A stretch of DNA of 64,000 bases, taken from Candidatus Omnitrophota bacterium (GTDB lineage Bacteria > Omnitrophota > Gorgyraeia > Zapsychrales > Zapsychraceae). The notes under the pieces were generated by a model, which worked only from the letters and a program-made list of their open reading frames with translations, ran no database searches and had not been told where the DNA came from. Of this stretch, positions 1-64,000 are shown in pieces. The translations under genes were made by a program, and so were the position numbers. The number at the start of each line of letters is the position of its first letter. Position 1 is the first letter of the stretch. Where the stretch lies: assembly GCA_021108075.1 (NCBI GenBank), contig JAIORP010000171.1, positions 68,041 through 132,040 of the forward strand, in the 5' to 3' direction.

Positions 1-399
1 CAGGGTTGCCAATAATCCAATTCCGGGCTGAACGGTCTTTTCTTCCTTGTGTCCTTTCCGCGTTCCTTCTGGAAACATCAGCAATGGCTTATCTTGTTTA
101 AGAATATTCAAAGACATACGAATAGCTTTGACATCCGATGAATTCCTTTTGATCGGAAACACATCTAAATGTCGCAATATCCAACTCATCACTCTAGATT
201 TAAACAGCGTATCCCGCGCAATAAAATTTAACCTCCGCGAAGTTGAAATCGGGATAACCATTGGATCCAGATAGCTTTGGTGATTGCTCGCTAAAATAAA
301 GGCCCCTTTTTTCGGGATATTCTCTTTGCCGACAATCTTTAATGGGAAAAAAATAACATGAAGAAATCTGACAAGAGACCAGGCGAACCAATAAAACAT
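1..399 (-). CDS. plsC: 1-acyl-sn-glycerol-3-phosphate acyltransferase (partial; C-terminus lies beyond the window start)
   Basis: Manual minus-strand translation gives MFYWFAWSLVRFLHVIFFPLKIVGKENIPKKGAFILASNHQSYLDP...LLMFPEGTRKG. It carries the acyltransferase motif I (NHxSxxD) and motif III (FPEGTR). It is missing from the ORF track because it is truncated at the window edge. Confidence 0.6.
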   Translation of the reverse strand, partial: MFYWFAWSLVRFLHVIFFPLKIVGKENIPKKGAFILASNHQSYLDPMVIPISTSRRLNFIARDTLFKSRVMSWILRHLDVFPIKRNSSDVKAIRMSLNILKQDKPLLMFPEGTRKGHKEEKTVQPGIGLLATL

Positions 400-532
400 A
401 TTTTATCCTTAGAATATACCCGGCATTGTTTAAAGAGAATTTACATTGGAGCTTGACGAGGATTTAATGAGATTAACCCGGAGAAAACAAATCATCGCAG
501 TCTTACAATATCGCTCATTCTTACCGGCTTTA

Positions 533-1963
533 TTATTTCTTTCGCAACAGCTCTTCACCAAAACGGATTAACTCGACAGCGCGTTTCTTTGTTTTCGCTT
601 CTGAATAGGCCCGGACCAAAGGTTCCGTTCCCGACGGGCGCAGCATTAGCCAACTGCCGTCGTCACAGACAAGCTTGATCCCGTCGTAGCCCTTAACATT
701 AACGACTTTCCTGCCCAACAATGTCGTAATTTCACGGATTTCTTTTTCATGAAAACGGCCTTTTCCTGAAGGCAGGTCACAACGCTCATAATAATAGCGG
801 CCAAATTCCTTTTCCATGTCATCGAGTATCTGCTTGATATTCTTTTTCTCGTAAACCATCATCTCGACGAGCAACAACCCTGCCAGCGTGCCGTCACGTT
901 CCGGAATGTAATCCTGAACACCCATTCCGCCAGCTTCTTCACCGCCGGCCACAATATTTTTTGTGATCATCAGTTCAGAGATATACTTGAAACCGACGGG
1001 GGTTTCATATAGCTCCAGGCCCAACTTCTTGGCGATATTATCCATCATCGTTGTCCCGCAAATGGTTTTGACAATGCCGCCTTTGCGCCCGCGGTTGCGG
1101 ACCAAATGAAGGACCAATAAACCTAAAATCTTTTGTGGGTGCAGATACTCGCCCGTCGAGTCGACAGCTGCAATTCGGTCAGCGTCCCCATCTAAGATCA
1201 ATCCAATATCAAACTTTTCTCTCTTCACTCTTTTAAGAAGCTCTCCGACATACGCCTTGACCGGTTCAGGTTTGGCCCCGCTGAAATAGGGATTAATTTC
1301 CGAACGCATTAAAGAAAGTTTCAGGGATGTGCCTTTAACGGCGTCTTCCATCAACGTGCCGCCACTCCCATGCATCACATCCGTTAATATTTTAAACTTG
1401 GCGTTCTTCATTTTTTTTAGGTCAAGGTAATGACGCATAAACGTCATATAATCTTTCTTAAAGTCGTGCATGACGATCTTTTTCTCATCAAGCGCATCCT
1501 CAAGGGGCATTTGCTTAACAGGCGTTTTAAACAAATCATTCTCGACTGTTGAAGTGATATCCGTTCCAGCACCGCCGCCCTGTTCCGTCTTTATTTTTAT
1601 ACCGTTGAACTTAGCCGGATTATGGCTGGCTGTTATCATCACGCCGGCCACACTCTTCGTTGTGACAACGCCATAACTTAAAGCCGGGGTAGGGATGTCG
1701 GCATCCGACAAATAAACCTCAATACCATTTTTTGCCAGCACACAACCAACTAATTCAGCATATTCTCTGGACAAAAAACGCGTATCATAACCAACCGCGA
1801 CCTTTTTCGGCTGCCCTTTAACTTTCGGCTTTAAATCCTTTTTAACCCAGTTACTAATCGACTGCGCGACCACTGCGACATTTTTAAAGGTAAAATTATC
1901 AGAAATAACACCTCGCCACCCATCAGTGCCAAATTTTATTTCTTTGTTTACTTTATTTGCCAT
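533..1963 (-). CDS. phosphoglucomutase/phosphomannomutase family protein (alpha-D-phosphohexomutase)
   Basis: N-terminal FGTDGWRG and the active-site TASHNP motif, consistent with the PGM/PMM/GlmM superfamily fold. Confidence 0.75.
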   Translation of the reverse strand: MANKVNKEIKFGTDGWRGVISDNFTFKNVAVVAQSISNWVKKDLKPKVKGQPKKVAVGYDTRFLSREYAELVGCVLAKNGIEVYLSDADIPTPALSYGVVTTKSVAGVMITASHNPAKFNGIKIKTEQGGGAGTDITSTVENDLFKTPVKQMPLEDALDEKKIVMHDFKKDYMTFMRHYLDLKKMKNAKFKILTDVMHGSGGTLMEDAVKGTSLKLSLMRSEINPYFSGAKPEPVKAYVGELLKRVKREKFDIGLILDGDADRIAAVDSTGEYLHPQKILGLLVLHLVRNRGRKGGIVKTICGTTMMDNIAKKLGLELYETPVGFKYISELMITKNIVAGGEEAGGMGVQDYIPERDGTLAGLLLVEMMVYEKKNIKQILDDMEKEFGRYYYERCDLPSGKGRFHEKEIREITTLLGRKVVNVKGYDGIKLVCDDGSWLMLRPSGTEPLVRAYSEAKTKKRAVELIRFGEELLRKK

Positions 1964-1965
1964 AT

Positions 1966-2559
1966 CTAGCTCCTCTCAAAATTAACAACTTCATACAAAT
2001 GATGTTTTTTGATATATTCACATACAGCCGGGGGAACCAAATAATGGATGGAGTTTCCTGAAGTCGTCCTTTTACGGATATACGAGGATGACACATCCAG
2101 TCCTGGCATGGTAACCGAACTAACTTTTATTTTTGATTGCCCCTTATCCATCCCAGGTCGGTTCACAACAACAAATGAAACAATTTTTAAAATCTCGTCA
2201 ATATCCCGCCACTGTTGCAGCGTCTCCAAACTATCTTCGCCGATGATAAAGAAAAACTTAGCGCCTTCCGGATATTGAGCTTCAAAGAAACGGACGGTAT
2301 CGATGCTATACGATTTTTTACGCCGTTTTATTTCATAGTCGCAAATATCGAAATAAGGGTTATCTTCAATCGCTAACCGGACCATGCTGTAACGGTGTTT
2401 GGCTGAAATGACATTTTTTGTTGATTTATGTGGCGGCCAAAACGACGGAACAAAAACAACACTATCTAACCGTTTTTTTTCCAAAGCCACTTGGGCTATT
2501 GCCAGATGCCCAATATGGAGAGGATTAAAGGTGCCGCCCAAAATCCCAATACGCTTCAC
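1966..2559 (-). CDS. nadD: nicotinate-nucleotide adenylyltransferase
   Basis: GILGGTFNPLHIGHL (the (H/T)xGH nucleotidyltransferase motif) and the conserved obg-proBA-nadD synteny. Confidence 0.85.
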   Translation of the reverse strand: MKRIGILGGTFNPLHIGHLAIAQVALEKKRLDSVVFVPSFWPPHKSTKNVISAKHRYSMVRLAIEDNPYFDICDYEIKRRKKSYSIDTVRFFEAQYPEGAKFFFIIGEDSLETLQQWRDIDEILKIVSFVVVNRPGMDKGQSKIKVSSVTMPGLDVSSSYIRKRTTSGNSIHYLVPPAVCEYIKKHHLYEVVNFERS

Positions 2560-3827
2560 GTTCGAATTTGTCCTTTTCCTCTAATACAATATTTATAAGT
2601 CGTTAGCCCTTCCAACGCCATCGGCCCCCGAACATGCAACTTATCGGTACTGATCCCTACCTCCGCACCGAACCCAAACTGATACCCATCGGTAAATCTC
2701 GTCGAGGCATTGTGGTATAAACAGGCTGAATCGACAGACTTAAAAAATTTCTCTGCTTCGCTTTTGTTCTCCGTGACAATCGCGTCCGAATGACGGGAAC
2801 CATATGTATTGATATGAACGATGGCAGCATCTAAATCCTTGACAACCTTTACGGACAAAATCAAGTCAAGATATTCTGTTGTCCAGTCCAGTTCATCAGC
2901 TTTGTTTGGCTTGTTCTTAAGGATGCGCCTCGTTCGCGAACACCCCCGTATTTCAACACCTGCCGCAGTCAGATGCTCAAAGACTATGGGTAAAAATTCC
3001 CCTGCGATCCTTTCACTCACCAGCATTGTTTCCATGGCATTGCAAACTCCGGGCCTTTGCACCTTCGCATTAACGCATATATCCACCGCCATGGCTAAGT
3101 CCGCTTTATCACTCACAAAGGTATGACAAACCCCCTTGTAATGCTTCACAACCGGAATACGCGAGTTCTCGGCCACAAAACGAATAAGACCCTCACCACC
3201 ACGAGGAACAATCAAGTCGACATATTGATCCAGACCCAGCATAATGTGGACCGCCGCTCTATCTGTAGAATCAATCAATTGCACCGCTTGATAAGGAATC
3301 TCCGTTTGTTTTAAAGCATCGCGTATTAATTTAAAAATAGTCTTATTAGAATAAAAGGCTTCTTTGCCACCCTTTAAGATCGCCGCGTTCCCGGACTTTA
3401 AACATAAACCAATGCAATCACTCGTCACATTCGGTCGGGATTCAAAAATAATGCCAATCACACCGATGGGCGTCCTGACTTTCTCAATGATCAAGCCATT
3501 CGGCCGTTCAAATGTTTCTAAGACGTCACCAACAGGATCCGCCAGCGCAGCCGTATCTTTCAGACATTTTGACATTTCGATAATGCGTTTATCATCAAGC
3601 ACCAAACGATCGACAAGGGCCTTAGGATAATTCTGCTTCCGGGCCGCCTTCAAATCTTTCTTATTTTCTTTAACAATGAAATCCTGATGATCAAGGATAA
3701 CCTGGGCCAAATGCTTTAAAATCTTATTTTTTGTTTTCGTCGGGACCAAAGCGAGAGACAAAGCAGCTAATTTGGCGTTTTGAGCCATTCTTATAATTTG
3801 TTGATCTTTTGCTGTCTTTTTCACCAT
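2556..3827 (-). CDS. proA: gamma-glutamyl phosphate reductase (glutamate-5-semialdehyde dehydrogenase)
   Basis: Length and aldehyde-dehydrogenase-like composition; it sits immediately downstream of proB in the classic proBA arrangement. Confidence 0.85.
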   Translation of the reverse strand: MVKKTAKDQQIIRMAQNAKLAALSLALVPTKTKNKILKHLAQVILDHQDFIVKENKKDLKAARKQNYPKALVDRLVLDDKRIIEMSKCLKDTAALADPVGDVLETFERPNGLIIEKVRTPIGVIGIIFESRPNVTSDCIGLCLKSGNAAILKGGKEAFYSNKTIFKLIRDALKQTEIPYQAVQLIDSTDRAAVHIMLGLDQYVDLIVPRGGEGLIRFVAENSRIPVVKHYKGVCHTFVSDKADLAMAVDICVNAKVQRPGVCNAMETMLVSERIAGEFLPIVFEHLTAAGVEIRGCSRTRRILKNKPNKADELDWTTEYLDLILSVKVVKDLDAAIVHINTYGSRHSDAIVTENKSEAEKFFKSVDSACLYHNASTRFTDGYQFGFGAEVGISTDKLHVRGPMALEGLTTYKYCIRGKGQIRT

Positions 3828-3904
3828 GATCGTTTCCTGTTGATTTGATGGAAGGTTAACTCAAATAAATCAAAAAGTCAATATACAAATAATTTTATTA
3901 ATAA

Positions 3905-4006
3905 TACCAATTCCATTAAATAATGACCAACTCCAATTCTGCTTTTCTCGACGATTTAGCGAGAATATCAGAATTAAGATAGAACAATTTATTAATGAAT
4001 TTGGTA
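3905..4006 (-). mobile_element. MITE-like element, subtype C (102 bp), in the proA-proB spacer
   Basis: TACCAATTCCATTAAATAATGACCAACTCCAATTCTGCTTTTCTCGACGATTTAGCGAGAATATCAGAATTAAGATAGAACAATTTATTAATGAATTTGGTA flanked by TAA/TAA. Confidence 0.8.
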
Positions 4007-4055
4007 TAAGAATAAAAATCCGGTTCTTTTTATTAAAATAAAGACTCACAACACC

Positions 4056-5144
4056 TTATCGTTGAGCTAAAACCAAGTTATCGCGATGGATCGCTTCCAG
4101 CTTGCCGCGTTTGTCTTTCATTTGATATAAATCGGCAATAGAATAATTCACAATACCCCGGGCAATCTCATGTTTCACCTGATCACAAACAACCACCACA
4201 TCTCCCTGCTTAAAATGTCCTTTCCAACTCACAACACCCGGCAAGAGAAGGCTGCGCCGACCGGTCAATAGCGCCGCCTGGGCCCCTTGATCAATAATGA
4301 TAAAGCCCTTTGGTTTAACCCCGAACGAGATCCAATGTTTGCGCGCCAAAAGCTTTTCCTTCTTCTCACTAAAAAATGTTCCGATCCGTTCACCCCCCAA
4401 TACCCGGGACAGAACATCTTCTGTCTCGCCATTGGCGATGATGCAGGGAATGTTCGCGTGAGTCGCTATTTTAATCGCCTCAAGCTTGGCAATCATCCCG
4501 CCTTTTGCAATGTGTTTCTTCTTCGTTCCGGAAGCAATGCTCTCAATCTCGTCTGTGATCTCTTTAATCTCTTTAAAAAAATACCTGGTTCCGTCCTTGA
4601 TATCATACAAACCCTCGACGTCAGACAGAAGCAGCAACAAATCAGCCCCGATCAGACCCGCAACCAGGGCGGACAACCTGTCATTATCGCCGAACTTAAT
4701 TTCTTCGGTTGAGATGGTATCGTTCTCATTTACAATCGGAACAATCTTGTTCGAGAAGCAGGCATTTAAAGTGTCACGCGCATTGTTATACCGAGTACGA
4801 TTGTCAAAATCATCCCACGTTAACAATATCTGAGCGCAACAACTCCCATGTTTCTTAAAAAAATTAAGATACTTATTCATTAAAATGGTTTGACCCGTCG
4901 CGGCCAAGGCTTGCAATGTGGCCAAGTTCGCATTGCGGGTCATGTGATTCATCGCCCCCATTCCAAACACAATCGCTCCGGAACTAACCAATACCACATC
5001 GATATTCTTTTGCCTGGCCTGACAAATCTGTTCGACCAAAGACCGCAGGCGCGCCACACGCGGTTTCATCCTGTACGTGGCGATGACACTTGAGCCGACT
5101 TTGATAACAACCCGTTTTATTGGTCGCGGGAACTTTCTTGGCAT
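4056..5144 (-). CDS. proB: glutamate 5-kinase with C-terminal PUA domain
   Basis: Amino-acid kinase fold (VIKVGSS..., GGMxxK) plus a PUA-like C-terminus. The 5' end overlaps obg by 28 nt as annotated; the true start may be an internal Met. Confidence 0.8.
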   Translation of the reverse strand: MPRKFPRPIKRVVIKVGSSVIATYRMKPRVARLRSLVEQICQARQKNIDVVLVSSGAIVFGMGAMNHMTRNANLATLQALAATGQTILMNKYLNFFKKHGSCCAQILLTWDDFDNRTRYNNARDTLNACFSNKIVPIVNENDTISTEEIKFGDNDRLSALVAGLIGADLLLLLSDVEGLYDIKDGTRYFFKEIKEITDEIESIASGTKKKHIAKGGMIAKLEAIKIATHANIPCIIANGETEDVLSRVLGGERIGTFFSEKKEKLLARKHWISFGVKPKGFIIIDQGAQAALLTGRRSLLLPGVVSWKGHFKQGDVVVVCDQVKHEIARGIVNYSIADLYQMKDKRGKLEAIHRDNLVLAQR

Positions 5145-6094
5145 AATATTGCTCGCAGTTTCTCAACTAATTCATCTAATCCAATCTTATCCTTCGCTGA
5201 TATCTCAATGATATCCTGCTTATATTTCGCATGAAATCGCTGAATATGTTCCTTTGCTTCAGGCAGATCAACTTTGTTGGCCACGACCAGTTTATGCTTT
5301 GCATTGAGAATATCACCATATTCATTAATCTCATGATTAATTTTCTGGTAATCTTGCAAGGGATCGCGCCCTTCTGATCCAGCGATATCAACCATATGGA
5401 CCAGAATCTTGGTTCTCTCCGCGTGTTTTAAGAAACGATCACCCAAACCTTTGCCTTTATGCGCACCTTCAATGATACCGGGAAGGTCTGCGATAATAAA
5501 ACTGTTTTCCTCATCAGGAACAAATCCTAAGACAGGCTGTTTGGTTGTAAAATGATATTGAGCGATTTTCGATTTAACTTTAGAAATTTGAGAGATTAAA
5601 GTTGATTTGCCTGCATTAGGAAAGCCGATAATACCGACATCAGCGATGAGTTTTAATTCTAAACCAATCGTCCTTTCTTCACCTGGCCTTGGTGGCTTTG
5701 ACCCTTGTTTATGAGCATTGCCCCAACCACCCCGGCCCCCTTCAGCGACGATGATGGATTGTTGATCGTCCGTTAGATCTTTTATCAATAACTTTGTTTC
5801 ATAATCCCGAACGATCGTGCCGCGAGGAACACGCAAGACACTGTCTTTTCCCGTACGGCCTGTTTTGCCCTTGCTGCTCCCATGACCGCCGTTAGCGGCT
5901 TTATAGTGTTGTTTATAGCGGAAATCCAATAGTGTTTTGATTCGCCCATCGGCGATGATGACGATTTCACCGCCATTCCCACCATCTCCACCGTCCGGGC
6001 GGGCATGACGCATGTGCTTATCACGATAAAAGCTATCGCAACCTTTTCCTCCTGCACCAGCTTTAACAAAAATTCTAGCCTCATCAACGAACAT
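5117..6094 (-). CDS. obg: GTPase Obg/CgtA
   Basis: N-terminal Obg fold (MFVDEARIFVKAGAGGKGCDSFYRDKHMRHARPDGGDGGNGG), G1 motif GFPNAGKST and G3 DLPG. Confidence 0.9.
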   Translation of the reverse strand: MFVDEARIFVKAGAGGKGCDSFYRDKHMRHARPDGGDGGNGGEIVIIADGRIKTLLDFRYKQHYKAANGGHGSSKGKTGRTGKDSVLRVPRGTIVRDYETKLLIKDLTDDQQSIIVAEGGRGGWGNAHKQGSKPPRPGEERTIGLELKLIADVGIIGFPNAGKSTLISQISKVKSKIAQYHFTTKQPVLGFVPDEENSFIIADLPGIIEGAHKGKGLGDRFLKHAERTKILVHMVDIAGSEGRDPLQDYQKINHEINEYGDILNAKHKLVVANKVDLPEAKEHIQRFHAKYKQDIIEISAKDKIGLDELVEKLRAILCQESSRDQ

Positions 6095-6108
6095 AGACGG
6101 TGCGCTAC

Positions 6109-6420
6109 TTAAGCGGCAATTTTTTTAATGGTTAACGATGTTAATTTCTGACGGTGGCCATTCTTAACAGCCGAATCTTTACGGCGACGGTATTTAAACG
6201 CGATAACTTTATCATCCAATATCTGCTTATTGACATCCGCCTCAACTTTAGCCCCGTCAACATAAGGTTGTCCAATCCGAACATCCCCATCTTTTTCCAG
6301 CAACAAAACTTTCTCAACGGTCAATGAGTCCCCTGCTTCTTTTTCTAAACGATCAACAAGAATCACATCGCCCTCTGACACTTTATACTGCATTGCCCCT
6401 ACTTCAATAATCGCATACAC
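6109..6420 (-). CDS. rplU: 50S ribosomal protein L21
   Basis: MYAIIEVGAMQYKVSEGD... is a bL21 N-terminus. It has a GTG start preceded by a GAGGAGG Shine-Dalgarno. Confidence 0.85.
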   Translation of the reverse strand: MYAIIEVGAMQYKVSEGDVILVDRLEKEAGDSLTVEKVLLLEKDGDVRIGQPYVDGAKVEADVNKQILDDKVIAFKYRRRKDSAVKNGHRQKLTSLTIKKIAA

Positions 6421-6579
6421 AATAACTCCTCCTCAGCTTATATTCGAAATGTGCGTTTCAAATTTTGACAATATTTACACAAGCCCAACCAGGTCAAATC
6501 CCTGGACCCAAATGATAAAATGTTGGGAAGCATTTATTTTAGTGGTATTTTTATTTTTTTCAACAAAAAAAAATGGAGG

Positions 6580-7896
6580 CTAAACGATCTTGACTTTTCC
6601 ACGGCCATCACAAAAAGGGCACTTTCCAAATGAAATGGACTCAATCGTCTTTCCGGTCCTGGCCCTGGTCATCTCAACCAGGCCCAGAGGCGAAATGCGG
6701 TTCACTTCTGTTTTGGCCCGGTCTTTTGTCAGCGCGCGTTTTAATGCGTCTAGAACCCTGCGTTTATGATCCTCCCTGGTCATATCGATGAAATCAATGA
6801 CAATAATACCACCTAAATCCCTTAGGCGCAACTGTCTGGCAATTTCAGGGACAACTTCCATGTTAACCATAAAAGCAGCTTCTCCAGGAGAGGCCTTTGT
6901 CTTAAACTTCCCGCTATTGACATCAACAACAATCAAACCCTCGGTTTGCTCAATAACGATGTACGCGCCAGATCTCACGGGAACGTTTATATCATATATT
7001 TTATTAAGTTCGTTAGAAACATTCTTTGCGTCAAAAAGGGATTGGGAGCCCTTATAATGATGCAATTTGTTTAGCATTTGCTTTCCAATTAATGTTTGAA
7101 TAAATTTCTTTATCTTATTGTATTCGGTTTCATCGTCGATGATCAGCTTGCTGATGCGGTCGGTTAAATTGTCACGAACAATTTTCCACATCAACTCGCC
7201 TTCTTCATAAATCAAAGCCGGCGCCTTTTCCCGTTCCGTTTTCTTACTAATCTTCAGCCACATGTTGTAAAGGAACTTCGCATCCCGAACAATTTCACGC
7301 CTTCCTTGCTTAAGAGCTGCAGTGCGAACGATCAAACCGCCACTCTTCGCAAAAGAAAAATCTTTTATCACATCACGCAATCTTTGCCTTTCGTCCGAAG
7401 GCTCAATTTTTTTTGATATGCCCGTGTGCTTATCAAACGGCATATAAACGACAAACCGGCCAGGCAAAGAAACATGAGTTGTGAGTCTCGCACCCTTTTC
7501 TCCGAAAGGATCCTTGACCACTTGGACAAGAATTTCTTGCCCCACATTCAAATGATGCTCATTTGAATGATTTGACCTTGTTTTTGTTTCCTTTACCGTT
7601 TTCTTTTTTTTCTTCTTTAATATTTTATCAATCAGTTTACTCCGGCCATTGATCTCTTCTTCTATTAATGGGCTCACGGCATCTGTTAAATAAAGAAACC
7701 CATTACGTTCCTGGCCAATATTGACAAAAGCTGCGTTAATAGAAGGAAGGATCGATTCGACCCTTCCTTTATATATATTCCCTAATAATGATTGATACCG
7801 ATCTACTTCTATAAAAAAATCATCTACTCGCCCATTATCAATAATGGCGACCTGGCGTTCACTCTTCTGAACGCGAATGAGTATTTCCTTTGGCAC
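6580..7896 (-). CDS. rng: ribonuclease E/G family (RNase G-like)
   Basis: S1 domain N-terminus, DNase-I-like catalytic core, and a C-terminal CPFCDGRG zinc-link motif. Confidence 0.75.
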   Translation of the reverse strand: MPKEILIRVQKSERQVAIIDNGRVDDFFIEVDRYQSLLGNIYKGRVESILPSINAAFVNIGQERNGFLYLTDAVSPLIEEEINGRSKLIDKILKKKKKKTVKETKTRSNHSNEHHLNVGQEILVQVVKDPFGEKGARLTTHVSLPGRFVVYMPFDKHTGISKKIEPSDERQRLRDVIKDFSFAKSGGLIVRTAALKQGRREIVRDAKFLYNMWLKISKKTEREKAPALIYEEGELMWKIVRDNLTDRISKLIIDDETEYNKIKKFIQTLIGKQMLNKLHHYKGSQSLFDAKNVSNELNKIYDINVPVRSGAYIVIEQTEGLIVVDVNSGKFKTKASPGEAAFMVNMEVVPEIARQLRLRDLGGIIVIDFIDMTREDHKRRVLDALKRALTKDRAKTEVNRISPLGLVEMTRARTGKTIESISFGKCPFCDGRGKVKIV

Positions 7897-7948
7897 TATC
7901 CACCTACTACTTTCTTCTATATAAATTGCATCATAAATGCGAAACGAA

Positions 7949-9313
7949 TTATTCTTCGTCTAACTGCGCTGTAACGATATGCGGAGTCAGAAAAATAATA
8001 ATATCTGTTTTCGCAATTGTTTTTTCTTTCTTTCTGAAAAGATATCCAAAAACCGGAATATCCCCGACAAGCGGTGTCCTCTTGATAATGTCTGTTGTTT
8101 TATCGCGAATAAGTCCAGCGATCACCAACGTTTCCGCATCTTTAACCATAACGGTGGTGCGGGCTTCTTCCTTATTAATCAACGGAAGATTAATATTATC
8201 AAAAGGAACCGTTCCCGTCATTTCTGAAACGGTCGGAATGATCTCCATCGTGACAAAACCCGCATTGTTCACGTGCGGCGTCACCTCAAACTGAATTCCG
8301 ATAGTCTTCCAGGAGAATCCGTTAACCTGCAATTGCGCCTGCTCTTCATTGTAGGAATATTGAGGGATAGGATAATCTGTTCCCACTTCAATATGCGCCG
8401 TTTTGTTATCCATGGTTACAATTCTTGGAGCAGACAAAATGTTTGTATCTGTGCGCGCTTTCAACGCCTCAAATACAGCCTGCAATTGAGTTAAATTCAA
8501 GGTCCCGTACGTGAAGTTCAAGTTCGCCTGCGACGTGCTCGGAAGAGTCGAATCCGGCCCGGGAAAGTTGTCCGACATGAAACGATCGTCTGCGTTACTC
8601 GAGAACGGCCATGTTGTTGGCCGTTTAGATCCTTGGAATGTTGCTTGCGTCAACCAATCAATCCCTAATTTGTCTGAATCATTTAACGTTGTTTCGACAA
8701 TTTTTGCCTCAATCAGGACCTGCGGAGTGGTTTGGTCTAACTGTTTAATCACGTTTGCCATCAGGTCAATATTACTGGGAACATCGGTCACGATCATCAT
8801 GTTCGTACGCTCATCGATATTGACACTCCCTCTGTCTGATTTCATTTGCTCAACGGATTCGACAATTTCCGCGGCTTTACCAAAATTCAGTGAAAACGTT
8901 TCAGTCACCAAAGGTTCCTGCTCCGCGAGTAAAACAGCATCTTCCCGACTCTTCTTTAACTGATCAACTGTCGTGACAAGAATGATATTACCCTTTTTTT
9001 CATAAGCATAACCGTATGTCTTAACAATGACATCCAACGCACGTTGCCAATGAACTTCCCGCAATTGAATTGTGACTAAACCTGTCACTTCCGGACTGGC
9101 GACGATGTTTACATCACTTTTGTATGCGAGAATTTTAAAAACATTGCGAATATCAGCATCCTTCAAATCTAAACTGACATTTCCTTCCTGATTCATTGTT
9201 ACCATTTCATTCTCAGGAGTTTCTTCTTGATTCACTTGTGCATAGGTCGTGGACGTTATCGGTGCGAAAAATAGAACCCAAAGACTGAGAAGAACTAGGG
9301 CCTTCTTTAACAT
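7949..9313 (-). CDS. pilQ: type IV pilus secretin PilQ (short form, no AMIN domains)
   Basis: Signal peptide, N0/N1-like region and secretin C-domain ending ...IIIFLTPHIVT. It follows pilMNOP. Confidence 0.8.
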   Translation of the reverse strand: MLKKALVLLSLWVLFFAPITSTTYAQVNQEETPENEMVTMNQEGNVSLDLKDADIRNVFKILAYKSDVNIVASPEVTGLVTIQLREVHWQRALDVIVKTYGYAYEKKGNIILVTTVDQLKKSREDAVLLAEQEPLVTETFSLNFGKAAEIVESVEQMKSDRGSVNIDERTNMMIVTDVPSNIDLMANVIKQLDQTTPQVLIEAKIVETTLNDSDKLGIDWLTQATFQGSKRPTTWPFSSNADDRFMSDNFPGPDSTLPSTSQANLNFTYGTLNLTQLQAVFEALKARTDTNILSAPRIVTMDNKTAHIEVGTDYPIPQYSYNEEQAQLQVNGFSWKTIGIQFEVTPHVNNAGFVTMEIIPTVSEMTGTVPFDNINLPLINKEEARTTVMVKDAETLVIAGLIRDKTTDIIKRTPLVGDIPVFGYLFRKKEKTIAKTDIIIFLTPHIVTAQLDEE

Positions 9314-9314
9314 G

Positions 9315-9713
9315 TTATTCCTCCTTTTTAATATTCAACTCGTATTTAATTTTATTTTTAAATAAAATCACCTTTTCTTTTTCTATCCGGTGAATTTTAA
9401 ATTGACCGACCTTATCGTTCTCCTGAACGATCCGTCCATTAATTATCGCAATATTCTTACCTCCGTCACCTAACATGATCCCTTCGAGCAATAAGTCCGT
9501 TATCGAGAATTCGTTCTCATATCTCACAATTTCACCCGTCGGCTTCACCAACGGCCAAAACGGATCACGTCTCCCTTTGTCGTCATAATTAAATTTCTCC
9601 TCACCTCCTTCAATATTATTTTGTGTTTCGTCCGCATTGACAGAGATAACCATGCAAAAAAATATTGCAACAATTGAAATGCCAACACTCGTTACTGATT
9701 TCTTTCTTATCAT
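9315..9713 (-). CDS. pilP: PilP-like pilus assembly lipoprotein
   Basis: N-terminal signal/anchor and a small beta-rich C-domain; its position between pilO and pilQ supports the call. Confidence 0.45.
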   Translation of the reverse strand: MIRKKSVTSVGISIVAIFFCMVISVNADETQNNIEGGEEKFNYDDKGRRDPFWPLVKPTGEIVRYENEFSITDLLLEGIMLGDGGKNIAIINGRIVQENDKVGQFKIHRIEKEKVILFKNKIKYELNIKKEE

Positions 9714-10342
9714 GTCTTTTTATCTTTTTTATCCTTATCATCTTCCTTAGCGTCCTCGACGATGATCGTCAGCAATGTCAGTTTTAAGGTATGCTCTTTA
9801 ATATTGCTTGAACTCGCCAAAGAAAATGTCGATGTTTTAATAAATATTTCTTCCTGTTCCAACGAACTTAAAAAACGGCCAAAATTGTGATACGTACTCC
9901 GAGCCTCAATATAAATGGGTAAATAGTAGTACACTTTCTTGTCTTTCTCAAGAATTTCCGTCTGATCATCCGGTTCAGGCATGATGCGGTCAATTTTTAT
10001 ACCGTTTTTATCCGCCAAAAAAGATATTTTCTCGAGGATATTAGGAACATCTTCTCTTAACTTTATGTTTTTCCTGATTTCAGCCAGGGTCTCTTTCAAT
10101 TCCTTTACTTGAATGCGGTAGTCTTCTATCCGCTTGAAATCATTTTCAACCCTTTGAATGTCGTCATTAAGGATGCTTATCTTAGGACTCAGTCCCATCA
10201 ATGTCCCTAATTGCGGACCGATAAAAACAAAATAATCTAAAAGAAAAATCAGCAATAAAACACCGATAAAAAGATAATAACGATTCTTTTCATCGATATT
10301 CTGCAACATTTCCACATATTTGTTTAATTTTTCGTTTTTCAT
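9710..10342 (-). CDS. pilO: type IV pilus assembly protein PilO
   Basis: Single TM helix followed by coiled-coil and a periplasmic domain; operon position between pilN and pilP. Confidence 0.55.
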   Translation of the reverse strand: MKNEKLNKYVEMLQNIDEKNRYYLFIGVLLLIFLLDYFVFIGPQLGTLMGLSPKISILNDDIQRVENDFKRIEDYRIQVKELKETLAEIRKNIKLREDVPNILEKISFLADKNGIKIDRIMPEPDDQTEILEKDKKVYYYLPIYIEARSTYHNFGRFLSSLEQEEIFIKTSTFSLASSSNIKEHTLKLTLLTIIVEDAKEDDKDKKDKKT

Positions 10343-10923
10343 TTTAATTTCGTCGTCATGACGAAATCCGCAACTTCGATTAGCTTAATTTTTCTCCGTT
10401 GAATCGAACCTAAATCGATGTCAACAAACCCCCGCAGAAAGCCTGCATCTTTTTGAAGCTCAGAAGTAAAGGTGTGCACATTGATCATTTCTTTGTTTTG
10501 CTTCGATATCGCGCTCCCTTCAACAAACAGGACTTTTTTTGTTAATGCAATTTTACGAAGCCATACCCCTGTCGGCACGCTATCGCTGATCAGATTCAGC
10601 TTTTCTGACCAGAGAACACGGTTTCCCATGGTCATTTCTCTAAGAACTTCCTCTGTTCCCTTCAACCGGCGCATTTCCTTAATCACATTATCGATATTGG
10701 TTTTCTTCGGCGCCATCTCATTCCATTGTGCTTGTAATTTCTTGTGTTGATTAATTTTAGTCATATTCACAAACAATAACCCAATATGGGCAATAATCAA
10801 CAAAATAAAAAAGCCCCCACCCAGACCGATGATAATTTCAAGCGGAATATTAAGCCCGCTTGATAACAATGACTTTTTTCTGTCTTTTCTTAAGTTCGAC
10901 GGAACTAAATTAATTTCAATCAT
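10339..10923 (-). CDS. pilN: type IV pilus assembly protein PilN
   Basis: Short cytoplasmic N-terminus (MIEINLVPSNLRK), one TM helix, then a periplasmic coiled-coil; this is canonical PilN architecture. Confidence 0.6.
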   Translation of the reverse strand: MIEINLVPSNLRKDRKKSLLSSGLNIPLEIIIGLGGGFFILLIIAHIGLLFVNMTKINQHKKLQAQWNEMAPKKTNIDNVIKEMRRLKGTEEVLREMTMGNRVLWSEKLNLISDSVPTGVWLRKIALTKKVLFVEGSAISKQNKEMINVHTFTSELQKDAGFLRGFVDIDLGSIQRRKIKLIEVADFVMTTKLK

Positions 10924-11977
10924 ATTCGTACAGGGCCAGGCCTATCGCAACGCCTAATTTTAAAAATTTTTTATTAATGTCTTCTTGCGGCATGTCTTCC
11001 GGCAAACTCAATGAACTCAAAGGATTCCAGCAACTGATTTCAATCCCAAGATTTTTTTCTAAAGTCTCCGCAACCCCTTGCAACATGGACCCACCGCCCG
11101 TTAAAAATAATTTGTCAATTGGAATATCCTTCTCCGTTGAAAAATAATCAAAAGACAGCCGCAATTCCCGGATAATATTCATGGTTGCTAACTCACAAGC
11201 GTTTGAAACAGCCTGTTTCTTTGCTCCAGGATTTTTCTTGATCTCTTCGGCTTCCTTTAAAGCAACGCCAAGGGCATTACTAATCCTTTTTGTAAAGTCT
11301 TGGCCCCCAATAAAAATATCGCGGATAAACCAGGGCATCTTGTTAATCACGATCGTTAAATTACTGACCGATTCGCCCATATCCAGAATAGCGATCGCCT
11401 TGTCCTTTGACACATCGTCCTCTGTGATATCCAACATATTGATAATATTGATCTGCGCGATCGGATTAAGACCGATAAAATCAACATGATATCCGAGCTC
11501 CGACAATAATTTGACGCGTTGATCAATCAACTCTTTTTTAGCTGATGCGGCCATAACGTTCATCATTTTCCCTTTAGGATTAGGGTCCAGGATAAAACAA
11601 TCCGTGTAAATATCTTCTTGCGCAAAGGGGAAATATTTATCGGCTTCAAGGGCGAACGAATTCCTGAGATCTTCAATGGACATAACCGGCATTTCAATAA
11701 AACGGATTAAGGTTCCCTTTCCGGATATGGCCGTGTAGACCGATTTAGAAACAGCGTCCAAAGAAGTTATAATTTTTTGAATGGTGTCAGCTAAACGACC
11801 GTCAATGACCGGTTCGATCGCCCAATTGACGAGTTCAATTTTATCGGCATGTTTGGCCAACTGGACCAATTTGCACTCGGCCGGCCCGATATCCAGACCG
11901 ACAGAATACACTTTCTTCTGCTGATCCGGGATCAGTTTCCGAATCAAACCGAAATAGCCATCTAAAATATTAGACAT
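10916..11977 (-). CDS. pilM: type IV pilus assembly ATPase-like protein PilM (actin fold)
   Basis: FtsA/actin-like fold (LDIGPAECKLVQL...; GGG...) and its position as the first gene of pilMNOPQ. Confidence 0.8.
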   Translation of the reverse strand: MSNILDGYFGLIRKLIPDQQKKVYSVGLDIGPAECKLVQLAKHADKIELVNWAIEPVIDGRLADTIQKIITSLDAVSKSVYTAISGKGTLIRFIEMPVMSIEDLRNSFALEADKYFPFAQEDIYTDCFILDPNPKGKMMNVMAASAKKELIDQRVKLLSELGYHVDFIGLNPIAQINIINMLDITEDDVSKDKAIAILDMGESVSNLTIVINKMPWFIRDIFIGGQDFTKRISNALGVALKEAEEIKKNPGAKKQAVSNACELATMNIIRELRLSFDYFSTEKDIPIDKLFLTGGGSMLQGVAETLEKNLGIEISCWNPLSSLSLPEDMPQEDINKKFLKLGVAIGLALYEYD

Positions 11978-12039
11978 AATAATCGATATTTATCCTTTGT
12001 ATTTCATAAATATAAATACTATGAAGTATTTACAAAAAT

Positions 12040-12055
12040 TACCAAATAATTGGTA
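12040..12055. repeat. 16-bp near-palindrome TACCAAATAATTGGTA resembling fused MITE termini (possible footprint or minimal derivative)
   Basis: The arms TACCAAAT / AATTGGTA equal the outermost 8 bp of the MITE left and right ends. It lies in the pilM upstream intergenic region. Confidence 0.3.
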
Positions 12056-12178
12056 TTATATCAAATCCAGGCTAAAAAATAAGTTTTTTCAAATTTATTT
12101 TTCATGATCTTTTGATGGGTTCAATATGTCTATCTCAACACCACCAAACCCCGGTTCCCACCTCCCTGTGTTTTTGAC

Positions 12179-12550
12179 CTATTGCATTAATATCTGACTG
12201 TCCAATGGCATCTCATGCACAACGCCTTCAACTAATTCTCTATCCGTATGCATACGCGTATCGGAACCATGCATATGTGATTGTAAAAGCTCCTCATCGT
12301 GTTCATCCTGCTTAACCAATTTTGTCTGAATTTGCACCTTTTCCGGTGTTTTAACCCGCGTGACCTGTGGTGTGAATTCTGATAACTGCTGTTTCTCAAT
12401 GGACTCAAACTCTTGATTGACCTTATTGTTGCCCCAAATGATCACGCCAATAATCAGAATAATAAACACCACAAGTCCTGGCAAAGCCCCTTTGGACTGT
12501 CCGGAACAGTCCCGCCCAATCAATGCTGTTGTTGGCCTTCGCCTATCCAT
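12179..12550 (-). CDS. hypothetical single-TM protein (4-nt overlap with the upstream PilX-like gene)
   Basis: ORF with one hydrophobic helix; translationally coupled (ATGA overlap) to the 572-aa pilus-associated protein. Confidence 0.3.
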   Translation of the reverse strand: MDRRRPTTALIGRDCSGQSKGALPGLVVFIILIIGVIIWGNNKVNQEFESIEKQQLSEFTPQVTRVKTPEKVQIQTKLVKQDEHDEELLQSHMHGSDTRMHTDRELVEGVVHEMPLDSQILMQ

Positions 12551-14268
12551 TAAACCCCTCCTTCTTGCCAGACCAGCTTATCCGTTAAATCGTTTGTAAA
12601 CCCAACAAACGTGTTTAATGTCGGGAAATATGGTGGGGATTTCCCCATTAATGTCCTCTCATCATACACAAAATTACGGCCATAACCCGATAGTTGCGAA
12701 CCGGTCGATCCATTAAAAAGTCCAAAAGCGCCATAGAACTGCGTAATGACACCACCCAATAATGTGGCTGTTCCTCTTGGGCCTACTCCCGTATCATTAT
12801 AATTGTCCACGGTAAAAATGCCATTCCGTCCTAATACAATACCATGAATTTCAACATCATTCGGTGCCGAACTTCCTATCCGAACATCCCCGCCCCAGGA
12901 AAGAAGACCTAAAAGATTTGTATTACCAACCGCGTCTGGACCAGAGTATCCGGGATTACCCGGACTCCCTGAAGCAGCCGAATAATTTTGATATTTCAAA
13001 TCACCACCGACAATAATATCCCACTCGCTGGAAACCGTAATTTCTGTATCTTGCTGAACGACTCCTGAAATCGAATCAACCTGACCGTCGACATAAATGA
13101 TCGTGCCAACATCATCCATTCCATCAGGAACTCCAGTGTAGACATTCACGACCGATCCGTCATCAACAGACGTCGTATTATTGACTTGATCGACAATAAT
13201 AAACATCGATCCTGTCGTTGGTTCACTGATGTTATAGGTCGCGTTGCCACTTCCGTCGACACCCAAAACGATGGTGGAATCACCGCGGATAAAAATTCCT
13301 CCTGTAAGATTTACGCCATCATTGGAAACAAAAATACCATTTCCAACAATATTCGTTCCTCCGGTTGCCTGATCCTGCAAATCACCTTTTTGAACAGATG
13401 ATGGCAATACAATTGTGGCCTCTCCGCGAAGGAAAGAAGAGTTAAAGATAGGAACATCTGCCGAACCGTTAAAGTGATGGTCGATTAAAACAGGTGAACC
13501 ATTATTATAGAACCTGGCTTTTGTCAAATGCTGGGATATGGCTCCATCAAAAATTCCACCCGGATTAAAAGCGAAGCTGAATCGTTCATTCGTATGGACA
13601 GGACCTTCAAAATTCGTTCTGTTCGTAAACCATACGGAGGAACCGCTGGGAAGTCCGTGGTGGTCGGTAAACAACGCAAATTTAGCGAAATTATCGCGTT
13701 GAACCCGAATGGTAAAATCACCCGAAATCAACACTTCCCGGTTTAAATTACCGCTCGTCCCACCACCTTCCACACGGTAATTATACGGAAAGTCCCACGT
13801 ATCTGTCGAGACCGTGATCGGATTGCCTTTGGCCATGACGATCACATCATAGTCAAAAGTTCCTGTTGCTAGAGTTACCGTGCTCGAGGTATGTGTCGCT
13901 GATAACCCATCCGAAGCTAAGGTAAAGATCGGTGTTCCTCCATCCTCAGCATATTCAATAAGAAAACCTAATGAATCATTGCTGGCAACATAATTGCTCG
14001 CTGAGTTTCCAACGACCTGCGGATTTTTTTGCCCGATCGTCGTCGATAAATCCGTATTGATAAAATCATCCAAATTGTACAACCCTGCGTGTGCGGCGGC
14101 TTCTCCAATGTAGAAGGCTTTGGTCAAATCTCTTTCCATGCGTGCCAGGTTGTTTTCATTAACAGAGCGAAGCAGGAACATAGAACTTATTGATAACAGG
14201 ACCAAAACAACAAATAGAGAAACTAAAAGAGCAGCACCTTTTTCGTTTTTTAAGATCACGATGATCAC
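12550..14268 (-). CDS. large PilX-N-domain protein (putative pilus tip/adhesin, PilY1-like role)
   Basis: N-terminus MIIVILKNEKGAALLVSLFVVLVLLSISSMFL matches the PilX N-terminal pseudopilin-like helix without the E+5 residue. It is followed by a ~520-aa G/S/T/N-rich beta-rich region and sits right after the minor pilin genes. Confidence 0.5.
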   Translation of the reverse strand: MIIVILKNEKGAALLVSLFVVLVLLSISSMFLLRSVNENNLARMERDLTKAFYIGEAAAHAGLYNLDDFINTDLSTTIGQKNPQVVGNSASNYVASNDSLGFLIEYAEDGGTPIFTLASDGLSATHTSSTVTLATGTFDYDVIVMAKGNPITVSTDTWDFPYNYRVEGGGTSGNLNREVLISGDFTIRVQRDNFAKFALFTDHHGLPSGSSVWFTNRTNFEGPVHTNERFSFAFNPGGIFDGAISQHLTKARFYNNGSPVLIDHHFNGSADVPIFNSSFLRGEATIVLPSSVQKGDLQDQATGGTNIVGNGIFVSNDGVNLTGGIFIRGDSTIVLGVDGSGNATYNISEPTTGSMFIIVDQVNNTTSVDDGSVVNVYTGVPDGMDDVGTIIYVDGQVDSISGVVQQDTEITVSSEWDIIVGGDLKYQNYSAASGSPGNPGYSGPDAVGNTNLLGLLSWGGDVRIGSSAPNDVEIHGIVLGRNGIFTVDNYNDTGVGPRGTATLLGGVITQFYGAFGLFNGSTGSQLSGYGRNFVYDERTLMGKSPPYFPTLNTFVGFTNDLTDKLVWQEGGV

Positions 14269-14271
14269 CCC

Positions 14272-14961
14272 CTATTTATTTCGTAAATATATGTTAATCG
14301 AGCTTGACCCTGTTACTGTGCGGCCATCATCAGCATTGGTTTGCGCTGTTGTTGTCACAGTGACCACATTCTGATCCGTGCTTAAGCTCGCTTGAAAATC
14401 CGTTACATTGTCAGCAAAAATATCTTCGCGCACGAGTCCATTTGAGCCGTCAAATACGCGGCGCACCAATTGATTGCTCCCGTTCATAGCGTATTCAAGC
14501 GATCCATAATCCCGCGTCAAACAATCGTTGTCAGCGTCCATACACGTCGAGGATGTGCAACCCCACGTCAATGGCGCGCCCCAGTTGGCTACATCGCCAT
14601 TGCTATCGATCACAGATCCGTTTGCCTCGCAGAGGATCGGCATCGAAAATCCCAGCAGATCCGACATGCCGGGACCGCCTGAATTCAAAATCGAAACTTG
14701 CATAACCCCGTTCAAATCATCCCCGCTTTGTCTCAATTCTTTGGAAAGCCTTTGATTCGTTTTCCTCAAACTGTCTCGCAAACGGATTTGGGCATCTGTT
14801 GTCAGCCAACTTGTTTGGCTGGTTGACATCATGGTATAAACTCCAGCTGACATAGCGACAAAAATACTCATTGCGACCATGATTTCAATCAGGGTAATCC
14901 CCCGGTTCGACCTTATTGTTTTGTTGGCCCGTATTTTCTTAACGACTTTATTTTTCCGCAT
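14272..14961 (-). CDS. minor pilin (PilW-like); start trimmed to the internal Met
   Basis: Prepilin leader ...RSNRG|ITLIEIMVAMSIF (Gly-1, Glu+5). The ORF-track start at 15051 overlaps the upstream pilin gene, so the start was moved to MRKNK... (about 14961). Confidence 0.55.
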   Translation of the reverse strand: MRKNKVVKKIRANKTIRSNRGITLIEIMVAMSIFVAMSAGVYTMMSTSQTSWLTTDAQIRLRDSLRKTNQRLSKELRQSGDDLNGVMQVSILNSGGPGMSDLLGFSMPILCEANGSVIDSNGDVANWGAPLTWGCTSSTCMDADNDCLTRDYGSLEYAMNGSNQLVRRVFDGSNGLVREDIFADNVTDFQASLSTDQNVVTVTTTAQTNADDGRTVTGSSSINIYLRNK

Positions 14962-14974
14962 GTCAAACTCCATA

Positions 14975-15433
14975 TCAAATATTGTACATATAACTAATAA
15001 TTTCAACCGTCGAATCCAGACGGCCATTACCATTCGTGTCTTCTCCGCCATCTAATTGACCATTCAGGTTTGTGTCTTCTCCTATAATACGTCCGTTCTT
15101 TTGCTGCCAACAGACGACAACCGTAATCTCGAGTAAATCAACAACTGTATTGTCAACATAGCTCACGCCCATACCCGTCACACCTGGCACAGTAAAAGTC
15201 GCGTTGTGATAAGTCCCTAGCACAGTTGTAAAAACCGCATTACGGATGTCCTCCATGCGCGATTTTGCCTCCAAGGTCGCTATTGAGGAATTGCGGGCTA
15301 AATCATTGAGCTCTAGACACTTCACAAAAGTTAAAAGCATGCCGACAAACATCAAAACAAATATCACGGCCGCCACCATGACCTCGACCAATGTGAACCC
15401 TTCCTGTTTTTTGATTTTCATTTTTCCCTTCAT
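14975..15433 (-). CDS. minor pilin (PilV-like)
   Basis: Leader MKGKMKIKKQEG|FTLVEVMVAAVIF, a class III signal peptide with a methylation/cleavage site. Confidence 0.55.
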   Translation of the reverse strand: MKGKMKIKKQEGFTLVEVMVAAVIFVLMFVGMLLTFVKCLELNDLARNSSIATLEAKSRMEDIRNAVFTTVLGTYHNATFTVPGVTGMGVSYVDNTVVDLLEITVVVCWQQKNGRIIGEDTNLNGQLDGGEDTNGNGRLDSTVEIISYMYNI

Positions 15434-15460
15434 CTTTCCTTCCTCAATATCACAGGTTCG

Positions 15461-15495
15461 CTACTATAAAAGGGGGGGACTATTATAGTCCCCCT
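15461..15495 (-). terminator. intrinsic terminator downstream of pilA
   Basis: Minus-strand RNA forms GGGGGACU-AUAAU-AGUCCCCC followed by CCUUUUAUAGU. A strong G/C stem sits immediately 3' of the pilA stop and before the minor-pilin genes. Confidence 0.55.
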
Positions 15496-15527
15496 CGCAT
15501 CTCAACAATCTGTAACATTAACAGACA

Positions 15528-15935
15528 TTAGGGCGCTGCTGCAGCCGTAAGAATACTGCCTGTGGTCATCGTAAATATACGGGTACCTGTTTGACCAGAT
15601 GTTAATGGAGTAGCGACTAAAGTATAACCACCTGCAGCCCAAGTACAAGTATAACCGTAACCGGCTGTACCTAATGTGCAATAGTCTGCGTTGATATACG
15701 GTGGTGTTGCGCCAGTAAGATTGGCTACGGCTGCCGGGTAGTTTCCATTATTAGCCGTGGCAAATGTTTCTGCTGATGTTGATAGTGTCCGCAATGTACT
15801 TTGAGCTAAAGCCTCATTTGAGGATACTTTAGCCCTGAGTAAATTAGGGATGGCGATCGCCGCTAATAGAGCGATAATCGCGACAACGATCATAATTTCA
15901 ACTAGAGTAAAACCTCTTTGATCTCTTCTTTTCAT
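15528..15935 (-). CDS. pilA: major type IVa pilin
   Basis: MKRRDQRG|FTLVEIMIVVAIIALLAAIAIPNL is a canonical T4a prepilin leader with Phe+1 and Glu+5. The C-terminal CTLGTAGYGYTC disulfide D-region fits, and an AGGAGG Shine-Dalgarno lies upstream. Confidence 0.85.
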   Translation of the reverse strand: MKRRDQRGFTLVEIMIVVAIIALLAAIAIPNLLRAKVSSNEALAQSTLRTLSTSAETFATANNGNYPAAVANLTGATPPYINADYCTLGTAGYGYTCTWAAGGYTLVATPLTSGQTGTRIFTMTTGSILTAAAAP

Positions 15936-16658
15936 TTCTGCCTCCTGTTTTGAGCCACCTTCTACTTGATCAATTCCAGGAATTAAAATGAAATAATAAT
16001 GACATTGCTTTAGCGGAATTTTTCAAGCCATTGGCTCATGGTTTTCATACTGCCATGTACTCTGCCTGTGCTTCAAAACATTACTAGAATTCTATTATCG
16101 ACCCCCTTTCCGTGTCAAATCATATATATTATTTTTAAGAACAACTGTTCGATCTATTTTCTGCAACTTCAGATTGAATGGCAGGGCGGGATAGCACGCA
16201 CACCACCAGAATCGTCGGCATCTCCCTATCAAATTGTCAAAAAATCTATTTTTCACGATCATTTTCAATCTCCTAACACCCAAAAAAAAACCTACTCCTT
16301 CAATAAGGAATAGGTTTAAAATCACAAAAATACACTAAATTTTCGTTAGCGGCAACTGGCTACCCTTTTCAGGGCCCTGTAGTTTTGTGTCCCATCCTTA
16401 CGGAAGGTTTACCTTTATCACCAGACGCTATTGCGTCAATTGAAGTATAACATGCTAAAGTTCGCGATGTCAACGTCACCAGGAAAAAAATTCCACTTTT
16501 TCGCCCAATCAACGTATTCTTTTATTGCCCCCTATACTATAAAAGCAGATCATAATAAATATTTCCCTTTTCTTTCCATGTTTTATGTGGCATAACTGTA
16601 AATAAACATGGCCTCCGTCATCCATCTTGTTCAACTTTAAAGGAGTATATATAATAAT

Positions 16659-18596
16659 ATGATTCATAATTATAAATATGACCCATTTCAACAAAAAGCG
16701 ATTGATTTTATTAATCAAGGGCATTCTGTTATCGTCTCAGCGCCAACTGGCGCCGGCAAGACGGCTATAGCCGAACATGTGATCCACCAATGTTTACAAA
16801 ATAATCAAAAAGTCATCTACACCGCCCCTATTAAGGCTCTCAGCAATCAAAAATATCGCGAGTTTCAAAAGTTGGCCAAAAATCAAGTCGGAATTTTAAC
16901 GGGTGATATCACTCTCAACCCAACGGCATCCATACTTATCATGACAACGGAAATCTTTCGTAACAAAATTCTGACAGAACTAGCTATATTAAAAGAATAT
17001 AAATGGATCATTTTTGACGAAATTCATTACATCGACGATTGGGACCGGGGGACCGTCTGGGAAGAATCCCTCATTTTTCTTCCCGACCACATGAAGATAT
17101 TAGGTTTATCAGCAACGATTCCCAACAGTCAGGAACTGAAGAAATGGATTGAATCAATTCATACCCAATCCATAAAAATTATAAAGGAAGACCACCGCCC
17201 CGTACCTTTGCATTTTTTCTATCAATGCCAGGGGAAAATTTATGATGATTTAGAAAAAGTCGTCCATTATGGATATCGATCAAAAGAGCACAAACATTTA
17301 TCCGGCCAAAAACTTCCTCGCTACGTCCACCTGAAGCCTAATCCATTGAAGCCGCTCATCGAAGATCTGTTCAATAAAGACATGTTACCCTGCATCTATT
17401 TTGTCTTCAGCCGAAAACGCACGGCCCTGCTGGCCGAAGAAATTCAAGATATTAAATTTTTAACAAAAGGACAAAGCGAGAGCATTCTCGATCATTATGA
17501 CAATCTTTGTGAGCTCTTTGAACTGGAAGACGAGCCCAGCGCATTAGAACTGCGACCTTTTATCGCTCAGGGCATAGCCTACCATCACGCTGGAATGCTG
17601 CCGACATTAAAAGAGGTCGTTGAAAGACTTTTTACAAGCCGGGCGCTGAAAATCATATTCACCACAGAGACATTCGCATTAGGCATCAATATGCCGGCGA
17701 GGACCGTCATCTTTGATGAACTACGGAAATACTATGGCAACCGCTTTGCAACATTACGCACCAGAGACTTTTATCAAATGGCCGGTCGAGCCGGCCGACG
17801 GTCCATTGATGTTGAAGGGTATGTCTTCTGCCGGATCAATCCGCATTTCATTCGTCCGGATGAAGTCTTCCAAATGATTTATGGCAAACCAGAGAAAATC
17901 CAGTCTCAATTCAATGCGTCTTATGCTACGGTTTTGAATCTTTACCAACAATACCGGGATGATTTGATCCGGATATATCCCCGTTCATTTCACTTCTTTC
18001 AAAAACGCCGTTTTCTGCACAAAAAAGCCATCGCCTTGCTGAAAGGTAAAATTGATATTTTAAAAGAGCTTAAACATATTCAAAACAACGAACTAACAAC
18101 AAAAGGCTTCTTTGCCAGTCAAGTTTACGGATATGAATTGGTGCTGGGGGAATTATTCTCTGAAGGCAATCTAAACACATTGTCCCTTCAGGAATTAGGC
18201 GTGCTTGCGCTCGCCATTGTCTATGAACCCCGTAAGGGAATCGTCAAACCTCAACCCACAGAAACAATCCTCAGGCTGGAAAGCATGGCAAAGTTGGCCA
18301 TCAGAAAAATCCATAAACATGAAAAGACCGTTGGCTTGACGCAACTGAGCAAACGCTGTTATTTTCATTTATCGAATGTCCTGCTTGCCTGGATCAAGAA
18401 AAAACCCTTTCAACAAATATTAGAATACACCAATGCCGATGAAGGAGAGATTGTCCGGTACATGAGAATGACCTTACAACTTTTACGCCAAATGCTGGAC
18501 GGTCCCATCAATGAACCACTTAAGAACAAGGTAGACAAATTGATTCATCTTATTAATCGGGGCGTTATTGATTCGAAAAAACAATTACGGGGATAG
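16659..18596 (+). CDS. Ski2-like superfamily-2 (DEAD/DExH) RNA helicase
   Basis: Motif I SAPTGAGKT, motif II DEIH, SAT, QMAGRAGRR (motif VI), plus a C-terminal Ski2/HelY-like extension. Confidence 0.65.
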   Translation: MIHNYKYDPFQQKAIDFINQGHSVIVSAPTGAGKTAIAEHVIHQCLQNNQKVIYTAPIKALSNQKYREFQKLAKNQVGILTGDITLNPTASILIMTTEIFRNKILTELAILKEYKWIIFDEIHYIDDWDRGTVWEESLIFLPDHMKILGLSATIPNSQELKKWIESIHTQSIKIIKEDHRPVPLHFFYQCQGKIYDDLEKVVHYGYRSKEHKHLSGQKLPRYVHLKPNPLKPLIEDLFNKDMLPCIYFVFSRKRTALLAEEIQDIKFLTKGQSESILDHYDNLCELFELEDEPSALELRPFIAQGIAYHHAGMLPTLKEVVERLFTSRALKIIFTTETFALGINMPARTVIFDELRKYYGNRFATLRTRDFYQMAGRAGRRSIDVEGYVFCRINPHFIRPDEVFQMIYGKPEKIQSQFNASYATVLNLYQQYRDDLIRIYPRSFHFFQKRRFLHKKAIALLKGKIDILKELKHIQNNELTTKGFFASQVYGYELVLGELFSEGNLNTLSLQELGVLALAIVYEPRKGIVKPQPTETILRLESMAKLAIRKIHKHEKTVGLTQLSKRCYFHLSNVLLAWIKKKPFQQILEYTNADEGEIVRYMRMTLQLLRQMLDGPINEPLKNKVDKLIHLINRGVIDSKKQLRG

Positions 18597-18610
18597 GAAA
18601 AAAACGCGGC

Positions 18611-19615
18611 TTAATTATAGGCCTCTTTGAAAAGCTTCTTCAGGTTAAACAAGTCTTTTTTTAATAAATTATTTTCATGTTTTAAAATTTTTAAATTCTC
18701 TTCAAATTGAAAAAACTCCGCGTTGCTGGCCGAAAGATCAATTTTATTAGTCTTAATTTTCTTTTTCGCCTTATTCAGAATGTCTTCTAATTCCATGCGA
18801 TTAACACCCAGAGATTTAATGTCCATGAAAAAATTCTCGATTGTTTCTTTCTTTGAGATCTCCAATTGATGAGTCGTATGCCTCAACTTTTTTTCTTCGG
18901 TAATAAAAATCTTCAGTTCATCTTCGGCGATAACCAATTGCTGCTTCAAAACAATTTGCTCTTCTCGATAATTCGATAATTGCGATAATGGTTTATAGTA
19001 TCGTTTTTTTAACGACTGTATTTCTCTGCGGATCAATTTCAGGTTAAACTCACTGTCCGTTCTAAGCTCTAACAAACGGTTTTTCTCGCTGACATAGTCC
19101 AGGTTGCGAGTTTTCTTGTCAATGATACTTTTTAATTGATGGATCTCATTCTCAAGATAAACCACTTCTTGTTTCATTTGGATGATATCATCTTGAAGCG
19201 TCATTTGAGCGTCTTCCTGGTCCTCGGTGTGCCGGGTCAGAATGTGCTGCTGTTGCCTCCGCGCCTCTTGCGCACGAAGATCTCTTTGATAGTCCTGGCG
19301 GCTAATATCGGATTGCTCTCGGGAGATCCGGTCCTCTTCATCGATGTCCTGTTGCGGGGATGGACTCTTTTGTTCCAGGCGCTCTAACTCTTGCTCAAGA
19401 AGATAAATCTGTTGACGGAAGGAATCATTTTCCCGCGCTAACCAACGGTTGTTCAGCTTAACTTGTTCGACCTGAGCCTTCAAACTCTTTAACCCGCACA
19501 GTAAGTTCTCGTCTTTATCAGGGTTAAGCCTCCGCGTTCCCGCAGCAGCGGAATGAAATCCCATCAGGATAAAAAGGATAGCGATGCAAGAAATGGTTTG
19601 TTTGTGATCATTCAT
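18611..19615 (-). CDS. secreted/periplasmic coiled-coil protein (hypothetical; last gene of the pilus ATPase operon)
   Basis: N-terminal signal/anchor (ISCIAILFILMGFHSAAAG) then ~300 aa of heptad-rich Q/E/K/L sequence. It lies 10 nt downstream of pilC. Confidence 0.3.
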   Translation of the reverse strand: MNDHKQTISCIAILFILMGFHSAAAGTRRLNPDKDENLLCGLKSLKAQVEQVKLNNRWLARENDSFRQQIYLLEQELERLEQKSPSPQQDIDEEDRISREQSDISRQDYQRDLRAQEARRQQQHILTRHTEDQEDAQMTLQDDIIQMKQEVVYLENEIHQLKSIIDKKTRNLDYVSEKNRLLELRTDSEFNLKLIRREIQSLKKRYYKPLSQLSNYREEQIVLKQQLVIAEDELKIFITEEKKLRHTTHQLEISKKETIENFFMDIKSLGVNRMELEDILNKAKKKIKTNKIDLSASNAEFFQFEENLKILKHENNLLKKDLFNLKKLFKEAYN

Positions 19616-19625
19616 AAAGAATTTT

Positions 19626-20834
19626 TTAAGAGATAACCGTCATGATGCTTAAGATCGGCATAAAAAGTGCGATAACGATAAAACCGATGACAATACCTAA
19701 AACACCAATGATCAAAGGCTCAATGATACTCGTCAATCCTTCAACAGCAGCATCGACCTGGTCATCATAAAATTCAGCGATTTTTAACAACATTTTCTCT
19801 AATTGCCCGGACTTCTCCCCGATAGCAATCATGCGGGTCACCATGGGCGGGAACACCGTGCTTTTAATTAAAGGGGTTGCTAAACTTTCCCCTTCACGGA
19901 CGGAGTTTTTCACTTCATCAATAACTAATTCCAGGACACGATTTCCACTCGTCTTACCAACGATGTCTAAAGATTCCAGGATCGGAACCCCGCTTTGAAT
20001 TAAAGTGGATAATGTGCGGCTAAAACGGCTTATGGCCACCTTTCGAAACAGTTCTCCGAAGATCGGCATCCTGAGAATGAAATGATCTATCGCGAGCCTT
20101 CCTTTGTCTGTTTTGTATAGCCGTTTCATTAAAAAAACAAATGCGACAAGTGCCGCGATAACATACAACAAATAATGTTTCAAAACATTGCTGATGTTAA
20201 TTAAAAGTTGCGTCATCGCCGGAAGGTCTTTGTCGAAGGAATCATAAATACCAGCAAATGTTGGAACAACCTTAACCAACAAGACAACCGTGATGATAAG
20301 GGCCATGGAAACGACAACAGCTGGATAAATCATGGCGGATTTAACCTTGCGGACCAATTTTAATGTTTTTTCTAAATAACCGGAGATCCGATCCAACACA
20401 GCACTTAAGACCCCACCTGTTTCTCCGACTTTGACCATATTGACGAACAATGGATCAAAGACCGTTGGATGCTTAGAAAACGCCGCCGACAAACTGCTTC
20501 CATGTTGAATATCATCCCGCACCGTTGTTAAAACTTTTGAGAAATACGGATGTGATGTTTGGTCTTTCAGCGCATCCAGACCCTGCAAAATAGGAATCCC
20601 CGCTTCCACCATCGTCGCTAATTGCCGTGAGAAGATAACGATTTCATCGGCCTTAACTTTTTTTCTTTGAAAAAAAGATTTTCCTAAAGAAGATTCTTTG
20701 ACTTCTGTGACAGAAATAATTGTTAATTTTCTTTTTCTTAATGTGTCCAGGACAGCGGCCTTATTCTCGGCGGATATCTTACCCGTAACATTCCGGGCGC
20801 TTTCATCTTTGGCTACATATTTAAAGGTTCCCAT
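19626..20834 (-). CDS. pilC: type IV pilus platform protein PilC (GspF family)
   Basis: Two T2SS-F repeats and three TM segments; conserved GspF-domain sequence. Confidence 0.85.
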   Translation of the reverse strand: MGTFKYVAKDESARNVTGKISAENKAAVLDTLRKRKLTIISVTEVKESSLGKSFFQRKKVKADEIVIFSRQLATMVEAGIPILQGLDALKDQTSHPYFSKVLTTVRDDIQHGSSLSAAFSKHPTVFDPLFVNMVKVGETGGVLSAVLDRISGYLEKTLKLVRKVKSAMIYPAVVVSMALIITVVLLVKVVPTFAGIYDSFDKDLPAMTQLLINISNVLKHYLLYVIAALVAFVFLMKRLYKTDKGRLAIDHFILRMPIFGELFRKVAISRFSRTLSTLIQSGVPILESLDIVGKTSGNRVLELVIDEVKNSVREGESLATPLIKSTVFPPMVTRMIAIGEKSGQLEKMLLKIAEFYDDQVDAAVEGLTSIIEPLIIGVLGIVIGFIVIALFMPILSIMTVIS

Positions 20835-20893
20835 ATTATTCTTCTTACCCTTAAAAAATGTTAATAAAAAATTATTTCGTTTAGCAGATAAAA

Positions 20894-21346
20894 TCAGGCA
20901 TAACTACGTTCAATAGCACGTGTGATTTCACTCTTGGTGGAAATAAAAGCGGCAATCTGGCATTGGGTACAATCTTTAAATTCATTTTTTATAGAGCCAT
21001 CCATCGGATTGGCCATAACAATACTGATAATGTTTCCTTCCCTGGCAAAAGGCAACGCGCAGTATTCTAAGGCTTTATCTTTTGACACAAGACCAACAAT
21101 ACTCGGATCAATGGCCAATTTATCAACCGCGATATAGGGAAATTTTTTCTGTTCAATCAAAGCACAGACGACATCTTTCTCAGCGACATAACCCAGTCCT
21201 GTTAAAACTTCTCCAATAAATTGCTTGGATTCCTTTTGGATCAAAAGAGCATGCCGTAACTGTCGCTTGGCCAAGATGTTGCGGCCAACCAGAATTTCAC
21301 CTAACCGTTTATTTCTAGAGTTGCCAAATTGTACTGATTGCATCAT
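20894..21346 (-). CDS. stand-alone MshEN/GspE-N-terminal domain protein (putative c-di-GMP receptor)
   Basis: 150 aa. N-terminal RLGEILVGRNILAKRQLRHALLIQ fits the 24-residue MshEN c-di-GMP motif RLGxx(L/V/I)(L/V/I)xxG(L/V/I)(L/V/I)xxxxLxxxLxxQ with one mismatch. It has T2SSE_N-like secondary composition and no ATPase domain. Confidence 0.6.
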   Translation of the reverse strand: MMQSVQFGNSRNKRLGEILVGRNILAKRQLRHALLIQKESKQFIGEVLTGLGYVAEKDVVCALIEQKKFPYIAVDKLAIDPSIVGLVSKDKALEYCALPFAREGNIISIVMANPMDGSIKNEFKDCTQCQIAAFISTKSEITRAIERSYA

Positions 21347-21547
21347 GATAACCTTCTATGTTGGATATATTCTAACCCAGAAGAGCTCTTTCGCAAAGGA
21401 TGAACTGATATTTGTTTTTTACTTCCTATTGTTACAAACATATTTTAAAAATCCTCCTGAGCAACACTAATACTACTTTCAATTAAAGCATTTTTTTGCT
21501 TATTATGCAAAAAAACTTCTATCTGTCTAACGGAAAAACAAACGATA

Positions 21548-23296
21548 TTAGTCTTTTGAGGTTACCCTGAGAACCTCTTCCAGGGAGGTAACACCAGCAT
21601 AGGCCTTGTCCCAAACATCATCCCACAATGTATCCATCCCATTTGTTTTGCGGGCATACATCTTAATCGCGTCCGAGGATTCTCCTTTCAGCAACATCTC
21701 ACGAATGGGATCATCGACCACAAGCACCTCGGTGATTGATGTCCGCCCCAGGTAGCCCGTTTGCCGGCACATTTCACAACCTTTACCATAATAAAAGACA
21801 GCCCCCGGGCGGGGTGTCATCTTCAGTTCTTCAAACAAATCTCCAGGCGACTCCAGTGGTTCCTTGCAATTCGGACAAATCTTTCGGCACAACCGCTGGG
21901 CAGTGACTAAAATAATACTCGAAGCGACCAGAAAAGGCTCGACCCCCATATCAACCAAACGCGTCAAAGCACCGGAGGCGTCATTGGTGTGCAATGTGGA
22001 TAAAACAAGCTGCCCTGTCAAGGAAGCCTTGATCGAGATATCAGCTGTTTCGTTATCCCGAATTTCACCGACCATCACGATGTCGGGACTCTGACGTAAA
22101 ATAGCCCTTAAGCCTTCGGAAAAAGTGTAACCGATTTCCGCTTTCGTCTGGATTTGAGTCAGGCCGTCGACTAAATATTCGACCGGATCTTCAACCGTTA
22201 CAACGTTCTTGTCCGGGGTGTTCAGATCATTCAAAATGGAATACAACGTGGTTGACTTCCCGCTGCCTGTCGGACCGGTGACAAGGATCATGCCGAACGG
22301 CTTGTGGATACATTCATTGATCCATTTATAAGACTTCTCAGATATTCCCAGGCCCTCCAGACCAACCGACAGATTACCCTTATCAAGAATGCGCAGGACA
22401 ACTTTCTGGCCAAATGTGGTCGGCAGCAGCGAGACCCGAAAGTCAACTTCACGGTTAGCAATCTGCAACTTAAAGCGTCCGTCCTGTGGAACTTGATTCG
22501 CCGTAATATCTAAACGTGACATAATTTTAATACGGACCGTCACGGCATTTTGATTTTCTTTAGGGATTGTTAATATATCCAGCAAAGACCCGTCGATGCG
22601 ATAGCGCACGCGCATACAATCTACCATGGGTTCAATATGGATATCCGACGTCCGCTGCCGCAAAGCTTCTTTGATAATCAAATTCACCATTCGAATAATA
22701 GGGGCTTTTTCCCCTTCATCCGCTTTCGTGTCATCTCCGGTGACTTCGTCTTTCTCTGAAACAATTTCGAAATCTCCAAGCTGAATGTCTTTCGTGAGCT
22801 CGTTCACACTAGCCCTGTTTTCGGTACCATAAAAAACATCTAATGCTTTTATAATATCACTGGTCGGGCTCATAACCAGATCGACATCCCTTCCGGTAAT
22901 ATTTTTCAAATCATCGACCAAGAAAATGTTTAACGGATCGGATGTTGCAATTGTAATGGTATATTGAAGGGCCGATAACGGAATAATTTGATACTGCCGG
23001 GCGACTCTCGCAGATATAACCTCCTGCAAGGACGGATCAATTTTATATTTATTGAGGTTGATGAACGGAATGTTCAACTCCTGGACCAAAAAAGATAAGA
23101 CGTCCTCTTCTTTAATAGCTCCGCTTTCAATCAAGGCTTTATCCAGACCGATGTTCTTCCTCTTCTGTATGATCCTTGCCTTATCAACATCTTCTTTCTT
23201 GATCTGCATAGCATTGATCAGTTTATCGACGACATTATCTCTTAAATATTGTGATGACATAAAATTATCTACATTTCGGTTTAAGGTTGAAATCAT
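21548..23296 (-). CDS. pilB: type IV pilus assembly ATPase PilB/GspE family (paralog 1)
   Basis: N-terminal GspE-N domain, Walker A GPTGSGKSTT, Asp box and His box, and a tetracysteine motif (CRKICPNC...CEMC). Confidence 0.85.
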   Translation of the reverse strand: MISTLNRNVDNFMSSQYLRDNVVDKLINAMQIKKEDVDKARIIQKRKNIGLDKALIESGAIKEEDVLSFLVQELNIPFINLNKYKIDPSLQEVISARVARQYQIIPLSALQYTITIATSDPLNIFLVDDLKNITGRDVDLVMSPTSDIIKALDVFYGTENRASVNELTKDIQLGDFEIVSEKDEVTGDDTKADEGEKAPIIRMVNLIIKEALRQRTSDIHIEPMVDCMRVRYRIDGSLLDILTIPKENQNAVTVRIKIMSRLDITANQVPQDGRFKLQIANREVDFRVSLLPTTFGQKVVLRILDKGNLSVGLEGLGISEKSYKWINECIHKPFGMILVTGPTGSGKSTTLYSILNDLNTPDKNVVTVEDPVEYLVDGLTQIQTKAEIGYTFSEGLRAILRQSPDIVMVGEIRDNETADISIKASLTGQLVLSTLHTNDASGALTRLVDMGVEPFLVASSIILVTAQRLCRKICPNCKEPLESPGDLFEELKMTPRPGAVFYYGKGCEMCRQTGYLGRTSITEVLVVDDPIREMLLKGESSDAIKMYARKTNGMDTLWDDVWDKAYAGVTSLEEVLRVTSKD

Positions 23297-23343
23297 TTAT
23301 AATCATATCTCAATCTTATTGACTAAAAATAAAAGTCCGGTCA

Positions 23344-25092
23344 TTACTGTTCCGAGCCATCTGGAGCAGTGATCCGCAAAACCTCTTCTAAGGTCGTTAA
23401 TCCCTGATAGGCCTTGATCAAACCATCTGCCCGCATGGTTGTCATGCCTTCCTTCTGGGCCTGAGCCTTAATCAGCATTTCACTTTCTCTGGCGAGTATC
23501 ATTTCTTTCACTTTTGTGGTTAACAACAGAATCTCCGTGATACCGACCCGGCCTTTATACCCTGTGTTGAAGCAGGCCTTGCATCCCTTTCCGCGGCTCA
23601 GCTCAATATCGCCGTGCGGATATATACTCCGCAGACCAACCCGCCTGGCAACTGCCTCTTGCAGGATATACGTCTCTTTACATTTCGCACAAATCCTCCT
23701 CAATAATCTTTGGGCAATGATCACTAAGACGGAGGAACAAATCAGAAACGGCTCAATCCCCATATTCTCCATTCGAACGATCGATCCCGCCGCTGTCGTC
23801 GTATGCAAAGAACTTAAAACAAGGTGACCGGTTAAGGCCGCTTTTACGGCAATGTCTAATGTGGTGGCATCCCGAATCTCTCCGATCATGATAATATCCG
23901 GATCCTGCCTTAAAATGGACCGCAGGGCCCCGGGGAAAGTCAAGCCCAAAGCTGGTTTTATGTTGACCTGGTTGATACCTTTCATTTGATACTCGACCGG
24001 GTCTTCAACCGTAACAATATTTTTTTCAGGTGAATCAACAAAATTCAATATGGAATAAAGCGTTGTGGTCTTCCCGCTGCCCGTCGGCCCGCATGTCAGG
24101 ATAAGACCATGAGGTTTGATCGAAGCATCCTTTAACCTTCTTAATGAATCCGGTTCGAAACCCAACTTCTCAACATCCAAAACAGCTCCGCTCTGGTCTA
24201 ATATACGCAGACAAACTTTCTCCCCAATGATCGTCGGCAACACATTAACACGAAAATCGACGGAGCGGCCACCCGACAATATCGTCTTAAACCGACCATC
24301 TTGCGGCAGGCGGTGTTCCGAGATATCCAAACTCGAGATAACTTTTATGCGAGAGACAATGGGCGGCAATAAAACCTTGGTCATGCGGTCAATCTCTCTA
24401 ATAATCCCGTCGATCCGGTAACGTACCCTCATAACTGTTTCTAGTGGCTCAATAAAAACGTCACTCGCCTTGGCCATTACGGCCTGTTGGATGATCGTGT
24501 CCGTCAATTTTATGATGGGTGCTTCCTCGGTAATTTCTTCAATCCCGCCCTGGTGCGAGGTGTGCTGCAAATCTTTGACAAGCTCCAAATCACCCGTGTC
24601 CTGAATATCTTTCATAATCGCGTTAAACGCTTCATGCGTGTCCTGAGGCGCTTCTTCCTCCTCAGCATAATACTTCTTAATCGTTTCAACGATATCTTTG
24701 GACTTACTGATAATCGGATTAATCGTATACCCCGTCAAGGCCTTAACATTATCAATCACAAAAATATTTAATGGATCGGCCATGGCCAGGGTTAAGTTTT
24801 CACCAATTAAAGAAATGGGAATAATTTGATATTTCACGGCAATATCTTTTGGAATGGCGGCAATGACGTCGGCATCAATCTTTAATCGGCTGATACTGAT
24901 TGGAGGGAATCCTAAGCCTTCGCTAAGCACTTGAGTCAGAACATCTTCATCAATTAAATTCATCTTGATTAAAATTTTACTTAACTCTCCACCATTATTT
25001 TCTTGTTCGGCTAAAGCTCGCTGAAGGTCTTCGTGTGATATGAAATTATCACGAATCAATATTTCTTGTAATATATTTTTTAATGAGGCCAT
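23344..25092 (-). CDS. type IV pilus assembly ATPase PilB/GspE family (paralog 2)
   Basis: N-terminal GspE-N domain, Walker A GPTGSGKTTT, and tetracysteine CAKCK...CKAC. Same 582-aa length as paralog 1. Confidence 0.85.
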   Translation of the reverse strand: MASLKNILQEILIRDNFISHEDLQRALAEQENNGGELSKILIKMNLIDEDVLTQVLSEGLGFPPISISRLKIDADVIAAIPKDIAVKYQIIPISLIGENLTLAMADPLNIFVIDNVKALTGYTINPIISKSKDIVETIKKYYAEEEEAPQDTHEAFNAIMKDIQDTGDLELVKDLQHTSHQGGIEEITEEAPIIKLTDTIIQQAVMAKASDVFIEPLETVMRVRYRIDGIIREIDRMTKVLLPPIVSRIKVISSLDISEHRLPQDGRFKTILSGGRSVDFRVNVLPTIIGEKVCLRILDQSGAVLDVEKLGFEPDSLRRLKDASIKPHGLILTCGPTGSGKTTTLYSILNFVDSPEKNIVTVEDPVEYQMKGINQVNIKPALGLTFPGALRSILRQDPDIIMIGEIRDATTLDIAVKAALTGHLVLSSLHTTTAAGSIVRMENMGIEPFLICSSVLVIIAQRLLRRICAKCKETYILQEAVARRVGLRSIYPHGDIELSRGKGCKACFNTGYKGRVGITEILLLTTKVKEMILARESEMLIKAQAQKEGMTTMRADGLIKAYQGLTTLEEVLRITAPDGSEQ

Positions 25093-25095
25093 GCT

Positions 25096-25542
25096 TTACG
25101 ATTGATAGTATTTCTCAATACATTGTTTGATATCGCTCGTTGTTGCGACAAAAACCTGGACCATACATTCCGTTAGCGCCTCAACGTCTTGCGCGGCCTG
25201 AAAATTCAGAGGATTTGCCATGGCAATAGTTAAACTCCTGCCTATTTTATCAATAGGAATGAGACAATATTTTAAACAAACTTCTTTGGGAACCGTTGAT
25301 GTGAGTTCCGCATCAATTTCATAACTCGCCAAGGGCAAATAAGGGAATCCGTATTGACAGGTTAATGCCTGCGCGATATCCTTCTCCGTTGCATATTTCA
25401 ATTCGACCAGAATCTCACCGATTAATCCCCCGTGTTTCTTTTGATACTCGATGGCATTATCTATCTGTTCTCTCGAAATGACGCCCCGCTCCAAAAGGAG
25501 TTCACCTAAAGGTTTAGTGGTTGTTTTCTTGAAATACTTCAT
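25096..25542 (-). CDS. stand-alone MshEN/GspE-N-terminal domain protein (putative c-di-GMP receptor)
   Basis: 148 aa. PLGELLLERGVISREQIDNAIEYQ matches the MshEN motif at the G10, hydrophobic and terminal Q positions. It is the first gene of the pilus ATPase operon. Confidence 0.6.
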   Translation of the reverse strand: MKYFKKTTTKPLGELLLERGVISREQIDNAIEYQKKHGGLIGEILVELKYATEKDIAQALTCQYGFPYLPLASYEIDAELTSTVPKEVCLKYCLIPIDKIGRSLTIAMANPLNFQAAQDVEALTECMVQVFVATTSDIKQCIEKYYQS

Positions 25543-25770
25543 ACGATCCTAATAAATTAAATATTTTAATAATAATATATATAATAGTTAATTAATTGTA
25601 CTATAGTTAAACTTTTGAAACAATTAAAAAGATTGCTTATATTTTGTCACAAAATGTAATTTTTCAATATATTTTTTATTTATTTTTATAAACCTCTATC
25701 CTTAGTCTAATCAAACACGAGTGGAAACCCCACGGGTAAACCTATGGTATGCTGCCCTTCGGGCTTAATA

Positions 25771-25794
25771 AAATTTCCTTGTTTTTGGAAATCC
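25771..25794 (-). terminator. weak hairpin plus U-tract downstream of rodA
   Basis: Minus-strand RNA forms AUUUCC-aaaaacaa-GGAAAU followed by UUUAUUA, then a GCCC-GAAG-GGGC hairpin. The stem is AT-rich, so this is tentative. Confidence 0.25.
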
Positions 25795-25806
25795 GCTTGT
25801 GCCTGG

Positions 25807-26913
25807 CTAAAGAACTGTCCTCTTCTTGCTGAGATTGATTAAAAAACCCATCATAATAATAAAGACCAAAAAAGAGGAGCGCCCATAACTCACCAACGGC
25901 AGAGTTAAACCGACAACAGGAAAAAGCCCGATGACCATCCCAATATTGATCACCACTTGCAATGTTAGAATAGAAACAATACCAACTGTTACCAGGACCC
26001 CGAACTTGTCCTTTATTTTTAAGGCGATTTTCAGGCCATTATGGATCAGCAAAAAATACAAGCAAACTAAAAAACATGTTCCGATCAAGCCCCATTCCTC
26101 CCCGATTACGGAAAAAATAAAGTCGGTATGCCTCTCAGGCAAAAAATTCAATTGATTCTGTGTGCCGGCCAACCATCCTTTGCCAAGCAGGCGGCCTGAC
26201 CCGATGGCAATCTTTGACTGAATAATCGTGTAACCAGCGCCAAGGGGGTCGATATTGGGATTCAAAAAAACCAACAAACGATCTTTTTGGTACGGTTTCA
26301 AGAATCTCCAGCCGATAGGGATAAAACTGACACATAGGATGATAAAACCAATAAAATACCGGTAGGCTGTTCCATGAGCAAAACATATGACCAAAAAAAT
26401 ACCAAACAATAGCAATGCCGTGCCAAGATCAGGCTGCTTAAAGATGAGAAACATCAATATTGTCGTTAGCATAAAGGGCAATAAAATATCCCTGAATATA
26501 ATTTGGGTGCGATTGATAAAACCAAAGGTTAAATTCGATTGTCGATTTGCATAATACCGCCCTAACAGTAAAATGACAGACAATTTTGTCAGCTCAGAGG
26601 GTTGGAAGCTAAGGGGTCCCACCTGAAGCCATCGCCTGGCGCCAAGCGCATGGCGGCCCCCGATCAAAACAATCAACAATAATAAAATATTTATGCCATA
26701 AAAAATATATGCGATATCATAAAAACGGCGATAATCAATGCGGCCGATGACATACATCAAAACAAGGCCCAGGATTGCCATGGCCAACTGATCCCAAAAG
26801 ACCTTCTGGGGAACGCGAACATTCTGGCAGGACGCGCTATACAACGCGAGCAGTCCCATAGCCATAATAAGACTCGTAAAAATCCAAATCCGTTTTGTCC
26901 GGTTTTTTTCCAT
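25807..26913 (-). CDS. rodA: SEDS-family peptidoglycan polymerase RodA
   Basis: 10-TM FtsW/RodA fold and its position after mrdA in the mreBCD-mrdA-rodA cluster. Confidence 0.85.
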   Translation of the reverse strand: MEKNRTKRIWIFTSLIMAMGLLALYSASCQNVRVPQKVFWDQLAMAILGLVLMYVIGRIDYRRFYDIAYIFYGINILLLLIVLIGGRHALGARRWLQVGPLSFQPSELTKLSVILLLGRYYANRQSNLTFGFINRTQIIFRDILLPFMLTTILMFLIFKQPDLGTALLLFGIFLVICFAHGTAYRYFIGFIILCVSFIPIGWRFLKPYQKDRLLVFLNPNIDPLGAGYTIIQSKIAIGSGRLLGKGWLAGTQNQLNFLPERHTDFIFSVIGEEWGLIGTCFLVCLYFLLIHNGLKIALKIKDKFGVLVTVGIVSILTLQVVINIGMVIGLFPVVGLTLPLVSYGRSSFLVFIIMMGFLINLSKKRTVL

Positions 26914-26919
26914 AATTTA

Positions 26920-26999
26920 TACCAAATCCATTAATAAATTGCTCTATCTTAATTCTGAAAAGCAGAATTAATTTTTGTCATTATTTGATGGAATTGGTA
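26920..26999 (+). mobile_element. MITE-like element, subtype A (80 bp), in the mrdA-rodA spacer
   Basis: TACCAAATCCATTAATAAAT...ATTATTTGATGGAATTGGTA flanked by TTA/TTA direct repeats. It ends 7 bp upstream of the rodA start codon. Confidence 0.8.
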
Positions 27000-27010
27000 T
27001 TATATAAACA

Positions 27011-28693
27011 TTATAACAATTTCATCGTTTTCATTCTGATCAACATCTCACGTGCAATCAAGTTCGCATTATGACTGGAACCCCCATGTTCCAAGAAGAC
27101 ACAAAAAACAATATCCCGTCCCCGCCCACTTGTATAACCGACAAACCAGGCGTGGTCTTCTTTATTCCCGGAAGTCTGCGCCGTTCCCGTCTTCCCGCTC
27201 ACGCGAATGTCAGATAAATGCAGTTCATGAGCTGTTCCGGAAAACTCTTTGACGGTCGCGCGCATCCCTTGTTTCACAGCATCAAATATTTCACTGGAAA
27301 TTTTCAGTTCACGAGAAAAATTAAAATCTTCAACATCATGATCCATAACGGACTTTAATACGTGCGGTTGCAAAATACGGCCTTCATTAGCCACGGTGGC
27401 CATCACATGAAGCAACTGCAAAGGGGTTGTCAGCAAGTCCCCCTGCCCGATCGAATAGTTCAGCGTGTCACCAGCATACCATCGTTTCCGACGGGAAAGA
27501 ATGCCCCGGTTGCGGTATGGGACATAACCGCTCTTTTCATACGGCAAGTCAATATGGGTCACCTGTCCTAATCCAAACAAGTGTGCGTATTGCCCAATAA
27601 TATCCGCGCCTAAAATAAGGCCGATGCGATAAAAATAAACATTACAGGAATGCCCAATGGCTTCAAACATATTCTGCGGCCCATGAACATGTGTGCATCG
27701 GAAATGACGATTACCGACTTCATGATATCCATTACAGATAAAAGTTGTATGCTTTGTTATTTTTTCCTTATCTAAAGCGGCAATCGCGACCAGTATTTTA
27801 AAGACAGAGCCCGGAGGATATAATCCCTGTATAACACGGTTGAGAAACGGTGACCGCGGATCTTTTGTCGTCCTTGTGTTGGGATCATAAGCCGGCGAAC
27901 TAACCATCCCTAAAATTTCCCCATTGGCCTTATCCATGATGACAATGGCTCCAGGGCGGCTATCCAGCAAAGATGTTAAAAGCTGCTGCAATTTGACATC
28001 AATCGTTAATGAGATATCCTGTCCTTTTTGAGGCGCTTTATAACTCAACAGGCGCACTTGTTGCCCGCGACTATTCACTTCCACCTGAATCCCGCCTTCT
28101 GATCCCTTCAGGAAGGAATTGTAATACTCTTCCGCCCCCAGCTTACCGACGACATGAAGGGGGGAATAACCGTATTCCTGAAACCGTTCCCTATCGGAAA
28201 GGTTGACTTTCCCGACAAAACCTAAAACATGAGCGCTGTCCTTGCCATAGGGATAAAGCCGTTTGAAGCCTTTCTGAATCATCATGCTTGGAAAACGATA
28301 TTTGTTCTCTTCAATAATGATCGCCTTTGCCCGGGGTATATTTTCAGCAACCGCGACCGGGGCGAAGGGCGCCGATTTGCGTTGACGATAACGTTTAATC
28401 AACTTCTCTTTATTCTTACCCAGCACATCACTGATGTATTGAAAGACCTGGTCGAAATCCGCGATATCTTGCGGAGTGACAACAACATCATAAGAAATTG
28501 TATTATCGGCCAGAACCATCCCGTTGCGGTCCTTAATACGTCCGCGCCAGCCTTCCAAGGGAACCACCCGTATACGATTATTCGTGCTCAATCGATAATA
28601 CAGATTCCCCTTGAAGATCTGCACATAAAACAAATCACCGAGAATAACGATAAACAGGATAATTATGACAACACGAATAATTTGGAGACGCAT
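27011..28693 (-). CDS. mrdA: penicillin-binding protein 2 (elongasome transpeptidase)
   Basis: PBP dimerisation domain plus transpeptidase motifs (SxxK: SVFK; SxN; KTG: KTGTA). Confidence 0.85.
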   Translation of the reverse strand: MRLQIIRVVIIILFIVILGDLFYVQIFKGNLYYRLSTNNRIRVVPLEGWRGRIKDRNGMVLADNTISYDVVVTPQDIADFDQVFQYISDVLGKNKEKLIKRYRQRKSAPFAPVAVAENIPRAKAIIIEENKYRFPSMMIQKGFKRLYPYGKDSAHVLGFVGKVNLSDRERFQEYGYSPLHVVGKLGAEEYYNSFLKGSEGGIQVEVNSRGQQVRLLSYKAPQKGQDISLTIDVKLQQLLTSLLDSRPGAIVIMDKANGEILGMVSSPAYDPNTRTTKDPRSPFLNRVIQGLYPPGSVFKILVAIAALDKEKITKHTTFICNGYHEVGNRHFRCTHVHGPQNMFEAIGHSCNVYFYRIGLILGADIIGQYAHLFGLGQVTHIDLPYEKSGYVPYRNRGILSRRKRWYAGDTLNYSIGQGDLLTTPLQLLHVMATVANEGRILQPHVLKSVMDHDVEDFNFSRELKISSEIFDAVKQGMRATVKEFSGTAHELHLSDIRVSGKTGTAQTSGNKEDHAWFVGYTSGRGRDIVFCVFLEHGGSSHNANLIAREMLIRMKTMKLL

Positions 28694-29154
28694 TTTTCTA
28701 ATTGTTTAAAGATAAATGGGGCTAAGAATAATGTTAGTAATAATTCGGGTACTAATATAAATCTGAATGCATCGACAAAACTGATGGCATCATTGGCTAA
28801 ATATATAAAATATTGGACAAAAAAATTCAGAATCACACAAATAAACACGACCAAAAGGCGTGAAGATGGGGATCCTCGACGATAAACATGCTTTATGATC
28901 AGAGTTAGAGCGTAGGAACAGATCAAAAATGAATAAAGATTAAATCCAAACATATCCGCGCTGAAAGAATCCTTAATAAGCCCCGCGACAATTGCCGCGA
29001 AAAGAGAGGTGTTCCTTCCCATGGCAAGGTGAACGAATATAATGATAAGCATTAAAATATTTGGCATCCATCGTTCATCAAAGCAGTTGAAAATAATGAA
29101 CTCCAAGACGTATCCAATAATAATAAAAATAAAAACAAAAAAGAATTTTTTCAT
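28663..29154 (-). CDS. mreD: rod shape-determining protein MreD
   Basis: Small polytopic membrane protein between mreC and mrdA. Confidence 0.6.
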   Translation of the reverse strand: MKKFFFVFIFIIIGYVLEFIIFNCFDERWMPNILMLIIIFVHLAMGRNTSLFAAIVAGLIKDSFSADMFGFNLYSFLICSYALTLIIKHVYRRGSPSSRLLVVFICVILNFFVQYFIYLANDAISFVDAFRFILVPELLLTLFLAPFIFKQLEKCVSKLFVLS

Positions 29155-29155
29155 A

Positions 29156-29941
29156 TTATTTAATCAAAACCAAAACTTCTTCGACTTGAGACAATTGGAC
29201 GGCTGGATGAACAAGACAGATAATGGAGCCGGACTGCTGATCATCTTCAATGTGAATAACTTCACCAATGACCAGGCTTTCCGGGAATGACGAACTTAAT
29301 TTTGAGGTGATAACGATATCTCCAATATTGATCCGAGCATCTTCATCGACATACGTCATGCGACAAACACCCTGCAATGTTCCGGAGACCAAACCACTTT
29401 CTCTCGGCCGCTGCACCAGCGCAGCAACACTAAACCTGGGATCTGTAATCAAAATAACTTTACTGGTCTTATCACTAACCTCGGCTATTTTTCCAACAAT
29501 GCCCTGGGAGCTAACAACTGCCATACCCTGCTTTATGCCATCCACGCCGCCTTTGTCGATCACAAAAGTGGCATTCCAGTTAGAGGGATCACGGCCAACG
29601 ACATTTGCCCCGACAGAAGAATAAATTAATTCCCGTTTAAATTCTAATAAGCGTTCCAAACGGGCATTTTCAACAATGACTTCTTCGAATCCCACTAACC
29701 GGGCCCGCAAGACCTCAACTTCTTTCCTTAATTTTTTATATTCTTTGAAAGTCCGATGATAATAAACCATCTTCTTGACTTCATAAACGGGGGAAGAAAA
29801 AAAAATGACGGGCCCGGACAACAAATCAATAATTTTAAATTTTAAGGACGCGAAAGGATATAAGCGGCTAAAAACAATCGTAATCATAACCAACAGCAAA
29901 ATAAAATAGACAATATTCTTTTGATTATCTTTTAGTAACAT
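29156..29941 (-). CDS. mreC: rod shape-determining protein MreC
   Basis: N-terminal TM helix, coiled-coil, and tandem beta-barrel domains, between mreB and mreD. Confidence 0.8.
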   Translation of the reverse strand: MLLKDNQKNIVYFILLLVMITIVFSRLYPFASLKFKIIDLLSGPVIFFSSPVYEVKKMVYYHRTFKEYKKLRKEVEVLRARLVGFEEVIVENARLERLLEFKRELIYSSVGANVVGRDPSNWNATFVIDKGGVDGIKQGMAVVSSQGIVGKIAEVSDKTSKVILITDPRFSVAALVQRPRESGLVSGTLQGVCRMTYVDEDARINIGDIVITSKLSSSFPESLVIGEVIHIEDDQQSGSIICLVHPAVQLSQVEEVLVLIK

Positions 29942-30112
29942 GATTCGTTGTTTGAATGGTTTGATATGATGATTCGCAACAAATGGTTAAAAGAAAAAAA
30001 GTGTGACTGTGACTAATTATTTATTTCAATTTACCTTTTGCGATGCAAAAATTAAATGCACAAAATAAAAAATTAGTTCCATCACACATCTTTTCGTATT
30101 CTGAAACCAATA

Positions 30113-31186
30113 TTAAAAATCTAATTTTGTTGGAACAATAATCCTTCTTCTCAACCGTAGTGGCATATGCAACATCTGACCGGTGCCTAAAACAACTGCC
30201 GTTAAAGGATCATCTGCGATATGGACGGGCAAACCGGTTTCTTCGGCAATACGCTTATCTAAACCTCTTAACAACGAACCACCTCCCGCCATAACAATGC
30301 CCCTGTCAATCAAATCAGCTGACAACTCTGGAGGAGTCTGTTCTAATGTTGATTTTGACGCATCAACAATAGCCTGAACGGGATCTTGCAATGCTTCCCG
30401 AACTTCTATGGATGTGATTGTAATGGTCTTCGGTAAACCAGCAATCAAATCACGACCGCGCACATCCATATTCAATTCTTCTTCTAACGGATAGGCTGAC
30501 CCGATTCGAATCTTAATTTCTTCAGCGGTTCTTTCGCCAATCATCAAATTATATGTTTTGCGCAGGTATTCAACAATCGCGGCATCCATCTCATCACCGG
30601 CAATGCGGATGGATTTGGCGTAGACCAGGCCCCCCAGGGAAATAACAGCGAATTCCGTCGTCCCACCCCCGACATCAATGATCATGTTACCCGCGGCTTC
30701 TTCAACCGGCAAACCGACACCGACAGCCGCAGCTTTAGGCTCTTCGATCAGTTCAACTGACCGGGCCCCTGCCCGTTCCGCTGAATCCCGAACCGCTCTC
30801 TTCTCAACAGCCGTGATCCCGGAAGGAATGGCAATAACCATGGCAGGACTTAATAAGGTCTTTCGACGATGGACTTTTTTGATAAAATACTTCAACATCG
30901 CTTCCGTAATCTCAAAATCAGAAATAACCCCGTCTTTCATTGGTCGAATAGCAACGATATTTCCAGGTGTACGGCCCAACATTTTCTTTGCTTCCTCACC
31001 AACAGCTACGACCCGGTTTGTATCTTTCTCAATAGCGACAACCGAAGGCTCACACAGAACAACGCCCTCCCCTTTAACAAAGACCAAAGTCGTTGCCGTA
31101 CCTAAATCAATGCCAATATCATTAGAAAAAAGACCGAGGATGTAATTAAACATTTTCCTGAAAAGTCTGAAGAGTTTTTGTAACAT
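30113..31186 (-). CDS. mreB: actin homologue MreB (start trimmed to MLQKLFR...)
   Basis: ...[22 protein letters not shown]..., actin phosphate-1/2 and adenosine motifs. The ORF-track start at 31216 adds 10 non-conserved residues. Confidence 0.9.
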
Positions 31187-31590
31187 GAATATTTCCTTTA
31201 GGATATGGGTAGGCAAACTTTTTATATAATATCACAACTGTGTGAATTAAAGCTGTATCTCGTATTTCATGAAACATATCTCGTCGAAATATTTTCGCTT
31301 CACCAGACACAAACGACGCTTCACACATTCAGGTCCCACACACTTATTACGATGATCAGGTGTCAACAACTTAGACGTGAATGACATAATATGAATCTTT
31401 AAATAGAAATTGATTTTAAGTTTTATAATACTATATGAAAAAAAATACACTGTCAATCAGTTTTTCATCACTCATTACGCCATTTTTTTCTTTGAGCGCA
31501 TACTTCTTGCCATCAAATTATTTAGAAAGGAATGTGGTTGGCCGTTCACACGATATGGATGGAATTCAACAAACAATCACATGAAATGGA

Positions 31591-32889
31591 CTAACGGTCG
31601 TTTCTTTGCAATGAAGCGTCAACATGCAAAATTTTAAAATCTTTAACAAAATCAGGGTAAGATTTTTGGGTGCATTCAATATCTTTAATTCGGACAGCGT
31701 GTTTTATCCCAAAAACACTAAAAGCCATGGCAAGGCGATGGTCATTATGCGGATCAATCAAAACATTCTCTTTGTACTCTTGTAACGGATGAATAATTAA
31801 TTCATCCTCTTTCTCATCAACCCGCGCCCCTACCTTTAACAGTTCCTTTCTTAAGTCACTAATTCGGTCCGATTCCTTCACTCTTGCATGCTTAATATTT
31901 CTCAAACGTGTTTTCCGCCGGGCGAAAAGGGCTAAAATGGCCATGATCGGCACCAAATCCGGGGCGTCTTTTAAAGAAAAACTCCCTCCCTTTAAAACAA
32001 AGGGGCCTTTGACCTTAATGCTTCGTGATGTCTTTTTGAAATCCACACCAAGCGCTTCCAGCAGGGGAAAGATATGTCCATCTGCCTGGATGAGGTCATC
32101 AGAAAAAAATCCATTCAACGTCACGTCCGACTTTGTTAACACAGCGGCCGCCATTGGAAAAGCAGCTAAACCATAATCTGACGGCACATGAAACCGGCGC
32201 AACCCCTTATAAACCTGGTTCCCTTTTATCTGATACAAGCGAGCCTCCTTTTTATGAACACTGACGCCTGCCCGTTCTAAAACTTGCTGTGTCATGGTAA
32301 TGTAATCGGAGGAAACAATTTTACGGCCGACCAATTTCAGCCGGGTATCAACACCCAACATCGGACAGGTTATCAACAAAGCAGAAATAAACTGAGAGCT
32401 CAATGAACCATCGATGGCAATCGTTCCCCCCTGCATAGATTGAGGTTTGATAACAATAGGCACACTCTCGACTTGTCCTCGACCTTCAATTGAGGCACCC
32501 ATTCGCCGTAATGTTTCCGTCAAAAAATGGTTGGGCCTTCCTTTCAAGCTTCCCTCTCCGACAATCCGGCAGGGCTCATTTTTCAGACAGGCCAGGGGCA
32601 ACAAAAACCGCAATCCGGTTCCAGATTCCTGAACATTGATACGGGGTGAAATCGAGGCTCTGGAATCGACAAAAACATTCCAAACGCCCTCTTTGACTTC
32701 CTGCACCTGTGCGCCTAAAGCAGAGGCTATTTGACGGGCAACAATGGCATCCTTACAATTGGAAGGGGATATTATCTGAGACCGCCCACCACAAGCGGCT
32801 ATTATGAATGCGCGGATAGAATAGGATTTCGAAGCGGGCAAATAAATATGGCCACTTAATTCTGTCGTCGGGGAGACATGGAATATCAT
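31591..32889 (-). CDS. aroA: 3-phosphoshikimate 1-carboxyvinyltransferase (EPSP synthase)
   Basis: LPASKSYSIRAFIIAA, GSLSSQFISALL, RVKESDRI, HNDHRLAMAFSV and CTQKSYPDF align with E. coli AroA motifs, not MurA. Confidence 0.9.
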   Translation of the reverse strand: MIFHVSPTTELSGHIYLPASKSYSIRAFIIAACGGRSQIISPSNCKDAIVARQIASALGAQVQEVKEGVWNVFVDSRASISPRINVQESGTGLRFLLPLACLKNEPCRIVGEGSLKGRPNHFLTETLRRMGASIEGRGQVESVPIVIKPQSMQGGTIAIDGSLSSQFISALLITCPMLGVDTRLKLVGRKIVSSDYITMTQQVLERAGVSVHKKEARLYQIKGNQVYKGLRRFHVPSDYGLAAFPMAAAVLTKSDVTLNGFFSDDLIQADGHIFPLLEALGVDFKKTSRSIKVKGPFVLKGGSFSLKDAPDLVPIMAILALFARRKTRLRNIKHARVKESDRISDLRKELLKVGARVDEKEDELIIHPLQEYKENVLIDPHNDHRLAMAFSVFGIKHAVRIKDIECTQKSYPDFVKDFKILHVDASLQRNDR

Positions 32890-33848
32890 TTTTTCAAAAC
32901 TACCAAATCATTTTTTCGGATTAACTTGCTCGAGAATGGTGGAAGAATATCAGCAGCCGACATGCTGGGTTGAATACGTGTAACTTTGATATCACCCAAA
33001 TAATTTTTCCCCCGGTAAACAGATAACGTGTTACCAATACCGACGCCATCTTTCTTTCCGATACTAATGATAACAAAATCTGTATCACGGTCGACGCTGA
33101 GGACCCTGCCTTCAGGAGATTCTGCGGACTGGCTGATAACAATCCTGTCCAAAACAACTTCATCGGCTGACTGTTCGGTTTCGGAGTCTATCTTTTCTTC
33201 TGCGACGGGGACTTGGGAATCAGAGGCTAAAGGGTCTGCGACAACGGAACTCTCCTGTTCTTCGTGACCGGCTTGTTTCTTCGCCTTCGTTTCTGTTAAC
33301 TTTTGTTCCAAATCAGCGACATTGTTTTGCAGAGAGGCCAGGTTTTCTTCCATTTTTTTCTTTACCCCTTGAACATCCGCTAATTCTTTTTGGATCTCTG
33401 CCTTAACATCCAACTCTATTTTTAAGCGCCCCTCCAATTCATCAATTTTGTTCTTGGCGGAAACGATCTCTCCGTTCAAACCTTCTTCCAGGTCTTCTTT
33501 AAGCTTTTTTGTTTTCTTTATATCTTCTTTTAATGTGAGGTTTTCAATCTTCAATTCCTCACGTAACCCTTCTTGTAATTCCAAATCATCGAGCAAGTTA
33601 TTGATTCTTTCATCAGCCTCTTTATTCTTTTCTTCCAGTATCAAATTTTGTTTTCTCTTCTCTTCCAAGTCTTCATTTAGGATTTCCTCCGACGCTATGC
33701 TTTTATCCAAATGTTCTTGAACAAATTTCCGGCGTTCAATCTCTTTCTGGAAAAAAAATAAAGATATGGCTGTTAACGAAATGAGTAATATAGCGATAAT
33801 AACAGAAAATACAATAAGTACTTTTCCGGATGAATTCATTTTTGTCAT
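32886..33848 (-). CDS. membrane-anchored coiled-coil protein with C-terminal beta domain (hypothetical)
   Basis: N-terminal TM helix, ~200 aa of E/K-rich coiled-coil, and a C-terminal ~90-aa beta-rich domain. Its stop overlaps the aroA start (ATGA), so the two are translationally coupled. Confidence 0.3.
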   Translation of the reverse strand: MTKMNSSGKVLIVFSVIIAILLISLTAISLFFFQKEIERRKFVQEHLDKSIASEEILNEDLEEKRKQNLILEEKNKEADERINNLLDDLELQEGLREELKIENLTLKEDIKKTKKLKEDLEEGLNGEIVSAKNKIDELEGRLKIELDVKAEIQKELADVQGVKKKMEENLASLQNNVADLEQKLTETKAKKQAGHEEQESSVVADPLASDSQVPVAEEKIDSETEQSADEVVLDRIVISQSAESPEGRVLSVDRDTDFVIISIGKKDGVGIGNTLSVYRGKNYLGDIKVTRIQPSMSAADILPPFSSKLIRKNDLVVLKK

Positions 33849-33982
33849 CTTGCATGTCCTTTTATAGAGTGAGTTAACTTTATTAATTACATCTAGTTAT
33901 AGTAATTAGCAATTTATATTATATATAAAATAGACTATAAGTAAAGATTCTATTTCATCTTTTATCTTGCGCGGTAAATGCG

Positions 33983-34882
33983 TTACTTATGGGCAAGAAA
34001 CTCGCGGGGCGGCCGCGAAAAGAACGCGATATATTTCTTTGAAAAAGGATGTTGCAAGGCAATCGCCTGGGCGTGCAATGCCAGTCGGGGAAAAGAACGG
34101 CTATGACCATACTTGTCATCGCCTAAAATCGGATGCTTGTGGTAAGACATATGGACGCGCAATTGATGCGTTCGTCCCGTGCGTGGGAACAGGGCCACCA
34201 ACGTGCTGCCTGTCAAGCGCCGCACAACTTTGTAATACGTGACCGCCTTTTTCCCTGTTGAGTTGTAGCACACGCCCATTTTATCTTTGTGACGGGTATG
34301 CCGGGCGAGGGGATCTCTGATAACCCCCTCATCAAAACGGATATGCCCTTCGACCAATGCGATGTATTTTTTCCAGATCGTGTGCCGTTGAAATTGCCTG
34401 GCAATCTTTGTGTGCGCGATATTGTTTTTGGCCACGATGATTAGTCCCGACGTGCTTTGATCAAGACGATGAACGATTCCCGGACGATGGTCTTCATTAA
34501 CACCTGATAATTCAACACTATGGTTTAACAGGGCATTGACAAGCGTTCCCGTATATTGTCCCGTCGCTGGATGCACCATAAGCCCACAGGGCTTATTCAC
34601 AATGATAATGTGATCATCCTCATAAAAAATATCGAGCGGGATATCCTCGGGTTCGATATACTGCGGTCGCAAAAAATTTTTCGGGATCGTTATCCAAACA
34701 TCATCCCCTTCCATGATCTTATGATGCGGCTTGACAACCCGTTCATTAACTTTAACATGTCCGTCAATAATCAATTTTTTCACAAAAGTTCTGGAAGGAA
34801 TATCCGCTAAGGCCTCTGCCAGATAAACGTCTAAACGTTCATGCGCGTCTTGAGCTAAAACTTTCAATAGTTGTGACGGCAA
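33983..34882 (-). CDS. rluD: RluA-family 23S rRNA pseudouridine synthase (RluD-like)
   Basis: S4 domain N-terminus and the catalytic HRLDQSTSGLIIVAKN motif. Confidence 0.8.
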   Translation of the reverse strand: MPSQLLKVLAQDAHERLDVYLAEALADIPSRTFVKKLIIDGHVKVNERVVKPHHKIMEGDDVWITIPKNFLRPQYIEPEDIPLDIFYEDDHIIIVNKPCGLMVHPATGQYTGTLVNALLNHSVELSGVNEDHRPGIVHRLDQSTSGLIIVAKNNIAHTKIARQFQRHTIWKKYIALVEGHIRFDEGVIRDPLARHTRHKDKMGVCYNSTGKKAVTYYKVVRRLTGSTLVALFPRTGRTHQLRVHMSYHKHPILGDDKYGHSRSFPRLALHAQAIALQHPFSKKYIAFFSRPPREFLAHK

Positions 34883-34883
34883 G

Positions 34884-35621
34884 TTACACCCTCTTATCTG
34901 TCTTTTTTAAAACAATGGTCAATATCACGGCCATGGAAAATATGCCTAAACAAACATACTGATAAACGCTTAATCCGCCAAGAAGGACAAAATGATCCGC
35001 ACGGGCAAACTCAATAAAGAATCTCAAACTCGCGGCAAGATAAAGATATTTGACAAAAATAAAACCTGGTGTCATCACCTTGCGCTGTGACTTTTTCAAT
35101 ATCAAAAAAACACAAAATAGCCCTGCCATCGAATATAGTTGCGTCGGAATCAAGCGGGCTCCGTGCACGGGGAAATAAATCCCCCAACTCGACGCGTGCC
35201 CATAACAGCAACCATTAAGAAAACAACCGATACGGCCTATCGATTGTCCCAGGGCGAGATAGGGTGCCCCTAGATCAAGAACCATGAATAAAGGCCACTT
35301 TTTCCTGCGGGCGTAAAGGATCGAGGTTATTGTCCCGGAAACAAAACTTCCCTGCCAGGCGAGCCCTCCATGCTGCAGCATAATCATTTCTAACGGGTCA
35401 TCAAGAAAAAAACTCAAATTCATTAAAATATAAAAAACGCGCGCGCCGAGGATCCCAAACACGACAACCCAAAAGACAAAATCAATGACATCATCCTTAT
35501 TAATCCCTTTGCGATGGGCGTCTTTAGCTAAGAGGAAACTGCAGATAATGACGGATATGGCCAAAAAAACCCCGTAAGCATATACAGTGAACGGACCGAA
35601 TTGACATATGGTGGGATACAT
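34884..35621 (-). CDS. lgt: prolipoprotein diacylglyceryl transferase
   Basis: Polytopic; Lgt signature G.GRIGCFLNGCCYG (G-x-GR-x-GNF-x-N-x-E-x-x-G-like). Confidence 0.8.
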   Translation of the reverse strand: MYPTICQFGPFTVYAYGVFLAISVIICSFLLAKDAHRKGINKDDVIDFVFWVVVFGILGARVFYILMNLSFFLDDPLEMIMLQHGGLAWQGSFVSGTITSILYARRKKWPLFMVLDLGAPYLALGQSIGRIGCFLNGCCYGHASSWGIYFPVHGARLIPTQLYSMAGLFCVFLILKKSQRKVMTPGFIFVKYLYLAASLRFFIEFARADHFVLLGGLSVYQYVCLGIFSMAVILTIVLKKTDKRV

Positions 35622-35657
35622 ATACTATTTTTCTGTTGAAATGTTAAAAAATTTAGA

Positions 35658-36137
35658 TTATCTCTTCAATTGAAAACATTCAAAAGCAACCAAAGACGCC
35701 CCGATTGTAATCGCGCTATCGGCGACATTAAATACCGGCCACACCATAAAGTCTAAGAAGTCAATAACATATCCAAAGGCAATCCGATCGATTAAATTGC
35801 CAATCGCACCGCCAAGAATCAATGAGAACGCGATAATGTAAAGTCGGCTGAGGGCTTGATTATTTTGTCTATAGTAGTAGACATTGAAAATTAATAAGAT
35901 GATTAAAAAGATAGGGATAACGATGAAAACAATACCCTGGTCTTTAAAAAAACCAAAAGCGATTCCGGTATTATGAACAAGCGTTAAGTGAAAAATTTTT
36001 TTTATAACAGGAATTGTTTCGCCGATGAAAAGTAAATTGGCAAAAAAAGACTTCGTTAATCGGTCAATCGCAACAACAGTAAAAGTGATCAACAAGGATA
36101 TGACAATATCTGTTTGCGAGCGTTTCGGTCCCTTCAT
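35658..36137 (-). CDS. lspA: lipoprotein signal peptidase II
   Basis: LVHNTGIAFGFF and FNVADSAI catalytic motifs; the ileS-lspA synteny is conserved. Confidence 0.8.
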   Translation of the reverse strand: MKGPKRSQTDIVISLLITFTVVAIDRLTKSFFANLLFIGETIPVIKKIFHLTLVHNTGIAFGFFKDQGIVFIVIPIFLIILLIFNVYYYRQNNQALSRLYIIAFSLILGGAIGNLIDRIAFGYVIDFLDFMVWPVFNVADSAITIGASLVAFECFQLKR

Positions 36138-36179
36138 TATTTATGATGGTCTCATCTATTAGGCGGATTTAAAGAGAAG

Positions 36180-36584
36180 TTATCCTCTAGGATTATTCTT
36201 GTTTTCTAATTCTTCTTGATATTTCAAACAATATTCAGCATATGGAATCGCTTTTAACCTGGCCTTAGCGATTAATTTACTCGTGCCTAAGCAAACACCA
36301 AAAGTGCCTTCTTCTATACGCCTCAAGGCTTCATCTATTTTCTGCAAAATTTCTCTTTCGGTGGAAGCCAACCCTAAATTAAATTCGCGATCATACATAT
36401 CTGTAGCCACATCAGCCATATGCATCACATGACCGGAAACATCTTTTGAATCATTCTCGTCAGAGCCCGGACTATGCGTCATGCTTCTAATATCGTGGAT
36501 AAGATCTAGCTTCATCTTTATTAAGAGCTTTTTGAAGTATTCCATGTTTTTCTTATCCATTTTCTTCTGCTGCGTCATTGACAA
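36180..36584 (-). CDS. DksA/TraR-family protein (zinc finger partly degenerate)
   Basis: C-terminal EEGTFGVCLGTSKLIAKARLKAIPYAEYCLKYQEELE aligns with the DksA C4 region but keeps only 2 of 4 Cys. Coiled-coil N-terminus with acidic tip. Confidence 0.55.
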   Translation of the reverse strand: MSMTQQKKMDKKNMEYFKKLLIKMKLDLIHDIRSMTHSPGSDENDSKDVSGHVMHMADVATDMYDREFNLGLASTEREILQKIDEALRRIEEGTFGVCLGTSKLIAKARLKAIPYAEYCLKYQEELENKNNPRG

Positions 36585-39384
36585 ACTCCTTTACGATTTC
36601 TGCGCATCGCGCACATAACGTTTTATGTTCCTTTACTTCACCTATATCCATCTTATAATTCCAACAGCGTGGACACTTGTCCCCCTGCGCTTTCACAATC
36701 ACAATCTCCGTCTTCCCGAAAAATTCACTCAAACAATTTTTAATGTCTTCAACTTGATGAATCTCTACCTGTGAAACAATAAACGCGGCCGGCAAAAAGC
36801 CTTCGCGCTGCTTGAAATATATTTTATCGCGGTCACTTGCCGTCCGAATAATAACTTTCGCTTCCAAAGAGCTGCCGATATCACCATCGCGTCGTTTATC
36901 CTCTAACGCCTTCAAAACAAACGGTCGAATTGCCGTTAACAGTTCAAATTCTTTAATGATTTCTTCATTTAACCATTCATCCGGAATCGTTAGCCACTCT
37001 AATAAATGGACACTCGGGACCGTAAGCGCATCTTGATCTTTCGGCATCGATTGAAAAATTTCATCAGAAGTAAAACACAAAATAGGCGCCAGAACACGAA
37101 CAAAATGGTTCAGAATATTAAAAAGAGCCGTTTGGGCGGATTTTCTATCCACTGATTTTGTGGAGGAAGTATATAACCTATCTTTTAATATGTCAAGATA
37201 AAAACTGGAAAGATCTTCGTTACAAAAATTGTATAATGTTTTGTAGACCTTTGAAAATTCATAAGATTCATATTGCTGGACAACCTTTTGCATCGTCATT
37301 CCGAGCCTATTAAGCACCCATTTATCAAGATCCAGCATTTGACTATAGGGAACAACATCAGCACCGACATCAAACCCGTTCAAATTTCCTAATAAAAAAC
37401 GGATCGTGTTCCGGATTTTACGATACGCGTCAATGAGCCGGTCTAATATTTCTTTTGAAATACGAATATCTTCATTATATGAACTGGACGCAATCCATAG
37501 TCTCAGTATGTCCGCACCACTCCTGGGAAGAACATCTTGGGGGCTTATCACGTTTCCTAAGGACTTTGACATTTTTCGCCCTTGCCCATCAACAACAAAC
37601 CCATGGGTCAAGACACTTTTATAGGGTGCTTTCCCTTCCATCGCAACAGATGAAATCAGCGAGGACTGAAACCACCCGCGATGCTGATCTGAGCCTTCTA
37701 AATACATATCAATGGGTAATTCTTGCCCCAACATATTCTTAGCAACGGCTTGATGGCTGACACCTGAGTCAAACCAGACATCCAGGATATCTTTGGTTTG
37801 GACAAAATCGCTCTTTCCGCAGTCAGGGCAGCTAAACCCTTCTGGAAGAAGATCTTTGATGTCTCTCTCAAACCATATATTCGTTCCATGATCTTTGACC
37901 AGGGCCGCAAAATGGTCAATGACTTCGGTAAACAGCTTATGCTGGCCATCACAACCACGACACTCTAAAGCGGGGATGGGAACCCCCCAAAAGCGCTGAC
38001 GGGATAAACACCAATCAGGCCGGCCGGAGACCATCGAAGTGATCCGTTCTTTCCCGGCTGAAGGGATCCACTTAACGTTTTCCTGGATTTCTGCCAGCAA
38101 ACGCCCTCTTAAGTTCAAATGATCAATTTTTAAAAACCACTGTTCCGTTGCCCTGAAAATAATGGGCTTCTTACAACGCCAACAATGGGGATAGGAATGA
38201 CGAATATCTTCCTTAAATAAAATAACATCGCGTATTTGCAGATCTTCTATTATGAGCTTGTTCGCCTTTAAAACATGCTGACCTTGATATTTCTTCGCCT
38301 TTTGGGTATAACAACCCCGGTCATCAACCGGCATAATGACCGGCAAATTATTTGCCAATCCGGTTTCAAAATCATCCTGACCATGTCCTGGCGCGGTATG
38401 GACAAGACCGGTTCCATCTTCCTTGGTCACATAATCCGCACAGACAATCGGGCATTCCTCCAGCATCCCAAAGGGCTGCTCATAACGCAGGTCTGTTAAA
38501 TGTTCCCCTAAAATACCCTTGATAACCTTGTAACGGTCAATCCCGGCCTTTTGCATAACATGTTCGGTTAAAGAACTTTCGATGATCAGAATTTCCTCAT
38601 CTAAGTCGACCAAATGATATTTGAAATGAGGATGAACCGCAACCGCCACATTGGCCATTAGTGTCCACGGGGTCGTTGTCCAGATAAGGACAGAAACCTT
38701 TTTATGGGGCAAATCCAGGCCCAAGACGTCCGGATTCTTAACCTGAAACTTCACATAGACAGTCGGCGAAGAATGATCTTCATACTCGACTTCAGCCTCA
38801 GCTAATGCTGTCTCACAATCAAAGCACCAATTAACAGGTTTTAATCCGCGATAGACATAGCCATCCCGGTTCAGATTCGCTAAAGAATGAAGGATCCAGT
38901 ATTCATAATCAGGGGTTAATGTCAAATACGGCCGATCCCATTCACCAAAAATACCTAATCGCTTAAATTGTTCCTTTTGTATCTCCACGTATTTTAAGGC
39001 ATACTCATGCGCCTTTTTCCGAAACTCAACGCAATCAACTTCCGACTTTCTTTGTTTCATTTCAGCGAGCAATTTGTGTTCAATCGGCAAGCCATGACAA
39101 TCCCAGCCAGGCACGTATATACTGTCAAACCCCTGCATGGTCCTGAATTTAACAATGAAATCTTTCAAAATTTTATTTAAGGCATGACCAATGTGAATAT
39201 TTCCATTCGCATAGGGAGGACCATCATGAAGGATAAATGTCTTACGGTTTTCTGACTTCCGGCGAATCTGTTGATAAATATGATCCGTCTCCCATTTTTC
39301 TAAATAAGCCGGTTCTTTTTGAACCAAACCAGCACGCATAGAAAAAGATGTCTTAGGTAAATTTAATGTTTTTTGATAATCCAT
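36553..39384 (-). CDS. ileS: isoleucyl-tRNA synthetase
   Basis: 943 aa; HIGH (PYANGNIHIGH) and KMSKS motifs, an editing CP1 domain, and a C-terminal zinc-binding CxxC pair. Confidence 0.9.
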   Translation of the reverse strand: MDYQKTLNLPKTSFSMRAGLVQKEPAYLEKWETDHIYQQIRRKSENRKTFILHDGPPYANGNIHIGHALNKILKDFIVKFRTMQGFDSIYVPGWDCHGLPIEHKLLAEMKQRKSEVDCVEFRKKAHEYALKYVEIQKEQFKRLGIFGEWDRPYLTLTPDYEYWILHSLANLNRDGYVYRGLKPVNWCFDCETALAEAEVEYEDHSSPTVYVKFQVKNPDVLGLDLPHKKVSVLIWTTTPWTLMANVAVAVHPHFKYHLVDLDEEILIIESSLTEHVMQKAGIDRYKVIKGILGEHLTDLRYEQPFGMLEECPIVCADYVTKEDGTGLVHTAPGHGQDDFETGLANNLPVIMPVDDRGCYTQKAKKYQGQHVLKANKLIIEDLQIRDVILFKEDIRHSYPHCWRCKKPIIFRATEQWFLKIDHLNLRGRLLAEIQENVKWIPSAGKERITSMVSGRPDWCLSRQRFWGVPIPALECRGCDGQHKLFTEVIDHFAALVKDHGTNIWFERDIKDLLPEGFSCPDCGKSDFVQTKDILDVWFDSGVSHQAVAKNMLGQELPIDMYLEGSDQHRGWFQSSLISSVAMEGKAPYKSVLTHGFVVDGQGRKMSKSLGNVISPQDVLPRSGADILRLWIASSSYNEDIRISKEILDRLIDAYRKIRNTIRFLLGNLNGFDVGADVVPYSQMLDLDKWVLNRLGMTMQKVVQQYESYEFSKVYKTLYNFCNEDLSSFYLDILKDRLYTSSTKSVDRKSAQTALFNILNHFVRVLAPILCFTSDEIFQSMPKDQDALTVPSVHLLEWLTIPDEWLNEEIIKEFELLTAIRPFVLKALEDKRRDGDIGSSLEAKVIIRTASDRDKIYFKQREGFLPAAFIVSQVEIHQVEDIKNCLSEFFGKTEIVIVKAQGDKCPRCWNYKMDIGEVKEHKTLCARCAEIVKEFVNDAAEENG

Positions 39385-39432
39385 TTTTTAGTCATCCTTT
39401 AGTATCAGATCTCATCCTTCTATCAAACAACT

Positions 39433-40314
39433 TTAAACTGAGATATATTTTCCGATTAAAATCTGCCATTGCTTCTTCACTTGCTCAGGAACAACACCGG
39501 GATCTGTTACAATCGCCTCTTTTAATGCATCTTTAGCACTAAAATTTGTTAAAGCCCCAACTTTAGGGATAGCCTTTTTAATAATTTCTTTTGCTTTGGC
39601 GGCATTGTTTTGAAGATTCTCCATAATCATATCCACTGTGACAGAATCATGACCCGGATGCCAGCAATCATAGTCTGTCACCGAGCATAGTGACGCATAA
39701 GAGATCTCAGCTTCCCGGGCCAGTTTGGCCTCAACCATGTTTGTCATGCCGATCACATCCATGCCCCATTGCCGATACAGATGAGATTCGGCTCTGGTTG
39801 AAAACTGAGGGCCTTCCATGTTGATGTAGGTTCCCTTCTTATGAATGGTCACACCCTCATCATTACAGCACCCCAAAAGAACGTCGCGTATTTCCGGAGA
39901 TATTGGCTCAGCCATAGAAACGTGAGCGACCACCTGCTCTGTAAAAAAACTTGATTCCCGGGCATAATTTGTTCGATCAACGAATTGATCCGGCAAAATA
40001 AAATCCAACGGTTTATATTGTTCTTGCAAACTGCCGACCGCTGAAATTGAAATAATGGCATCAACGCCTAATCTTTTCATTTCAAAAATATTAGCACGAT
40101 AATTAACCTGACTGGGCGCAATATGATGGCCTTTTCCGTGTCGGGCAAGAAAGATAACTTCCACCCCTTCCAATAATCCGACGATAAAACGATCTGACGG
40201 TCGACCAAAGGGTGTATCTAAAAAGATAAGGTCATCCGTTTTCTGCAGTCCTTCGATATCATTTAACCCGCTTCCACCGATTATCCCTATTTTCGCCATG
40301 ACCGCCTCCTTCAT
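39433..40314 (-). CDS. mtnP: S-methyl-5'-thioadenosine phosphorylase / purine nucleoside phosphorylase family
   Basis: PNP/MTAP fold: IGIIGGSGL..., phosphate-binding and MTAP-like C-terminal motifs. Confidence 0.7.
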   Translation of the reverse strand: MKEAVMAKIGIIGGSGLNDIEGLQKTDDLIFLDTPFGRPSDRFIVGLLEGVEVIFLARHGKGHHIAPSQVNYRANIFEMKRLGVDAIISISAVGSLQEQYKPLDFILPDQFVDRTNYARESSFFTEQVVAHVSMAEPISPEIRDVLLGCCNDEGVTIHKKGTYINMEGPQFSTRAESHLYRQWGMDVIGMTNMVEAKLAREAEISYASLCSVTDYDCWHPGHDSVTVDMIMENLQNNAAKAKEIIKKAIPKVGALTNFSAKDALKEAIVTDPGVVPEQVKKQWQILIGKYISV

Positions 40315-40347
40315 TATTGCAAAATACTATTTTTTAATCTGAAATCA

Positions 40348-40427
40348 TACCAAATCCATTAATAAATTGTTCTATCTTAATTCTGAAAAGCAAAATTGGT
40401 TTTGGTCATTATTTAATAAAATTGGTA
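40348..40427 (+). mobile_element. MITE-like element, subtype A (80 bp)
   Basis: TACCAAATCCATTAATAAATTGTTCTATCTTAATTCTGAAAAGCAAAATTGG...AATAAAATTGGTA flanked by a TCA/TCA 3-bp duplication. Confidence 0.8.
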
Positions 40428-40430
40428 TCA

Positions 40431-41222
40431 TTATTGTGATAATTCTTTCGCTCTCTTACGCGCGGCTTTTATCGCGTTTTTGTAAACCAACGCCATCTGG
40501 CCGGCATGTAAAACATCCAAAGCCGCCTGGGTTGTCCCCCCTCTGGATGTGACCCGTTGGCGCAATGTTGCGGCATCCTCATGCGCTGACTCCAGGAGTT
40601 CCAGGCTTCCTTTGAGCGTCTGCCGAACCAATTGTTGGGCGACGTGTTGTTCAAATCCAAGTGATCGCGCCGCCGCCATCAAACATTCAATAAAGAAAAA
40701 AACATAGGCAGGGCCGCTGCCGGAAACCGCAGTAATACCATCCATCTCTTTTTCTTGCACAACGACGGTCGTTCCCACACAATTAAAAATCTTTTTCACC
40801 ATGCCTAAATCTTTTTTCAAGGCGTGAGAACCCGCGCAAATAGCGGTGACGCCAAACTGGACCTGAGCCGGTAAATTCGGCATTGTCCGGACCACCCGGC
40901 AATGCGTGCCGATTCTTTTCGTTATATAATCTATCGTAATCCCGGCAGCAATGGACACAACCAAATGCTTTTTCGTTATAAAAGGCTGCAGGGTCGTCAA
41001 AAGCTCATCAAATATCTGAGGTTTAACAGCTAAAATAATGATATCCGACTGAGACAATAACGACTGGAGATCCAATGATTGAACCTGATATTCCCGCACC
41101 AGATTACGGCATTTCTTTTTATCTGGATCCGTTATATACACCTGATAGTCCTGGTGAATTCCAGATACAATAGCAGAACCCATATTGCCGGCCCCGACAA
41201 ATCCAACGCTTTTTTGTTTCAT
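40431..41222 (-). CDS. proC: pyrroline-5-carboxylate reductase
   Basis: N-terminal Rossmann GFVGAGNMGSAI and a ProC dimerisation C-terminus. Confidence 0.85.
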   Translation of the reverse strand: MKQKSVGFVGAGNMGSAIVSGIHQDYQVYITDPDKKKCRNLVREYQVQSLDLQSLLSQSDIIILAVKPQIFDELLTTLQPFITKKHLVVSIAAGITIDYITKRIGTHCRVVRTMPNLPAQVQFGVTAICAGSHALKKDLGMVKKIFNCVGTTVVVQEKEMDGITAVSGSGPAYVFFFIECLMAAARSLGFEQHVAQQLVRQTLKGSLELLESAHEDAATLRQRVTSRGGTTQAALDVLHAGQMALVYKNAIKAARKRAKELSQ

Positions 41223-41414
41223 TTTCTATAAACCATTGATCTAAAATAATATTTGATTTTGTAAAATCTTGACCAAGTAAATTATCATAAATGTCGTATG
41301 GAGTCAATCTTGTATTAAAGGTGAATAAATTTTATAGTAATCAGGAAAATCATAATAAGATTAATAGTAATTAAGACGTGATCAAACGTGTTGATGCCAC
41401 TATGCCGCGTATTT

Positions 41415-41599
41415 ATACCAAATCCATTAAATAATGACCAAAGTCATTATAATATTCTCGACGCTTTAACGAAAATAACACCTTTTAAAATAGGACAATT
41501 ATACCAATTCCATTAAATAATGACCAATGCCAATTCTGCTTTTCAGAATTAAGATAAAACAATTTATTAATGGATTTGATATTATTTAACGTATTTGGT
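41415..41599 (+). mobile_element. MITE-like element, subtype B (102 bp), interrupted by a nested subtype-A copy
   Basis: B-type left end and internal ATATTCTCGACG...TTTAA...CGAGAATA palindrome; B-type right end resumes after the insert. Outer TSD is TTA/TTA. Confidence 0.75.
41501..41580 (-). mobile_element. nested MITE-like element, subtype A (80 bp), inserted into the B copy
   Basis: TACCAATTCCATTAAATAATGACCAATGCCAATTCTGCTTTTCAGAATTAAGATAAAACAATTTATTAATGGATTTGATA. Flanked by TTA/TTA where the uninterrupted B element (copy at 62426) has a single TTA. Confidence 0.75.
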
Positions 41600-41600
41600 A

Positions 41601-42689
41601 TTATTCCTGATTTGAATACATTTTCACAAATTCTTTCTCAAATGTCGGCCAATCAAAACTTTTTTCGGCTATAACAGACAATTGATCTCCCGCTTCAATC
41701 TTTTGATCGGGCAACGGTGACGTGTTGATGGTCTCTCCGCGAATATGCGCTAAGGCATTAAAAGGGATGTTCAACCGGCCAGAAATATCCAAGGCCGTTT
41801 TAACAAATTCCCCCCAGGTCCATCCGACTAGTTGAGCCGGCGATATCGTTTGAGTATTCGGCCCTTCACTGTTGGTCAAAATATGCTGAACAACTGATGA
41901 TGAATGGGCATCCTGGCATTCCTGTACAGCGGCCAGTAACTCAAGATTCTGAATGATCCCAATGGCTTTTTTGGAAAACATCCATTGATTTTTCGGTTCA
42001 ACAAGAATATAAATGACCTGTGCATCCTGACCGGCAAAGCGCAACACCAGATCAACAAGACGCGACGTCGCCAAGTCTGACTCAGGGGTACAAGCATCCG
42101 CAGGAAAAATCAAAACGCATTTATTGTCCTGCAAAGCGGCCTGTTCGTATGTGCGTTTTTCATGACTGTATCCATGAATAAAATGAATTTTATTATGTTT
42201 GGCTAATAGGGTCGGCGACAGCTCCGTCATATTGCTGTCAATAATGCAAATGCCGACATCCGGTTCCCGGGAAACGAGCTCGTGCACAAACAATTCAAAA
42301 TTTTCTCCTGGATAATTAAAAATCACGTACCCATCTTTGTAGGGATTCTTCAACATGCCCAACCTCCTTTGATCAGCAATATACTGCTTTAAATCAACAG
42401 CATGACTGATCACAACGCCCAAACAAGCCATGCCCATTATTCCGAATAACATTGTCAGGATTCTTCCAGCTGTTGTCTGTGCCGGCGCATTCCCGTATCC
42501 AATGGTTGTTTCGGTTTGCCAGACCTGCCATACCGCCTCAACCCAAGAAATATTTTCTGTCACCTTTATCCCCAGCACAAAGAGAGCTGAGATGATCAAT
42601 AGATACAAAATAAACTCAACCACGACCAAGATGGGAAGCGGCAAGTTATTTTTACTCCTAACTTTTAATAAGAGCCAGCGGGCAAACAT
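41601..42689 (-). CDS. K+ channel (two-TM pore, TTIGYGN filter) with C-terminal RCK-like domain; start trimmed
   Basis: TTIGYGN selectivity filter between two TM helices, with a ~230-aa Rossmann-like cytoplasmic domain. The ORF-track start at 42872 runs into a MITE. The internal Met MFARWLL... is preceded by AGGAGG, so the start was set to about 42689. Confidence 0.55.
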   Translation of the reverse strand: MFARWLLLKVRSKNNLPLPILVVVEFILYLLIISALFVLGIKVTENISWVEAVWQVWQTETTIGYGNAPAQTTAGRILTMLFGIMGMACLGVVISHAVDLKQYIADQRRLGMLKNPYKDGYVIFNYPGENFELFVHELVSREPDVGICIIDSNMTELSPTLLAKHNKIHFIHGYSHEKRTYEQAALQDNKCVLIFPADACTPESDLATSRLVDLVLRFAGQDAQVIYILVEPKNQWMFSKKAIGIIQNLELLAAVQECQDAHSSSVVQHILTNSEGPNTQTISPAQLVGWTWGEFVKTALDISGRLNIPFNALAHIRGETINTSPLPDQKIEAGDQLSVIAEKSFDWPTFEKEFVKMYSNQE

Positions 42690-42825
42690 CTTATTCCTCC
42701 TGACGCACAGGTTTTCGGGAAAGTTTAAAACGCGTCGTTGACGATAAAGCACATTTAAAACAGTGACGGGACCAATCGAAAAAGGATACCCCCTCAAGAC
42801 ATTATCGTCGTACTCCGCATATTTA

Positions 42826-43027
42826 TACCAATGCCATTGAATCTCCTCGGAGCAAAGCTCAGAGGCATTCACTCCATTGAATAATGACCAAAACCGATTC
42901 CGCTTTTCTCGACGCTAAGGCAAGAATATCAGAATTAAAATAGAACAATTATTTAACCCGGAAAACGCAATGGGATCTAAAACTCGTCGCAATTGCTCCG
43001 TTACTCCCGGGGTTAATGGATTTGATA
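42826..43027 (-). mobile_element. degenerate MITE-like element (subtype C backbone with two internal insertions/duplications), 202 bp
   Basis: Termini TACCAATGCCATTGAA.../...TTAATGGATTTGATA with a TTA/TTA TSD. Internal CTTTTCTCGACGCTAAGGCAAGAATATCAGAATTAAAATAGAAC is the C core. Extra ~30 bp and ~55 bp segments are present, the latter CCCGG...CCGGG-flanked. Confidence 0.6.
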
Positions 43028-43086
43028 TTACGGCCGGCTGACCGCCATACAGGCCATAAAAAGGCACACGCCAATCAATAAAAATA

Positions 43087-45873
43087 TTATAGCGGATCAT
43101 GAATAAAATCAACCTTCGGATTCAATATTTCCTGCATGATAAATTCCAGGGCTGAAAGAAACCGTTGGTTGACCATATCCGCGTCCATATCTATCTTCGG
43201 CAAAAAAGGCTGCCATTCCAGCGTGCGGATATTATAGATGGCGGCATTTAATGGTTTGTCGCCAAATTCTTTTTTAAGAAAATAATAATAGAGTGGCAAT
43301 TGGAATGATCCAAATTGGTCTTTAAGGACTTCCCTGGAAAGCGGCATATTGTTAAGCGGGGTCATGTTCTTTTTTATTGGCTGAGCACTGCCTGTTTTAT
43401 AATCAATGACCATGATTGATCCGTTTTGCATTTGATCAATGCGATCGACGATATAATTAAACGATATGTTTCCACCGGATAATGGAATATGATTGCGGTA
43501 GCGTTTCTCAAGGCACAAAATCTTTTCAACCTTCCGGTCAGGGCTTTGGTCTTCATATGTCAATAAGCGCTGCAAACGTTCCCGCAAGACCGCTTGAAGC
43601 AAAAATGAATCTGATTTAAAACTTCGGTCAAAAACATCTTTAAACAAAACCTCGAACAATTCAAAGAATCTTCTTCTAAAGACATCATCAATGACGGGCT
43701 GCTTGCCGATAAAAGGCAAGTACGCCTTTTCTAATAATTCATGGATAAACGTTCCAACTTGTTTCGACTCCGGCTCATCCAACAAATCATCTTTTTCTTT
43801 CACACCCAGAACATAGGCGAAATAAAAATCAATCGGATTCCGCACGTACATATTCAGGCTCGAGGCGGAATAGACATGCTGACGGAGAAATTCGATCATA
43901 GCCGGAGTCTTTTTGACAAAATAGGGCTGAGCGTCAACTGTGACAGAAAATTCCGAACGGACAACAGGCAAAACATCCTTTCGATTGAATTTCTTTTGTT
44001 CTTCCCAGACCAACTCTTCAATAAACCGGCTTCTCTCTTTATCCCGGCTTTCCTGATACACAAGATGAACATTCCGGGCAGAAGAAATCAAACGGAGAAA
44101 TTGATACCGCTGTATTTCTTCCTCTTGTTCTAATCGGTCCAAGTTTAAACTAATCATGACATCCCTCGGGATGAGCGGTTCATACAGATTCAAGCGCGGC
44201 AGCGCGCCCTCATTCATGTCGAGCACAATTACATTCTCAAAATTCAGTGAACGCGTCTCAAACAATCCTAAAATCTGCAGACCTTTTAAGGGAGACCCCT
44301 TAAAGGCAATGATTTCGCTCTCAATACGCCGGTTAAAAATTTTAAAGATATCTTCAACCGGCATCACTTCTTCCGTGAACGGTACTTCTCCCAACTCACA
44401 AATTAATGCCATTAACTTATGGGCAATGTTAACATTCAAGGGGTAGGACGACACATCTTTGTTTGTAATGATTTCTCTGAGAAAAGATTGAAGGACTCCC
44501 ACAAATTTCTTCAATGAAACGGCCTCTTCCCAGGCGGCAAAAAACATTTGATGCAAATATTGCAATAATTGCGACAACTGCTCTTGCGACACATCATAGC
44601 CGGCTTTTTGAGCAACTGATATTGTCAGACCATACAAGTCATCCGACTTTTCGACCTCTTTGATGTCCAAAAACAGCATCCCTGACAACGAGCACTTTTC
44701 TTCGCCTGTTAGAACACGTTCAATTTGACGGACCAACAGTTTTGTCAGCTCCGGGTCCAAATCCTGCGATAGGCCCTTCACATACGGATGCTTGAGTGTC
44801 TTTAAATAATCTTTGGCGTAATAGCGTCGGTCTTTGCGCGACAATTGAGTTTTCAGGACACAATCCAACAAGGCATACAAGCTGCTTCGTTTAACAGGAT
44901 ACCCCATAGATATATTAAATTCCTGAATAAAGTCTGAAATTTCAGACAATAACGGGACAATTTGATTGGGATCGGGCAAAACAATCACGGTCTGTTGCCA
45001 GTCTTGAATCTTTTTTAATATTTCTCTGACAATGCCTACCTGCGCGTGCAGGTTAACCCCGGCATAAATATTCAAAGAAAACTTTGTTTCCTGGGGCTGG
45101 TCACCTTCTCGCAAAACCGTACGATATTTTTGACTCCATTTTTTTAAAATCGGCCATCTCCGCTCATCACCTTGAAAAACGAAGGACGCCTTGCCCTTCT
45201 GAAACAGAACATCTGCCACCATTTCTTCACAACGGTTAAAATAGAAAAAATTGCAAAAAATATACTGGTCCATCTGGCTCAAGTCATATTCCGCCACCAG
45301 ACCCGCCGCTTTATAATACTGATACCCCCGCGAGAATTCGTTGGTCTGTTCCAACTGTTGATGATAAAACTGACGCAATTTGACGATATGCCCCAGCAAC
45401 TTATTGATGTCTTCAGGCACAGGATAACCAATTTCCGCGTGCGCCTGAATGTGCTGAAGGTCTTTGGCGTCGACGCGTTCGAGATCTAATAAATCAATAA
45501 AATGCAATATCTCTTGCGCCCAGGGCATAAACTGCGCGAACCTGGTCCTTTTGTGCAAGACCTCAGGGGCATACGTCTGAGCCAAAGCATATAACCGGTA
45601 ACACGCGTCGAGCTCATTTAAGACGGTGAATGATATTTGTTTTCGAACAATATCGCCCATCAATTCATCTATAGAAAAAAACCGCGGGGGAATATAACTC
45701 TTTTTGAAAACACGCGCGAGTTCCCATCTCACAAAGAGAGCCGGTCTTTTACCCCCAAAAACAAGGGCCAGGCGGTGAAGGTCCTTACCCTGATCGATAT
45801 AATTCTTTTGAATATATCCAACCAGACAAGGAATGTACTTTTCACAAAAACCATATGTGACAATTTCACCCAT
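43087..45873 (-). CDS. AddB-like PD-(D/E)XK nuclease subunit of a helicase-nuclease complex
   Basis: C-terminal RecB-family nuclease motif IVDRID...IMVIDYKTG. No Walker A and no Fe-S cysteine cluster. Its start overlaps the stop of the upstream UvrD-family gene by 8 nt. Confidence 0.5.
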   Translation of the reverse strand: MGEIVTYGFCEKYIPCLVGYIQKNYIDQGKDLHRLALVFGGKRPALFVRWELARVFKKSYIPPRFFSIDELMGDIVRKQISFTVLNELDACYRLYALAQTYAPEVLHKRTRFAQFMPWAQEILHFIDLLDLERVDAKDLQHIQAHAEIGYPVPEDINKLLGHIVKLRQFYHQQLEQTNEFSRGYQYYKAAGLVAEYDLSQMDQYIFCNFFYFNRCEEMVADVLFQKGKASFVFQGDERRWPILKKWSQKYRTVLREGDQPQETKFSLNIYAGVNLHAQVGIVREILKKIQDWQQTVIVLPDPNQIVPLLSEISDFIQEFNISMGYPVKRSSLYALLDCVLKTQLSRKDRRYYAKDYLKTLKHPYVKGLSQDLDPELTKLLVRQIERVLTGEEKCSLSGMLFLDIKEVEKSDDLYGLTISVAQKAGYDVSQEQLSQLLQYLHQMFFAAWEEAVSLKKFVGVLQSFLREIITNKDVSSYPLNVNIAHKLMALICELGEVPFTEEVMPVEDIFKIFNRRIESEIIAFKGSPLKGLQILGLFETRSLNFENVIVLDMNEGALPRLNLYEPLIPRDVMISLNLDRLEQEEEIQRYQFLRLISSARNVHLVYQESRDKERSRFIEELVWEEQKKFNRKDVLPVVRSEFSVTVDAQPYFVKKTPAMIEFLRQHVYSASSLNMYVRNPIDFYFAYVLGVKEKDDLLDEPESKQVGTFIHELLEKAYLPFIGKQPVIDDVFRRRFFELFEVLFKDVFDRSFKSDSFLLQAVLRERLQRLLTYEDQSPDRKVEKILCLEKRYRNHIPLSGGNISFNYIVDRIDQMQNGSIMVIDYKTGSAQPIKKNMTPLNNMPLSREVLKDQFGSFQLPLYYYFLKKEFGDKPLNAAIYNIRTLEWQPFLPKIDMDADMVNQRFLSALEFIMQEILNPKVDFIHDPL

Positions 45874-48800
45874 GAATCTGTTCCATTTTCTTTTCCTCCC
45901 AAAAAAGGAGATAACTGAGCACGTCTTTGTCGGGATAAATCTCCTTGACGATATCCTGATATTCCCTGATTTGCTTCATTTGCTGATCCTTCCCTCGCGT
46001 CGTCCTTTTATAATCAACTAAAACCACTCGATCATCAAAAACCATCAAACGGTCAATCCGTTTAACATGACCGCGCGCGTCGACCAAATCGTTCTCGGTC
46101 AAAACAGTTGCCCCCCGCACATAAAAGAAATCATGCATGGATTCAAGTTGGATGAGTTCACGGACGGCGTCATAATATTCACTAAAATCAGATATGCTTC
46201 CATATCGCGTTTTCAAGCGCGGATGCACGGATTCCCATATCGCGGCGAAGTCCTGGTCATGCAGATTATGAACAAAAGACAAAACATAATGGACAATTTC
46301 CCCTCTGGTCCTGTTTTCATCGATTTGAACAGCCTTTAGAGGGACCCATTCATCCTGGAGGCAGTCAATCCAGTTGCAATAGCGTGAAAAAGGTATCGTC
46401 AAAATTTCGCTGTCCGAAATTTCGGTTTGAGGATATGAGGCTTCGGCCCCCTGATCATACCATTCTCCAGGAATAAGCCATGTCGCGACATTAAAGCTAC
46501 GGCCTATCCGCTTCGGGATAAACGCATACAATTCCTTTTGTGGGCGGGTTAACGCCACATAGGCACTGTTTAATTCAGCCATAAACATTTTTTTATAATG
46601 CCGCGCGTGGACCGCGTAAATCTCGTCAGAAAAAGAAAGATATTTATTTTTATGCCGCATCATTTTTAAATGGTCGTCATCCTGCTCGACAAGATAAGAT
46701 ATTTGTTTTTCTCCCCCTTGCGCGATTTGCAGGTCAAAACCCAGGTACGGGATAATAACAACAGGAAATTCCAATCCTTTTGATTTATGGACCGTCATAA
46801 TCCTGATCGCGTCGCTGTCTGTCATCCGGACATACAAATCTTCTCCGAGTAGTCCTTCGACGTAGTCGAGAAAAGACCGGATATCATAACCCTCTTCTTC
46901 ATATTTCTTAATTAAGTCTAACCAATGAACGAGAAACCCCTGACTATCCGGAAACTTTTCATAGCACGCGTAACGGCTGTAAATACTGATCATGAATTCA
47001 TATAGCGGATAAAGGCCGACATTCTGAAAGAAGGGCTCAATATACGTCTGCCAGATATCCTGATAAGCCTGTTTAAATTCCTGATACAGGCTGCCAGACC
47101 CGTCCGAAACAAGTTTCTGGCGACACGAAAAAATATACTCATGCATCTGTGCCGAAGGCAAACCCGTCGCCCGTTCAAAAAGCTGGCTTGTCAAAAAATA
47201 GGCAAACGACAAATTATCATCCGGCCGGTCCAAGAATGATAAGAAAAAAATTAACTCCCTGATTAAGAAATGTTCCTTGATATTAGACGTCCGATCGGAA
47301 ACAACACGAAAACCCTGTTCCATGAGCCCACAGGTCAATGCCTCGATTTGTTTATTGTTCCGTGTCAAAATCGCGATATCCTGCAACGCGAAGCGCCCTT
47401 TTGAATCTTCAAGCACGTCAAGTATGCGTTGAAAGATATACTCATCGCGTTCTTCTTTATTCTCAATATCGACATACTCGCAATGGACATAGCCTTTATT
47501 GTAACGGGGCAAAGAAATTTGCTGCGCGCGCGAAAAAATATGATCCAATTCGGTCAAGTCCTCCGCGTTCATCCAGACCGGATGACTTTTTTTCTTTTCG
47601 ACATCATACGCTTCCTTACACGATATAAATTTTCTTAAATTTTCAACACTAAAGACAGCGTTATTAAAATCGACAATGGCCTTTTCGCTCCGCCAATTCG
47701 TGTTTAAAAAATCTTCACGGACATTAAACGATTGAAATCTTTTTTTGATTTCATCAAAAAGGCCCACATCTCCTCCACGAAAACTATAAATCGCCTGTTT
47801 GCGGTCCCCGACATAAAACAGCGAGCCTCCGGAAGAAAGGGCCTCCTCGATCATGTTTTCGAGATTCCGCCATTGAATGCGACTGGTGTCTTGAAATTCA
47901 TCGATAAGATAATGATGAAAACGAGTAGCCAGGCGATAATACAACTCCTCCACAGTGACATAATCATGATCAAACAGGGATTGCGCCCGCTGATTTAACT
48001 CCGACAGGAATATGATGTCCTCCTTTTGCGTGACCTCATAAAAAACCTTCATAATGTGCTGGCCTAAAGCAATGTATGGATTAAACAAAGAAAAGGCCTC
48101 ATGGTAGCAGAACAGTTTGATTTCCTGATGAATTCGCGACCATAACTTATCCACCGCAGCCGAGACATCGGCATTCTTACGGACAGGAATGGCTTCACGG
48201 CTGAAATAATTGGATATGCCGTCGACATCAAATCCTTTCTGCGACCGATCTAAAAAATTCTTTAAACTCCGGGCGAAACGCTTATCAACCTGCTCAGGCA
48301 ATTGCTCATCCAGTAGCTGGATGAGCTTCAGAATCTTTATTTTGTGTTTGCTTAAATCCTCCGCGGAAAAAGGACTGGCCTCAAAATATCGACCGTAAGT
48401 ATTGTATTGTTCGAACAAAGACACAAGGATGGCTAACATGTCTTTCTTGGGAAACCATCCCCGGCGATTCTCCAGATACAGATAATTATGAAGAAACAGC
48501 TCAAAAAGACGCCTCAAGGCCTTATCCGTCCGCGCCTGATCAATTAATAAATCGAGGCTGTAGTTCAGGTACGTCTGAATGTTTGTTTTAATTTTAAAAT
48601 TCGCCGTTAAGCCAACCTTAAAAGCGCATCCGGATAATAAACTATTGATAAACTTATCAATGGTCTGAACTTGAAAAAAATTGTAATGCCGAATGATCAA
48701 TTCCATCAACTGGAACGATTTCTTCTGAACAACATCTGGATCCAATTGGAGCGGTGATAAAATACGCTCGACTTCTTCATCCGAAAAAAGGCCTAAGGCC

Positions 48801-49030
48801 ATCGATTTCAAAAAATCTAAGATACGCGCCTTCATCTCTAAAGAAGCCTTATTCGTGAAAGTGATCGCTAAAATATGCCGCATGGGAAGAGGGACCGCGT
48901 TCCATTTCGGGTGGAGAAGCAATTGAACATACCGCCGGGCCAACGTAAACGTCTTGCCTGAGCCGGCTGATGCTTCGACGACTCGAACTTCGGGGAAAAC
49001 ATTAAAGTCATTTTGATTTTGCTTTTCCAT
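45866..49030 (-). CDS. AddA/RecB-like UvrD-family helicase-nuclease
   Basis: N-terminal UvrD motif I ASAGSGKTFTL, helicase motifs through VI, and a C-terminal RecB nuclease (HVKRIDRLMVFDDRVVLVDYKRT). Confidence 0.6.
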   Translation of the reverse strand: MEKQNQNDFNVFPEVRVVEASAGSGKTFTLARRYVQLLLHPKWNAVPLPMRHILAITFTNKASLEMKARILDFLKSMALGLFSDEEVERILSPLQLDPDVVQKKSFQLMELIIRHYNFFQVQTIDKFINSLLSGCAFKVGLTANFKIKTNIQTYLNYSLDLLIDQARTDKALRRLFELFLHNYLYLENRRGWFPKKDMLAILVSLFEQYNTYGRYFEASPFSAEDLSKHKIKILKLIQLLDEQLPEQVDKRFARSLKNFLDRSQKGFDVDGISNYFSREAIPVRKNADVSAAVDKLWSRIHQEIKLFCYHEAFSLFNPYIALGQHIMKVFYEVTQKEDIIFLSELNQRAQSLFDHDYVTVEELYYRLATRFHHYLIDEFQDTSRIQWRNLENMIEEALSSGGSLFYVGDRKQAIYSFRGGDVGLFDEIKKRFQSFNVREDFLNTNWRSEKAIVDFNNAVFSVENLRKFISCKEAYDVEKKKSHPVWMNAEDLTELDHIFSRAQQISLPRYNKGYVHCEYVDIENKEERDEYIFQRILDVLEDSKGRFALQDIAILTRNNKQIEALTCGLMEQGFRVVSDRTSNIKEHFLIRELIFFLSFLDRPDDNLSFAYFLTSQLFERATGLPSAQMHEYIFSCRQKLVSDGSGSLYQEFKQAYQDIWQTYIEPFFQNVGLYPLYEFMISIYSRYACYEKFPDSQGFLVHWLDLIKKYEEEGYDIRSFLDYVEGLLGEDLYVRMTDSDAIRIMTVHKSKGLEFPVVIIPYLGFDLQIAQGGEKQISYLVEQDDDHLKMMRHKNKYLSFSDEIYAVHARHYKKMFMAELNSAYVALTRPQKELYAFIPKRIGRSFNVATWLIPGEWYDQGAEASYPQTEISDSEILTIPFSRYCNWIDCLQDEWVPLKAVQIDENRTRGEIVHYVLSFVHNLHDQDFAAIWESVHPRLKTRYGSISDFSEYYDAVRELIQLESMHDFFYVRGATVLTENDLVDARGHVKRIDRLMVFDDRVVLVDYKRTTRGKDQQMKQIREYQDIVKEIYPDKDVLSYLLFWEEKKMEQIHG

Positions 49031-49248
49031 ACACAGGATCCATCTTCATTGACAGTTAAACAGGGCGATCCTTTATCAAACGGCGTCCGTCCCACAGGCT
49101 GGCCGAAATAGCGCTTGTCCAGTATCCGGGCGACAGAAAAAACGACGCGAGTTTCTTTCCACCGGAACACACACCGGATATTCAGACAGTCATTATATAC
49201 CACATCGCTCATTCGGCAAAGACTGACGCAATGCTAGGGATTTTTTAT

Positions 49249-49425
49249 TTAGTGGGAGAGGAAATAACGCGGCTGACCAAAAGCGAATGTTGGACATTGT
49301 TTATACACCGCCCGCGCATCATCTGGAATAAAATAACAAAAAATGATCATTGTCATAACAATCAAAAACCCCATATATATCGTGCCGCTGATCAGAAAAT
49401 GTTGTTTGAACCATTCCATCATCAT
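49249..49425 (-). CDS. small hypothetical membrane protein (58 aa; below the ORF-track cutoff)
   Basis: MMMEWFKQHFLISGTIYMGFLIVMTMIIFCYFIPDDARAVYKQCPTFAFGQPRYFLSH with one hydrophobic helix. AAGGA lies 5 nt upstream. It sits immediately 5' of the addA-like gene on the same strand. Confidence 0.25.
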   Translation of the reverse strand: MMMEWFKQHFLISGTIYMGFLIVMTMIIFCYFIPDDARAVYKQCPTFAFGQPRYFLSH

Positions 49426-49580
49426 ATCGTCCTTAAATTTTTTTTATCATTTTAACACCTTCTTAGGATAATTTAAATAGTCTGGTTCCGCCTTAGACTA
49501 ATCTCATTCCCCTTTATTGTTGTTAAATATTTATATATATAATACTAGAATTAGTTGTATAAATAAGATTCGAATGTATA

Positions 49581-51053
49581 ATGTTTATTGTGATTCATCC
49601 ATTTATAAATAGAATAATAAAATCAAAATTTATCTTTTCTGTCCTGATTATCATGGTCTGCACCTCGCTGGTGTACCTCATCTTCTGGGTCATCCAATTG
49701 AATGACCCTGCCAGATTCAAAGGTAAAGTCTTCGACCGCAGGATCACTACCGAAAAATTTGATGACGTCCGTAAACATCTGCGCCTGCAGGCGCGCTTGC
49801 AATATGGCGAACTTTTTGACTCGGTTGAGGCGTTAATTGATTGGGATGATCAAACATGGGAACAAATCATTCTTTTTGAACAAGCCCGTCAAAAGGGCGT
49901 CCGTGTCCGCAATAAAGAAGTCATTGAACAAATTGCGAAATATCCTTTTTTCCAAAGAAACGGATCCTTTGACTTTTCATATTATAAAATGATTGTTCGT
50001 GGGGTCCTGTATGTCGATCCTAAAGTTTTTGAGGAAAGTGTGCGTGAGGCCCTGATCATCAAAAAACTTTATGACCAGGTCACACAACACATCACCTGCA
50101 GTGATGAGGAAATTCTAAAAGAATACAGGCTTGAACACGAAAAGGCCCAACTCTCTTACCTGCTCATTCCCTTTACAGCCGCCGAGAAAGAAGTATCCGT
50201 CTCAGATCAAGAAGTAAGAAATTATTATGAAAACAATAAAAAAGAGCTCAAAGTCCCTCTTTCGATTAACATTGAATATATTCGCATGGATTACCCGGAA
50301 GAAGGCGGTATTCAAAAACAAGTCGAAACGAAATTCAAGGCCAGGGCGATCTATGACCAATACGCCGAAACCCCCGACCTTAAAACCTTAGCGGAAAAAT
50401 TCAAGTTTTCATTAAAGGAAACCGGATTTTTCACTAAAGACAAACCCAATCGAGACATGGGACTGCAGATCAGTGAAATTTGGCGGACATTCAACATGAA
50501 AAAAAACGAATTGCAATATCCGCTGGAAACCCCTCAAGGCTGGTTGATCCTTCGCGTCAAAGACATTCGGCAAAGCTACACCCCTGATCTTGAAGAGACC
50601 TATGAAACGATTCTCGATACGCTTAAATTTCAATCTCTGGTTGAGCAAACCGTTCAAAAAGCCCGGTCGATCACTGATGACATCTCACGAAACGGAGCCA
50701 CACCATCAATCAAAGCCATACAGGCCATCGCAAAAACGTCTCCGTCATACACGTTAAAAGACAGTCCTTTCTTACCGATCAACCAACTCATTGCGTACTT
50801 AGGAACCGCGCCCTCGCATACAGACATCCTTGCCGGGCTAAACGCTCAAGCCATCTTACTCCCTCCGATCCAAACATCCGAAGGAATCTGCCTGGCGCTC
50901 GTCATCCAATATCAACCGATTGATATGGATGAATATCTTAAAAATAAAAATTCTTTTCTATATGAACAGCTTGAGCAAAAGAAAAAAGCTGAATTCAATC
51001 AGTACAGCCAGGAACTGAAAGAAAAAGCGAACCTCCAATTGATCGTCCACTAA
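49581..51053 (+). CDS. membrane-anchored periplasmic SurA-N/PpiD-like chaperone-domain protein (no recognisable parvulin domain)
   Basis: N-terminal TM helix then an alpha-helical domain with SurA_N-like composition; no PPIase signature. Confidence 0.35.
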   Translation: MFIVIHPFINRIIKSKFIFSVLIIMVCTSLVYLIFWVIQLNDPARFKGKVFDRRITTEKFDDVRKHLRLQARLQYGELFDSVEALIDWDDQTWEQIILFEQARQKGVRVRNKEVIEQIAKYPFFQRNGSFDFSYYKMIVRGVLYVDPKVFEESVREALIIKKLYDQVTQHITCSDEEILKEYRLEHEKAQLSYLLIPFTAAEKEVSVSDQEVRNYYENNKKELKVPLSINIEYIRMDYPEEGGIQKQVETKFKARAIYDQYAETPDLKTLAEKFKFSLKETGFFTKDKPNRDMGLQISEIWRTFNMKKNELQYPLETPQGWLILRVKDIRQSYTPDLEETYETILDTLKFQSLVEQTVQKARSITDDISRNGATPSIKAIQAIAKTSPSYTLKDSPFLPINQLIAYLGTAPSHTDILAGLNAQAILLPPIQTSEGICLALVIQYQPIDMDEYLKNKNSFLYEQLEQKKKAEFNQYSQELKEKANLQLIVH

Positions 51054-51183
51054 CGGATTTGTCCCATCCATGACTTTAAAATTTTCAAACAAAATGAGAA
51101 TAAAGTCAGTAAAAAAGCCCTTCAAGTCATAATAATTTTTCATTCTTCTGATATAATCTTGCCATCACACATAAACAGCAACA

Positions 51184-51645
51184 ATGATGAACCTTGCTGC
51201 GCCTTTGACCTGGAGAACAATCATGCTCAAAAAAATACTGAAAAATCTCTTTACGACTAACGATGCCGGACATAAGACCTTTAAGATCATGATCATTGAA
51301 CCACAGGACAAGACGATCAATCTATTCCGGCAGAGTCTGGAAAAAAACTATTGCATCCATTTTGCTTTAAATGGGAAAGAAGGAGTGAAGGTTGCCAATA
51401 CAGTACAGCCTGATTTCATATTTATCAACAATCAGCTGCCCGACATGACGGGATGTGAAGTTTGTAGCCAATTAAAAACGCAGACAAAATTCCACGATAT
51501 TCCAATAATTATGATCTTCTCGCAGGTCACGCCCGCAACAATCATAACATGCTATGAATCCGGGGCGGATAGTTATCTGACTCAACCTGTTGGGTCACGA
51601 GACATAAAAAATCAAGTTGAAGTGTTTATTGCCGAAAAAGAATAG
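51184..51645 (+). CDS. stand-alone atypical receiver (REC) domain protein
   Basis: (beta-alpha)5 CheY-like pattern. The phospho-acceptor position reads FIFINNQLPDMTG (Asp replaced by Asn), D13 by Pro, and K109 by Gln. Confidence 0.55.
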   Translation: MMNLAAPLTWRTIMLKKILKNLFTTNDAGHKTFKIMIIEPQDKTINLFRQSLEKNYCIHFALNGKEGVKVANTVQPDFIFINNQLPDMTGCEVCSQLKTQTKFHDIPIIMIFSQVTPATIITCYESGADSYLTQPVGSRDIKNQVEVFIAEKE

Positions 51646-51656
51646 TGGAGAAAAAA

Positions 51657-52064
51657 TCAATGCTCTTCAAATTTTTCTTTCCAAAGCAATTTAATAATAT
51701 CCGCCCTGGAAACAATACCCTTCAAACAACCATCCGAAACGATGGGAACCCGTCTAAATGGTTTATCCATCAAAAATTTACAAATCTCGTTGACATCAAC
51801 ATCCGGTTCAAATATCGCCACGTCCTTTGTCATAAAATCTTCGGCTTTCATTGTTAAAAGATCACTGCCGCTGGCTAGCAGCAAATGCATGACATCTTTT
51901 TCTGATATAACCCCCAGCAACTTCTTGTTTTCATCAACAACCGGAACACCAGTAATTTTTCTAATAGCCAGAATTTTTACAACCATCGATATCGGCGTCT
52001 CAGGGCCAACGACCAGCACATCTTTTACCATGATCTTTTCAACTTCCATTATTGCCTCCTTCAC
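51657..52064 (-). CDS. CBS-domain pair protein
   Basis: Two CBS repeats (VKDVLVVGPETPI...; MTKDVAIFEPD...). Confidence 0.7.
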   Translation of the reverse strand: MKEAIMEVEKIMVKDVLVVGPETPISMVVKILAIRKITGVPVVDENKKLLGVISEKDVMHLLLASGSDLLTMKAEDFMTKDVAIFEPDVDVNEICKFLMDKPFRRVPIVSDGCLKGIVSRADIIKLLWKEKFEEH

Positions 52065-52089
52065 TTCGATATGTAATATAGTTATTATA

Positions 52090-52191
52090 TACCAAATCCA
52101 TTAATAAATTGTTCTATCTTAATTCTGATATTCTCGCTAAATCGTCGAGAAAAGCAGAATTGATTTTGGTCATTATTTAATGGAATTGGTA
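52090..52191 (+). mobile_element. MITE-like element, subtype C (102 bp)
   Basis: Near-exact reverse complement of the copy at 3905-4006, including the internal TATTCTCGCTAAATCGTCGAGAA segment. Flanks are ATA/TTA. Confidence 0.8.
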
Positions 52192-52290
52192 TTATTATAC
52201 ATGTAGCGCTATATTTCAAAATGAATATTATAATATTTTTCAATTGCCAGGAACCTCCAGGTTTAACCCGACAGTCCACAGCCAACAAGA

Positions 52291-52854
52291 TCAACGGATT
52301 CCATCATAAACATACGCCTTGTTTTCGTTTGGCAAAAGAAATCCAATTAACGCGATTCTCATCTGATCATTAACTTGAACAACTCCAAAAGAATAGACCA
52401 CGTCCTCTTTTCTTTTCGAAATGTAATAAGACATAACCGCATGATATTCCAGGAGGGCGTTTCGGGTCAACACCTCCTGATCACTCGGAAATTGACGTTC
52501 TTTATAATAATCCGTTATCTGAAATTCCCATTCACGGCCGTATTGACTTCGAAAATGGTCGAGATACTCCATTAACTCAATGAGGGTTATCTCGTCTTTC
52601 AATTGATCAGAAAACAAATCATAGGCCTCTACAAAGTGCTCCTGCCCGATGAAATCATGAAATCTCCGAATAAATTCATCAATGGCCCGCCCATCGGCCT
52701 TGGAAACGATTCCGTATAACCGTTGCTGCCGGTGAAAACGGATTCCCGTGTGATAAATGCTTCTTTTTCCCGTTGATACAACCGGCATTGTCTGTCGCGT
52801 CGCGCAACCAAATAGAAATAAAGAAAGCAATATCAGAAAAAAAAAGTGTTTCAC
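52291..52854 (-). CDS. hypothetical lipoprotein
   Basis: Lipobox LFLFGC after the signal peptide; no recognisable domain. Confidence 0.35.
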   Translation of the reverse strand: MKHFFFLILLSLFLFGCATRQTMPVVSTGKRSIYHTGIRFHRQQRLYGIVSKADGRAIDEFIRRFHDFIGQEHFVEAYDLFSDQLKDEITLIELMEYLDHFRSQYGREWEFQITDYYKERQFPSDQEVLTRNALLEYHAVMSYYISKRKEDVVYSFGVVQVNDQMRIALIGFLLPNENKAYVYDGIR

Positions 52855-53189
52855 GCGTCCAGTATGCTCCCTTGTTTAAAATCAGATTCATCCATTAATG
52901 ACGTCAATTTCTTCTTGTAACGGTCAAAACACTGACGGAGAATATCGTCAATGGACGCATCATGCTCTAATAACAACTCAAAACACAGAATCAATAAATC
53001 TCCTGTTTCAACCAATCCATGCTTGTCCTCACGGCTTAACAATTCCTGGATTTCGTCAACATGATGCCGCATCAAGTCTAACAAACGTTCCTGATGCCCC
53101 ACCTGTACTGTTTTATTGTATTCAAGGGATAGTTTATGAATATAGCGGAGTTCACTTAAAGCTTCTGACGATATCACCGGCGGATTCAT
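52851..53189 (-). CDS. MazG-like nucleotide pyrophosphohydrolase-domain protein (tentative)
   Basis: EIQELL...ETGDLLILCFELLLEH resembles the MazG EExxE...E(x)xD helix pair. Confidence 0.3.
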   Translation of the reverse strand: MNPPVISSEALSELRYIHKLSLEYNKTVQVGHQERLLDLMRHHVDEIQELLSREDKHGLVETGDLLILCFELLLEHDASIDDILRQCFDRYKKKLTSLMDESDFKQGSILDA

Positions 53190-53209
53190 GCGCCTCCATT
53201 CTTAAAATA

Positions 53210-54802
53210 TTATTTATGATAATGGGTCCCCTGCATAAGCCCAAAAACGATAATGGCAAAGGGAACCAGCATCAAACACATTAAGACAACCCGCTTCTGC
53301 AAAGATGTTAAATATAATTGCTCAACTTTCATCAAGGATTTCTCAGGCAAAAAAAGCTTGTAGTCCAATTCTGATAACCACCGCACCATATTTAAGCCCA
53401 TTTCGGCATTGCTGTAATGCCCGATGTAAGCATTACTAATGAAGTCCACATCCGTCATAATAATTAAGCGGGTGTCGGAATGTTTCTCTGCGCTTTTCGG
53501 TTCCCAGGCAACGAAAGAAAAAGGAACCGGCCCGGGGAAATCAATGCCCTTGTCATATTTTATCCTTAACATTCGGTCTGTCTCTCCCCAGCTTAAATTC
53601 TCAGAGGATGCGGTTAAAACAAGCGGAGCGATCTTGACGTTCGGACGGCGGTCTTCTAAAATCTTGATAGATCGGGGTCTAATATAGAATGTATAATCCA
53701 ACTGATCGACGATAGCACGATGGGACATATAATTGCGGGTGGCCGGACTACCGACATCACCGCTGGCATGACTAACGGTATCCACAACAATGTCCCGTAA
53801 GACAATCAGTCCCCAATCCTGAATGATCTCGTTCAAAGACGGATTTTTTCTTTTTTCTTCTTCTGTTAAAGGCTTATCCTGTGTTGTGATCACCGTATGT
53901 TCAACCAACAAAAGGGCGTCTCCTCCTGCCCGTAAATATTTCTTGATTGTTGCCGTCTCATCCGCTGATAGATCATCCGTTGGCCCGGCTACGACCAAAA
54001 GATCACAATCTTTTGGCAATTGATCTCTCGAACCGATCACAATTTCTTTGACCATAAAATTGTTCGCGACTAAAAGCGAAGCAAAGATGCTTAATCCACT
54101 CTCCTTCTCTTTTAACAGCGGCCTTTCGCCATGACCTGTCAGAAAATACACCTGCCGCACAGGACGTGTGACGCGGACAATCGCATTGGAAACAACCTCT
54201 TCATCAAGAGCTTCCCGGGTAAAATCAAATTCCTGCTTTTCCTGACCGGATTGAACAATGATTCGTTTTTGATTGCTATCAATAATTTGGCCAAACTGGG
54301 CAACATGCCCGAGATCCACTAAAGGATCAATAATATCAAAATGGATCCGTCCGTTCGATAATCGCGCATACTCTCTTAAAAAATCTTCGATATATTTCGG
54401 TGGTATCCCCTTCAGGATGACAGTGATATTGACATCCTTATCCAGGGAATCCAGCACTTGAACCGTCTGCCGGGTCAGGGTGTGTTGCTTCAGTTTTGTC
54501 ACATCCCACCGGATATCATTTTTTTGCGCCCAGTAATTAAGTCCAATCATGACGAACAGTGTTGCAACGATAAGAAAAAAAATATGAACACATTTCTTCA
54601 CAAGGGCCATGGAAATGCGCTTAGAGCGCCCCATAGAAGAGCGGATCATTCCGACAACGAAAAGAATAAGGCCGCAAAGAAAAAGGACATAAAACAGGAA
54701 TGCACATCCCCGCGTGATGACATAAAGACCACAGGCGATGAATAAAAACATCAAACCCAGCAACAAAAATATTTGTTTCGAAAAAACTCTATTTATTCCC
54801 AT
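53210..54802 (-). CDS. GldG-like ABC transporter auxiliary component
   Basis: N-terminal and C-terminal TM anchors with a large extracytoplasmic GldG/ABC-type-uncharacterised-transport domain; follows the ABC ATPase and ABC-2 permease genes. Confidence 0.6.
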   Translation of the reverse strand: MGINRVFSKQIFLLLGLMFLFIACGLYVITRGCAFLFYVLFLCGLILFVVGMIRSSMGRSKRISMALVKKCVHIFFLIVATLFVMIGLNYWAQKNDIRWDVTKLKQHTLTRQTVQVLDSLDKDVNITVILKGIPPKYIEDFLREYARLSNGRIHFDIIDPLVDLGHVAQFGQIIDSNQKRIIVQSGQEKQEFDFTREALDEEVVSNAIVRVTRPVRQVYFLTGHGERPLLKEKESGLSIFASLLVANNFMVKEIVIGSRDQLPKDCDLLVVAGPTDDLSADETATIKKYLRAGGDALLLVEHTVITTQDKPLTEEEKRKNPSLNEIIQDWGLIVLRDIVVDTVSHASGDVGSPATRNYMSHRAIVDQLDYTFYIRPRSIKILEDRRPNVKIAPLVLTASSENLSWGETDRMLRIKYDKGIDFPGPVPFSFVAWEPKSAEKHSDTRLIIMTDVDFISNAYIGHYSNAEMGLNMVRWLSELDYKLFLPEKSLMKVEQLYLTSLQKRVVLMCLMLVPFAIIVFGLMQGTHYHK

Positions 54803-55503
54803 AACTTTTTATCAATACTGACACACGTCAATAATAAACACATGACTATTCCGCTCGCATAATACACAAAATCGGCTAAAGAGAATAGTCCGATACTAAA
54901 ATTATCAAAATGTGTCATCGTGCATAACTGCCGCAAGAACTCGGCCATCGCACCTTGAAAATAGGTGGTTACGCTTGCGGAGAAATACAAAATAAATAAT
55001 AATAAATACGTTGTGATTGCCGCGATCATTTGACTGCTCGTCCACGACGAGACCAGAATCCCGATGGCGATAAACAAACCGCCTTCTAATAACACACCTA
55101 AATAACCCGTCATAACAGCGGACAGGTCTGGATTCCCGAATATTTCTATTAGCACATAGTATATTCCCGTCAAACCGACTAAGACTGAGAAAAAAGTGAA
55201 CACGCCCAAAAACTTGCCTAAAACGATGGTTAGATGCGACGTTGGTGTTGTCAACAGAAATTCCATCGTCCCACTCAACTTCTCCCCGGCAAAAGTCTTC
55301 ATGGTTAAAATCGGAACAATAAACACAAACATAAATTCCATGACCTTAAAAACATCCCTTAAACTTGCCTCTTGATTATGATCAATGATGAGATAAAAAA
55401 AGAAATGAAAAACAGATATCGTAATGCATAAAATAACATACGCCAGGGGGGATCGAAACAACGTGGCTAATTCTTTCTTTATGATAATAAAAACTTTAGA
55501 CAT
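54793..55503 (-). CDS. ABC-2 family permease (GldF-like)
   Basis: Six TM helices, ABC-2 topology, between the ATPase and GldG-like genes. Confidence 0.6.
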   Translation of the reverse strand: MSKVFIIIKKELATLFRSPLAYVILCITISVFHFFFYLIIDHNQEASLRDVFKVMEFMFVFIVPILTMKTFAGEKLSGTMEFLLTTPTSHLTIVLGKFLGVFTFFSVLVGLTGIYYVLIEIFGNPDLSAVMTGYLGVLLEGGLFIAIGILVSSWTSSQMIAAITTYLLLFILYFSASVTTYFQGAMAEFLRQLCTMTHFDNFSIGLFSLADFVYYASGIVMCLLLTCVSIDKKLWE

Positions 55504-55515
55504 ACATCCGCCAGC

Positions 55516-56442
55516 CTATTTTCGGTTATAGGTTAAAAATACATCTTCCAAAGAGTGTTTGACCGTATCGACGGCGAGAATCTCTACCTGCTCACGCAAC
55601 AATTGTTCAAATAGCTTGTTGCCGTTCGATAAAGAGATGTCCTGGCGCAGCACGCAACAGACGCCATCAGCCCCGGCCTCAAACGCTTCTATTTCTACGC
55701 CCGCATGCTCTTTTAAAATCGTTTCAATTCTTGCGGGGTCACCTCTTAATCTTAACTTTAATTTATGCCTATTCTCTCCACCGGAAGTTAATTCTTCGAT
55801 GGCAGCATCGGCAACGATCTTCCCCGAACGTAAAATGATGACGCGTTGGGCCATCTGCTCAATCTCAGACAAAATATGCGTGCTTAATAATACCGTCCGT
55901 TTTTTTTCTAGACTTTTGATCAACTGACGAACTTCCAAAATCTGGCAAGGATCAAGCCCCACTGTCGGTTCATCCAAAATAAGAATGTCAGGATCGTTAA
56001 TAATAGCCTGTGCAATCCCAACCCGCTGGCAGTATCCCTTGGATAATGTGGCAATAACCTTATTTTGGACATCCCTTAACTGACACTGATCCAGGACTTT
56101 CTCCAATTGCCGTCGTTGATTCTTTCGAACAACATTTTTTAAATGAACGGCAAACATTAAAAACTCATTTACCGTCATGTGTGGGTATAAGGGTGGATTC
56201 TCGGAAAGATAACCGATCTTCTCTCGCAGATGGATTGTATTCTTAGAGATTAAAACATTATCTATATACAACGCCCCATCAGACATTTTAGAATAATTCG
56301 TTAAAATACGCATCAAGGTGGTCTTTCCTGCGCCATTGTGACCTAAGAAGCCAACAATTTCACCCTCCTGGATTTCAAAAGAGATGTCATGCAGAACATG
56401 CTGGGAACCATACCATTTATGTATATTTTTAGCTCTGATCAT
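55516..56442 (-). CDS. ABC transporter ATP-binding protein (GldA-like)
   Basis: Walker A GHNGAGKTT, signature LSKGYCQR, Walker B ILILDEP, and H-loop. Confidence 0.85.
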   Translation of the reverse strand: MIRAKNIHKWYGSQHVLHDISFEIQEGEIVGFLGHNGAGKTTLMRILTNYSKMSDGALYIDNVLISKNTIHLREKIGYLSENPPLYPHMTVNEFLMFAVHLKNVVRKNQRRQLEKVLDQCQLRDVQNKVIATLSKGYCQRVGIAQAIINDPDILILDEPTVGLDPCQILEVRQLIKSLEKKRTVLLSTHILSEIEQMAQRVIILRSGKIVADAAIEELTSGGENRHKLKLRLRGDPARIETILKEHAGVEIEAFEAGADGVCCVLRQDISLSNGNKLFEQLLREQVEILAVDTVKHSLEDVFLTYNRK

Positions 56443-56474
56443 AAAAATGACAAATCGTAATATTGCAAGTTTTA

Positions 56475-56575
56475 TACCAAATCCATTAAATAATTGTCCT
56501 ATTTGAACACCAATATTCTCGTTTAAACGTCGAGAATATCATACTGACTTTGGCAATTATTTAATGAATTTGGTA
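56475..56575 (-). mobile_element. MITE-like element, subtype B (101 bp)
   Basis: Reverse complement of the 62426 copy, with central palindrome AATATTCTCGTTTAAACGTCGAGAATAT. TSD is TTA/TTA. Confidence 0.8.
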
Positions 56576-57430
56576 TTATAAATTGTTTATGGATCTAAAA
56601 ATGGAAGAATAATCCTGATCCTCTAATCCCATTTCTAAACTTTTTCTGATGACATTTGTTAATGCGCGCATTAATTGTGTATCAATGTTCTGCTCTTGGG
56701 CTTCTTTAATAATTAAAGACACGTCTTTTAACAGGTGTTTGGTTGGGAAATTCGGATTCGAGAAATCACGTTTGATCCATCCTTCAAATTTTTTATCATA
56801 CATCGGAGCGTACAATGAACTTTTTTTAAGAATCGTATTAAAGACCTCGACCGGAACGCCTTTTTTCTCAACCATGCCCAAGCTAAAAGAAAAAGCATAC
56901 GCATGGGCAGCAATCAGATGATTCAATGCTAACTTAATGGTTGCGGCCATACCCACTTGACCGATGTAAAAAGACGGGCCTAAAACATCCAGATAATCTT
57001 TTTGTGCCTGATACAGGCCAGAATCCCCGCCAACCATGATCAGCAGGGCGCCCTTGCTTGTTTCATTTCGGCTCCCTAATACTGGGGCTTCAAGGTATTC
57101 CCCTCCTTTAGACCTAATATATTCGTCCAGGTCAACACTTTCTTTCGAGGTAATGGTACCCATCTGAAGGATCAACTTATTCTCAAAAACCAAATCATCC
57201 TTTTTGATAAGCGCATCAATCGCGCGCTTTTCGGATAAGACCAATAAAATCCTATCTGAATGTTCCAACGCAACGCGAATATTATCCGCCACATGGATAC
57301 CCATGGCGCTTAATTTAAGCGCCTTCTCTTTCGTCCGGTTATAGACCATAAGGTCAAAACCTTGCTGTGATAAACGCCGCGCAATGGCACTGCCTAAAGT
57401 TCCTGTTCCAATAAGAGTTAATTTTTTCAT
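56576..57430 (-). CDS. NAD(P)-dependent 3-hydroxyisobutyrate/6-phosphogluconate dehydrogenase-family oxidoreductase
   Basis: N-terminal Rossmann LIGTGTLGSAIARRL and a HIBADH-family C-terminal helical domain. Confidence 0.7.
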   Translation of the reverse strand: MKKLTLIGTGTLGSAIARRLSQQGFDLMVYNRTKEKALKLSAMGIHVADNIRVALEHSDRILLVLSEKRAIDALIKKDDLVFENKLILQMGTITSKESVDLDEYIRSKGGEYLEAPVLGSRNETSKGALLIMVGGDSGLYQAQKDYLDVLGPSFYIGQVGMAATIKLALNHLIAAHAYAFSFSLGMVEKKGVPVEVFNTILKKSSLYAPMYDKKFEGWIKRDFSNPNFPTKHLLKDVSLIIKEAQEQNIDTQLMRALTNVIRKSLEMGLEDQDYSSIFRSINNL

Positions 57431-58077
57431 TTTAAATATTTTTTAATAACATCATAAATGCGTTCGGCGATCATCTCGTTCCCACGTTCATCGGGATGGA
57501 GCCAATCGACCTTATTTAACGGATGCCCCCAAATGTTTTCCATAACATCGGGGACGAGCAGGGTATTATATGCTTCTGAAAGATTATAATACCCCTCCAG
57601 ATATTTATTTCTCATTTTCCGGTTATTAAACGAAACAATGCAAACCATCGCTCCAAAATCATGAATTTTATCGATCATCTCCGAAATATGCTTATGTGTT
57701 TGATCATAGGGAACACCTTGATAAAAATCATTTGTGCCTAAAAAAATGACCACAAGTCGGGGCTCCTGGCTTAAAACATCCTGAAACAGCCTCTCGAGGG
57801 CATCAGCGCTCGTATCACCATTCACACCGGAGTTAACAACCTCAATATTTTTTCTCAACATTCCAGTCAAATAAGCGGGGTAGGTGTTTTCGCGGTTGAC
57901 GCCTATCCCCAATGTCAGGCTATCGCCAAAACAAATGATTCTTTCTCCATCAGAATCCATATTGGTAATTTTTTTTGCGCAACTGCACACGCTGACTGAT
58001 AAGACCATGAACAAAAAAATAAAAATAAAATTTTTGGTTTTCATTTCTTTCAACCTTAATACAATCAAATGTCCCAT
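57427..58077 (-). CDS. secreted SGNH/GDSL hydrolase
   Basis: Signal peptide, catalytic GDSLT block, GxND block (GTNDF) and DxxH (DERGNEMIAERIY region). Confidence 0.7.
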   Translation of the reverse strand: MGHLIVLRLKEMKTKNFIFIFLFMVLSVSVCSCAKKITNMDSDGERIICFGDSLTLGIGVNRENTYPAYLTGMLRKNIEVVNSGVNGDTSADALERLFQDVLSQEPRLVVIFLGTNDFYQGVPYDQTHKHISEMIDKIHDFGAMVCIVSFNNRKMRNKYLEGYYNLSEAYNTLLVPDVMENIWGHPLNKVDWLHPDERGNEMIAERIYDVIKKYLK

Positions 58078-58104
58078 CCCTGACCTGATGACAACACATC
58101 CATT

Positions 58105-58629
58105 CTAAACGAAGTGATGCCGGATATGATAAGCAGCAATACCGAAAGCAACCGAAACATTAAGAGAATTTTTAATCCCTTTCATATAAATATCTATCGC
58201 ATCATCAACAAAAGGCAAAAGTTCCTCACTGATACCATCGATCTCATTGCCAACGACTAAACAAACTGGTTTTCGGGGGATAAAATCATAATAATCATAA
58301 CATTGATCAGTTTGCTCTAATATAACAATCTGATAATTTTGTTGTTTTAATTCTTCCACAACAGAAAGAACATCCCGCGCGTACTCCCAGTCGACGCGGT
58401 CTTCTGCCCCAATGGCTGTTTTGCTGATCTGTGATTGAGGCGGATAACCTGTTATACCACATAACCACAATTTTCGAATGCCCACGCCATCACACGTCCG
58501 AAAGATGGACCCCACATTATGCAAACTACGGATATCGTTCAAGACAACATCAAAAGAAAGCAACGGTTCTGACTGACGAATAGATTGACGATTGACGATT
58601 TCCTCATGTGTGAACTTTTTCATAAACAA
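58105..58629 (-). CDS. SpoU/TrmH-family RNA 2'-O-methyltransferase
   Basis: SPOUT motifs NVGSIFRT, LVVGNEIDGISEE and IYMKGIKNSLNVSVAFGI. Confidence 0.75.
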   Translation of the reverse strand: MFMKKFTHEEIVNRQSIRQSEPLLSFDVVLNDIRSLHNVGSIFRTCDGVGIRKLWLCGITGYPPQSQISKTAIGAEDRVDWEYARDVLSVVEELKQQNYQIVILEQTDQCYDYYDFIPRKPVCLVVGNEIDGISEELLPFVDDAIDIYMKGIKNSLNVSVAFGIAAYHIRHHFV

Positions 58630-58632
58630 TAA

Positions 58633-59022
58633 CTAATCCGTATGACTTTGAACCTGGTTAAGAATATAACGCAGAATATCTCTTCGGCTGACCACCCCAA
58701 GAACTTTTTTGTCCTCAACAATCGGCACACGTAATATATTCTTTTGAATTAAAATATGGCTGATCTCTTTAATCGGCGTGTCCTGCGGAACGCTGATAAC
58801 ATCCCGGTTAACATAATCGCGGATCGGTGCCTTGACCTGACCGAGAAAATCATATGCGACGATAAGATCTTTCCCCGAAAGCACACCGAATATTTCATTA
58901 TTCTCATCTGTCACGATTAATCCGCTAATTTCAATCTCAACTAATAACTTAATAGCGTCTTTGATTAATATTGAAGGTAAAACGGTTAAAACTTGTGTTG
59001 TCATGATGTCTTTTGCTAGCAT
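58633..59022 (-). CDS. CBS-domain pair protein
   Basis: Two CBS repeats. Confidence 0.7.
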   Translation of the reverse strand: MLAKDIMTTQVLTVLPSILIKDAIKLLVEIEISGLIVTDENNEIFGVLSGKDLIVAYDFLGQVKAPIRDYVNRDVISVPQDTPIKEISHILIQKNILRVPIVEDKKVLGVVSRRDILRYILNQVQSHTD

Positions 59023-59168
59023 ATTCCTCCTCTTTTTAAACTATGATAATACCCAAGATATAATCTGAATTCAATAAAATAAATTCCGGACATTCTCAAA
59101 AAAAGCCGTTCCTGCTTTCGCCATGTTGCTCTGATAAATCGGGCGTTCGCGAATTAAAATCAACGAAC

Positions 59169-60029
59169 CTAGGTTAGGATCTTATGGATCTCTTCTAACA
59201 AATGGGCACAATCTCTTGTCTTGGCACAGTAAGCATCCGATCCTGCTTCCCGCGCCTTCTTTGCGTCAACAGCTTCAATCAAACCAGTAATAATAATAAC
59301 TTTCCCTTGATAATTTTCAATCTTTTTTATCTTCGAACATGTTTCAAACCCGTCAATACCTGTCAGTTGGGTATCCACTAAAACAATCTCCGGTTTTTGT
59401 TGCTCGACAAATGCAATCCCGTCTTCACCTGATGCTTCCAAAAAAACCTCAAAAAAACCCGCTTGATTTAATAAACGCCGCAACAACTTTTGGTCCTGGG
59501 GATTGTCGTCAATAACAAGAATTCTGGTGCGATGGGTAACGTCCTTAGACTCTTCACGCATTGATTTAGGCAATTTATTAACGATATGCCAATAAAAATT
59601 AAAGGTATCCACAACCTTCACAAACTCATCGTAAATAACAGGTTTGGGAATATAACTACTGGCGCCATACCCATAACTCCGCAAAACATCTTCGTCATTT
59701 TTTGAAGACGTCAGCATAACCACAGGAATTGTTTTTAAATCATTATCCGCTTTGATTCTATTTAAGACTTCAAATCCATCCATTTTAGGCATATTGATGT
59801 CCAGCAGAATAATACCCGGCCGAGGGCTCCTGCGCTTATCCTTAAAGGCACCACGGTTATACAGAAAGTCCAACGCCTCCATACCGTCAGTAACAACAAA
59901 AACATTATTCTTCAACCTTGCTTTCTCAAAGGCGCGCAATGAAATTTTAATATCAGCTTCATTATCATCAATTAATAGGATATTAATCGCGGCAACCGAT
60001 GAATCCCTCTTCATGTCCTCATCCTTCAT
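59169..60029 (-). CDS. response regulator with two tandem canonical receiver domains and no output domain
   Basis: REC1: LLIDDNE...ILLDINMPKMDG...MLTSS...IPKP. REC2: LVIDDNPQD...LVDTQLTGIDG...IIITG...CAKT. Confidence 0.7.
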   Translation of the reverse strand: MKDEDMKRDSSVAAINILLIDDNEADIKISLRAFEKARLKNNVFVVTDGMEALDFLYNRGAFKDKRRSPRPGIILLDINMPKMDGFEVLNRIKADNDLKTIPVVMLTSSKNDEDVLRSYGYGASSYIPKPVIYDEFVKVVDTFNFYWHIVNKLPKSMREESKDVTHRTRILVIDDNPQDQKLLRRLLNQAGFFEVFLEASGEDGIAFVEQQKPEIVLVDTQLTGIDGFETCSKIKKIENYQGKVIIITGLIEAVDAKKAREAGSDAYCAKTRDCAHLLEEIHKILT

Positions 60030-60169
60030 ACTTCTCTCCTATTTAAGGTTCAACATATATTTCATTCATCTCAATCATAACTTATTACATTCAAATAAAA
60101 AACAATATATTTATCAACCCACAGGTTCACTTCTTTTTATAAAAAGCGTTATCTATACCGGCGCGGGCA

Positions 60170-62086
60170 TCACCTGTCTTCTTGGTCTAAATTTTTTAAT
60201 CCCTTTGGAATGGTGAAAAAGAACGTTGTTCCTTCGCCCAAGGCTGAATCGATCCAGATTTCTCCACCATGATCATCAATAACGCGTTTCACAATACTCA
60301 AACCCGCCCCGGTCCCATCATATTCCCCTTCTTTATGCAGGCGTTTAAAAATGCCAAATACTTTATCATGAAATCGAGGATCAATCCCGATACCGTTATC
60401 TTTAACATAAAACTCATGGGCATCTTCCCTTTCGCTATATCCAATGACGATGACCGGTGATTGTTCATTATTTTTCGATGAGAATTTGATACCATTATTT
60501 ATTAGGTTTAAAAAAACTTCCCCCAATTTAATGCTGTCACACATGATGACAGGCATTATTCCCTGAACACGCAAATCGACATGATGCTCTTTGATATCAA
60601 ACTCGATTCTTTCGACAACAGAATCAATCAGCTGGCGAATATCTGTTTTTTCATAAGGGTTTCGAATACGCGAGATCCGGGACAATGTCAGCAAATCATC
60701 GATGAGCTTACTTAAACGGTCCGCGCCGTAACGAATTTCTTTCAAATAATCCTGACCCTCTTCATTTAATTGTTGTCCATAGTCCTCTTCTAAAAAACTT
60801 GCGAAAGAAGAAATCCCCCTCAATGGAGCGCGCAAATCATGACTAGCGGTATAGACAAAACTATCCAATTCGAGATTGACTTTTTCTAATTCTCTTGTTC
60901 TCTGTCGGACCTTTTCTTCCAAAGAGTCATAAGACCCTTTCAAGCGGGCCGTCATCCTATCAAAAGCTTGCGAAAGCTGACCAATCTCATCAGAACTCTG
61001 AATACCCGTCCGGTGATTCAAATCACCATGCATGATAATCTCTGTACCGCGCTGCAAGGCAATGATGGGTCGCGAAATGCGCCGGCCGATCCAAAAAGAG
61101 ATTACATAGATAATAAAAATAATCAATATGCCGACTCCTGAAAAAATATACGTCAATTCGATCAAAGGTGCCAGGGCTTCAGAGACAGACATTTCAGCAA
61201 TCAAGGCCCAGCCCATTTCGGGAATGGGCACAAATGTACCCAAAACACTATGTTGACGATAGTCATCATAGACTTGAACAAAACTTGATCTTGTCAGATC
61301 AGCAGAAAATGCTGCGATGGTTGCTTCTGTTTCAACCTTTTTCTTCAAGATCGTACTCTCATGACTGAAACGGGAATCTGAACGCATCAATAAGTCTCTA
61401 CCAACTAAATACGTGTCGCCTGTCTGCCCTAATCCGGTTAAGTCTTTCATCACGTTGTTAATTTCGAGAATACCCAGTTGCAAGGCGACAACAGCATAAA
61501 CCTGTTGTTTCTCATCCAGGACAGGAGCTCCGATAAACATCGCCGGAGACCTGCTCGGCTCATAATAGGAAAAGTCTACGGTTGTGACTTCCTCTGTATC
61601 AAGAACTTTTTGCCAAATTTGAGCTAATCCACTTTTTCTATGCGGGCCGGACCGCAAGTTTGTTCCTAAAGGCGTATCATTCGTCGCCCGATAAAGCACA
61701 TGACCATAAGGGGCACTGATAAAAAAAATATCATGATACCCGTATGTTTCTAAATAGCTCCTGAAAAAAGGATCCATTTCTTGGTATATTTCTTTATAAC
61801 GTTTTTGATTCAAATCGTAAAATCTTTCCTTCTTGTAATAAACCAAAATCTTTTGAAAAGATTGCTTAACGTCCTCTGTCTGACCCAAAATGGATAAATT
61901 CTTTTTGCGCTCAGAGATATACGACCGTATCCAACTGGCCTTATTCCGGGCAACCACGTCCAAATGATTTGAAACTTCTTCTTTAAGATTATTTGCGGAG
62001 ACAAAATATAAAACAATACCTGCAGTGACTGTCAGGAAGGAAAAACTGATTAAAGAAACAAAAAAAATCTTATTGCGTATACTCAT
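60170..62086 (-). CDS. sensor histidine kinase (periplasmic Cache-like sensor, HAMP, HisKA, HATPase_c)
   Basis: Two TM helices flanking a ~270-aa periplasmic domain, H-box YTASHDLRAPLRGI, and N/G1/G2 boxes (DNGIGI..., GTGAGLSIV). Confidence 0.8.
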   Translation of the reverse strand: MSIRNKIFFVSLISFSFLTVTAGIVLYFVSANNLKEEVSNHLDVVARNKASWIRSYISERKKNLSILGQTEDVKQSFQKILVYYKKERFYDLNQKRYKEIYQEMDPFFRSYLETYGYHDIFFISAPYGHVLYRATNDTPLGTNLRSGPHRKSGLAQIWQKVLDTEEVTTVDFSYYEPSRSPAMFIGAPVLDEKQQVYAVVALQLGILEINNVMKDLTGLGQTGDTYLVGRDLLMRSDSRFSHESTILKKKVETEATIAAFSADLTRSSFVQVYDDYRQHSVLGTFVPIPEMGWALIAEMSVSEALAPLIELTYIFSGVGILIIFIIYVISFWIGRRISRPIIALQRGTEIIMHGDLNHRTGIQSSDEIGQLSQAFDRMTARLKGSYDSLEEKVRQRTRELEKVNLELDSFVYTASHDLRAPLRGISSFASFLEEDYGQQLNEEGQDYLKEIRYGADRLSKLIDDLLTLSRISRIRNPYEKTDIRQLIDSVVERIEFDIKEHHVDLRVQGIMPVIMCDSIKLGEVFLNLINNGIKFSSKNNEQSPVIVIGYSEREDAHEFYVKDNGIGIDPRFHDKVFGIFKRLHKEGEYDGTGAGLSIVKRVIDDHGGEIWIDSALGEGTTFFFTIPKGLKNLDQEDR

Positions 62087-62425
62087 ACGATCTGCCGATT
62101 CGTTAATAATATTTTTAATTAATATTCATATTATATCGTCTATGTCTCAATTAAGATAGCCGAGGTTTCTCAACCATCACACAACCCTTGCAAACAAATA
62201 AGTTGTGTATGTTTCATCCATTACCGCCGATTTTGACACTTAAATTCATGATTTAAACAGCACAAGTAACATTTACACTATAATACTGTCTCTTTCAGCT
62301 ATATTCGACGGTGGTTAACATTTTTAATTGCGGCTGTTCCGGTTTGCGTCAACCTGGAATTGATTCGGACAACAATGATATTATATAGATAATTCAAGCT
62401 CTGTCACATGTAAATAAATAAATAA

Positions 62426-62526
62426 TACCAAATCCATTAAATAATTACCAAAATCATTATGATATTCTCGACGTTTAAACGAGAATATTGGTATTCGAAT
62501 AGGACAATTATTTAATGGATTGGGTA
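62426..62526 (+). mobile_element. MITE-like element, subtype B (101 bp)
   Basis: TACCAAATCCATTAAATAATTACCAAAATCATTATGATATTCTCGACGTTTAAACGAGAATATTGG...GGACAATTATTTAATGGATTGGGTA with a TAA/TAA TSD. Confidence 0.8.
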
Positions 62527-62666
62527 TAACAAAGGGCCTGACTTCACAATCAAAACTGAACCTTATTACGACAAACGCAATAACTGTCATGTCAATCATC
62601 AACCGCTGTCATCAGGCCAGAAAACGGTCCTTGACCAAGACATTATATTGAGCGGTGTTATAACAC

Positions 62667-62703
62667 AAAAAAAGCCCTATAACCAATGATATGGCTATAG
62701 GGC
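62667..62703 (-). terminator. rho-independent terminator after the charged-repeat protein gene
   Basis: Minus-strand RNA has an 11-bp stem GCCCUAUAGCC/GGUUAUAGGGC (one G-U), an 8-nt loop and a 7-U tract, 18 nt after the stop. Confidence 0.7.
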
Positions 62704-62720
62704 GGCTTGAGAAACGGATG

Positions 62721-63233
62721 CTAGGGGTTTCTTCGTTGCTGTTGGCGATAATGACGTCTTCGTTCCCTAAAATCTTCCCGGCGGTCCCGAATATCTTCAC
62801 GACGATCCCGAATGTCTTCGCGACGATCAGCCCGAATATTTCTTTTTAATTTCTTCATTCGTGCTCTAATTTTCCGCGCTTTACCATATTCTCCGTTTTT
62901 TATCGCTTCTCTAAAATTACGACGCATTTGACGCATCATTCTGTTCTTTATCTTATCATCACGTCTATCCCGAATATCTTCACGACGGTCCCGAATATCT
63001 TCGCGGCGGTCCCAACGGTCTTCCAGACGGTCATACTTATCTTCCCAACGATCCCGCCAGCCTCTGTGTATTCGAGGCCTGCTTTGAAACTCTGATGTGC
63101 CCGATGCCCCCTCTGTCGCGGGGGTTGCGCCCTCTTCGACACTCTCAGCAAAAACATTCGCGGCGAACAAAAGAATCATTAAAAGCAGGCACCCGACCCC
63201 ACCTCTCCGCCAAAATCTAACCATTTCACCCAT
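62721..63233 (-). CDS. secreted highly charged repeat protein (RREDIRD heptad blocks flanking a K/R-rich core)
   Basis: Signal peptide MGEMVRFWRRGGVGCLLLMILLFAANVFA. Two DRREDIRDRREDIRDRR blocks are encoded by 21-bp tandem DNA repeats (62771-62825 and 62961-63025). Confidence 0.35.
   Translation of the reverse strand: MGEMVRFWRRGGVGCLLLMILLFAANVFAESVEEGATPATEGASGTSEFQSRPRIHRGWRDRWEDKYDRLEDRWDRREDIRDRREDIRDRRDDKIKNRMMRQMRRNFREAIKNGEYGKARKIRARMKKLKRNIRADRREDIRDRREDIRDRREDFRERRRHYRQQQRRNP
62961..63025. repeat. 21-bp tandem repeat x3 inside the CDS (CG(G/A)CGGTCCCGAATATCTTC(A/G)); a second x2.5 block lies at 62771-62825
   Basis: Direct reading of the sequence; it encodes the REDIRDR heptads. 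Confidence 0.7.
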
Positions 63234-63331
63234 CTTGAACCTCCTATTATTAAGGTTTATATTGCGCTCAACTTAACGAAGATAAACCCCTTTTTCTCAA
63301 AAAAGTTCCGCGATCAGTCAATGGGATGATT

Positions 63332-63362
63332 ATACCAATTCCATATAAATAATTACCAACTC
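63332..63362 (+). repeat. truncated MITE fragment (left terminus only, ~31 bp), overlapping the secretin gene's stop codon
   Basis: TTA|TACCAATTCCATATAAATAATTACCAACTC matches the C-type left end and then diverges. The last four secretin codons (V S W stop) are encoded within it. Confidence 0.55.
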
Positions 63363-64000
63363 ACATCTTGTTCAATCCAGGGAGTCCCGACGTAACCTTC
63401 ACCCGTAATTATCTGCGGTGTTAAAAAGATAATGATTTCGGTCTTTTTGGTCATATCACTTCGGCTTTTAAACGCTAAGCCAAAAACCGGAATCTGACTT
63501 AAGACAGGCACCTGCTTGGATATCTCAATGGTTTCTTCCTTTATCAATCCGCCAATAATAATACCTGTTCCATTCTTGATCGTTACCGTGGTTTCGGCTT
63601 CAGACGTTTCAACGATAGGAATGGTATTGTTGTTGCTGGTTGTAATAATATCCACCTTTGAACTGATCTCAGGCTTAATTTTCATTGTAATAAAATCGTC
63701 TTCGTGAATTGTGGGCGTGACAAAAAGTTTAACACCCACATCAATGAAGTTGACACTTTCAGCTGTCGTGGTCGGTCCTGAGGCTGTTGTCGTTGTGGTA
63801 GATGTGACATACGGCTCATTTGACCCCACTAGTATTTTTGCCTCCTTGTTATTTAAAACCGTAATTCTCGGGCTGGATAAAATATTCGTTTCGCCGACCG
63901 TCTCAAGGGCGTTCAGCACAACCGAAAAATCATCGCTTGAGAGCGTTCCCACACTGATCTGTCCGCGTTTTTCGACAGAAGATAGGACATCGAAATTGCT
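63352..64000 (-). CDS. second secretin-family protein (GspD/PilQ-like; C-terminal part only, N-terminus beyond the window end)
   Basis: Secretin C-domain: ...LSSPRITVLNNKEAKILVG...IIGGL...VPVLSQIPVFGLAFK...IIIFLTPQIITGE, parallel to the PilQ ending at 7949. Confidence 0.6.

Follow-up and report, generated by a model that had tools for sequence, protein, structure and literature searches.

Short intergenic inverted repeats in an Omnitrophota genome share the ends and TNA target duplication of IS630 insertion sequences

Results

The window (the whole 64-kb stretch of DNA analysed here) is part of a contig of a Candidatus Omnitrophica MAG and contains, in the spacers between its genes, nine complete copies and one fragment of an inverted-repeat element of about 100 bp (Table 1). 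All copies are intergenic, both orientations are present, and an ORF check found no ORF inside any of them. The elements are 80-102 bp long, or 185 and 202 bp in the nested and composite copies, and have in common terminal inverted repeats of 20-22 nt (helix 1, 91% paired). The terminus TACCAAWTCCATTAAATAAT, allowing up to 3 mismatches, has 16 matches in the window, whereas shuffles give an expectation of 0.07, and a profile search (nhmmer, with a model from 25 aligned copies) recovered exactly the copies of the initial annotation and none besides, which confirms the MITE-like family proposed there; three of its positions (41415-41599, 41501-41580 and 63332) were off by one. The 25 aligned copies, from three genomes, form one colinear 102-nt family. 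The nine copies amount to 953 bp, or 1.5% of the window; no copies were found in another 17.5 kb of this contig, and over the resulting 81.5 kb there is about one copy per 9 kb. This density, described earlier as very high for a bacterial genome, is high but lies within the range known for Correia elements or pneumococcal repeats.

Table 1. Copies of the repeat family in the window.
Position	Strand	Element	Flanking duplication	Context and remarks
3905..4006	+	Full 102-bp subtype C	TAA (3902-3904, 4007-4009)	49 bp downstream of the stop of gene 4056-5144(-); nhmmer 81.5 bits
26920..26999	-	80-bp subtype A (C without the 22-nt central hairpin)	TTA	Occupies the 97-bp spacer separating two ORFs of the same direction
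40348..40427	-	80-bp subtype A	TCA (TGA on the coding strand)	Immediately follows the stop codon of proC; orthologous site empty in a 71%-identical relative
41416..41600	+	Subtype B, 102 bp when rejoined, interrupted by a nested copy	TTA (outer)	Right duplication (41601-41603) is the TAA stop codon of an ion-channel gene
41502..41581	+	80-bp subtype A within the B copy, in its right terminal repeat	TTA (41499-41501, 41582-41584)	
42826..43027	+	Subtype C with two secondary insertions	TTA (outer)	Insertion 1, 42843-42882: 31 nt plus a 9-nt CCATTGAAT duplication; insertion 2, 42957-43016: 56 nt (CCCGG...CCGGGG) plus a TTAA duplication
52090..52191	-	Full 102-bp subtype C	ATA/TTA	Sole imperfect duplication in the window; 86.1 bits
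56475..56575	-	Full 101-bp subtype B	TTA	Right duplication (56576-56578) is the TAA stop codon of gene 56576-57430(-)
62426..62526	+	Full 101-bp subtype B	TAA	
63333..63392	+	Solo left end TACCAATTCCATATAAATAATTACCAAC..., truncated or decayed	Preceded by TTA	E = 0.033, weak

As had been suggested, several subfamilies carry one set of termini, so that presumably a single kind of transposase moved them; the subfamily cores align colinearly. Alignment bears out that subtype A is subtype C without 22 nt (TCGACGATTTAGCGAGAATATC), a segment bounded by a TC microhomology, and A arose from C by this deletion and was then amplified. Subtype B had been credited with a different, swapped core; however, B and C align over their whole length, and the B core (ATATTCTCG-ACGTTTAAA-CGAGAATAT) is the central hairpin of C with 3 differences in 19 nt, so that it cannot count as a different one. 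The perfect 30-nt palindrome ATATTCTCGACGTTTAAACGTCGAGAATAT ascribed to subtype B does not exist, being absent even with 3 mismatches allowed.

Eight of the nine complete copies in the window are flanked by a perfect 3-bp T-N-A duplication, and the triplets read from the sequence initially (TAA/TAA twice, TTA/TTA five times, TCA/TCA and ATA/TTA once each) are correct and represent a genuine duplication. Over all 45 MITE copies, the 3-bp flanks are identical in 30, which exceeds the 17.0 +/- 3.0 obtained when left and right flanks are re-paired; none of 10,000 shuffles reached 30. The flanking bases are T at -3 and A at -1 (42 of 45 copies each), T at +1 (45 of 45) and A at +3 (44 of 45), and no direct repeat at k = 2, 4 or 5 flanks these copies. 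Among the 15 copies with non-identical flanks, some pairs are mis-pairings of elements that are nested or abut each other, and others presumably result from mutation.

Two observations indicate past movement. Removal of the nested copy at 41502..41581 together with one TTA restores CAATTATTTAA and yields a 102-nt host element colinear with its sister copy at 62426-62526. In a syntenic relative (L066; ProC 71% identical), the three orthologous spacers compared are all without an element, and no terminus match at up to 4 mismatches occurs in its 14.4 kb. This exact reconstitution and the empty orthologous sites support the earlier view that the elements have been mobile and are not old structures fixed in place. 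The contigs that other samples yield for this strain are all identical, and hence no present-day insertion polymorphism was seen among them.

Autonomous elements with the same termini, for which an IS5-family transposase had been suggested, were found, but their transposases are of the IS630 family. Complete insertion sequences of 1.1 kb that code for such transposases have exactly the 20-nt terminus TACCAATTCCATTAAATAAT as their ends. Among these, L054 is an entire IS of 1144 bp (TAA-TACCAATCCCATTAAATAAT...ATTATTTAATGGAATTGGTA-TAA) with an intact 349-aa ORF; another, of 1141 bp, lies in several different flanks (L058-L063), typically TTA-TACCAATTCCATTAAATAAT...-TTA, and is annotated as 'IS630 family transposase [Candidatus Omnitrophica bacterium]'. 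In L056 the match between IS end and MITE end extends to 24 of 24 nt, and in a Psychromonas locus (L008) the terminus directly follows the C-terminus of an IS630-type transposase. The partner transposases score 269.9, 220.8 and 216.5 bits against NCBIfam NF033545 (IS630; cut-off 100) and contain PF13358 (DDE_3) and HTH domains. Only about 20-24 nt of each end are shared, the interiors of IS and MITE having no similarity. The IS contig named Omnitrophica has a length of just 3.1 kb, which makes its binning weak, and bins of Alphaproteobacteria and Oligoflexia also contain members of its 90% cluster. The same 20-nt terminus, a putative transposase-binding sequence, is found on long Omnitrophota and Bdellovibrio contigs as well as in the genome of a Paraglaciecola isolate, which points to one IS630 clade that is either widely exchanged or very conserved.

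The autonomous elements themselves make TNA duplications: 14 clean insertions are flanked by TGA, TCA, TTA or TAA, among them TCA in Vibrio and TTA in Pseudoalteromonas and in L064 and L065. Six of the 14 belong to a single plasmid IS (at least 99.8% identical), which is flanked at its six sites by TGA, TTA, TCA, TAA, TAA and TGA, all perfect and set in GC-rich flanks. The 3-bp TNA duplication therefore belongs to both MITEs and autonomous elements and is a property of this IS630 clade, in which neither kind of element shows the canonical TA duplication of IS630/Tc1-mariner.

Discussion

Our results make it very probable that the repeats of the window are IS630-derived MITEs, mobilised in trans through their shared 20-22-nt termini. 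They combine small size without coding capacity, common terminal inverted repeats, a target duplication of fixed length, the ends of an autonomous partner and traces of past movement. The termini would be where an IS630-family transposase (Tc1/mariner-type, HTH plus DDE_3), supplied in trans by a 1.1-kb autonomous IS with the same ends, binds and cleaves; this enzyme would excise the element and insert it at a T-N-A trinucleotide. The target would be cut with a 3-nt stagger, so that repair would leave one copy of TNA on each side. Surviving copies would be those in short, AT-rich intergenic spacers that tolerate insertion, frequently within or beside a TAA or TGA stop codon that the duplication would regenerate; any effect of the copies on host gene expression is putative. 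The helper is presumed to be, or formerly to have been, present in this very genome; no transposase gene lies in the 64-kb window or the 17.5 kb of flanking contig, nor in the 8-kb loci around the MITEs of other MITE-bearing genomes.

Alternatively, the repeats could be fixed, non-transposing structures of the host, such as REP-like palindromes, terminators or a small RNA, whose flanking triplets simply reflect AT-rich spacers. The elements do fold up into long, imperfect hairpins, full copies having DNA fold z-scores between -3 and -7.3; the share of paired cells is 85%, compared with about 40% for slid controls, with a few compensatory changes; and a central hairpin (TCTCG-ACGnTTnnA-CGAGA) that is nearly invariant over three genomes, together with the intergenic position of every copy, fits the same idea. 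We nevertheless regard it as very unlikely, because the variable middle base agrees between the two flanking triplets far above re-paired flanks, because the nested copy restores its host exactly and the relative has empty spacers, and because subtype A, which is without the hairpin, has three copies at separate sites. Both orientations relative to transcription occur, which argues against an orientation-dependent RNA role, no Rfam family matches, and a scan for terminator-like sites placed none in any copy. The family does not fit REP and REPIN sequences, which are short palindromes that make no target duplication and go with a Y1 (RAYT) transposase: its 3-bp duplication is consistent, its termini are those of a DDE transposon, and no RAYT gene was noticed.

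Even less probable is mobilisation by a transposase of the IS5 family (IS1031/ISL2 group) or of PIF/Harbinger type, the superfamily assignment first given to these elements. A 3-bp TWA duplication is typical of IS1031-group IS5 elements and PIF/Harbinger, and the duplication here is indeed of 3 bp and mostly TTA or TAA; Tourist-like MITEs also resemble the family in their small inverted-repeat structure. However, neither the termini nor the partner transposase family matches: the autonomous elements recovered with these termini all code for IS630-family transposases, none carries a transposase of DDE_Tnp_1 or DDE_Tnp_4 type, and no IS5-type gene lies beside any terminus in 46 genome loci and 4 metagenome loci. 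Since the IS630 elements produce TNA themselves, including TGA and TCA, a TWA duplication is not diagnostic of IS5 or PIF/Harbinger.

A classical IS630 that duplicates the 2-bp TA and whose terminal repeats are longer by one base (TA + A-TACCAAT...ATTGGTA-T + TA) is equally improbable, although TA is the classical duplication of Tc1/mariner (PMC7386202) and the IS630-family element ISEcret5, with TACCAAT-type ends (IR ATRCCAATYGC), is reported to have a duplication of '2 bp (TA)' (PMC6007542). Such an element would have a left TAA and a right TTA in every case, but TAA/TAA was observed 16 times, TTA/TTA 13 times and TAA/TTA only twice; autonomous copies show TGA/TGA, TCA/TCA, TAA/TAA and TTA/TTA, and the nested insertion restores its host only if 3 bp are duplicated.

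Closest to the window elements among known systems is an IS630 clade with TACCAAT...ATTGGTA ends, which includes a 1102-bp IS on Aeromonas, Citrobacter and Enterobacter plasmids (NZ_AP026405 and others), ISEcret5 and the 349-aa clade of L054 and L058. The window elements share with it the 20-nt termini (those of L054, L056 and L058) and the TNA duplication; unlike these IS, they are 80-102 bp long, encode nothing and have an unrelated interior. IS630-derived MITEs as such are already known. RUP of Streptococcus pneumoniae is mobilised by IS630-Spn1, and Chunjie of Geobacter is an IS630-derived MITE; both are multi-copy, intergenic, non-coding, hairpin-forming elements of about 100 bp with IS630-type terminal repeats. 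The window family, presumed to be mobilised in trans in the same way, is a new case of such intergenic hairpin MITEs, and differs in sequence, in host phylum (Omnitrophota), in duplicating 3-bp TNA rather than TA and in a conserved central hairpin that does not come from the IS. Correia elements of Neisseria, hairpin MITEs of about 100-150 bp present about once per 10 kb, are similar in size and density but duplicate TA and have unrelated termini; they are co-transcribed with neighbouring genes and have outward promoter-like ends. We know of no active transposase for Correia elements. Three-base duplications also occur elsewhere in this broad transposase group. Tc4 and Tc5 of C. elegans duplicate TNA. 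Fot, of the pogo superfamily of eukaryotic ITm elements, has a 3-bp TAA duplication (PMC7386202). Like the window family, these elements have a T-rich or TNA triplet in place of TA, but they are eukaryotic, much larger and belong to other transposase clades. That the window family was undescribed is plausible, its sequence not having been found in the literature searched.

The TACCAAT-ended IS630 clade departs from the TA duplication of canonical IS630/Tc1/mariner, and, as its transposase is still an IS630-family protein, TNA marks a variant clade and not an exclusion from IS630. A bolder proposal, which we consider possible but rather doubtful, is that this branch is a distinct TNA subgroup with a 3-nt stagger whose MITEs carry a hairpin that is possibly functional cargo. 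The branch, present on clinical Aeromonas and Citrobacter plasmids, in Omnitrophota, in Bdellovibrionota and in marine Gammaproteobacteria, may be mechanistically distinct and not yet explicitly described, with a 3-nt stagger at TNA that may replace the 2-nt stagger at TA; we found no paper describing a TNA duplication in IS630. The central hairpin of the Omnitrophota MITEs is absent from the IS and could serve to bind a host factor or transposition cofactor, or act as an RNA element; if so, it would not be simply a relic of the master copy. Should the TNA integration geometry be so far uncharacterised, these elements would offer a simple entry to how a Tc1/mariner-type active site sets the stagger. 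Our results also correct a tempting shortcut, since a 3-bp TWA or TNA duplication alone does not identify IS5 or Harbinger. Omnitrophota, a poorly known and uncultured phylum, gains a defined and recently active MITE family, and the MITE consensus with its candidate helper IS should be useful for annotation, for the diagnosis of assembly breaks and for strain typing.

Results

The terminal repeat of the MITE family, TACCAAWTCCATTAAATAAT, occurs 16 times in the window at up to three mismatches, against 0.07 expected by chance, and reading of the flanks together with a profile search (profile built from 25 aligned MITE copies) recovered exactly the copies listed in the initial annotation, with three of the positions shifted by one. 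The family, with the consensus TACCAATTCCATTAAATAATGACCAAAATCAATTTTGCTTTTCTCGACGnTTTAACGAGAATAGCAGCnTTAAAATAGAGCAATTATTTAATGGAATTGGTA, is thus real and comprises nine complete elements in the window plus a weak solo end; one complete element is nested within another, and one has since acquired two inserts, neither of which has relatives elsewhere in the window or in any locus compared. As had been proposed, subtype A equals subtype C minus 22 nt; the deletion edges share a TC microhomology and, since its three copies lie at different sites, it was amplified after the deletion. The sequence does not contain the 30-nt perfect palindrome ascribed to subtype B, and the suggestion of swapped cores fails because B and C have a common central hairpin, TCTCGACG(A/T)TT(T/A)A(G/A)CGAGA, and align over their full length. 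Subtype B is a diverged subfamily.

The 3-bp flanking repeats are perfect in eight of the nine window copies (TTA in five, TAA in two, TCA in one), the ninth being ATA/TTA. When the window copies were pooled with those of related loci, the 45 elements had T at -3 in 42 cases, A at -1 in 42, T at +1 in 45 and A at +3 in 44. This is genuine duplication, as left and right triplets are identical in 30 of the 45, compared with 17.0 +/- 3.0 after random re-pairing (none of 10,000 shuffles reached 30), and the same elements have practically no direct repeats of 2, 4 or 5 bp. The cleanest proof of a 3-bp duplication is the nested insertion, where one MITE sits within the right terminal repeat of another: once the nested copy and one TTA are removed, the remaining 102 nt align gaplessly with the sister copy. 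Under a 2-bp TA model, the sequence of this host element is not restored. TA is the classical duplication of the IS630/Tc1/mariner group (PMC7386202), and ISEcret5, a published IS with TACCAAT-type ends, has been tabulated as '2 bp (TA)' (PMC6007542). Such a reading is excluded for the present clade by the flank counts (TAA/TAA 16 and TTA/TTA 13 versus TAA/TTA 2), and the TGA/TGA and TCA/TCA flanks of autonomous copies also stand against it.

No transposase gene was found in the window, its 17.5-kb flanks or the MITE-bearing loci of other genomes, so that a helper in this genome is something we infer and did not observe. An all-against-all ORF comparison of the 46 genome loci around terminus matches revealed no multi-copy transposase, and a tblastn search with IS630 transposases of the window, these 46 loci and viral loci matched only a Psychromonas contig (L008). 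Extension by +/-9 kb, using the 147.8-kb metagenome contig that contains the window (ENA ERZ26872899 NODE_6), added no MITE copy and no IS. Viral contigs scanned with the terminus gave 20 single matches, all unpaired and lacking a transposase, which we take as chance.

When 185,579 species genomes were scanned for the terminus, paired MITE-like copies were detected in a further Omnitrophota MAG (OFTM38, with contigs of up to 242 kb), a MAG labelled Planctomycetales, Bdellovibrio/Bdellovibrionales MAGs (one 115-kb contig) and the isolate Paraglaciecola chathamensis. The Bdellovibrio(nales) and Paraglaciecola elements (81-180 bp; loci L001, L002, L017, L026 and L038) share only their 20-nt termini with the window family and have unrelated interiors. 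In the 848-bp Psychromonas contig, the terminus directly follows the C-terminus of a transposase with a PPYSPELNPIE motif. Complete plasmid relatives annotated as IS630 include an Aeromonas element ending in TGA-TACCAATCAG...GATTGGTA-TGA, and IS630-annotated relatives in Vibrio and Pseudoalteromonas have the ends TCA-...-TCA and TTA-TACCATTCC...-TTA. Copies of the plasmid IS of Aeromonas, Citrobacter and Enterobacter, with mutual identities of at least 99.8%, provide six independent insertions in GC-rich DNA, all with perfect duplications (TGA, TTA, TCA, TAA, TAA and TGA). Two informative loci came from a metagenome scan in which the MITE terminus had to lie 158 nt, the conserved spacing, from a PELNPIE-coding motif. 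At L054, the complete IS is 1144 bp long (TAA-TACCAATCCCATTAAATAATTCCC...GGGAATTATTTAATGGAATTGGTA-TAA) and its 349-aa ORF is intact. Locus L056, whose contig resembles no other locus compared, has the best-matching IS end, in which 24 nt are the same as in the window MITE end. Among the homologues of the L054 transposase is P0128, named 'IS630 family transposase [Candidatus Omnitrophica bacterium]'; the 1141-bp element that encodes it starts with TACCAATTCCATTAAATAAT and occurs at several sites that differ in their flanks, with TTA duplications. Transposases of the L054/P0128 type contain HTH and DDE_3 domains and reach 216-270 bits with the NCBIfam model NF033545, for which the cut-off is 100.

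The IS630-type transposases and TNA flanks of these autonomous copies identify the partner family as IS630 and the TNA duplication as a property of the clade. The MITE interpretation and the 3-bp duplication were correct and the IS5/Harbinger assignment wrong. As the two transposase clades with the common terminus are only about 40% identical, the terminus is strongly conserved. The HTH and DDE parts of the Vibrio and Pseudoalteromonas elements would have to be joined by programmed -1 frameshifting at an A-rich run (..AAAAA..); a single transposase ORF is present in the Aeromonas IS and in the Omnitrophota-type clade. Within the P0128 cluster (at least 90% identity), the transposases come from MAGs classified as Omnitrophica, Alphaproteobacteria and Oligoflexia, in all cases on short contigs for which binning is unreliable; together with the Bdellovibrio and Paraglaciecola MITEs, this distribution suggests a single IS630 clade distributed over several phyla. 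A region of a separate 2.4-Mb contig (L065) is IS-dense, with several related IS630 copies and IS4/ISL3/IS110-type genes nearby; two neighbouring copies have apparently exchanged left and right termini (TACCATTTCC and TACCAATTAC types), as would be expected of recombination between copies.

The window ProC (MCD4781509.1, labelled by NCBI as a 'Candidatus Omnitrophica bacterium' MAG) is 71% identical to that of a relative whose contig keeps the order AddA-AddB-...-ion channel-proC-PNP-IleRS. Three spacers occupied in the window are without an element there, and its 14.4 kb contain no terminus match at up to four mismatches. Conserved spacer motifs on both sides make these empty sites orthologous, and the elements were thus gained after the two lineages split. 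Same-strain contigs from other samples (eight with identical proteins; L048-L050, L068, L069, L071, L072) either show 99.9-100% identity or are broken within the repeats; the lack of presence/absence polymorphism among them is uninformative on current activity. Abutting elements with one common TNA (...TTGGTA-TAA-TACCAAT...) are frequent in the loci compared, which suggests either a preference for the triplet next to a resident copy as target or local hopping.

All window copies are intergenic. At two sites the target was the TAA with which the upstream gene ends, and this stop codon is now one of the two duplicated triplets; a third insertion adjoins the proC stop (TAA-TGA-element-TGA). Stop codons of the TAA and TGA types are among the possible TNA targets, and duplication regenerates the stop. 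Several copies lie in spacers of less than 100 bp between co-directional genes and, to judge from this arrangement, must be co-transcribed. At five ends, the GACCAA-side terminus and the duplication form an outward sigma-70-like match, TGGTCA-17-TGgTAT(T/A)AT (TGGTCA or TTGGCA, 17-18-nt spacing, extended -10), a consensus match only and in most cases antisense to the neighbouring gene.

Full copies fold into long imperfect hairpins (z-scores -3 to -7.3), with 85% of the proposed pairs formed compared with about 40% in slid controls, and a few compensatory changes in the arms. Covariation in the arms gives modest support (8 double-change pairs, a number reached by 25 of 500 shuffles), too little for a claim of selection on RNA structure. 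In three genomes, the central hairpin is nearly invariant, as is part of its loop; the hairpin is confined to these MITEs (32 of 32 occurrences) and absent from the autonomous IS. It would seem unnecessary for movement, subtype A having moved without it.

The window has a G+C content of about 41-42%, negative GC skew throughout and no tRNAs, and its minus strand holds nearly all housekeeping genes, e.g., AddAB, IleRS, ProC, Lgt and LspA. At the gathering threshold, Rfam detects no family on the repeats and, elsewhere in the window, only a c-di-GMP-I riboswitch aptamer, located in the gap immediately upstream of an ORF. Another ORF, of 170 aa and with no Pfam match, contains a 21-nt period (TCCCGAATATCTTCACGACGG-like) and would encode a heptad-repeat protein.

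Coordinates of features in the window and in the compared loci (L-numbers)
Feature	Position	Remark
Host MITE of nested insertion	41416-41600	
Nested MITE	41502-41581	
Sister MITE	62426-62526	
Solo end	63333	weak
Insert 1 in MITE 42826-43027	42843-42882	31 nt + 9-nt duplication CCATTGAAT
Insert 2 in MITE 42826-43027	42957-43016	56-nt CCCGG...CCGGGG inverted-repeat piece, TTAA flanks
Duplication copy as stop codon	41601-41603; 56576-56578	TAA
proC stop-codon site of third insertion	40428-40433	
Promoter-like matches	40403-40431; 41498-41526; 41576-41604; 52167-52195; 56550-56579	consensus match only
Riboswitch aptamer	16348-16423 (-)	RF01051, 60.6 bits (gathering score 35)
ORF downstream of riboswitch	15528-15935 (-)	
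21-nt period	62743-63075	x6
ORF with 21-nt period	62721-63233 (-)	
Abutting elements	L007 2060-2356; L011 2546-2671; L025 1157-1363; L054 185-218; L055 343-385; L057 999-1033	
Putative frameshift elements	L052 813-1848; L053 825-1845	Vibrio, Pseudoalteromonas
IS-dense region	L065 9920-12888 + surroundings	

Discussion

MITEs derived from IS630, such as RUP and Chunjie, form a well-known class, and the window repeats are members of it, now in a little-studied phylum. Unlike the classical IS630/Tc1/mariner elements, with their TA duplication, the TACCAAT-ended clade described here duplicates TNA. A 3-bp duplication has parallels in the wider group, where Tc4 and Tc5 duplicate TNA. Fot elements likewise duplicate TAA (PMC7386202). 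In the literature searched, no paper states a TNA or other 3-bp duplication for a bacterial IS630, although individual ISfinder entries, which lay outside the search, may record TNA; the terminus sequence appears in no paper, and a review of prokaryotic MITEs and a large MITE survey mention neither an IS630-TNA association nor Omnitrophota. The TNA-duplicating IS630 clade, which these MITEs illustrate, thus appears to be under-described.

Follow-up and report, generated by a model that had tools for sequence, protein, structure and literature searches.

Free-standing MshEN-domain proteins as candidate c-di-GMP receptors beside PilB-type ATPases with degenerate MshEN domains in Omnitrophota

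Here we report a conserved operon, found across the Omnitrophota, for the motor of the type IVa pilus, in which the MshEN domain occurs both as small free-standing proteins (S1 and S2) and fused to the N-terminus of two PilB-type ATPases (PilB-A and PilB-B), with the ligand-contact residues kept in the free copies and lost from the fused ones. We favour, at a probability of roughly 0.55, the reading that S1 and S2 are candidate c-di-GMP receptors, that the fused domains serve for docking, that S1 is the detachable sensor of PilB-A and that S2 provides a second input.

The operon lies on the minus strand of a 64-kb window, by which we mean the whole stretch of DNA that was analysed. An ORF check of the window matched exactly the ORF list and gene order given by an earlier, sequence-only reading, and the peptides quoted there for the motifs were found in the translations. 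The order is S1 (148 aa), PilB-A, PilB-B, S2 (150 aa), PilC and a coiled-coil protein, with the following features in and around it:

25807..31216, minus strand: mreB-mreC-mreD-PBP2-rodA, conserved upstream neighbours, 264 nt from S1 (context only)
25096..25542, minus strand: S1, 148-aa free-standing MshEN protein, MshEN_N four-helix bundle plus MshEN_C/T2SSE_N1 subdomain (profiles, AF2, homologs)
25354..25512, minus strand: tandem c-di-GMP motif of S1, 53 residues, PLGELLLERGVISREQIDNAIEYQ-KKHGG-LIGEILVELKYATEKDIAQALTCQ (translation)
25090..25098, minus strand: junction of the S1 stop and PilB-A start, TAA-AGC-ATG, in frame with a 3-nt spacer (sequence)
23344..25092, minus strand: PilB-A, 582-aa PilB-type assembly ATPase with an MshEN-fold N-terminal domain (profiles, catalytic motifs)
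24916..25074, minus strand: degenerate motif region of PilB-A, ILQEILIRDNFISHEDLQRALAEQ-ENNGG-ELSKILIKMNLIDEDVLTQVLSEG (translation)
21548..23296, minus strand: PilB-B, 582-aa PilB-type ATPase, the second paralog (profiles, catalytic motifs)
23078..23236, minus strand: degenerate motif region of PilB-B, NVVDKLINAMQIKKEDVDKARIIQ-KRKNI-GLDKALIESGAIKEEDVLSFLVQE (translation)
20894..21346, minus strand: S2, 150-aa free-standing MshEN protein in the PilB-B/PilC interval (profiles, AF2)
21149..21307, minus strand: tandem motif of S2, RLGEILVGRNILAKRQLRHALLIQ-KESKQ-FIGEVLTGLGYVAEKDVVCALIEQ (translation)
19626..20834, minus strand: PilC platform protein (T2SSF 224.5 bits; PilC and GspF NCBIfam models ~400-417 bits)
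18611..19615, minus strand: coiled-coil protein with a membrane anchor, 10 nt downstream of pilC, no Pfam family, membership of the module uncertain
7949..15935, minus strand: further type IVa pilus genes, namely three pilin-like genes, a DUF4900 protein, PilM, PilN, PilO and the secretin PilQ (Pfam)
10916-11977, minus strand: PilM (Pfam)
7949-9313, minus strand: secretin PilQ (Pfam)

The coiled-coil protein is poorly conserved (24-29% identity in few loci), has only weak SMC-like coiled-coil matches and shows no similarity to P0186, a coiled-coil-MshEN-PilZ protein (E of at least 1). Promoter and terminator scans hinted, at consensus level only, that S1 and S2 may each have a promoter of their own (27 sites, with 18.5 ± 3.6 expected).

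S1 and S2 are complete MshEN-domain proteins. Against Pfam MshEN (PF05157, curated cutoff 23.1 bits) and the NCBIfam c-di-GMP motif model (NF053729, curated cutoff 38 bits), S1 scored 76.9 and 66.5 bits and S2 55.1 and 46.0 bits, all above cutoff. Their AF2 models (pLDDT 91.0 for S1 and 91.7 for S2) have the two-subdomain MshEN fold, an N-terminal four-helix bundle and an alpha/beta T2SSE_N1 subdomain, and the top Foldseek match of each is c-di-GMP-bound MshE (5HTL; TM 0.80/0.84 for S1 and 0.77/0.83 for S2), with PilF, PilB and MshE as PDB sequence matches. Profile search and models thus agree with the earlier view that the small proteins are full-length MshEN proteins and not fragments. Within the window the nearest paralog of S2 is S1, at 34% identity.

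We regard it as extremely improbable that the small ORFs are artefacts, either decayed N-terminal fragments of pilB or pieces of a (MshEN)2-PilB gene cut by a sequencing error or by TAA readthrough. S1 and PilB-A do share a frame here, with TAA-AGC alone between them, and a single fused homolog is known; however, more than 2,400 homologs of S1 are about 150 aa long, and S1 is under the same degree of constraint as the ATPase core. Across 71 independent species the genes are again split, the spacers fall into all three frames and S1 is always ~150 aa, on which grounds a broken or readthrough gene was rejected. No ATPase sequence remains downstream of S2, as the sequence-only reading had maintained in setting aside frameshifted PilB genes. 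A multi-MshEN ATPase in one chain is not what is encoded, a stop codon parting S1 from PilB-A in the window and, with varying frame, at 71 related loci. The fused homolog (P0142), a 765-aa S1-like~PilB-A-like protein in an orthologous operon, is a singleton in the metagenome scan whose nearest relatives (47-61% identity) are split, and as a Rosetta-stone link between S1 and PilB-A it lends weak support.

PilB-A and PilB-B are PilB/GspE-type ATPases, an assignment made because of their T2SSE domains (444 and 429 bits, respectively), the PilC/M/N/O/Q context, and intact Walker A/B and Cys4 motifs. They are not equivalog-level PilB members, reaching 629.2 and 594.9 bits against a TIGR02538 cutoff of 675.65 bits. 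PilB-A has an intact set of Walker A, Walker B/Glu and Cys4, the catalytic motifs of PilB-B are intact too, and the two share 48.6% identity across the ATPase part.

The free and fused domains are set apart by a contact core consisting of h2, G3, h17, h21 and Q24 of each 24-residue motif, the two motifs standing in tandem with a 5-residue spacer. By published mutagenesis Gly3 is essential and Arg1 dispensable: G11L and G40I abolish c-di-GMP binding by MshEN, changes of Arg9 shift binding by at most about fivefold (PMC5013675), and XpsE, a verified non-binder, has G11V and G40L. In translation, S1 and S2 of the window keep the whole core in both motifs, including Gly3 and Gln24. Position 3 is Gln (motif I) and Ser (motif II) in PilB-A, and Val and Asp in PilB-B, with Gln24 of motif II replaced by Gly and Glu, respectively. 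The earlier claim that the small proteins retain contact residues absent from both fused domains therefore stands, and the partition is phylum-wide: the core is intact in both motifs of 67/81 S1 and 32/32 S2 orthologs, and of 0/69 PilB-A and 0/66 PilB-B. Gly3 is present in 80/81 (motif I) and 81/81 (motif II) S1 orthologs and Gln24 in 73/81 and 81/81, with one motif I core position missing in 14/81; both residues occur in both motifs of all 32 S2 proteins, and in a second Omnitrophota clade Gly3 occurs in both motifs of 114/114 proteins. The pattern is far beyond chance, since it is seen again in about 80 species, and such a partition is what a division of labour between free receptor and degenerate docking domain predicts.

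Two descriptions taken over from the sequence-only reading need qualification. The free motifs are near-canonical as regards the contact core, but position 1 of S1 is Pro in motif I and Leu in motif II, with Arg at neither, position 10 of its motif II is Lys and not Gly, and position 10 of S2 motif I is Asn; in S1 and S2 generally, position 1 is mostly not Arg, yet lies within or near the extended (R/K/L) consensus. The fused domains are degenerate in that Gly3 is lost from both motifs of both, whereas by profile score only PilB-B qualifies: PF05157 gives 68.9 bits for PilB-A and 74.0 for PilB-B, and NF053729 gives 46.3 bits for PilB-A, a pass, and 19.0 for PilB-B, a fail. Used on its own, the NF053729 cutoff misclassifies degenerate copies of MshEN, the one in PilB-A among them. 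As this domain passes NF053729 and in most species retains motif I Arg1 and Gln24, it may conceivably bind c-di-GMP in a non-canonical mode.

In the fused domains the hydrophobic positions that form the fold are kept, and the residues that touch the ligand are gone, namely Gly3 in each motif and Gln24 in the second. These would probably be only docking or structural N1 domains. Their hydrophobic scaffold also supplies an internal control, in that Gly3 and Gln24 are evidently not needed for the fold. We find it unlikely that S1 and S2 serve the pilus motor as structural subunits or assembly chaperones that need no nucleotide, with Gly and Gln kept for protein-protein contacts: the positions kept in S1 and S2 are the published ligand contacts, lost from fused paralogs that keep the fold, the position-1 replacements agree with those of the highest-affinity known binder, and in some lineages an HD-GYP phosphodiesterase is encoded inside the operon. 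Such a role would nevertheless accord with the absence of Arg1 from both S1 motifs, with the lack of c-di-GMP enzymes found in the window and with GSPII-A of PilF, in which the MshEN fold persists without ligand. A still smaller chance attaches to the sensing of another nucleotide, for example 3'3'-cGAMP, in the MshEN pocket. Variants at positions 1 and 10 could retune specificity, and VcMshEN is reported to bind cGAMP weakly, but c-di-GMP is preferred by all characterised MshEN domains and the contact core of S1 and S2 is canonical.

S1 relatives are carried by 492 species-representative genomes, and the genome survey that the earlier reading had proposed finds stand-alone MshEN genes beside pilB to be conserved. 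All named matches in the protein searches are from Omnitrophota, and the high-GC split loci L087 and L088 carry no taxonomy. Downstream of S1, practically every locus of sufficient length has PilB-A and then PilB-B; by script PilB-A directly follows S1 in 69/71, the remaining two being ORF-start artefacts. The gap between S1 and PilB-A is mostly -1 to 8 nt (frames 42/15/14 in 71 related loci), and short gaps spread over all three frames point to translational coupling, not to readthrough. S1 orthologs differ by a mean pairwise distance of 0.296, compared with 0.295/0.301 in the ATPase cores and 0.40/0.43 in the fused N-domains; judged by these distances, S1 changes as slowly as the ATPase cores. 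That two small proteins bracket the ATPases is true of the window and lineage-specific, S1 being universal and the S2 slot holding a small MshEN protein in 29/63 related loci (~46%).

[quoted passage not shown] On the platform version S1 and S2 would compete with the ATPases for PilM/PilC, and on the buffer version they would be a high-affinity c-di-GMP sink. T2SSE_N1 is the GspL-binding module of type II secretion, with 2BH1 and 4PHT as partial structural matches in the PDB, and PilM is encoded within the window. The upstream mre-PBP2-rodA synteny is kept in most of 80 related loci, S1 directly following mreBCD-PBP2-rodA in 47/81, and S1-like MshEN domains are also fused to unrelated outputs, DnaA-like AAA+ and PilZ-like domains among them, which leaves the module without a fixed tie to PilB. 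A mirror-tree comparison did not discriminate between the two ATPases as partners of S1, with a partial r of 0.33 for PilB-A and 0.38 for PilB-B. Against such a target stand the translational coupling specifically with PilB-A, the adjacency of S1 and PilB-A, which is unbroken where the upstream context differs (L086, L089), and, as weak evidence, a terminator-like hairpin in the 264-nt rodA-S1 gap.

As for the source of the signal, no GGDEF, EAL, HD-GYP or PilZ domain was found by Pfam among about 45 proteins of the window. In 28/81 species a GGDEF-domain gene lies upstream of S1 and was considered as a local diguanylate cyclase; aligned with PleD it shows GDHEF or EDGVF at the GGEEF site and lacks RxxD, and being degenerate it was ruled out and does not count as a source of c-di-GMP. 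Omnitrophota have been reported to carry PilZ genes and GGDEF domains. In Velamenicoccus and locus L072 the S2 slot is occupied by an intact REC-HD-GYP protein, and in other lineages it is empty.

In the mechanism that we propose, S1 and S2 most likely bind c-di-GMP, and S1, co-made with PilB-A through translational coupling, would most likely be its detachable sensing subunit, the pair forming a functionally split (MshEN)2-ATPase. With c-di-GMP bound, S1 would alter the motor's cycling or its engagement with the PilM/PilC platform, and thereby set pilus extension. S2, an S1-derived paralog, would probably be a second, lineage-specific c-di-GMP input near PilB-B or PilC. More speculatively, and with rather long odds in our estimate, S1 would be an obligate, stoichiometric, detachable subunit from a split two-MshEN PilB, and binding or release of S1 and S2 would pick the PilB paralog that engages PilC/PilM. 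If true, this would amount to second-messenger-controlled motor swapping for the pili of ultra-small, host-attached or predatory bacteria contacting cells.

A 2024 review called the contribution of the MshEN/N1 domain to PilB "poorly understood". In this operon the coupling of MshEN/N1 to the PilB hexamer becomes separable, the candidate ligand-binding copy and the ATPase-attached copy being distinct polypeptides, and complementary residue signatures together with hundreds of orthologs should make binding, docking and ATPase modulation measurable with separate components. The Omnitrophota are uncultured, and their pili are thought to attach them to hosts or prey; for this phylum the operon offers a first concrete entry point to the control of type IV pili by second messengers.

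The sequence-only reading had called the arrangement uncharacterised. The split variant was indeed not found in the literature searched, but free MshEN proteins, PilF and the FimX-PilZ-PilB complex are known, and the Omnitrophota arrangement varies a regulatory theme that is already known, in a form undescribed in that literature. P. aeruginosa PilB, which had been cited as a fused c-di-GMP receptor, does not belong among the precedents, PA4526 being listed with the tested non-binders (Wang et al. supplement). Stand-alone MshEN proteins are abundant in sequence space, and Wang et al. 2016 listed two without the T2SSE ATPase, P. aeruginosa PA3740 and Cyanothece cce_1044, which resemble S1 and S2 in that respect; PA3740, linked to swarming, is among the experimentally supported c-di-GMP binders (Wang et al. 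supplement). PA3740 has a highly diverged C-subdomain, cce_1044 consists of MshEN_N repeats only, and the literature consulted mentions for neither of them a neighbouring pilB with a degenerate domain.

In the FimX-PilZ-PilB complex of Xanthomonas and Pseudomonas, structurally characterised in Xanthomonas (PDB 7LKM-7LKO), a separate sensor signals via a non-binding MshEN-fold PilB N-domain, which is the logic proposed here. However, FimX senses with a degenerate EAL domain and a non-binding PilZ adaptor forms the bridge, whereas the candidate receptor here is a paralog of the PilB N-domain, and no PilZ, EAL or GGDEF match was found among the window proteins scanned. V. cholerae MshE (5HTL) is likewise tied to a type IV pilus extension ATPase and shares with S1 and S2 the fold (TM ~0.8), the 24+5+24 motif, Gly3, the hydrophobic triads and Gln24, although the first Arg of the motif is mostly absent from S1 and S2. 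Its receptor is covalently fused to the ATPase; in Omnitrophota the intact candidate receptor is separate and the fused copy degenerate. Fusions of the form (MshEN)2-4-T2SSE exist, and Thermus thermophilus PilF is a (MshEN/GSPII)3-ATPase in which GSPII-A is non-binding and GSPII-B and GSPII-C bind. GSPII-B has Lys/Leu at position 1 and binds c-di-GMP at 6 nM, and hydrophobic residues at this position were proposed in the PilF work as a predictor of high affinity; position 1 of S1 motif II is likewise Leu. In PilF all domains lie on one chain and the ATPase-proximal GSPII-C binds, whereas here the proximal domain is degenerate and the candidate binder split off, but both have several MshEN domains per motor with divided labour, S1 and PilB-A together having a two-MshEN content.

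The pilus motor operon of this stretch comprises six minus-strand ORFs at 18.6-25.6 kb, in which two free-standing MshEN proteins, S1 and S2, lie on either side of two PilB-type ATPase paralogs, PilB-A and PilB-B, each with its own fused N-terminal MshEN-fold domain:

25096-25542, minus strand: S1, 148 aa (K8S27_13255, annotated as hypothetical protein)
23344-25092, minus strand: PilB-A, 582 aa
21548-23296, minus strand: PilB-B, 582 aa
20894-21346, minus strand: S2, 150 aa (K8S27_13240, annotated as hypothetical protein)
19626-20834, minus strand: PilC
18611-19615, minus strand: membrane-anchored coiled-coil protein

Successive spacers from S1 to the coiled-coil gene are 3, 47, 201, 59 and 10 nt. 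Upstream of S1, across a 264-nt gap, rodA, PBP2, mreD, mreC and mreB lie on the same strand, while pilins, PilM, PilN, PilO and the secretin are encoded downstream of the operon, beyond a plus-strand Ski2-like helicase. This DEAD/DSHCT (Ski2/Mtr4-like) helicase (16659-18596, plus strand) splits the pilus cluster, with the coiled-coil gene on one side and the pilin genes on the other. The 264-nt gap contains a terminator-like hairpin past rodA (25716-25734, minus strand) and two promoter-like sites (within 25563-25610, minus strand), and the 201-nt gap before S2 contains a 10/12 promoter-like site (21502-21529); all of these are consensus matches only. Elsewhere in the window, minus-strand ORFs of 320 and 187 aa (32886-33848 and 52291-52854) match no Pfam family at E≤1e-5.

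The N-terminal regions of S1, S2, PilB-A and PilB-B all matched Pfam MshEN in a profile search, in line with the assignment made in the sequence-only reading. AF2 models of S1 and S2 (pLDDT 91.0 and 91.7, respectively) have a four-helix bundle at the front and an α/β subdomain behind it; among PDB structures they match c-di-GMP-bound MshE best (TM 0.77-0.84), with PilF GSPII domains and the Xanthomonas PilB N-domain as runners-up. The NCBIfam c-di-GMP-motif model (NF053729, cutoff 38 bits) scored S1 at 66.5 bits, S2 at 46.0 bits, PilB-A at 46.3 bits and PilB-B at 19.0 bits. By this measure the motif appears degenerate in PilB-B but not in PilB-A, which exceeds the cutoff and would therefore be labelled a binder by the profile alone.

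The ligand-contact residues separate the free from the fused domains more clearly. Each of the two 24-residue motifs (I and II) in an MshEN domain holds one guanine through contacts with Leu2, the Gly3 backbone, the Leu17/Leu21 cluster and Gln24; binding is abolished by G11L and G40I, while changes at Arg9 shift it at most about fivefold (PMC5013675). The non-binder XpsE carries G11V and G40L. Gly3 and Gln24 are kept in both motifs of S1 (PLG…Q and LIG…Q) and of S2 (RLG…Q and FIG…Q), whereas position 3 is Gln and Ser in motifs I and II of PilB-A and Val and Asp in those of PilB-B, with Gly and Glu, respectively, at position 24 of motif II. When the contact core was defined as h2, G3, h17, h21 and Q24, it was intact in both motifs of 67/81 S1 and 32/32 S2 proteins, but in none of the PilB-A (0/69) or PilB-B (0/66) domains. 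Gly3 was present in both motifs of all 114 proteins from a more distant Omnitrophota clade, and two high-GC relatives (L087 and L088) have the same split genes and residue partition. The fused domains have lost the ligand contacts while keeping the hydrophobic scaffold, and thus serve as an internal control indicating that Gly3 and Gln24 are dispensable for the fold; their retention in S1 and S2 therefore points to ligand binding by these predicted c-di-GMP receptors. The core of the original proposal, that the small proteins retain the motif residues and the fused N-domains are degenerate, is borne out by this pattern. Its description of the small-protein motifs as near-canonical holds for Gly3 and Gln24, but S1 lacks Arg1 in both motifs and has Lys at position 10 of motif II, and S2 has Asn at position 10 of motif I.

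By analogy with Thermus PilF, the absence of Arg1 from S1 should be no problem for the predicted binding. In PilF GSPII-B, position 1 is Lys and Leu, and c-di-GMP is bound at 6 nM; the authors of that work extended the consensus to (R/K/L)LG and proposed a hydrophobic position 1 as a predictor of very high affinity (PMC11731258). S1 motif II resembles this domain in having Leu at position 1 (80/81 proteins); in motif I the position is Gln, His, Pro or Leu and comes after a nearly invariant Lys. Among S2 proteins it is mostly Leu, Phe or Tyr, and PLG also occurs in the first motif of E. coli NfrB (Wang et al. alignment).

In this genome S1 is in frame with PilB-A and separated from it only by TAA-AGC, raising the suspicion that it is a piece of a broken or read-through gene. 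We excluded this possibility because there are more than 2,400 S1 homologs of ∼150 aa, because the S1-PilB-A spacer (mostly -1 to 8 nt in 71 species-level loci) uses all three frames (42/15/14), and because S1 is strongly constrained; the sequence-only reading had likewise held that the small proteins are not frameshifted PilB fragments. Spacers this short point to translational coupling. Over 45 species, the mean pairwise distance was 0.296 for S1, 0.295 and 0.301 for the ATPase cores, and 0.40 and 0.43 for the fused N-domains; the free receptor is thus under constraint equal to that of the catalytic core.

When one genome per GTDB species was scanned, S1 relatives turned up in 492 genomes; the best 80 are essentially all Omnitrophota. 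The stand-alone gene next to pilB is a conserved arrangement: PilB-A directly follows S1 in 69/71 loci by script, the remaining two being ORF-start artefacts. The conserved order is mreC-mreD-PBP2-rodA-[radical SAM]-[GGDEF-domain protein]-S1-PilB-A-PilB-B-[S2, REC-HD-GYP or nothing]-PilC-…-pilin. Of 63 loci, 29 have a small MshEN protein in the slot between PilB-B and PilC, 2 have a REC-HD-GYP protein there and 32 have nothing. S2 is most similar to S1 (34% identity), is far less conserved than S1 (median 44% identity) and may have a promoter of its own; on the simplest reading it provides a second input specific to the lineage. The tandem ATPase paralogs (21548-25092) are themselves kept phylum-wide and share ∼49% identity across the ATPase part. 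In each of them the Walker A, Walker B/Glu and Cys4 motifs are intact and the score lies under the TIGR02538 equivalog cutoff. On one related contig the gene directly upstream of the small MshEN gene encodes a 342-aa PilT-like ATPase (L089:14-1042) that has no MshEN domain.

The best-supported reading is that S1 would be a detachable sensing subunit of PilB-A, the pair forming a split (MshEN)2-ATPase. S1 may dock onto the degenerate PilB N-domain, or rival it for PilM/PilC via its T2SSE_N1 subdomain. (MshEN)2-4-T2SSE proteins occur naturally, and we found a single 765-aa ORF, preceding PilB-B and PilC orthologs, in which an S1-like intact domain is connected through a linker to a degenerate domain and a PilB-A-like ATPase. 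This ORF lends the split-ATPase reading weak support, since it is a singleton whose closest relatives are split. In a mirror-tree test, PilB-A was no more favoured than PilB-B as the S1 partner.

The c-di-GMP context of the operon is weaker than it first appears. The "GGDEF" genes immediately upstream of S1 in 28/81 species encode HAMP-GAF proteins with a GDHEF or EDGVF signature and no RxxD I-site, and were rejected as cyclases because these domains are degenerate. Such loci include L015, L030-L034, L040 and L001:6477-7940, with the EDGVF form in Velamenicoccus. The HAMP-GAF-GGDEF protein is a conserved signalling partner of the motor operon, probably without catalytic activity. The REC-HD-GYP proteins in the S2 slot (L001/L078:12340-13407 in Velamenicoccus; L072:11931-13007) have intact HD, HHE and GYP motifs. 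Scanning ∼45 proteins of the 64-kb window turned up neither a c-di-GMP enzyme nor a PilZ domain. PilZ genes and GGDEF domains have been reported from the phylum. Besides the MshEN genes, the signalling proteins seen in the window are limited to a stand-alone receiver-domain protein (51184-51645, plus strand) and a dCache-HAMP histidine kinase (60170-62086, minus strand).

S1-like domains are also joined to other outputs. A 454-aa protein from a JGI metagenome contig (P0162) combines a motif-intact MshEN domain (NF053729, 59 bits) with DnaA AAA+ domain III (TIGR00362, 351 bits, model positions 99-346 of 437) and lacks DNA-binding domain IV, which hints at a c-di-GMP input to replication initiation or an Hda-like regulator. 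In P0167 (723 aa) and P0186 (623 aa) the MshEN domain is joined to a PilZ-like TIGR02266 domain, in the latter together with a transmembrane segment and a long coiled coil; these proteins would carry two different c-di-GMP receptor modules.

A free-standing MshEN paralog genetically coupled to PilBs with degenerate MshEN domains is undescribed in the literature searched, including a review on cofactors of PilB from 2024 and the principal genomics paper on Omnitrophota. To that extent the novelty suggested by the sequence-only reading stands, but its components have precedents. The MshEN domain is known, ATPase-less MshEN proteins (PA3740 and cce_1044) appear in the Wang et al. supplement, and our exhaustive search recovered many single-domain representatives and multi-repeat proteins. 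P. aeruginosa PilB is a listed non-binder. Trans-acting control of PilB is also known: in the structurally characterised FimX-PilZ-PilB system c-di-GMP control is exerted in trans via a non-binding PilB N-domain.

Follow-up and report, generated by a model that had tools for sequence, protein, structure and literature searches.

Nested MITEs with IS630-type termini and a 3-bp TNA target-site duplication in a Candidatus Omnitrophota genome

Introduction

RUP of Streptococcus pneumoniae, which is associated with IS630-Spn1, duplicates TA on insertion, and this TA is not part of the element. RUP and the MITEPlu5/ERIC-like elements of Photorhabdus are intergenic, multicopy hairpins of approximately 100-125 bp with IS630-type termini and are presumed to be mobilized in trans; in the MITEPlu5/ERIC-like elements the duplicated TA lies outside the element, and duplication of TA has also been described for other IS630-type elements and their MITEs (PMC6267812). 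In cyanobacteria, the Nezha MITEs of 130-170 bp, which are associated with ISNpu3-like elements, have termini in common with a full-length insertion sequence (IS) of another species, and their mobility was inferred from a comparison of filled with empty sites (PMC3184786). Among the plant MITEs, Stowaway (Tc1/mariner) duplicates TA, and Tourist (PIF/Harbinger) duplicates TWA. Nested and adjacent MITE multimers are well documented in plants and have been used to read the target and the pre-insertion sequence (PMC5172404, with reference to Jiang and Wessler 2001).

A duplication of a different length has been reported in Deinococcus, where IS630 members with the terminal repeat TACGGACTCCGATTAA are flanked by 3-nt direct repeats (TGA, TAA or TCA; PMC10017437). 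The Deinococcus paper was the only one in the literature searched in which this 3-nt direct repeat was found; no publication was found that combines 'IS630 family' with 'TNA', and none on MITEs in Omnitrophota.

The elements described here lie in a 64-kb stretch of DNA from a member of this uncultured phylum, the whole of which is referred to as the window. They resemble the IS630 ISs with 3-nt TNA repeats, namely ISDrpg7 and ISDrpg8 of Deinococcus radiopugnans (PMC10017437), the element of plasmid pKAM643_2 and ISAli3 of Azospirillum, in having termini of the form TAC(C)A...ATTAA and 3-bp TNA repeats, and 15 of their terminal bases are identical to those of metagenomic members. Unlike these ISs, the window elements are only 80-102 bp long and have no transposase, their cores are unrelated to a transposase gene except in the sub-terminal bases, and their host phylum is one in which no autonomous copy has yet been seen. 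With RUP and the MITEPlu5/ERIC-like elements they share the hairpin structure, the intergenic location, the multiple copies and the IS630-type termini; in contrast to both, TA lies inside the element and 3 bp (TNA) are duplicated. They are comparable with Nezha, by its description, in having the termini of a full-length IS known from another species. In comparison with the plant MITEs, the host is bacterial and the elements are much shorter; they resemble Tourist in the 3-bp duplication of TTA or TAA and Stowaway in the probable transposase superfamily, so that a Tourist-type duplication appears to be paired with an IS630/Tc1-mariner-type lineage and not with PIF/Harbinger.

The MITE family in the window

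The terminal 20-mer TACCAAATCCATTAAATAAT (TACCAAWTCCATTAAWWAAT) has 16 matches in the window at up to three mismatches, compared with 0.03 expected from shuffles. This 20-bp repeat is found at both ends of every copy, and all 16 matches pair into eight elements, one of them nested; the terminal repeat that is split at the nested locus is thus not a chance match. The elements start and finish with TA (TACCAAWTCCATTAA...TTAATGGWTTGGTA), are non-coding, measure 80, 101 or 102 bp and are overlapped only by spurious short ORFs. All copies are intergenic, in short spacers between co-directional minus-strand genes, and fold as long hairpins (z from -4 to -7, with -4.0 for the nested copy); a scan of Rfam revealed no family matching them. 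The family has the general features of prokaryotic MITEs, being small and non-coding, with terminal inverted repeats, a target-site duplication, dispersed copies and termini shared with ISs.

Three forms are present, designated A-short (three copies, starting at 26920, 40348 and 41502), A-long (two copies, at 3905 and 52090) and B (three copies, at 56475, 62426 and 41416). The A-short copies outside the nested locus are both 80 bp long and on the minus strand, at 26920-26999 (flanked by TTA/TTA) and at 40348-40427 (flanked by TCA/TCA); the latter follows directly on the proC stop codon and is missing from the orthologous spacer of a related contig, L078. A-long, of 102 bp, consists of A-short with an additional 22-bp central stem-loop, and its copies are found at 3905-4006 (plus strand, TAA/TAA) and 52090-52191 (minus strand, ATA/TTA, with one mismatch). 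The two intact B copies of 101 bp, identical to each other at 94 of 101 positions, are located at 62426-62526 (plus strand, TAA/TAA), which served as the reference for the pre-insertion site, and at 56475-56575 (minus strand, TTA/TTA), where the right triplet is the stop codon of an ORF (56576-57430, minus strand). B also contains the central stem-loop, is identical to A-long at 83 of 102 positions (81%) in the same orientation, and has the same termini. An initial annotation of this DNA had distinguished A and B as two types; on this similarity they are subfamilies of one family and not separate elements, and the nested event is a same-orientation self-insertion within the family.

A degenerate A-long-type copy occupies 42826-43027 on the plus strand, flanked by TTA/TTA. 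Both of its terminal repeats are interrupted by unique, GC-richer DNA at roughly mirror-image positions, the left one by 30 bp (42843-42872) and the right one by 56 bp (42957-43012, CCCGG...CCGGGG). A search of the window and of the related loci gave no second copy of either insert.

Two features of the window unconnected with the MITEs were also observed. A c-di-GMP-I riboswitch aptamer (Rfam RF01051, 60.6 bits, E = 2e-9) is located at 16348-16423 on the minus strand. An ORF at 62721-63233 (minus strand) contains 21-bp tandem repeats (62743-63075) that encode DRREDIR heptads, and the small protein that it encodes is highly charged and has a hydrophobic segment at the N terminus.

Structure of the nested locus

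At 41416-41600 a host B element, flanked by TTA/TTA, encloses a complete A-short element at 41502-41581, which is likewise flanked by TTA/TTA. The left copy of the host duplication is the TTA at 41413-41415, read as ...cgtatTTA|TACCAAATCC, and is the same triplet as the right copy at 41601-41603. On the minus strand, the right copy is the TAA stop codon of a gene encoding an Ion_trans_2 channel (41601-42689, minus strand), and an open frame of 437 codons terminates on it. The first part of the host (41416-41501, plus strand) comprises the left terminal repeat, the core and bases 1-4 of the right repeat. The intact B copies, 62426-62526 and 56475-56575 (reverse complement), are collinear with it up to ...GGACAATTA, and it ends with ...AATAGGACAATTA, in which the target TTA of the nested insertion occupies 41499-41501 by direct reading.

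The nested A element (80 bp, plus strand; TACCAATTCC...GGATTTGATA) has both of its terminal repeats, the left end reading TACCAATTCCATTAAATAAT / TACCAATTCCATTAAATAATGACC and the right end ATTTATTAATGGATTTGATA. It is identical at 71-73 of 80 positions to the A-short copies at 26920-26999 and 40348-40427, both taken as reverse complements. It is followed by a second TTA at 41582-41584, made by the nested insertion, where intact B copies have a single TTA (...CAATTATTTAATGG...). The host then resumes with the last 16 bp of its right terminal repeat (TTTAACGTATTTGGTA; 41585-41600, plus strand), as placed by MAFFT, and the 20-mer at 41581-41600 matches the repeat with two mismatches.

This is the arrangement that the initial annotation had described, although all of its coordinates were one base too low. 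The same annotation had assigned the nested element the opposite orientation, which is correct only when the A copies at 26920 and 40348 are taken as the reference; the nested A and its host B share one orientation, with the homologous ends collinear.

The nested MITE is situated upstream of a promoter-like motif, TTGACT...TATGATAAT, at about 41270-41310 on the minus strand, which precedes proC and is left intact. The motif is conserved in L078 at about 4030-4080.

Reconstruction of the pre-insertion site

Deletion of 41502-41584, that is, of the A element together with one TTA (80 + 3 bp), leaves a 102-bp B element with two 20-bp terminal inverted repeats, and the junction then reads ...GGACAATTATTTAACGTATTTGG... 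This reconstructed B can be aligned over its full length with both intact copies (62426-62526 and, as the reverse complement, 56475-56575), with 86 matches in 106 columns. When the unedited sequences are aligned with MAFFT, the intact B copies receive one gap of 83 columns, equal to 80 bp plus 3 bp. Among 57 other termini matching ...TTTAATGGWWTTGGTA in the window and in related loci, a doubled TTA (TTATTA) stands at the insertion point in only one. As expected of a nested MITE multimer, the inner element is complete and has a duplication of its own, and its removal restores the outer element exactly.

The pairwise alignments suggested in the initial annotation gave the same result: the B sequence is continuous across the insert, a clean pre-insertion site can be rebuilt and the TTA is duplicated relative to the intact copies. 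Transposition of an A-type into a B-type MITE, duplication of 3 bp and the presence of B before the arrival of A, all of which had been proposed on first inspection, are borne out by this anatomy and reconstruction, as is the contrast between a single TTA in intact B copies and a TTA on either side of the insert.

A 2-bp TA duplication, as in canonical IS630 elements and Stowaway, was considered and rejected. The host B would in that case need an extra TATTA that is found in no other copy; its pre-insertion sequence would have read ...CAATTATATTATTTAA..., with five bases unknown from other copies, whereas the 3-bp model adds and removes nothing. Duplication of TA is also ruled out by the empty site of pKAM643_2, which is without the TA. 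Reconstruction of the nested copy thus settles the element boundaries and places the terminal TA inside the element.

Target-site duplication

The triplets outside TACC...GGTA in the window are TAA/TAA, TTA/TTA, TCA/TCA, TTA/TTA, TTA/TTA (nested copy), TTA/TTA, ATA/TTA, TTA/TTA and TAA/TAA. Identical triplets (TAA, TTA or TCA) therefore flank seven of the eight window elements as well as the nested copy. When the elements of the window and of related MAG loci in which both flanks are TAA or TTA are taken together, the flanks are concordant in 23 of 27 (14 with TAA/TAA and nine with TTA/TTA, against four discordant; binomial P = 1.6e-4), and a further two elements have TCA/TCA. Discordant flanks, such as TAA/TTA, are found in a few members, most of which are composite or degenerate copies. 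The flanking repeats are direct and not palindromic, which indicates a duplication and not a target preference around TA.

The duplicated sequence is a 3-bp TNA and not only TTA. The initial proposal of TTA as the target is correct for the nested site, but the target is wider, as illustrated by TCA/TCA at 40348-40427 and by TGA and TCA at full-length ISs.

Relationship to IS630-type insertion sequences

The 15 terminal bases of the MITEs are those of insertion sequences of 1.09-1.11 kb that encode IS630-type (DDE_3) transposases. When species-representative genomes were scanned for the terminal repeat, two MAGs, Ca. Omnitrophota OFTM38 and SRP128015_co1_466 (labelled Planctomycetales), proved to be rich in paired elements of about 102 bp, with dozens of copies. 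On a contig of Psychromonas marina (L012), the sequence TACCAATTCCATTAATTAAT, identical to the MITE repeat at 19 of 20 positions, abuts the stop codon of a transposase gene. The encoded protein contains the motif ...PPYSPELNPIEQVW..., ends with ...HIPPYSPELNPIEQVWSWMRQN...NAWNHF... and matches Pfam DDE_3, and its full Aeromonas homologue matches both DDE_3 and HTH domains.

Metagenomes were scanned with the pattern TACCAAWTCCATTAA-N(155-180)-(reverse complement of PYSPELNP). Seventeen loci were obtained, 11 of which have both ends of an IS of 1,090-1,113 bp, and six of these 11 carry TACCAATTCCATTAA, the 15 terminal bases of the MITEs, exactly at both ends. The similarity between MITEs and ISs extends into the sub-terminal bases. 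Concordant TNA flanks are present in six or seven of ten readable metagenomic copies. In the IS of one metagenomic locus (L073), orfA (HTH) and orfB (DDE) lie in different reading frames, an arrangement typical of IS630 frameshifting.

Full-length relatives on plasmids end with TACCA.../...TGGTA, and six of seven readable copies have matching 3-bp repeats (TGA, TCA, TAA, TTA, TCA and TTA). For the IS of pKAM643_2 from Aeromonas caviae, the site rebuilt with a single TGA is found uninterrupted in more than 120 related plasmids, with 600 of 600 bases matching, and is an exact empty site for an autonomous member. The canonical duplication of TA outside the element is seen neither at the nested insertion nor at the pKAM643_2 site. 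This excludes the canonical type and not the IS630 family, as the duplication matches that of the reported 3-nt TNA subgroup.

The full-length ISs with termini identical to those of the MITEs originate from marine metagenomes and gammaproteobacteria and not from Omnitrophota. A tblastn search with a C-terminal fragment of an IS630 transposase detected no IS630-type transposase gene in the 64-kb window or in approximately 150 kb of related Omnitrophota and 'Planctomycetales' MAG DNA. Judged by their termini and flanking repeats, the window elements are classed here as IS630-derived MITEs of the subgroup that duplicates 3 bp instead of the usual TA. The 3-bp branch of IS630 was already known, and these MITEs are newly added to it, in Omnitrophota.

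Elements of 81-180 bp with TACCAATTCCATTAA... termini and unrelated cores were also noticed in Bdellovibrionales MAGs (L005, L006, L021 and L030) and in Paraglaciecola chathamensis (L042). It would seem that MITEs arose from the same IS630 subgroup independently in several phyla. In two marine sequences, L076 (at about 320-335 when oriented) and L012 (at about 1-480), a 5S rRNA gene with its terminator is closely followed downstream by an IS630-type element.

Proposed history and alternative explanations

The locus can be explained by two successive insertions. The first would have placed a 102-bp copy of the B subfamily in the stop codon of the ion-channel gene, TAA, which was thereby doubled (TTA on the plus strand). 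The second, at a later time, would have brought an 80-bp A-short copy into the right terminal repeat of B, where it duplicated the TTA of positions 17-19 and split the repeat into 4 + 16 bp. On each occasion, an IS630-type transposase may have bound the terminal repeats of about 20 bp and excised the element; integration at TNA with a 3-bp stagger, followed by repair, would double the triplet. The enzyme, acting in trans, would be a transposase of the IS630 family (DDE_3, Tc1/mariner-like) from the subgroup with TACCA.../...TGGTA ends. This explanation as a whole, with insertion of B at the channel stop codon, then of A into B, and with the elements being IS630-derived MITEs mobilized in trans, is given a probability of roughly 0.85. 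The sequences themselves show how the locus is built, that B preceded A, that 3 bp were duplicated and that the termini are identical to those of IS630-type ISs; the transposase responsible, its persistence in this genome and the dates of the insertions are inferred.

Three other explanations have to be weighed against two successive insertions. A and B have the same orientation, common termini and 81% identity, which would provide homology for recombination, and tandem, adjacent and truncated arrays exist in related genomes (L011 2060-2356, L029 1157-1363 and L032). The locus might then be a composite produced by recombination or deletion between adjacent same-orientation members, for instance a tandem B-A-B, with no transposition into B. 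We consider such an origin very improbable, since a hybrid would be expected from recombination between homologous termini, and not an entire element inside a duplicated triplet in the middle of a repeat; here, A is complete to both last bases and flanked by a perfect TTA/TTA, and the B fragments add up to exactly 102 bp with no base missing or extra. Slightly less probable still is an assembly artefact, in which short reads of different MITE copies would have been joined into a chimera. The window is identical to part of NODE_6 (147,778 bp) of ENA assembly ERZ26872899 (with ProC identical to NCBI MCD4781509.1 and IleRS to NCBI MCD4781507.1), a short-read SPAdes MAG contig with 13.6x coverage, and contigs of other samples break inside or at the edge of the repeats (L002, L003, L004 and L055). 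However, the junction B-right/TAA/A is independently present in contig L055 of a second assembly (ERZ26872904), and the other A/B junction coincides exactly with the start of contig L002 in a third (ERZ26872896). The B arms and the nested A also carry private substitutions (e.g. the GATA terminus, ATGCC and ACGTAT), and the duplication rule of the family is obeyed exactly, unlike in a random chimera.

The remaining alternative concerns the enzyme and not the anatomy. A 3-bp TNA/TWA duplication with a preference for TTA or TAA is the textbook signature of the IS5 (IS1031/ISL2) and PIF/Harbinger groups, and it is the duplication observed here; the elements could thus be bacterial 'Tourist-like' MITEs moved by a transposase of the IS5 family (IS1031/ISL2 group) or by a PIF/Harbinger-like one. 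Such a source is compatible with the result that no transposase of any kind was found beside these termini in the Omnitrophota data. It is nevertheless improbable, as the 15 terminal bases are those at both ends of complete ISs whose only genes are IS630-type orfA and orfB, the similarity runs on into the sub-terminal bases, and TACCA...-ended elements of the IS630 type demonstrably make 3-bp TNA duplications. Every full-length element recovered encodes an IS630-type protein, and none an IS5- or PIF-type (DDE_Tnp_1/4-like) one, although this recovery was biased because the search pattern required the IS630 motif; in the genome scan, which was free of this bias, nothing but MITEs and the L012 end of the IS630 type was obtained. 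Overall, an IS630-type transposase remains the preferred source of mobility.

Age and distribution

The nested insertion had initially been interpreted as a sign of recent activity, which the comparisons do not support. The nested A is only 71-73 of 80 positions (89-91%) identical to its A-short siblings, no two copies in the window are identical, and the same B/A junction is found in the second assembly (ERZ26872904). No allele with B alone, and no empty allele, was found among the contigs from six samples that carry the exact ProC and channel proteins; one of these contigs confirms a junction, one begins at the other junction, and the remainder break inside the repeats. The host B, too, is diverged: it shares about 81% identity with the other B copies and its core differs by indels at 41470-41490, so that it is an old, decayed copy.

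The closest relative found, L078, is a JGI metagenome contig with a ProC that is 71% identical and with the gene order channel-proC-MTAP-IleRS retained. In L078 there is no MITE after the channel gene or after proC, although the contig is too diverged to provide a base-exact empty site. Its lack of MITEs at both sites indicates that the insertions are specific to the lineage of the window.

Landing sites

Five of the 29 copies have as their duplicated triplet a stop codon that closes an open frame of 80 codons or more; among intergenic TNA sites, the share of such stops is 3.5% (Poisson P about 0.004). These triplets are located at 41601-41603 and 56576-56578 in the window, at 6160 in L018, at 4931 in L035 and at 1370 in L043. 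One further copy (40348-40427, site 40428-40433) lies directly after a stop codon, that of proC, and the IS of pKAM643_2 sits on the TGA of parG. Since TAA and TGA are TNA triplets, stop codons are legitimate targets, and the duplication keeps the stop. The excess could be due to targeting or, equally, to selection, such insertions being harmless.

It had further been suggested that these elements target each other's sites, which the counts do not support. Of the 2,838 TTA/TAA sites of the window, about 2-3% lie in MITE DNA, which accounts for 1.5% of its length, and one of nine insertion events falls there; at least one such insertion is expected about 20% of the time by chance. Comparable arrangements are known from other loci. 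In L076 an IS is inserted at a TAA inside the terminal repeat of another copy, and in L047 an element is followed by TTA and a solo 16-bp remnant of a terminal repeat, the position of which corresponds to that in the window. An IS in L063 lies one TTA past the end of another copy, and abutting or tandem MITEs occur in the MAG contigs L029 and L011. A real preference of the elements for each other's sites is possible.

L047 (MAG CAZIRV01, labelled 'Planctomycetales') also contains a distinct MITE of 89 bp at 1630-1718 (GGATCGGCTCAAAAATAACCTCAACA...GAATGATTCC), which has its own TTA/TTA and is nested in a host that represents a third subfamily of TACCAA-ended MITEs. The terminal motif of this 89-bp element recurs in L011 and L029 and is not found in the window.

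Significance

Apart from the information that it gives on the target site, a nested MITE is ordinary transposon natural history. The nested copy described here is a natural empty-site experiment, which fixes the element boundaries and the 3-bp TNA duplication in an uncultured phylum without a transposition assay, and it ties the family to the less familiar branch of IS630 that duplicates 3 bp. Programs for finding MITEs that expect TA for IS630/Stowaway termini, or PIF/IS5 for TWA, would misclassify these elements. MITE repeats of this kind also break short-read MAG assemblies.

A broader proposal is that the family is still mobile in Omnitrophota, with a real preference for TAA and TGA stop codons and for TTA or TAA in its own terminal repeats. 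We regard this as doubtful, although the stop-codon triplets and the insertions in or beside related terminal repeats in L076, L047 and L063 hint at it. If it were true, copies would pile up as hairpin spacers at the gene ends of a compact genome and might serve there to terminate transcription or to stabilize transcripts.
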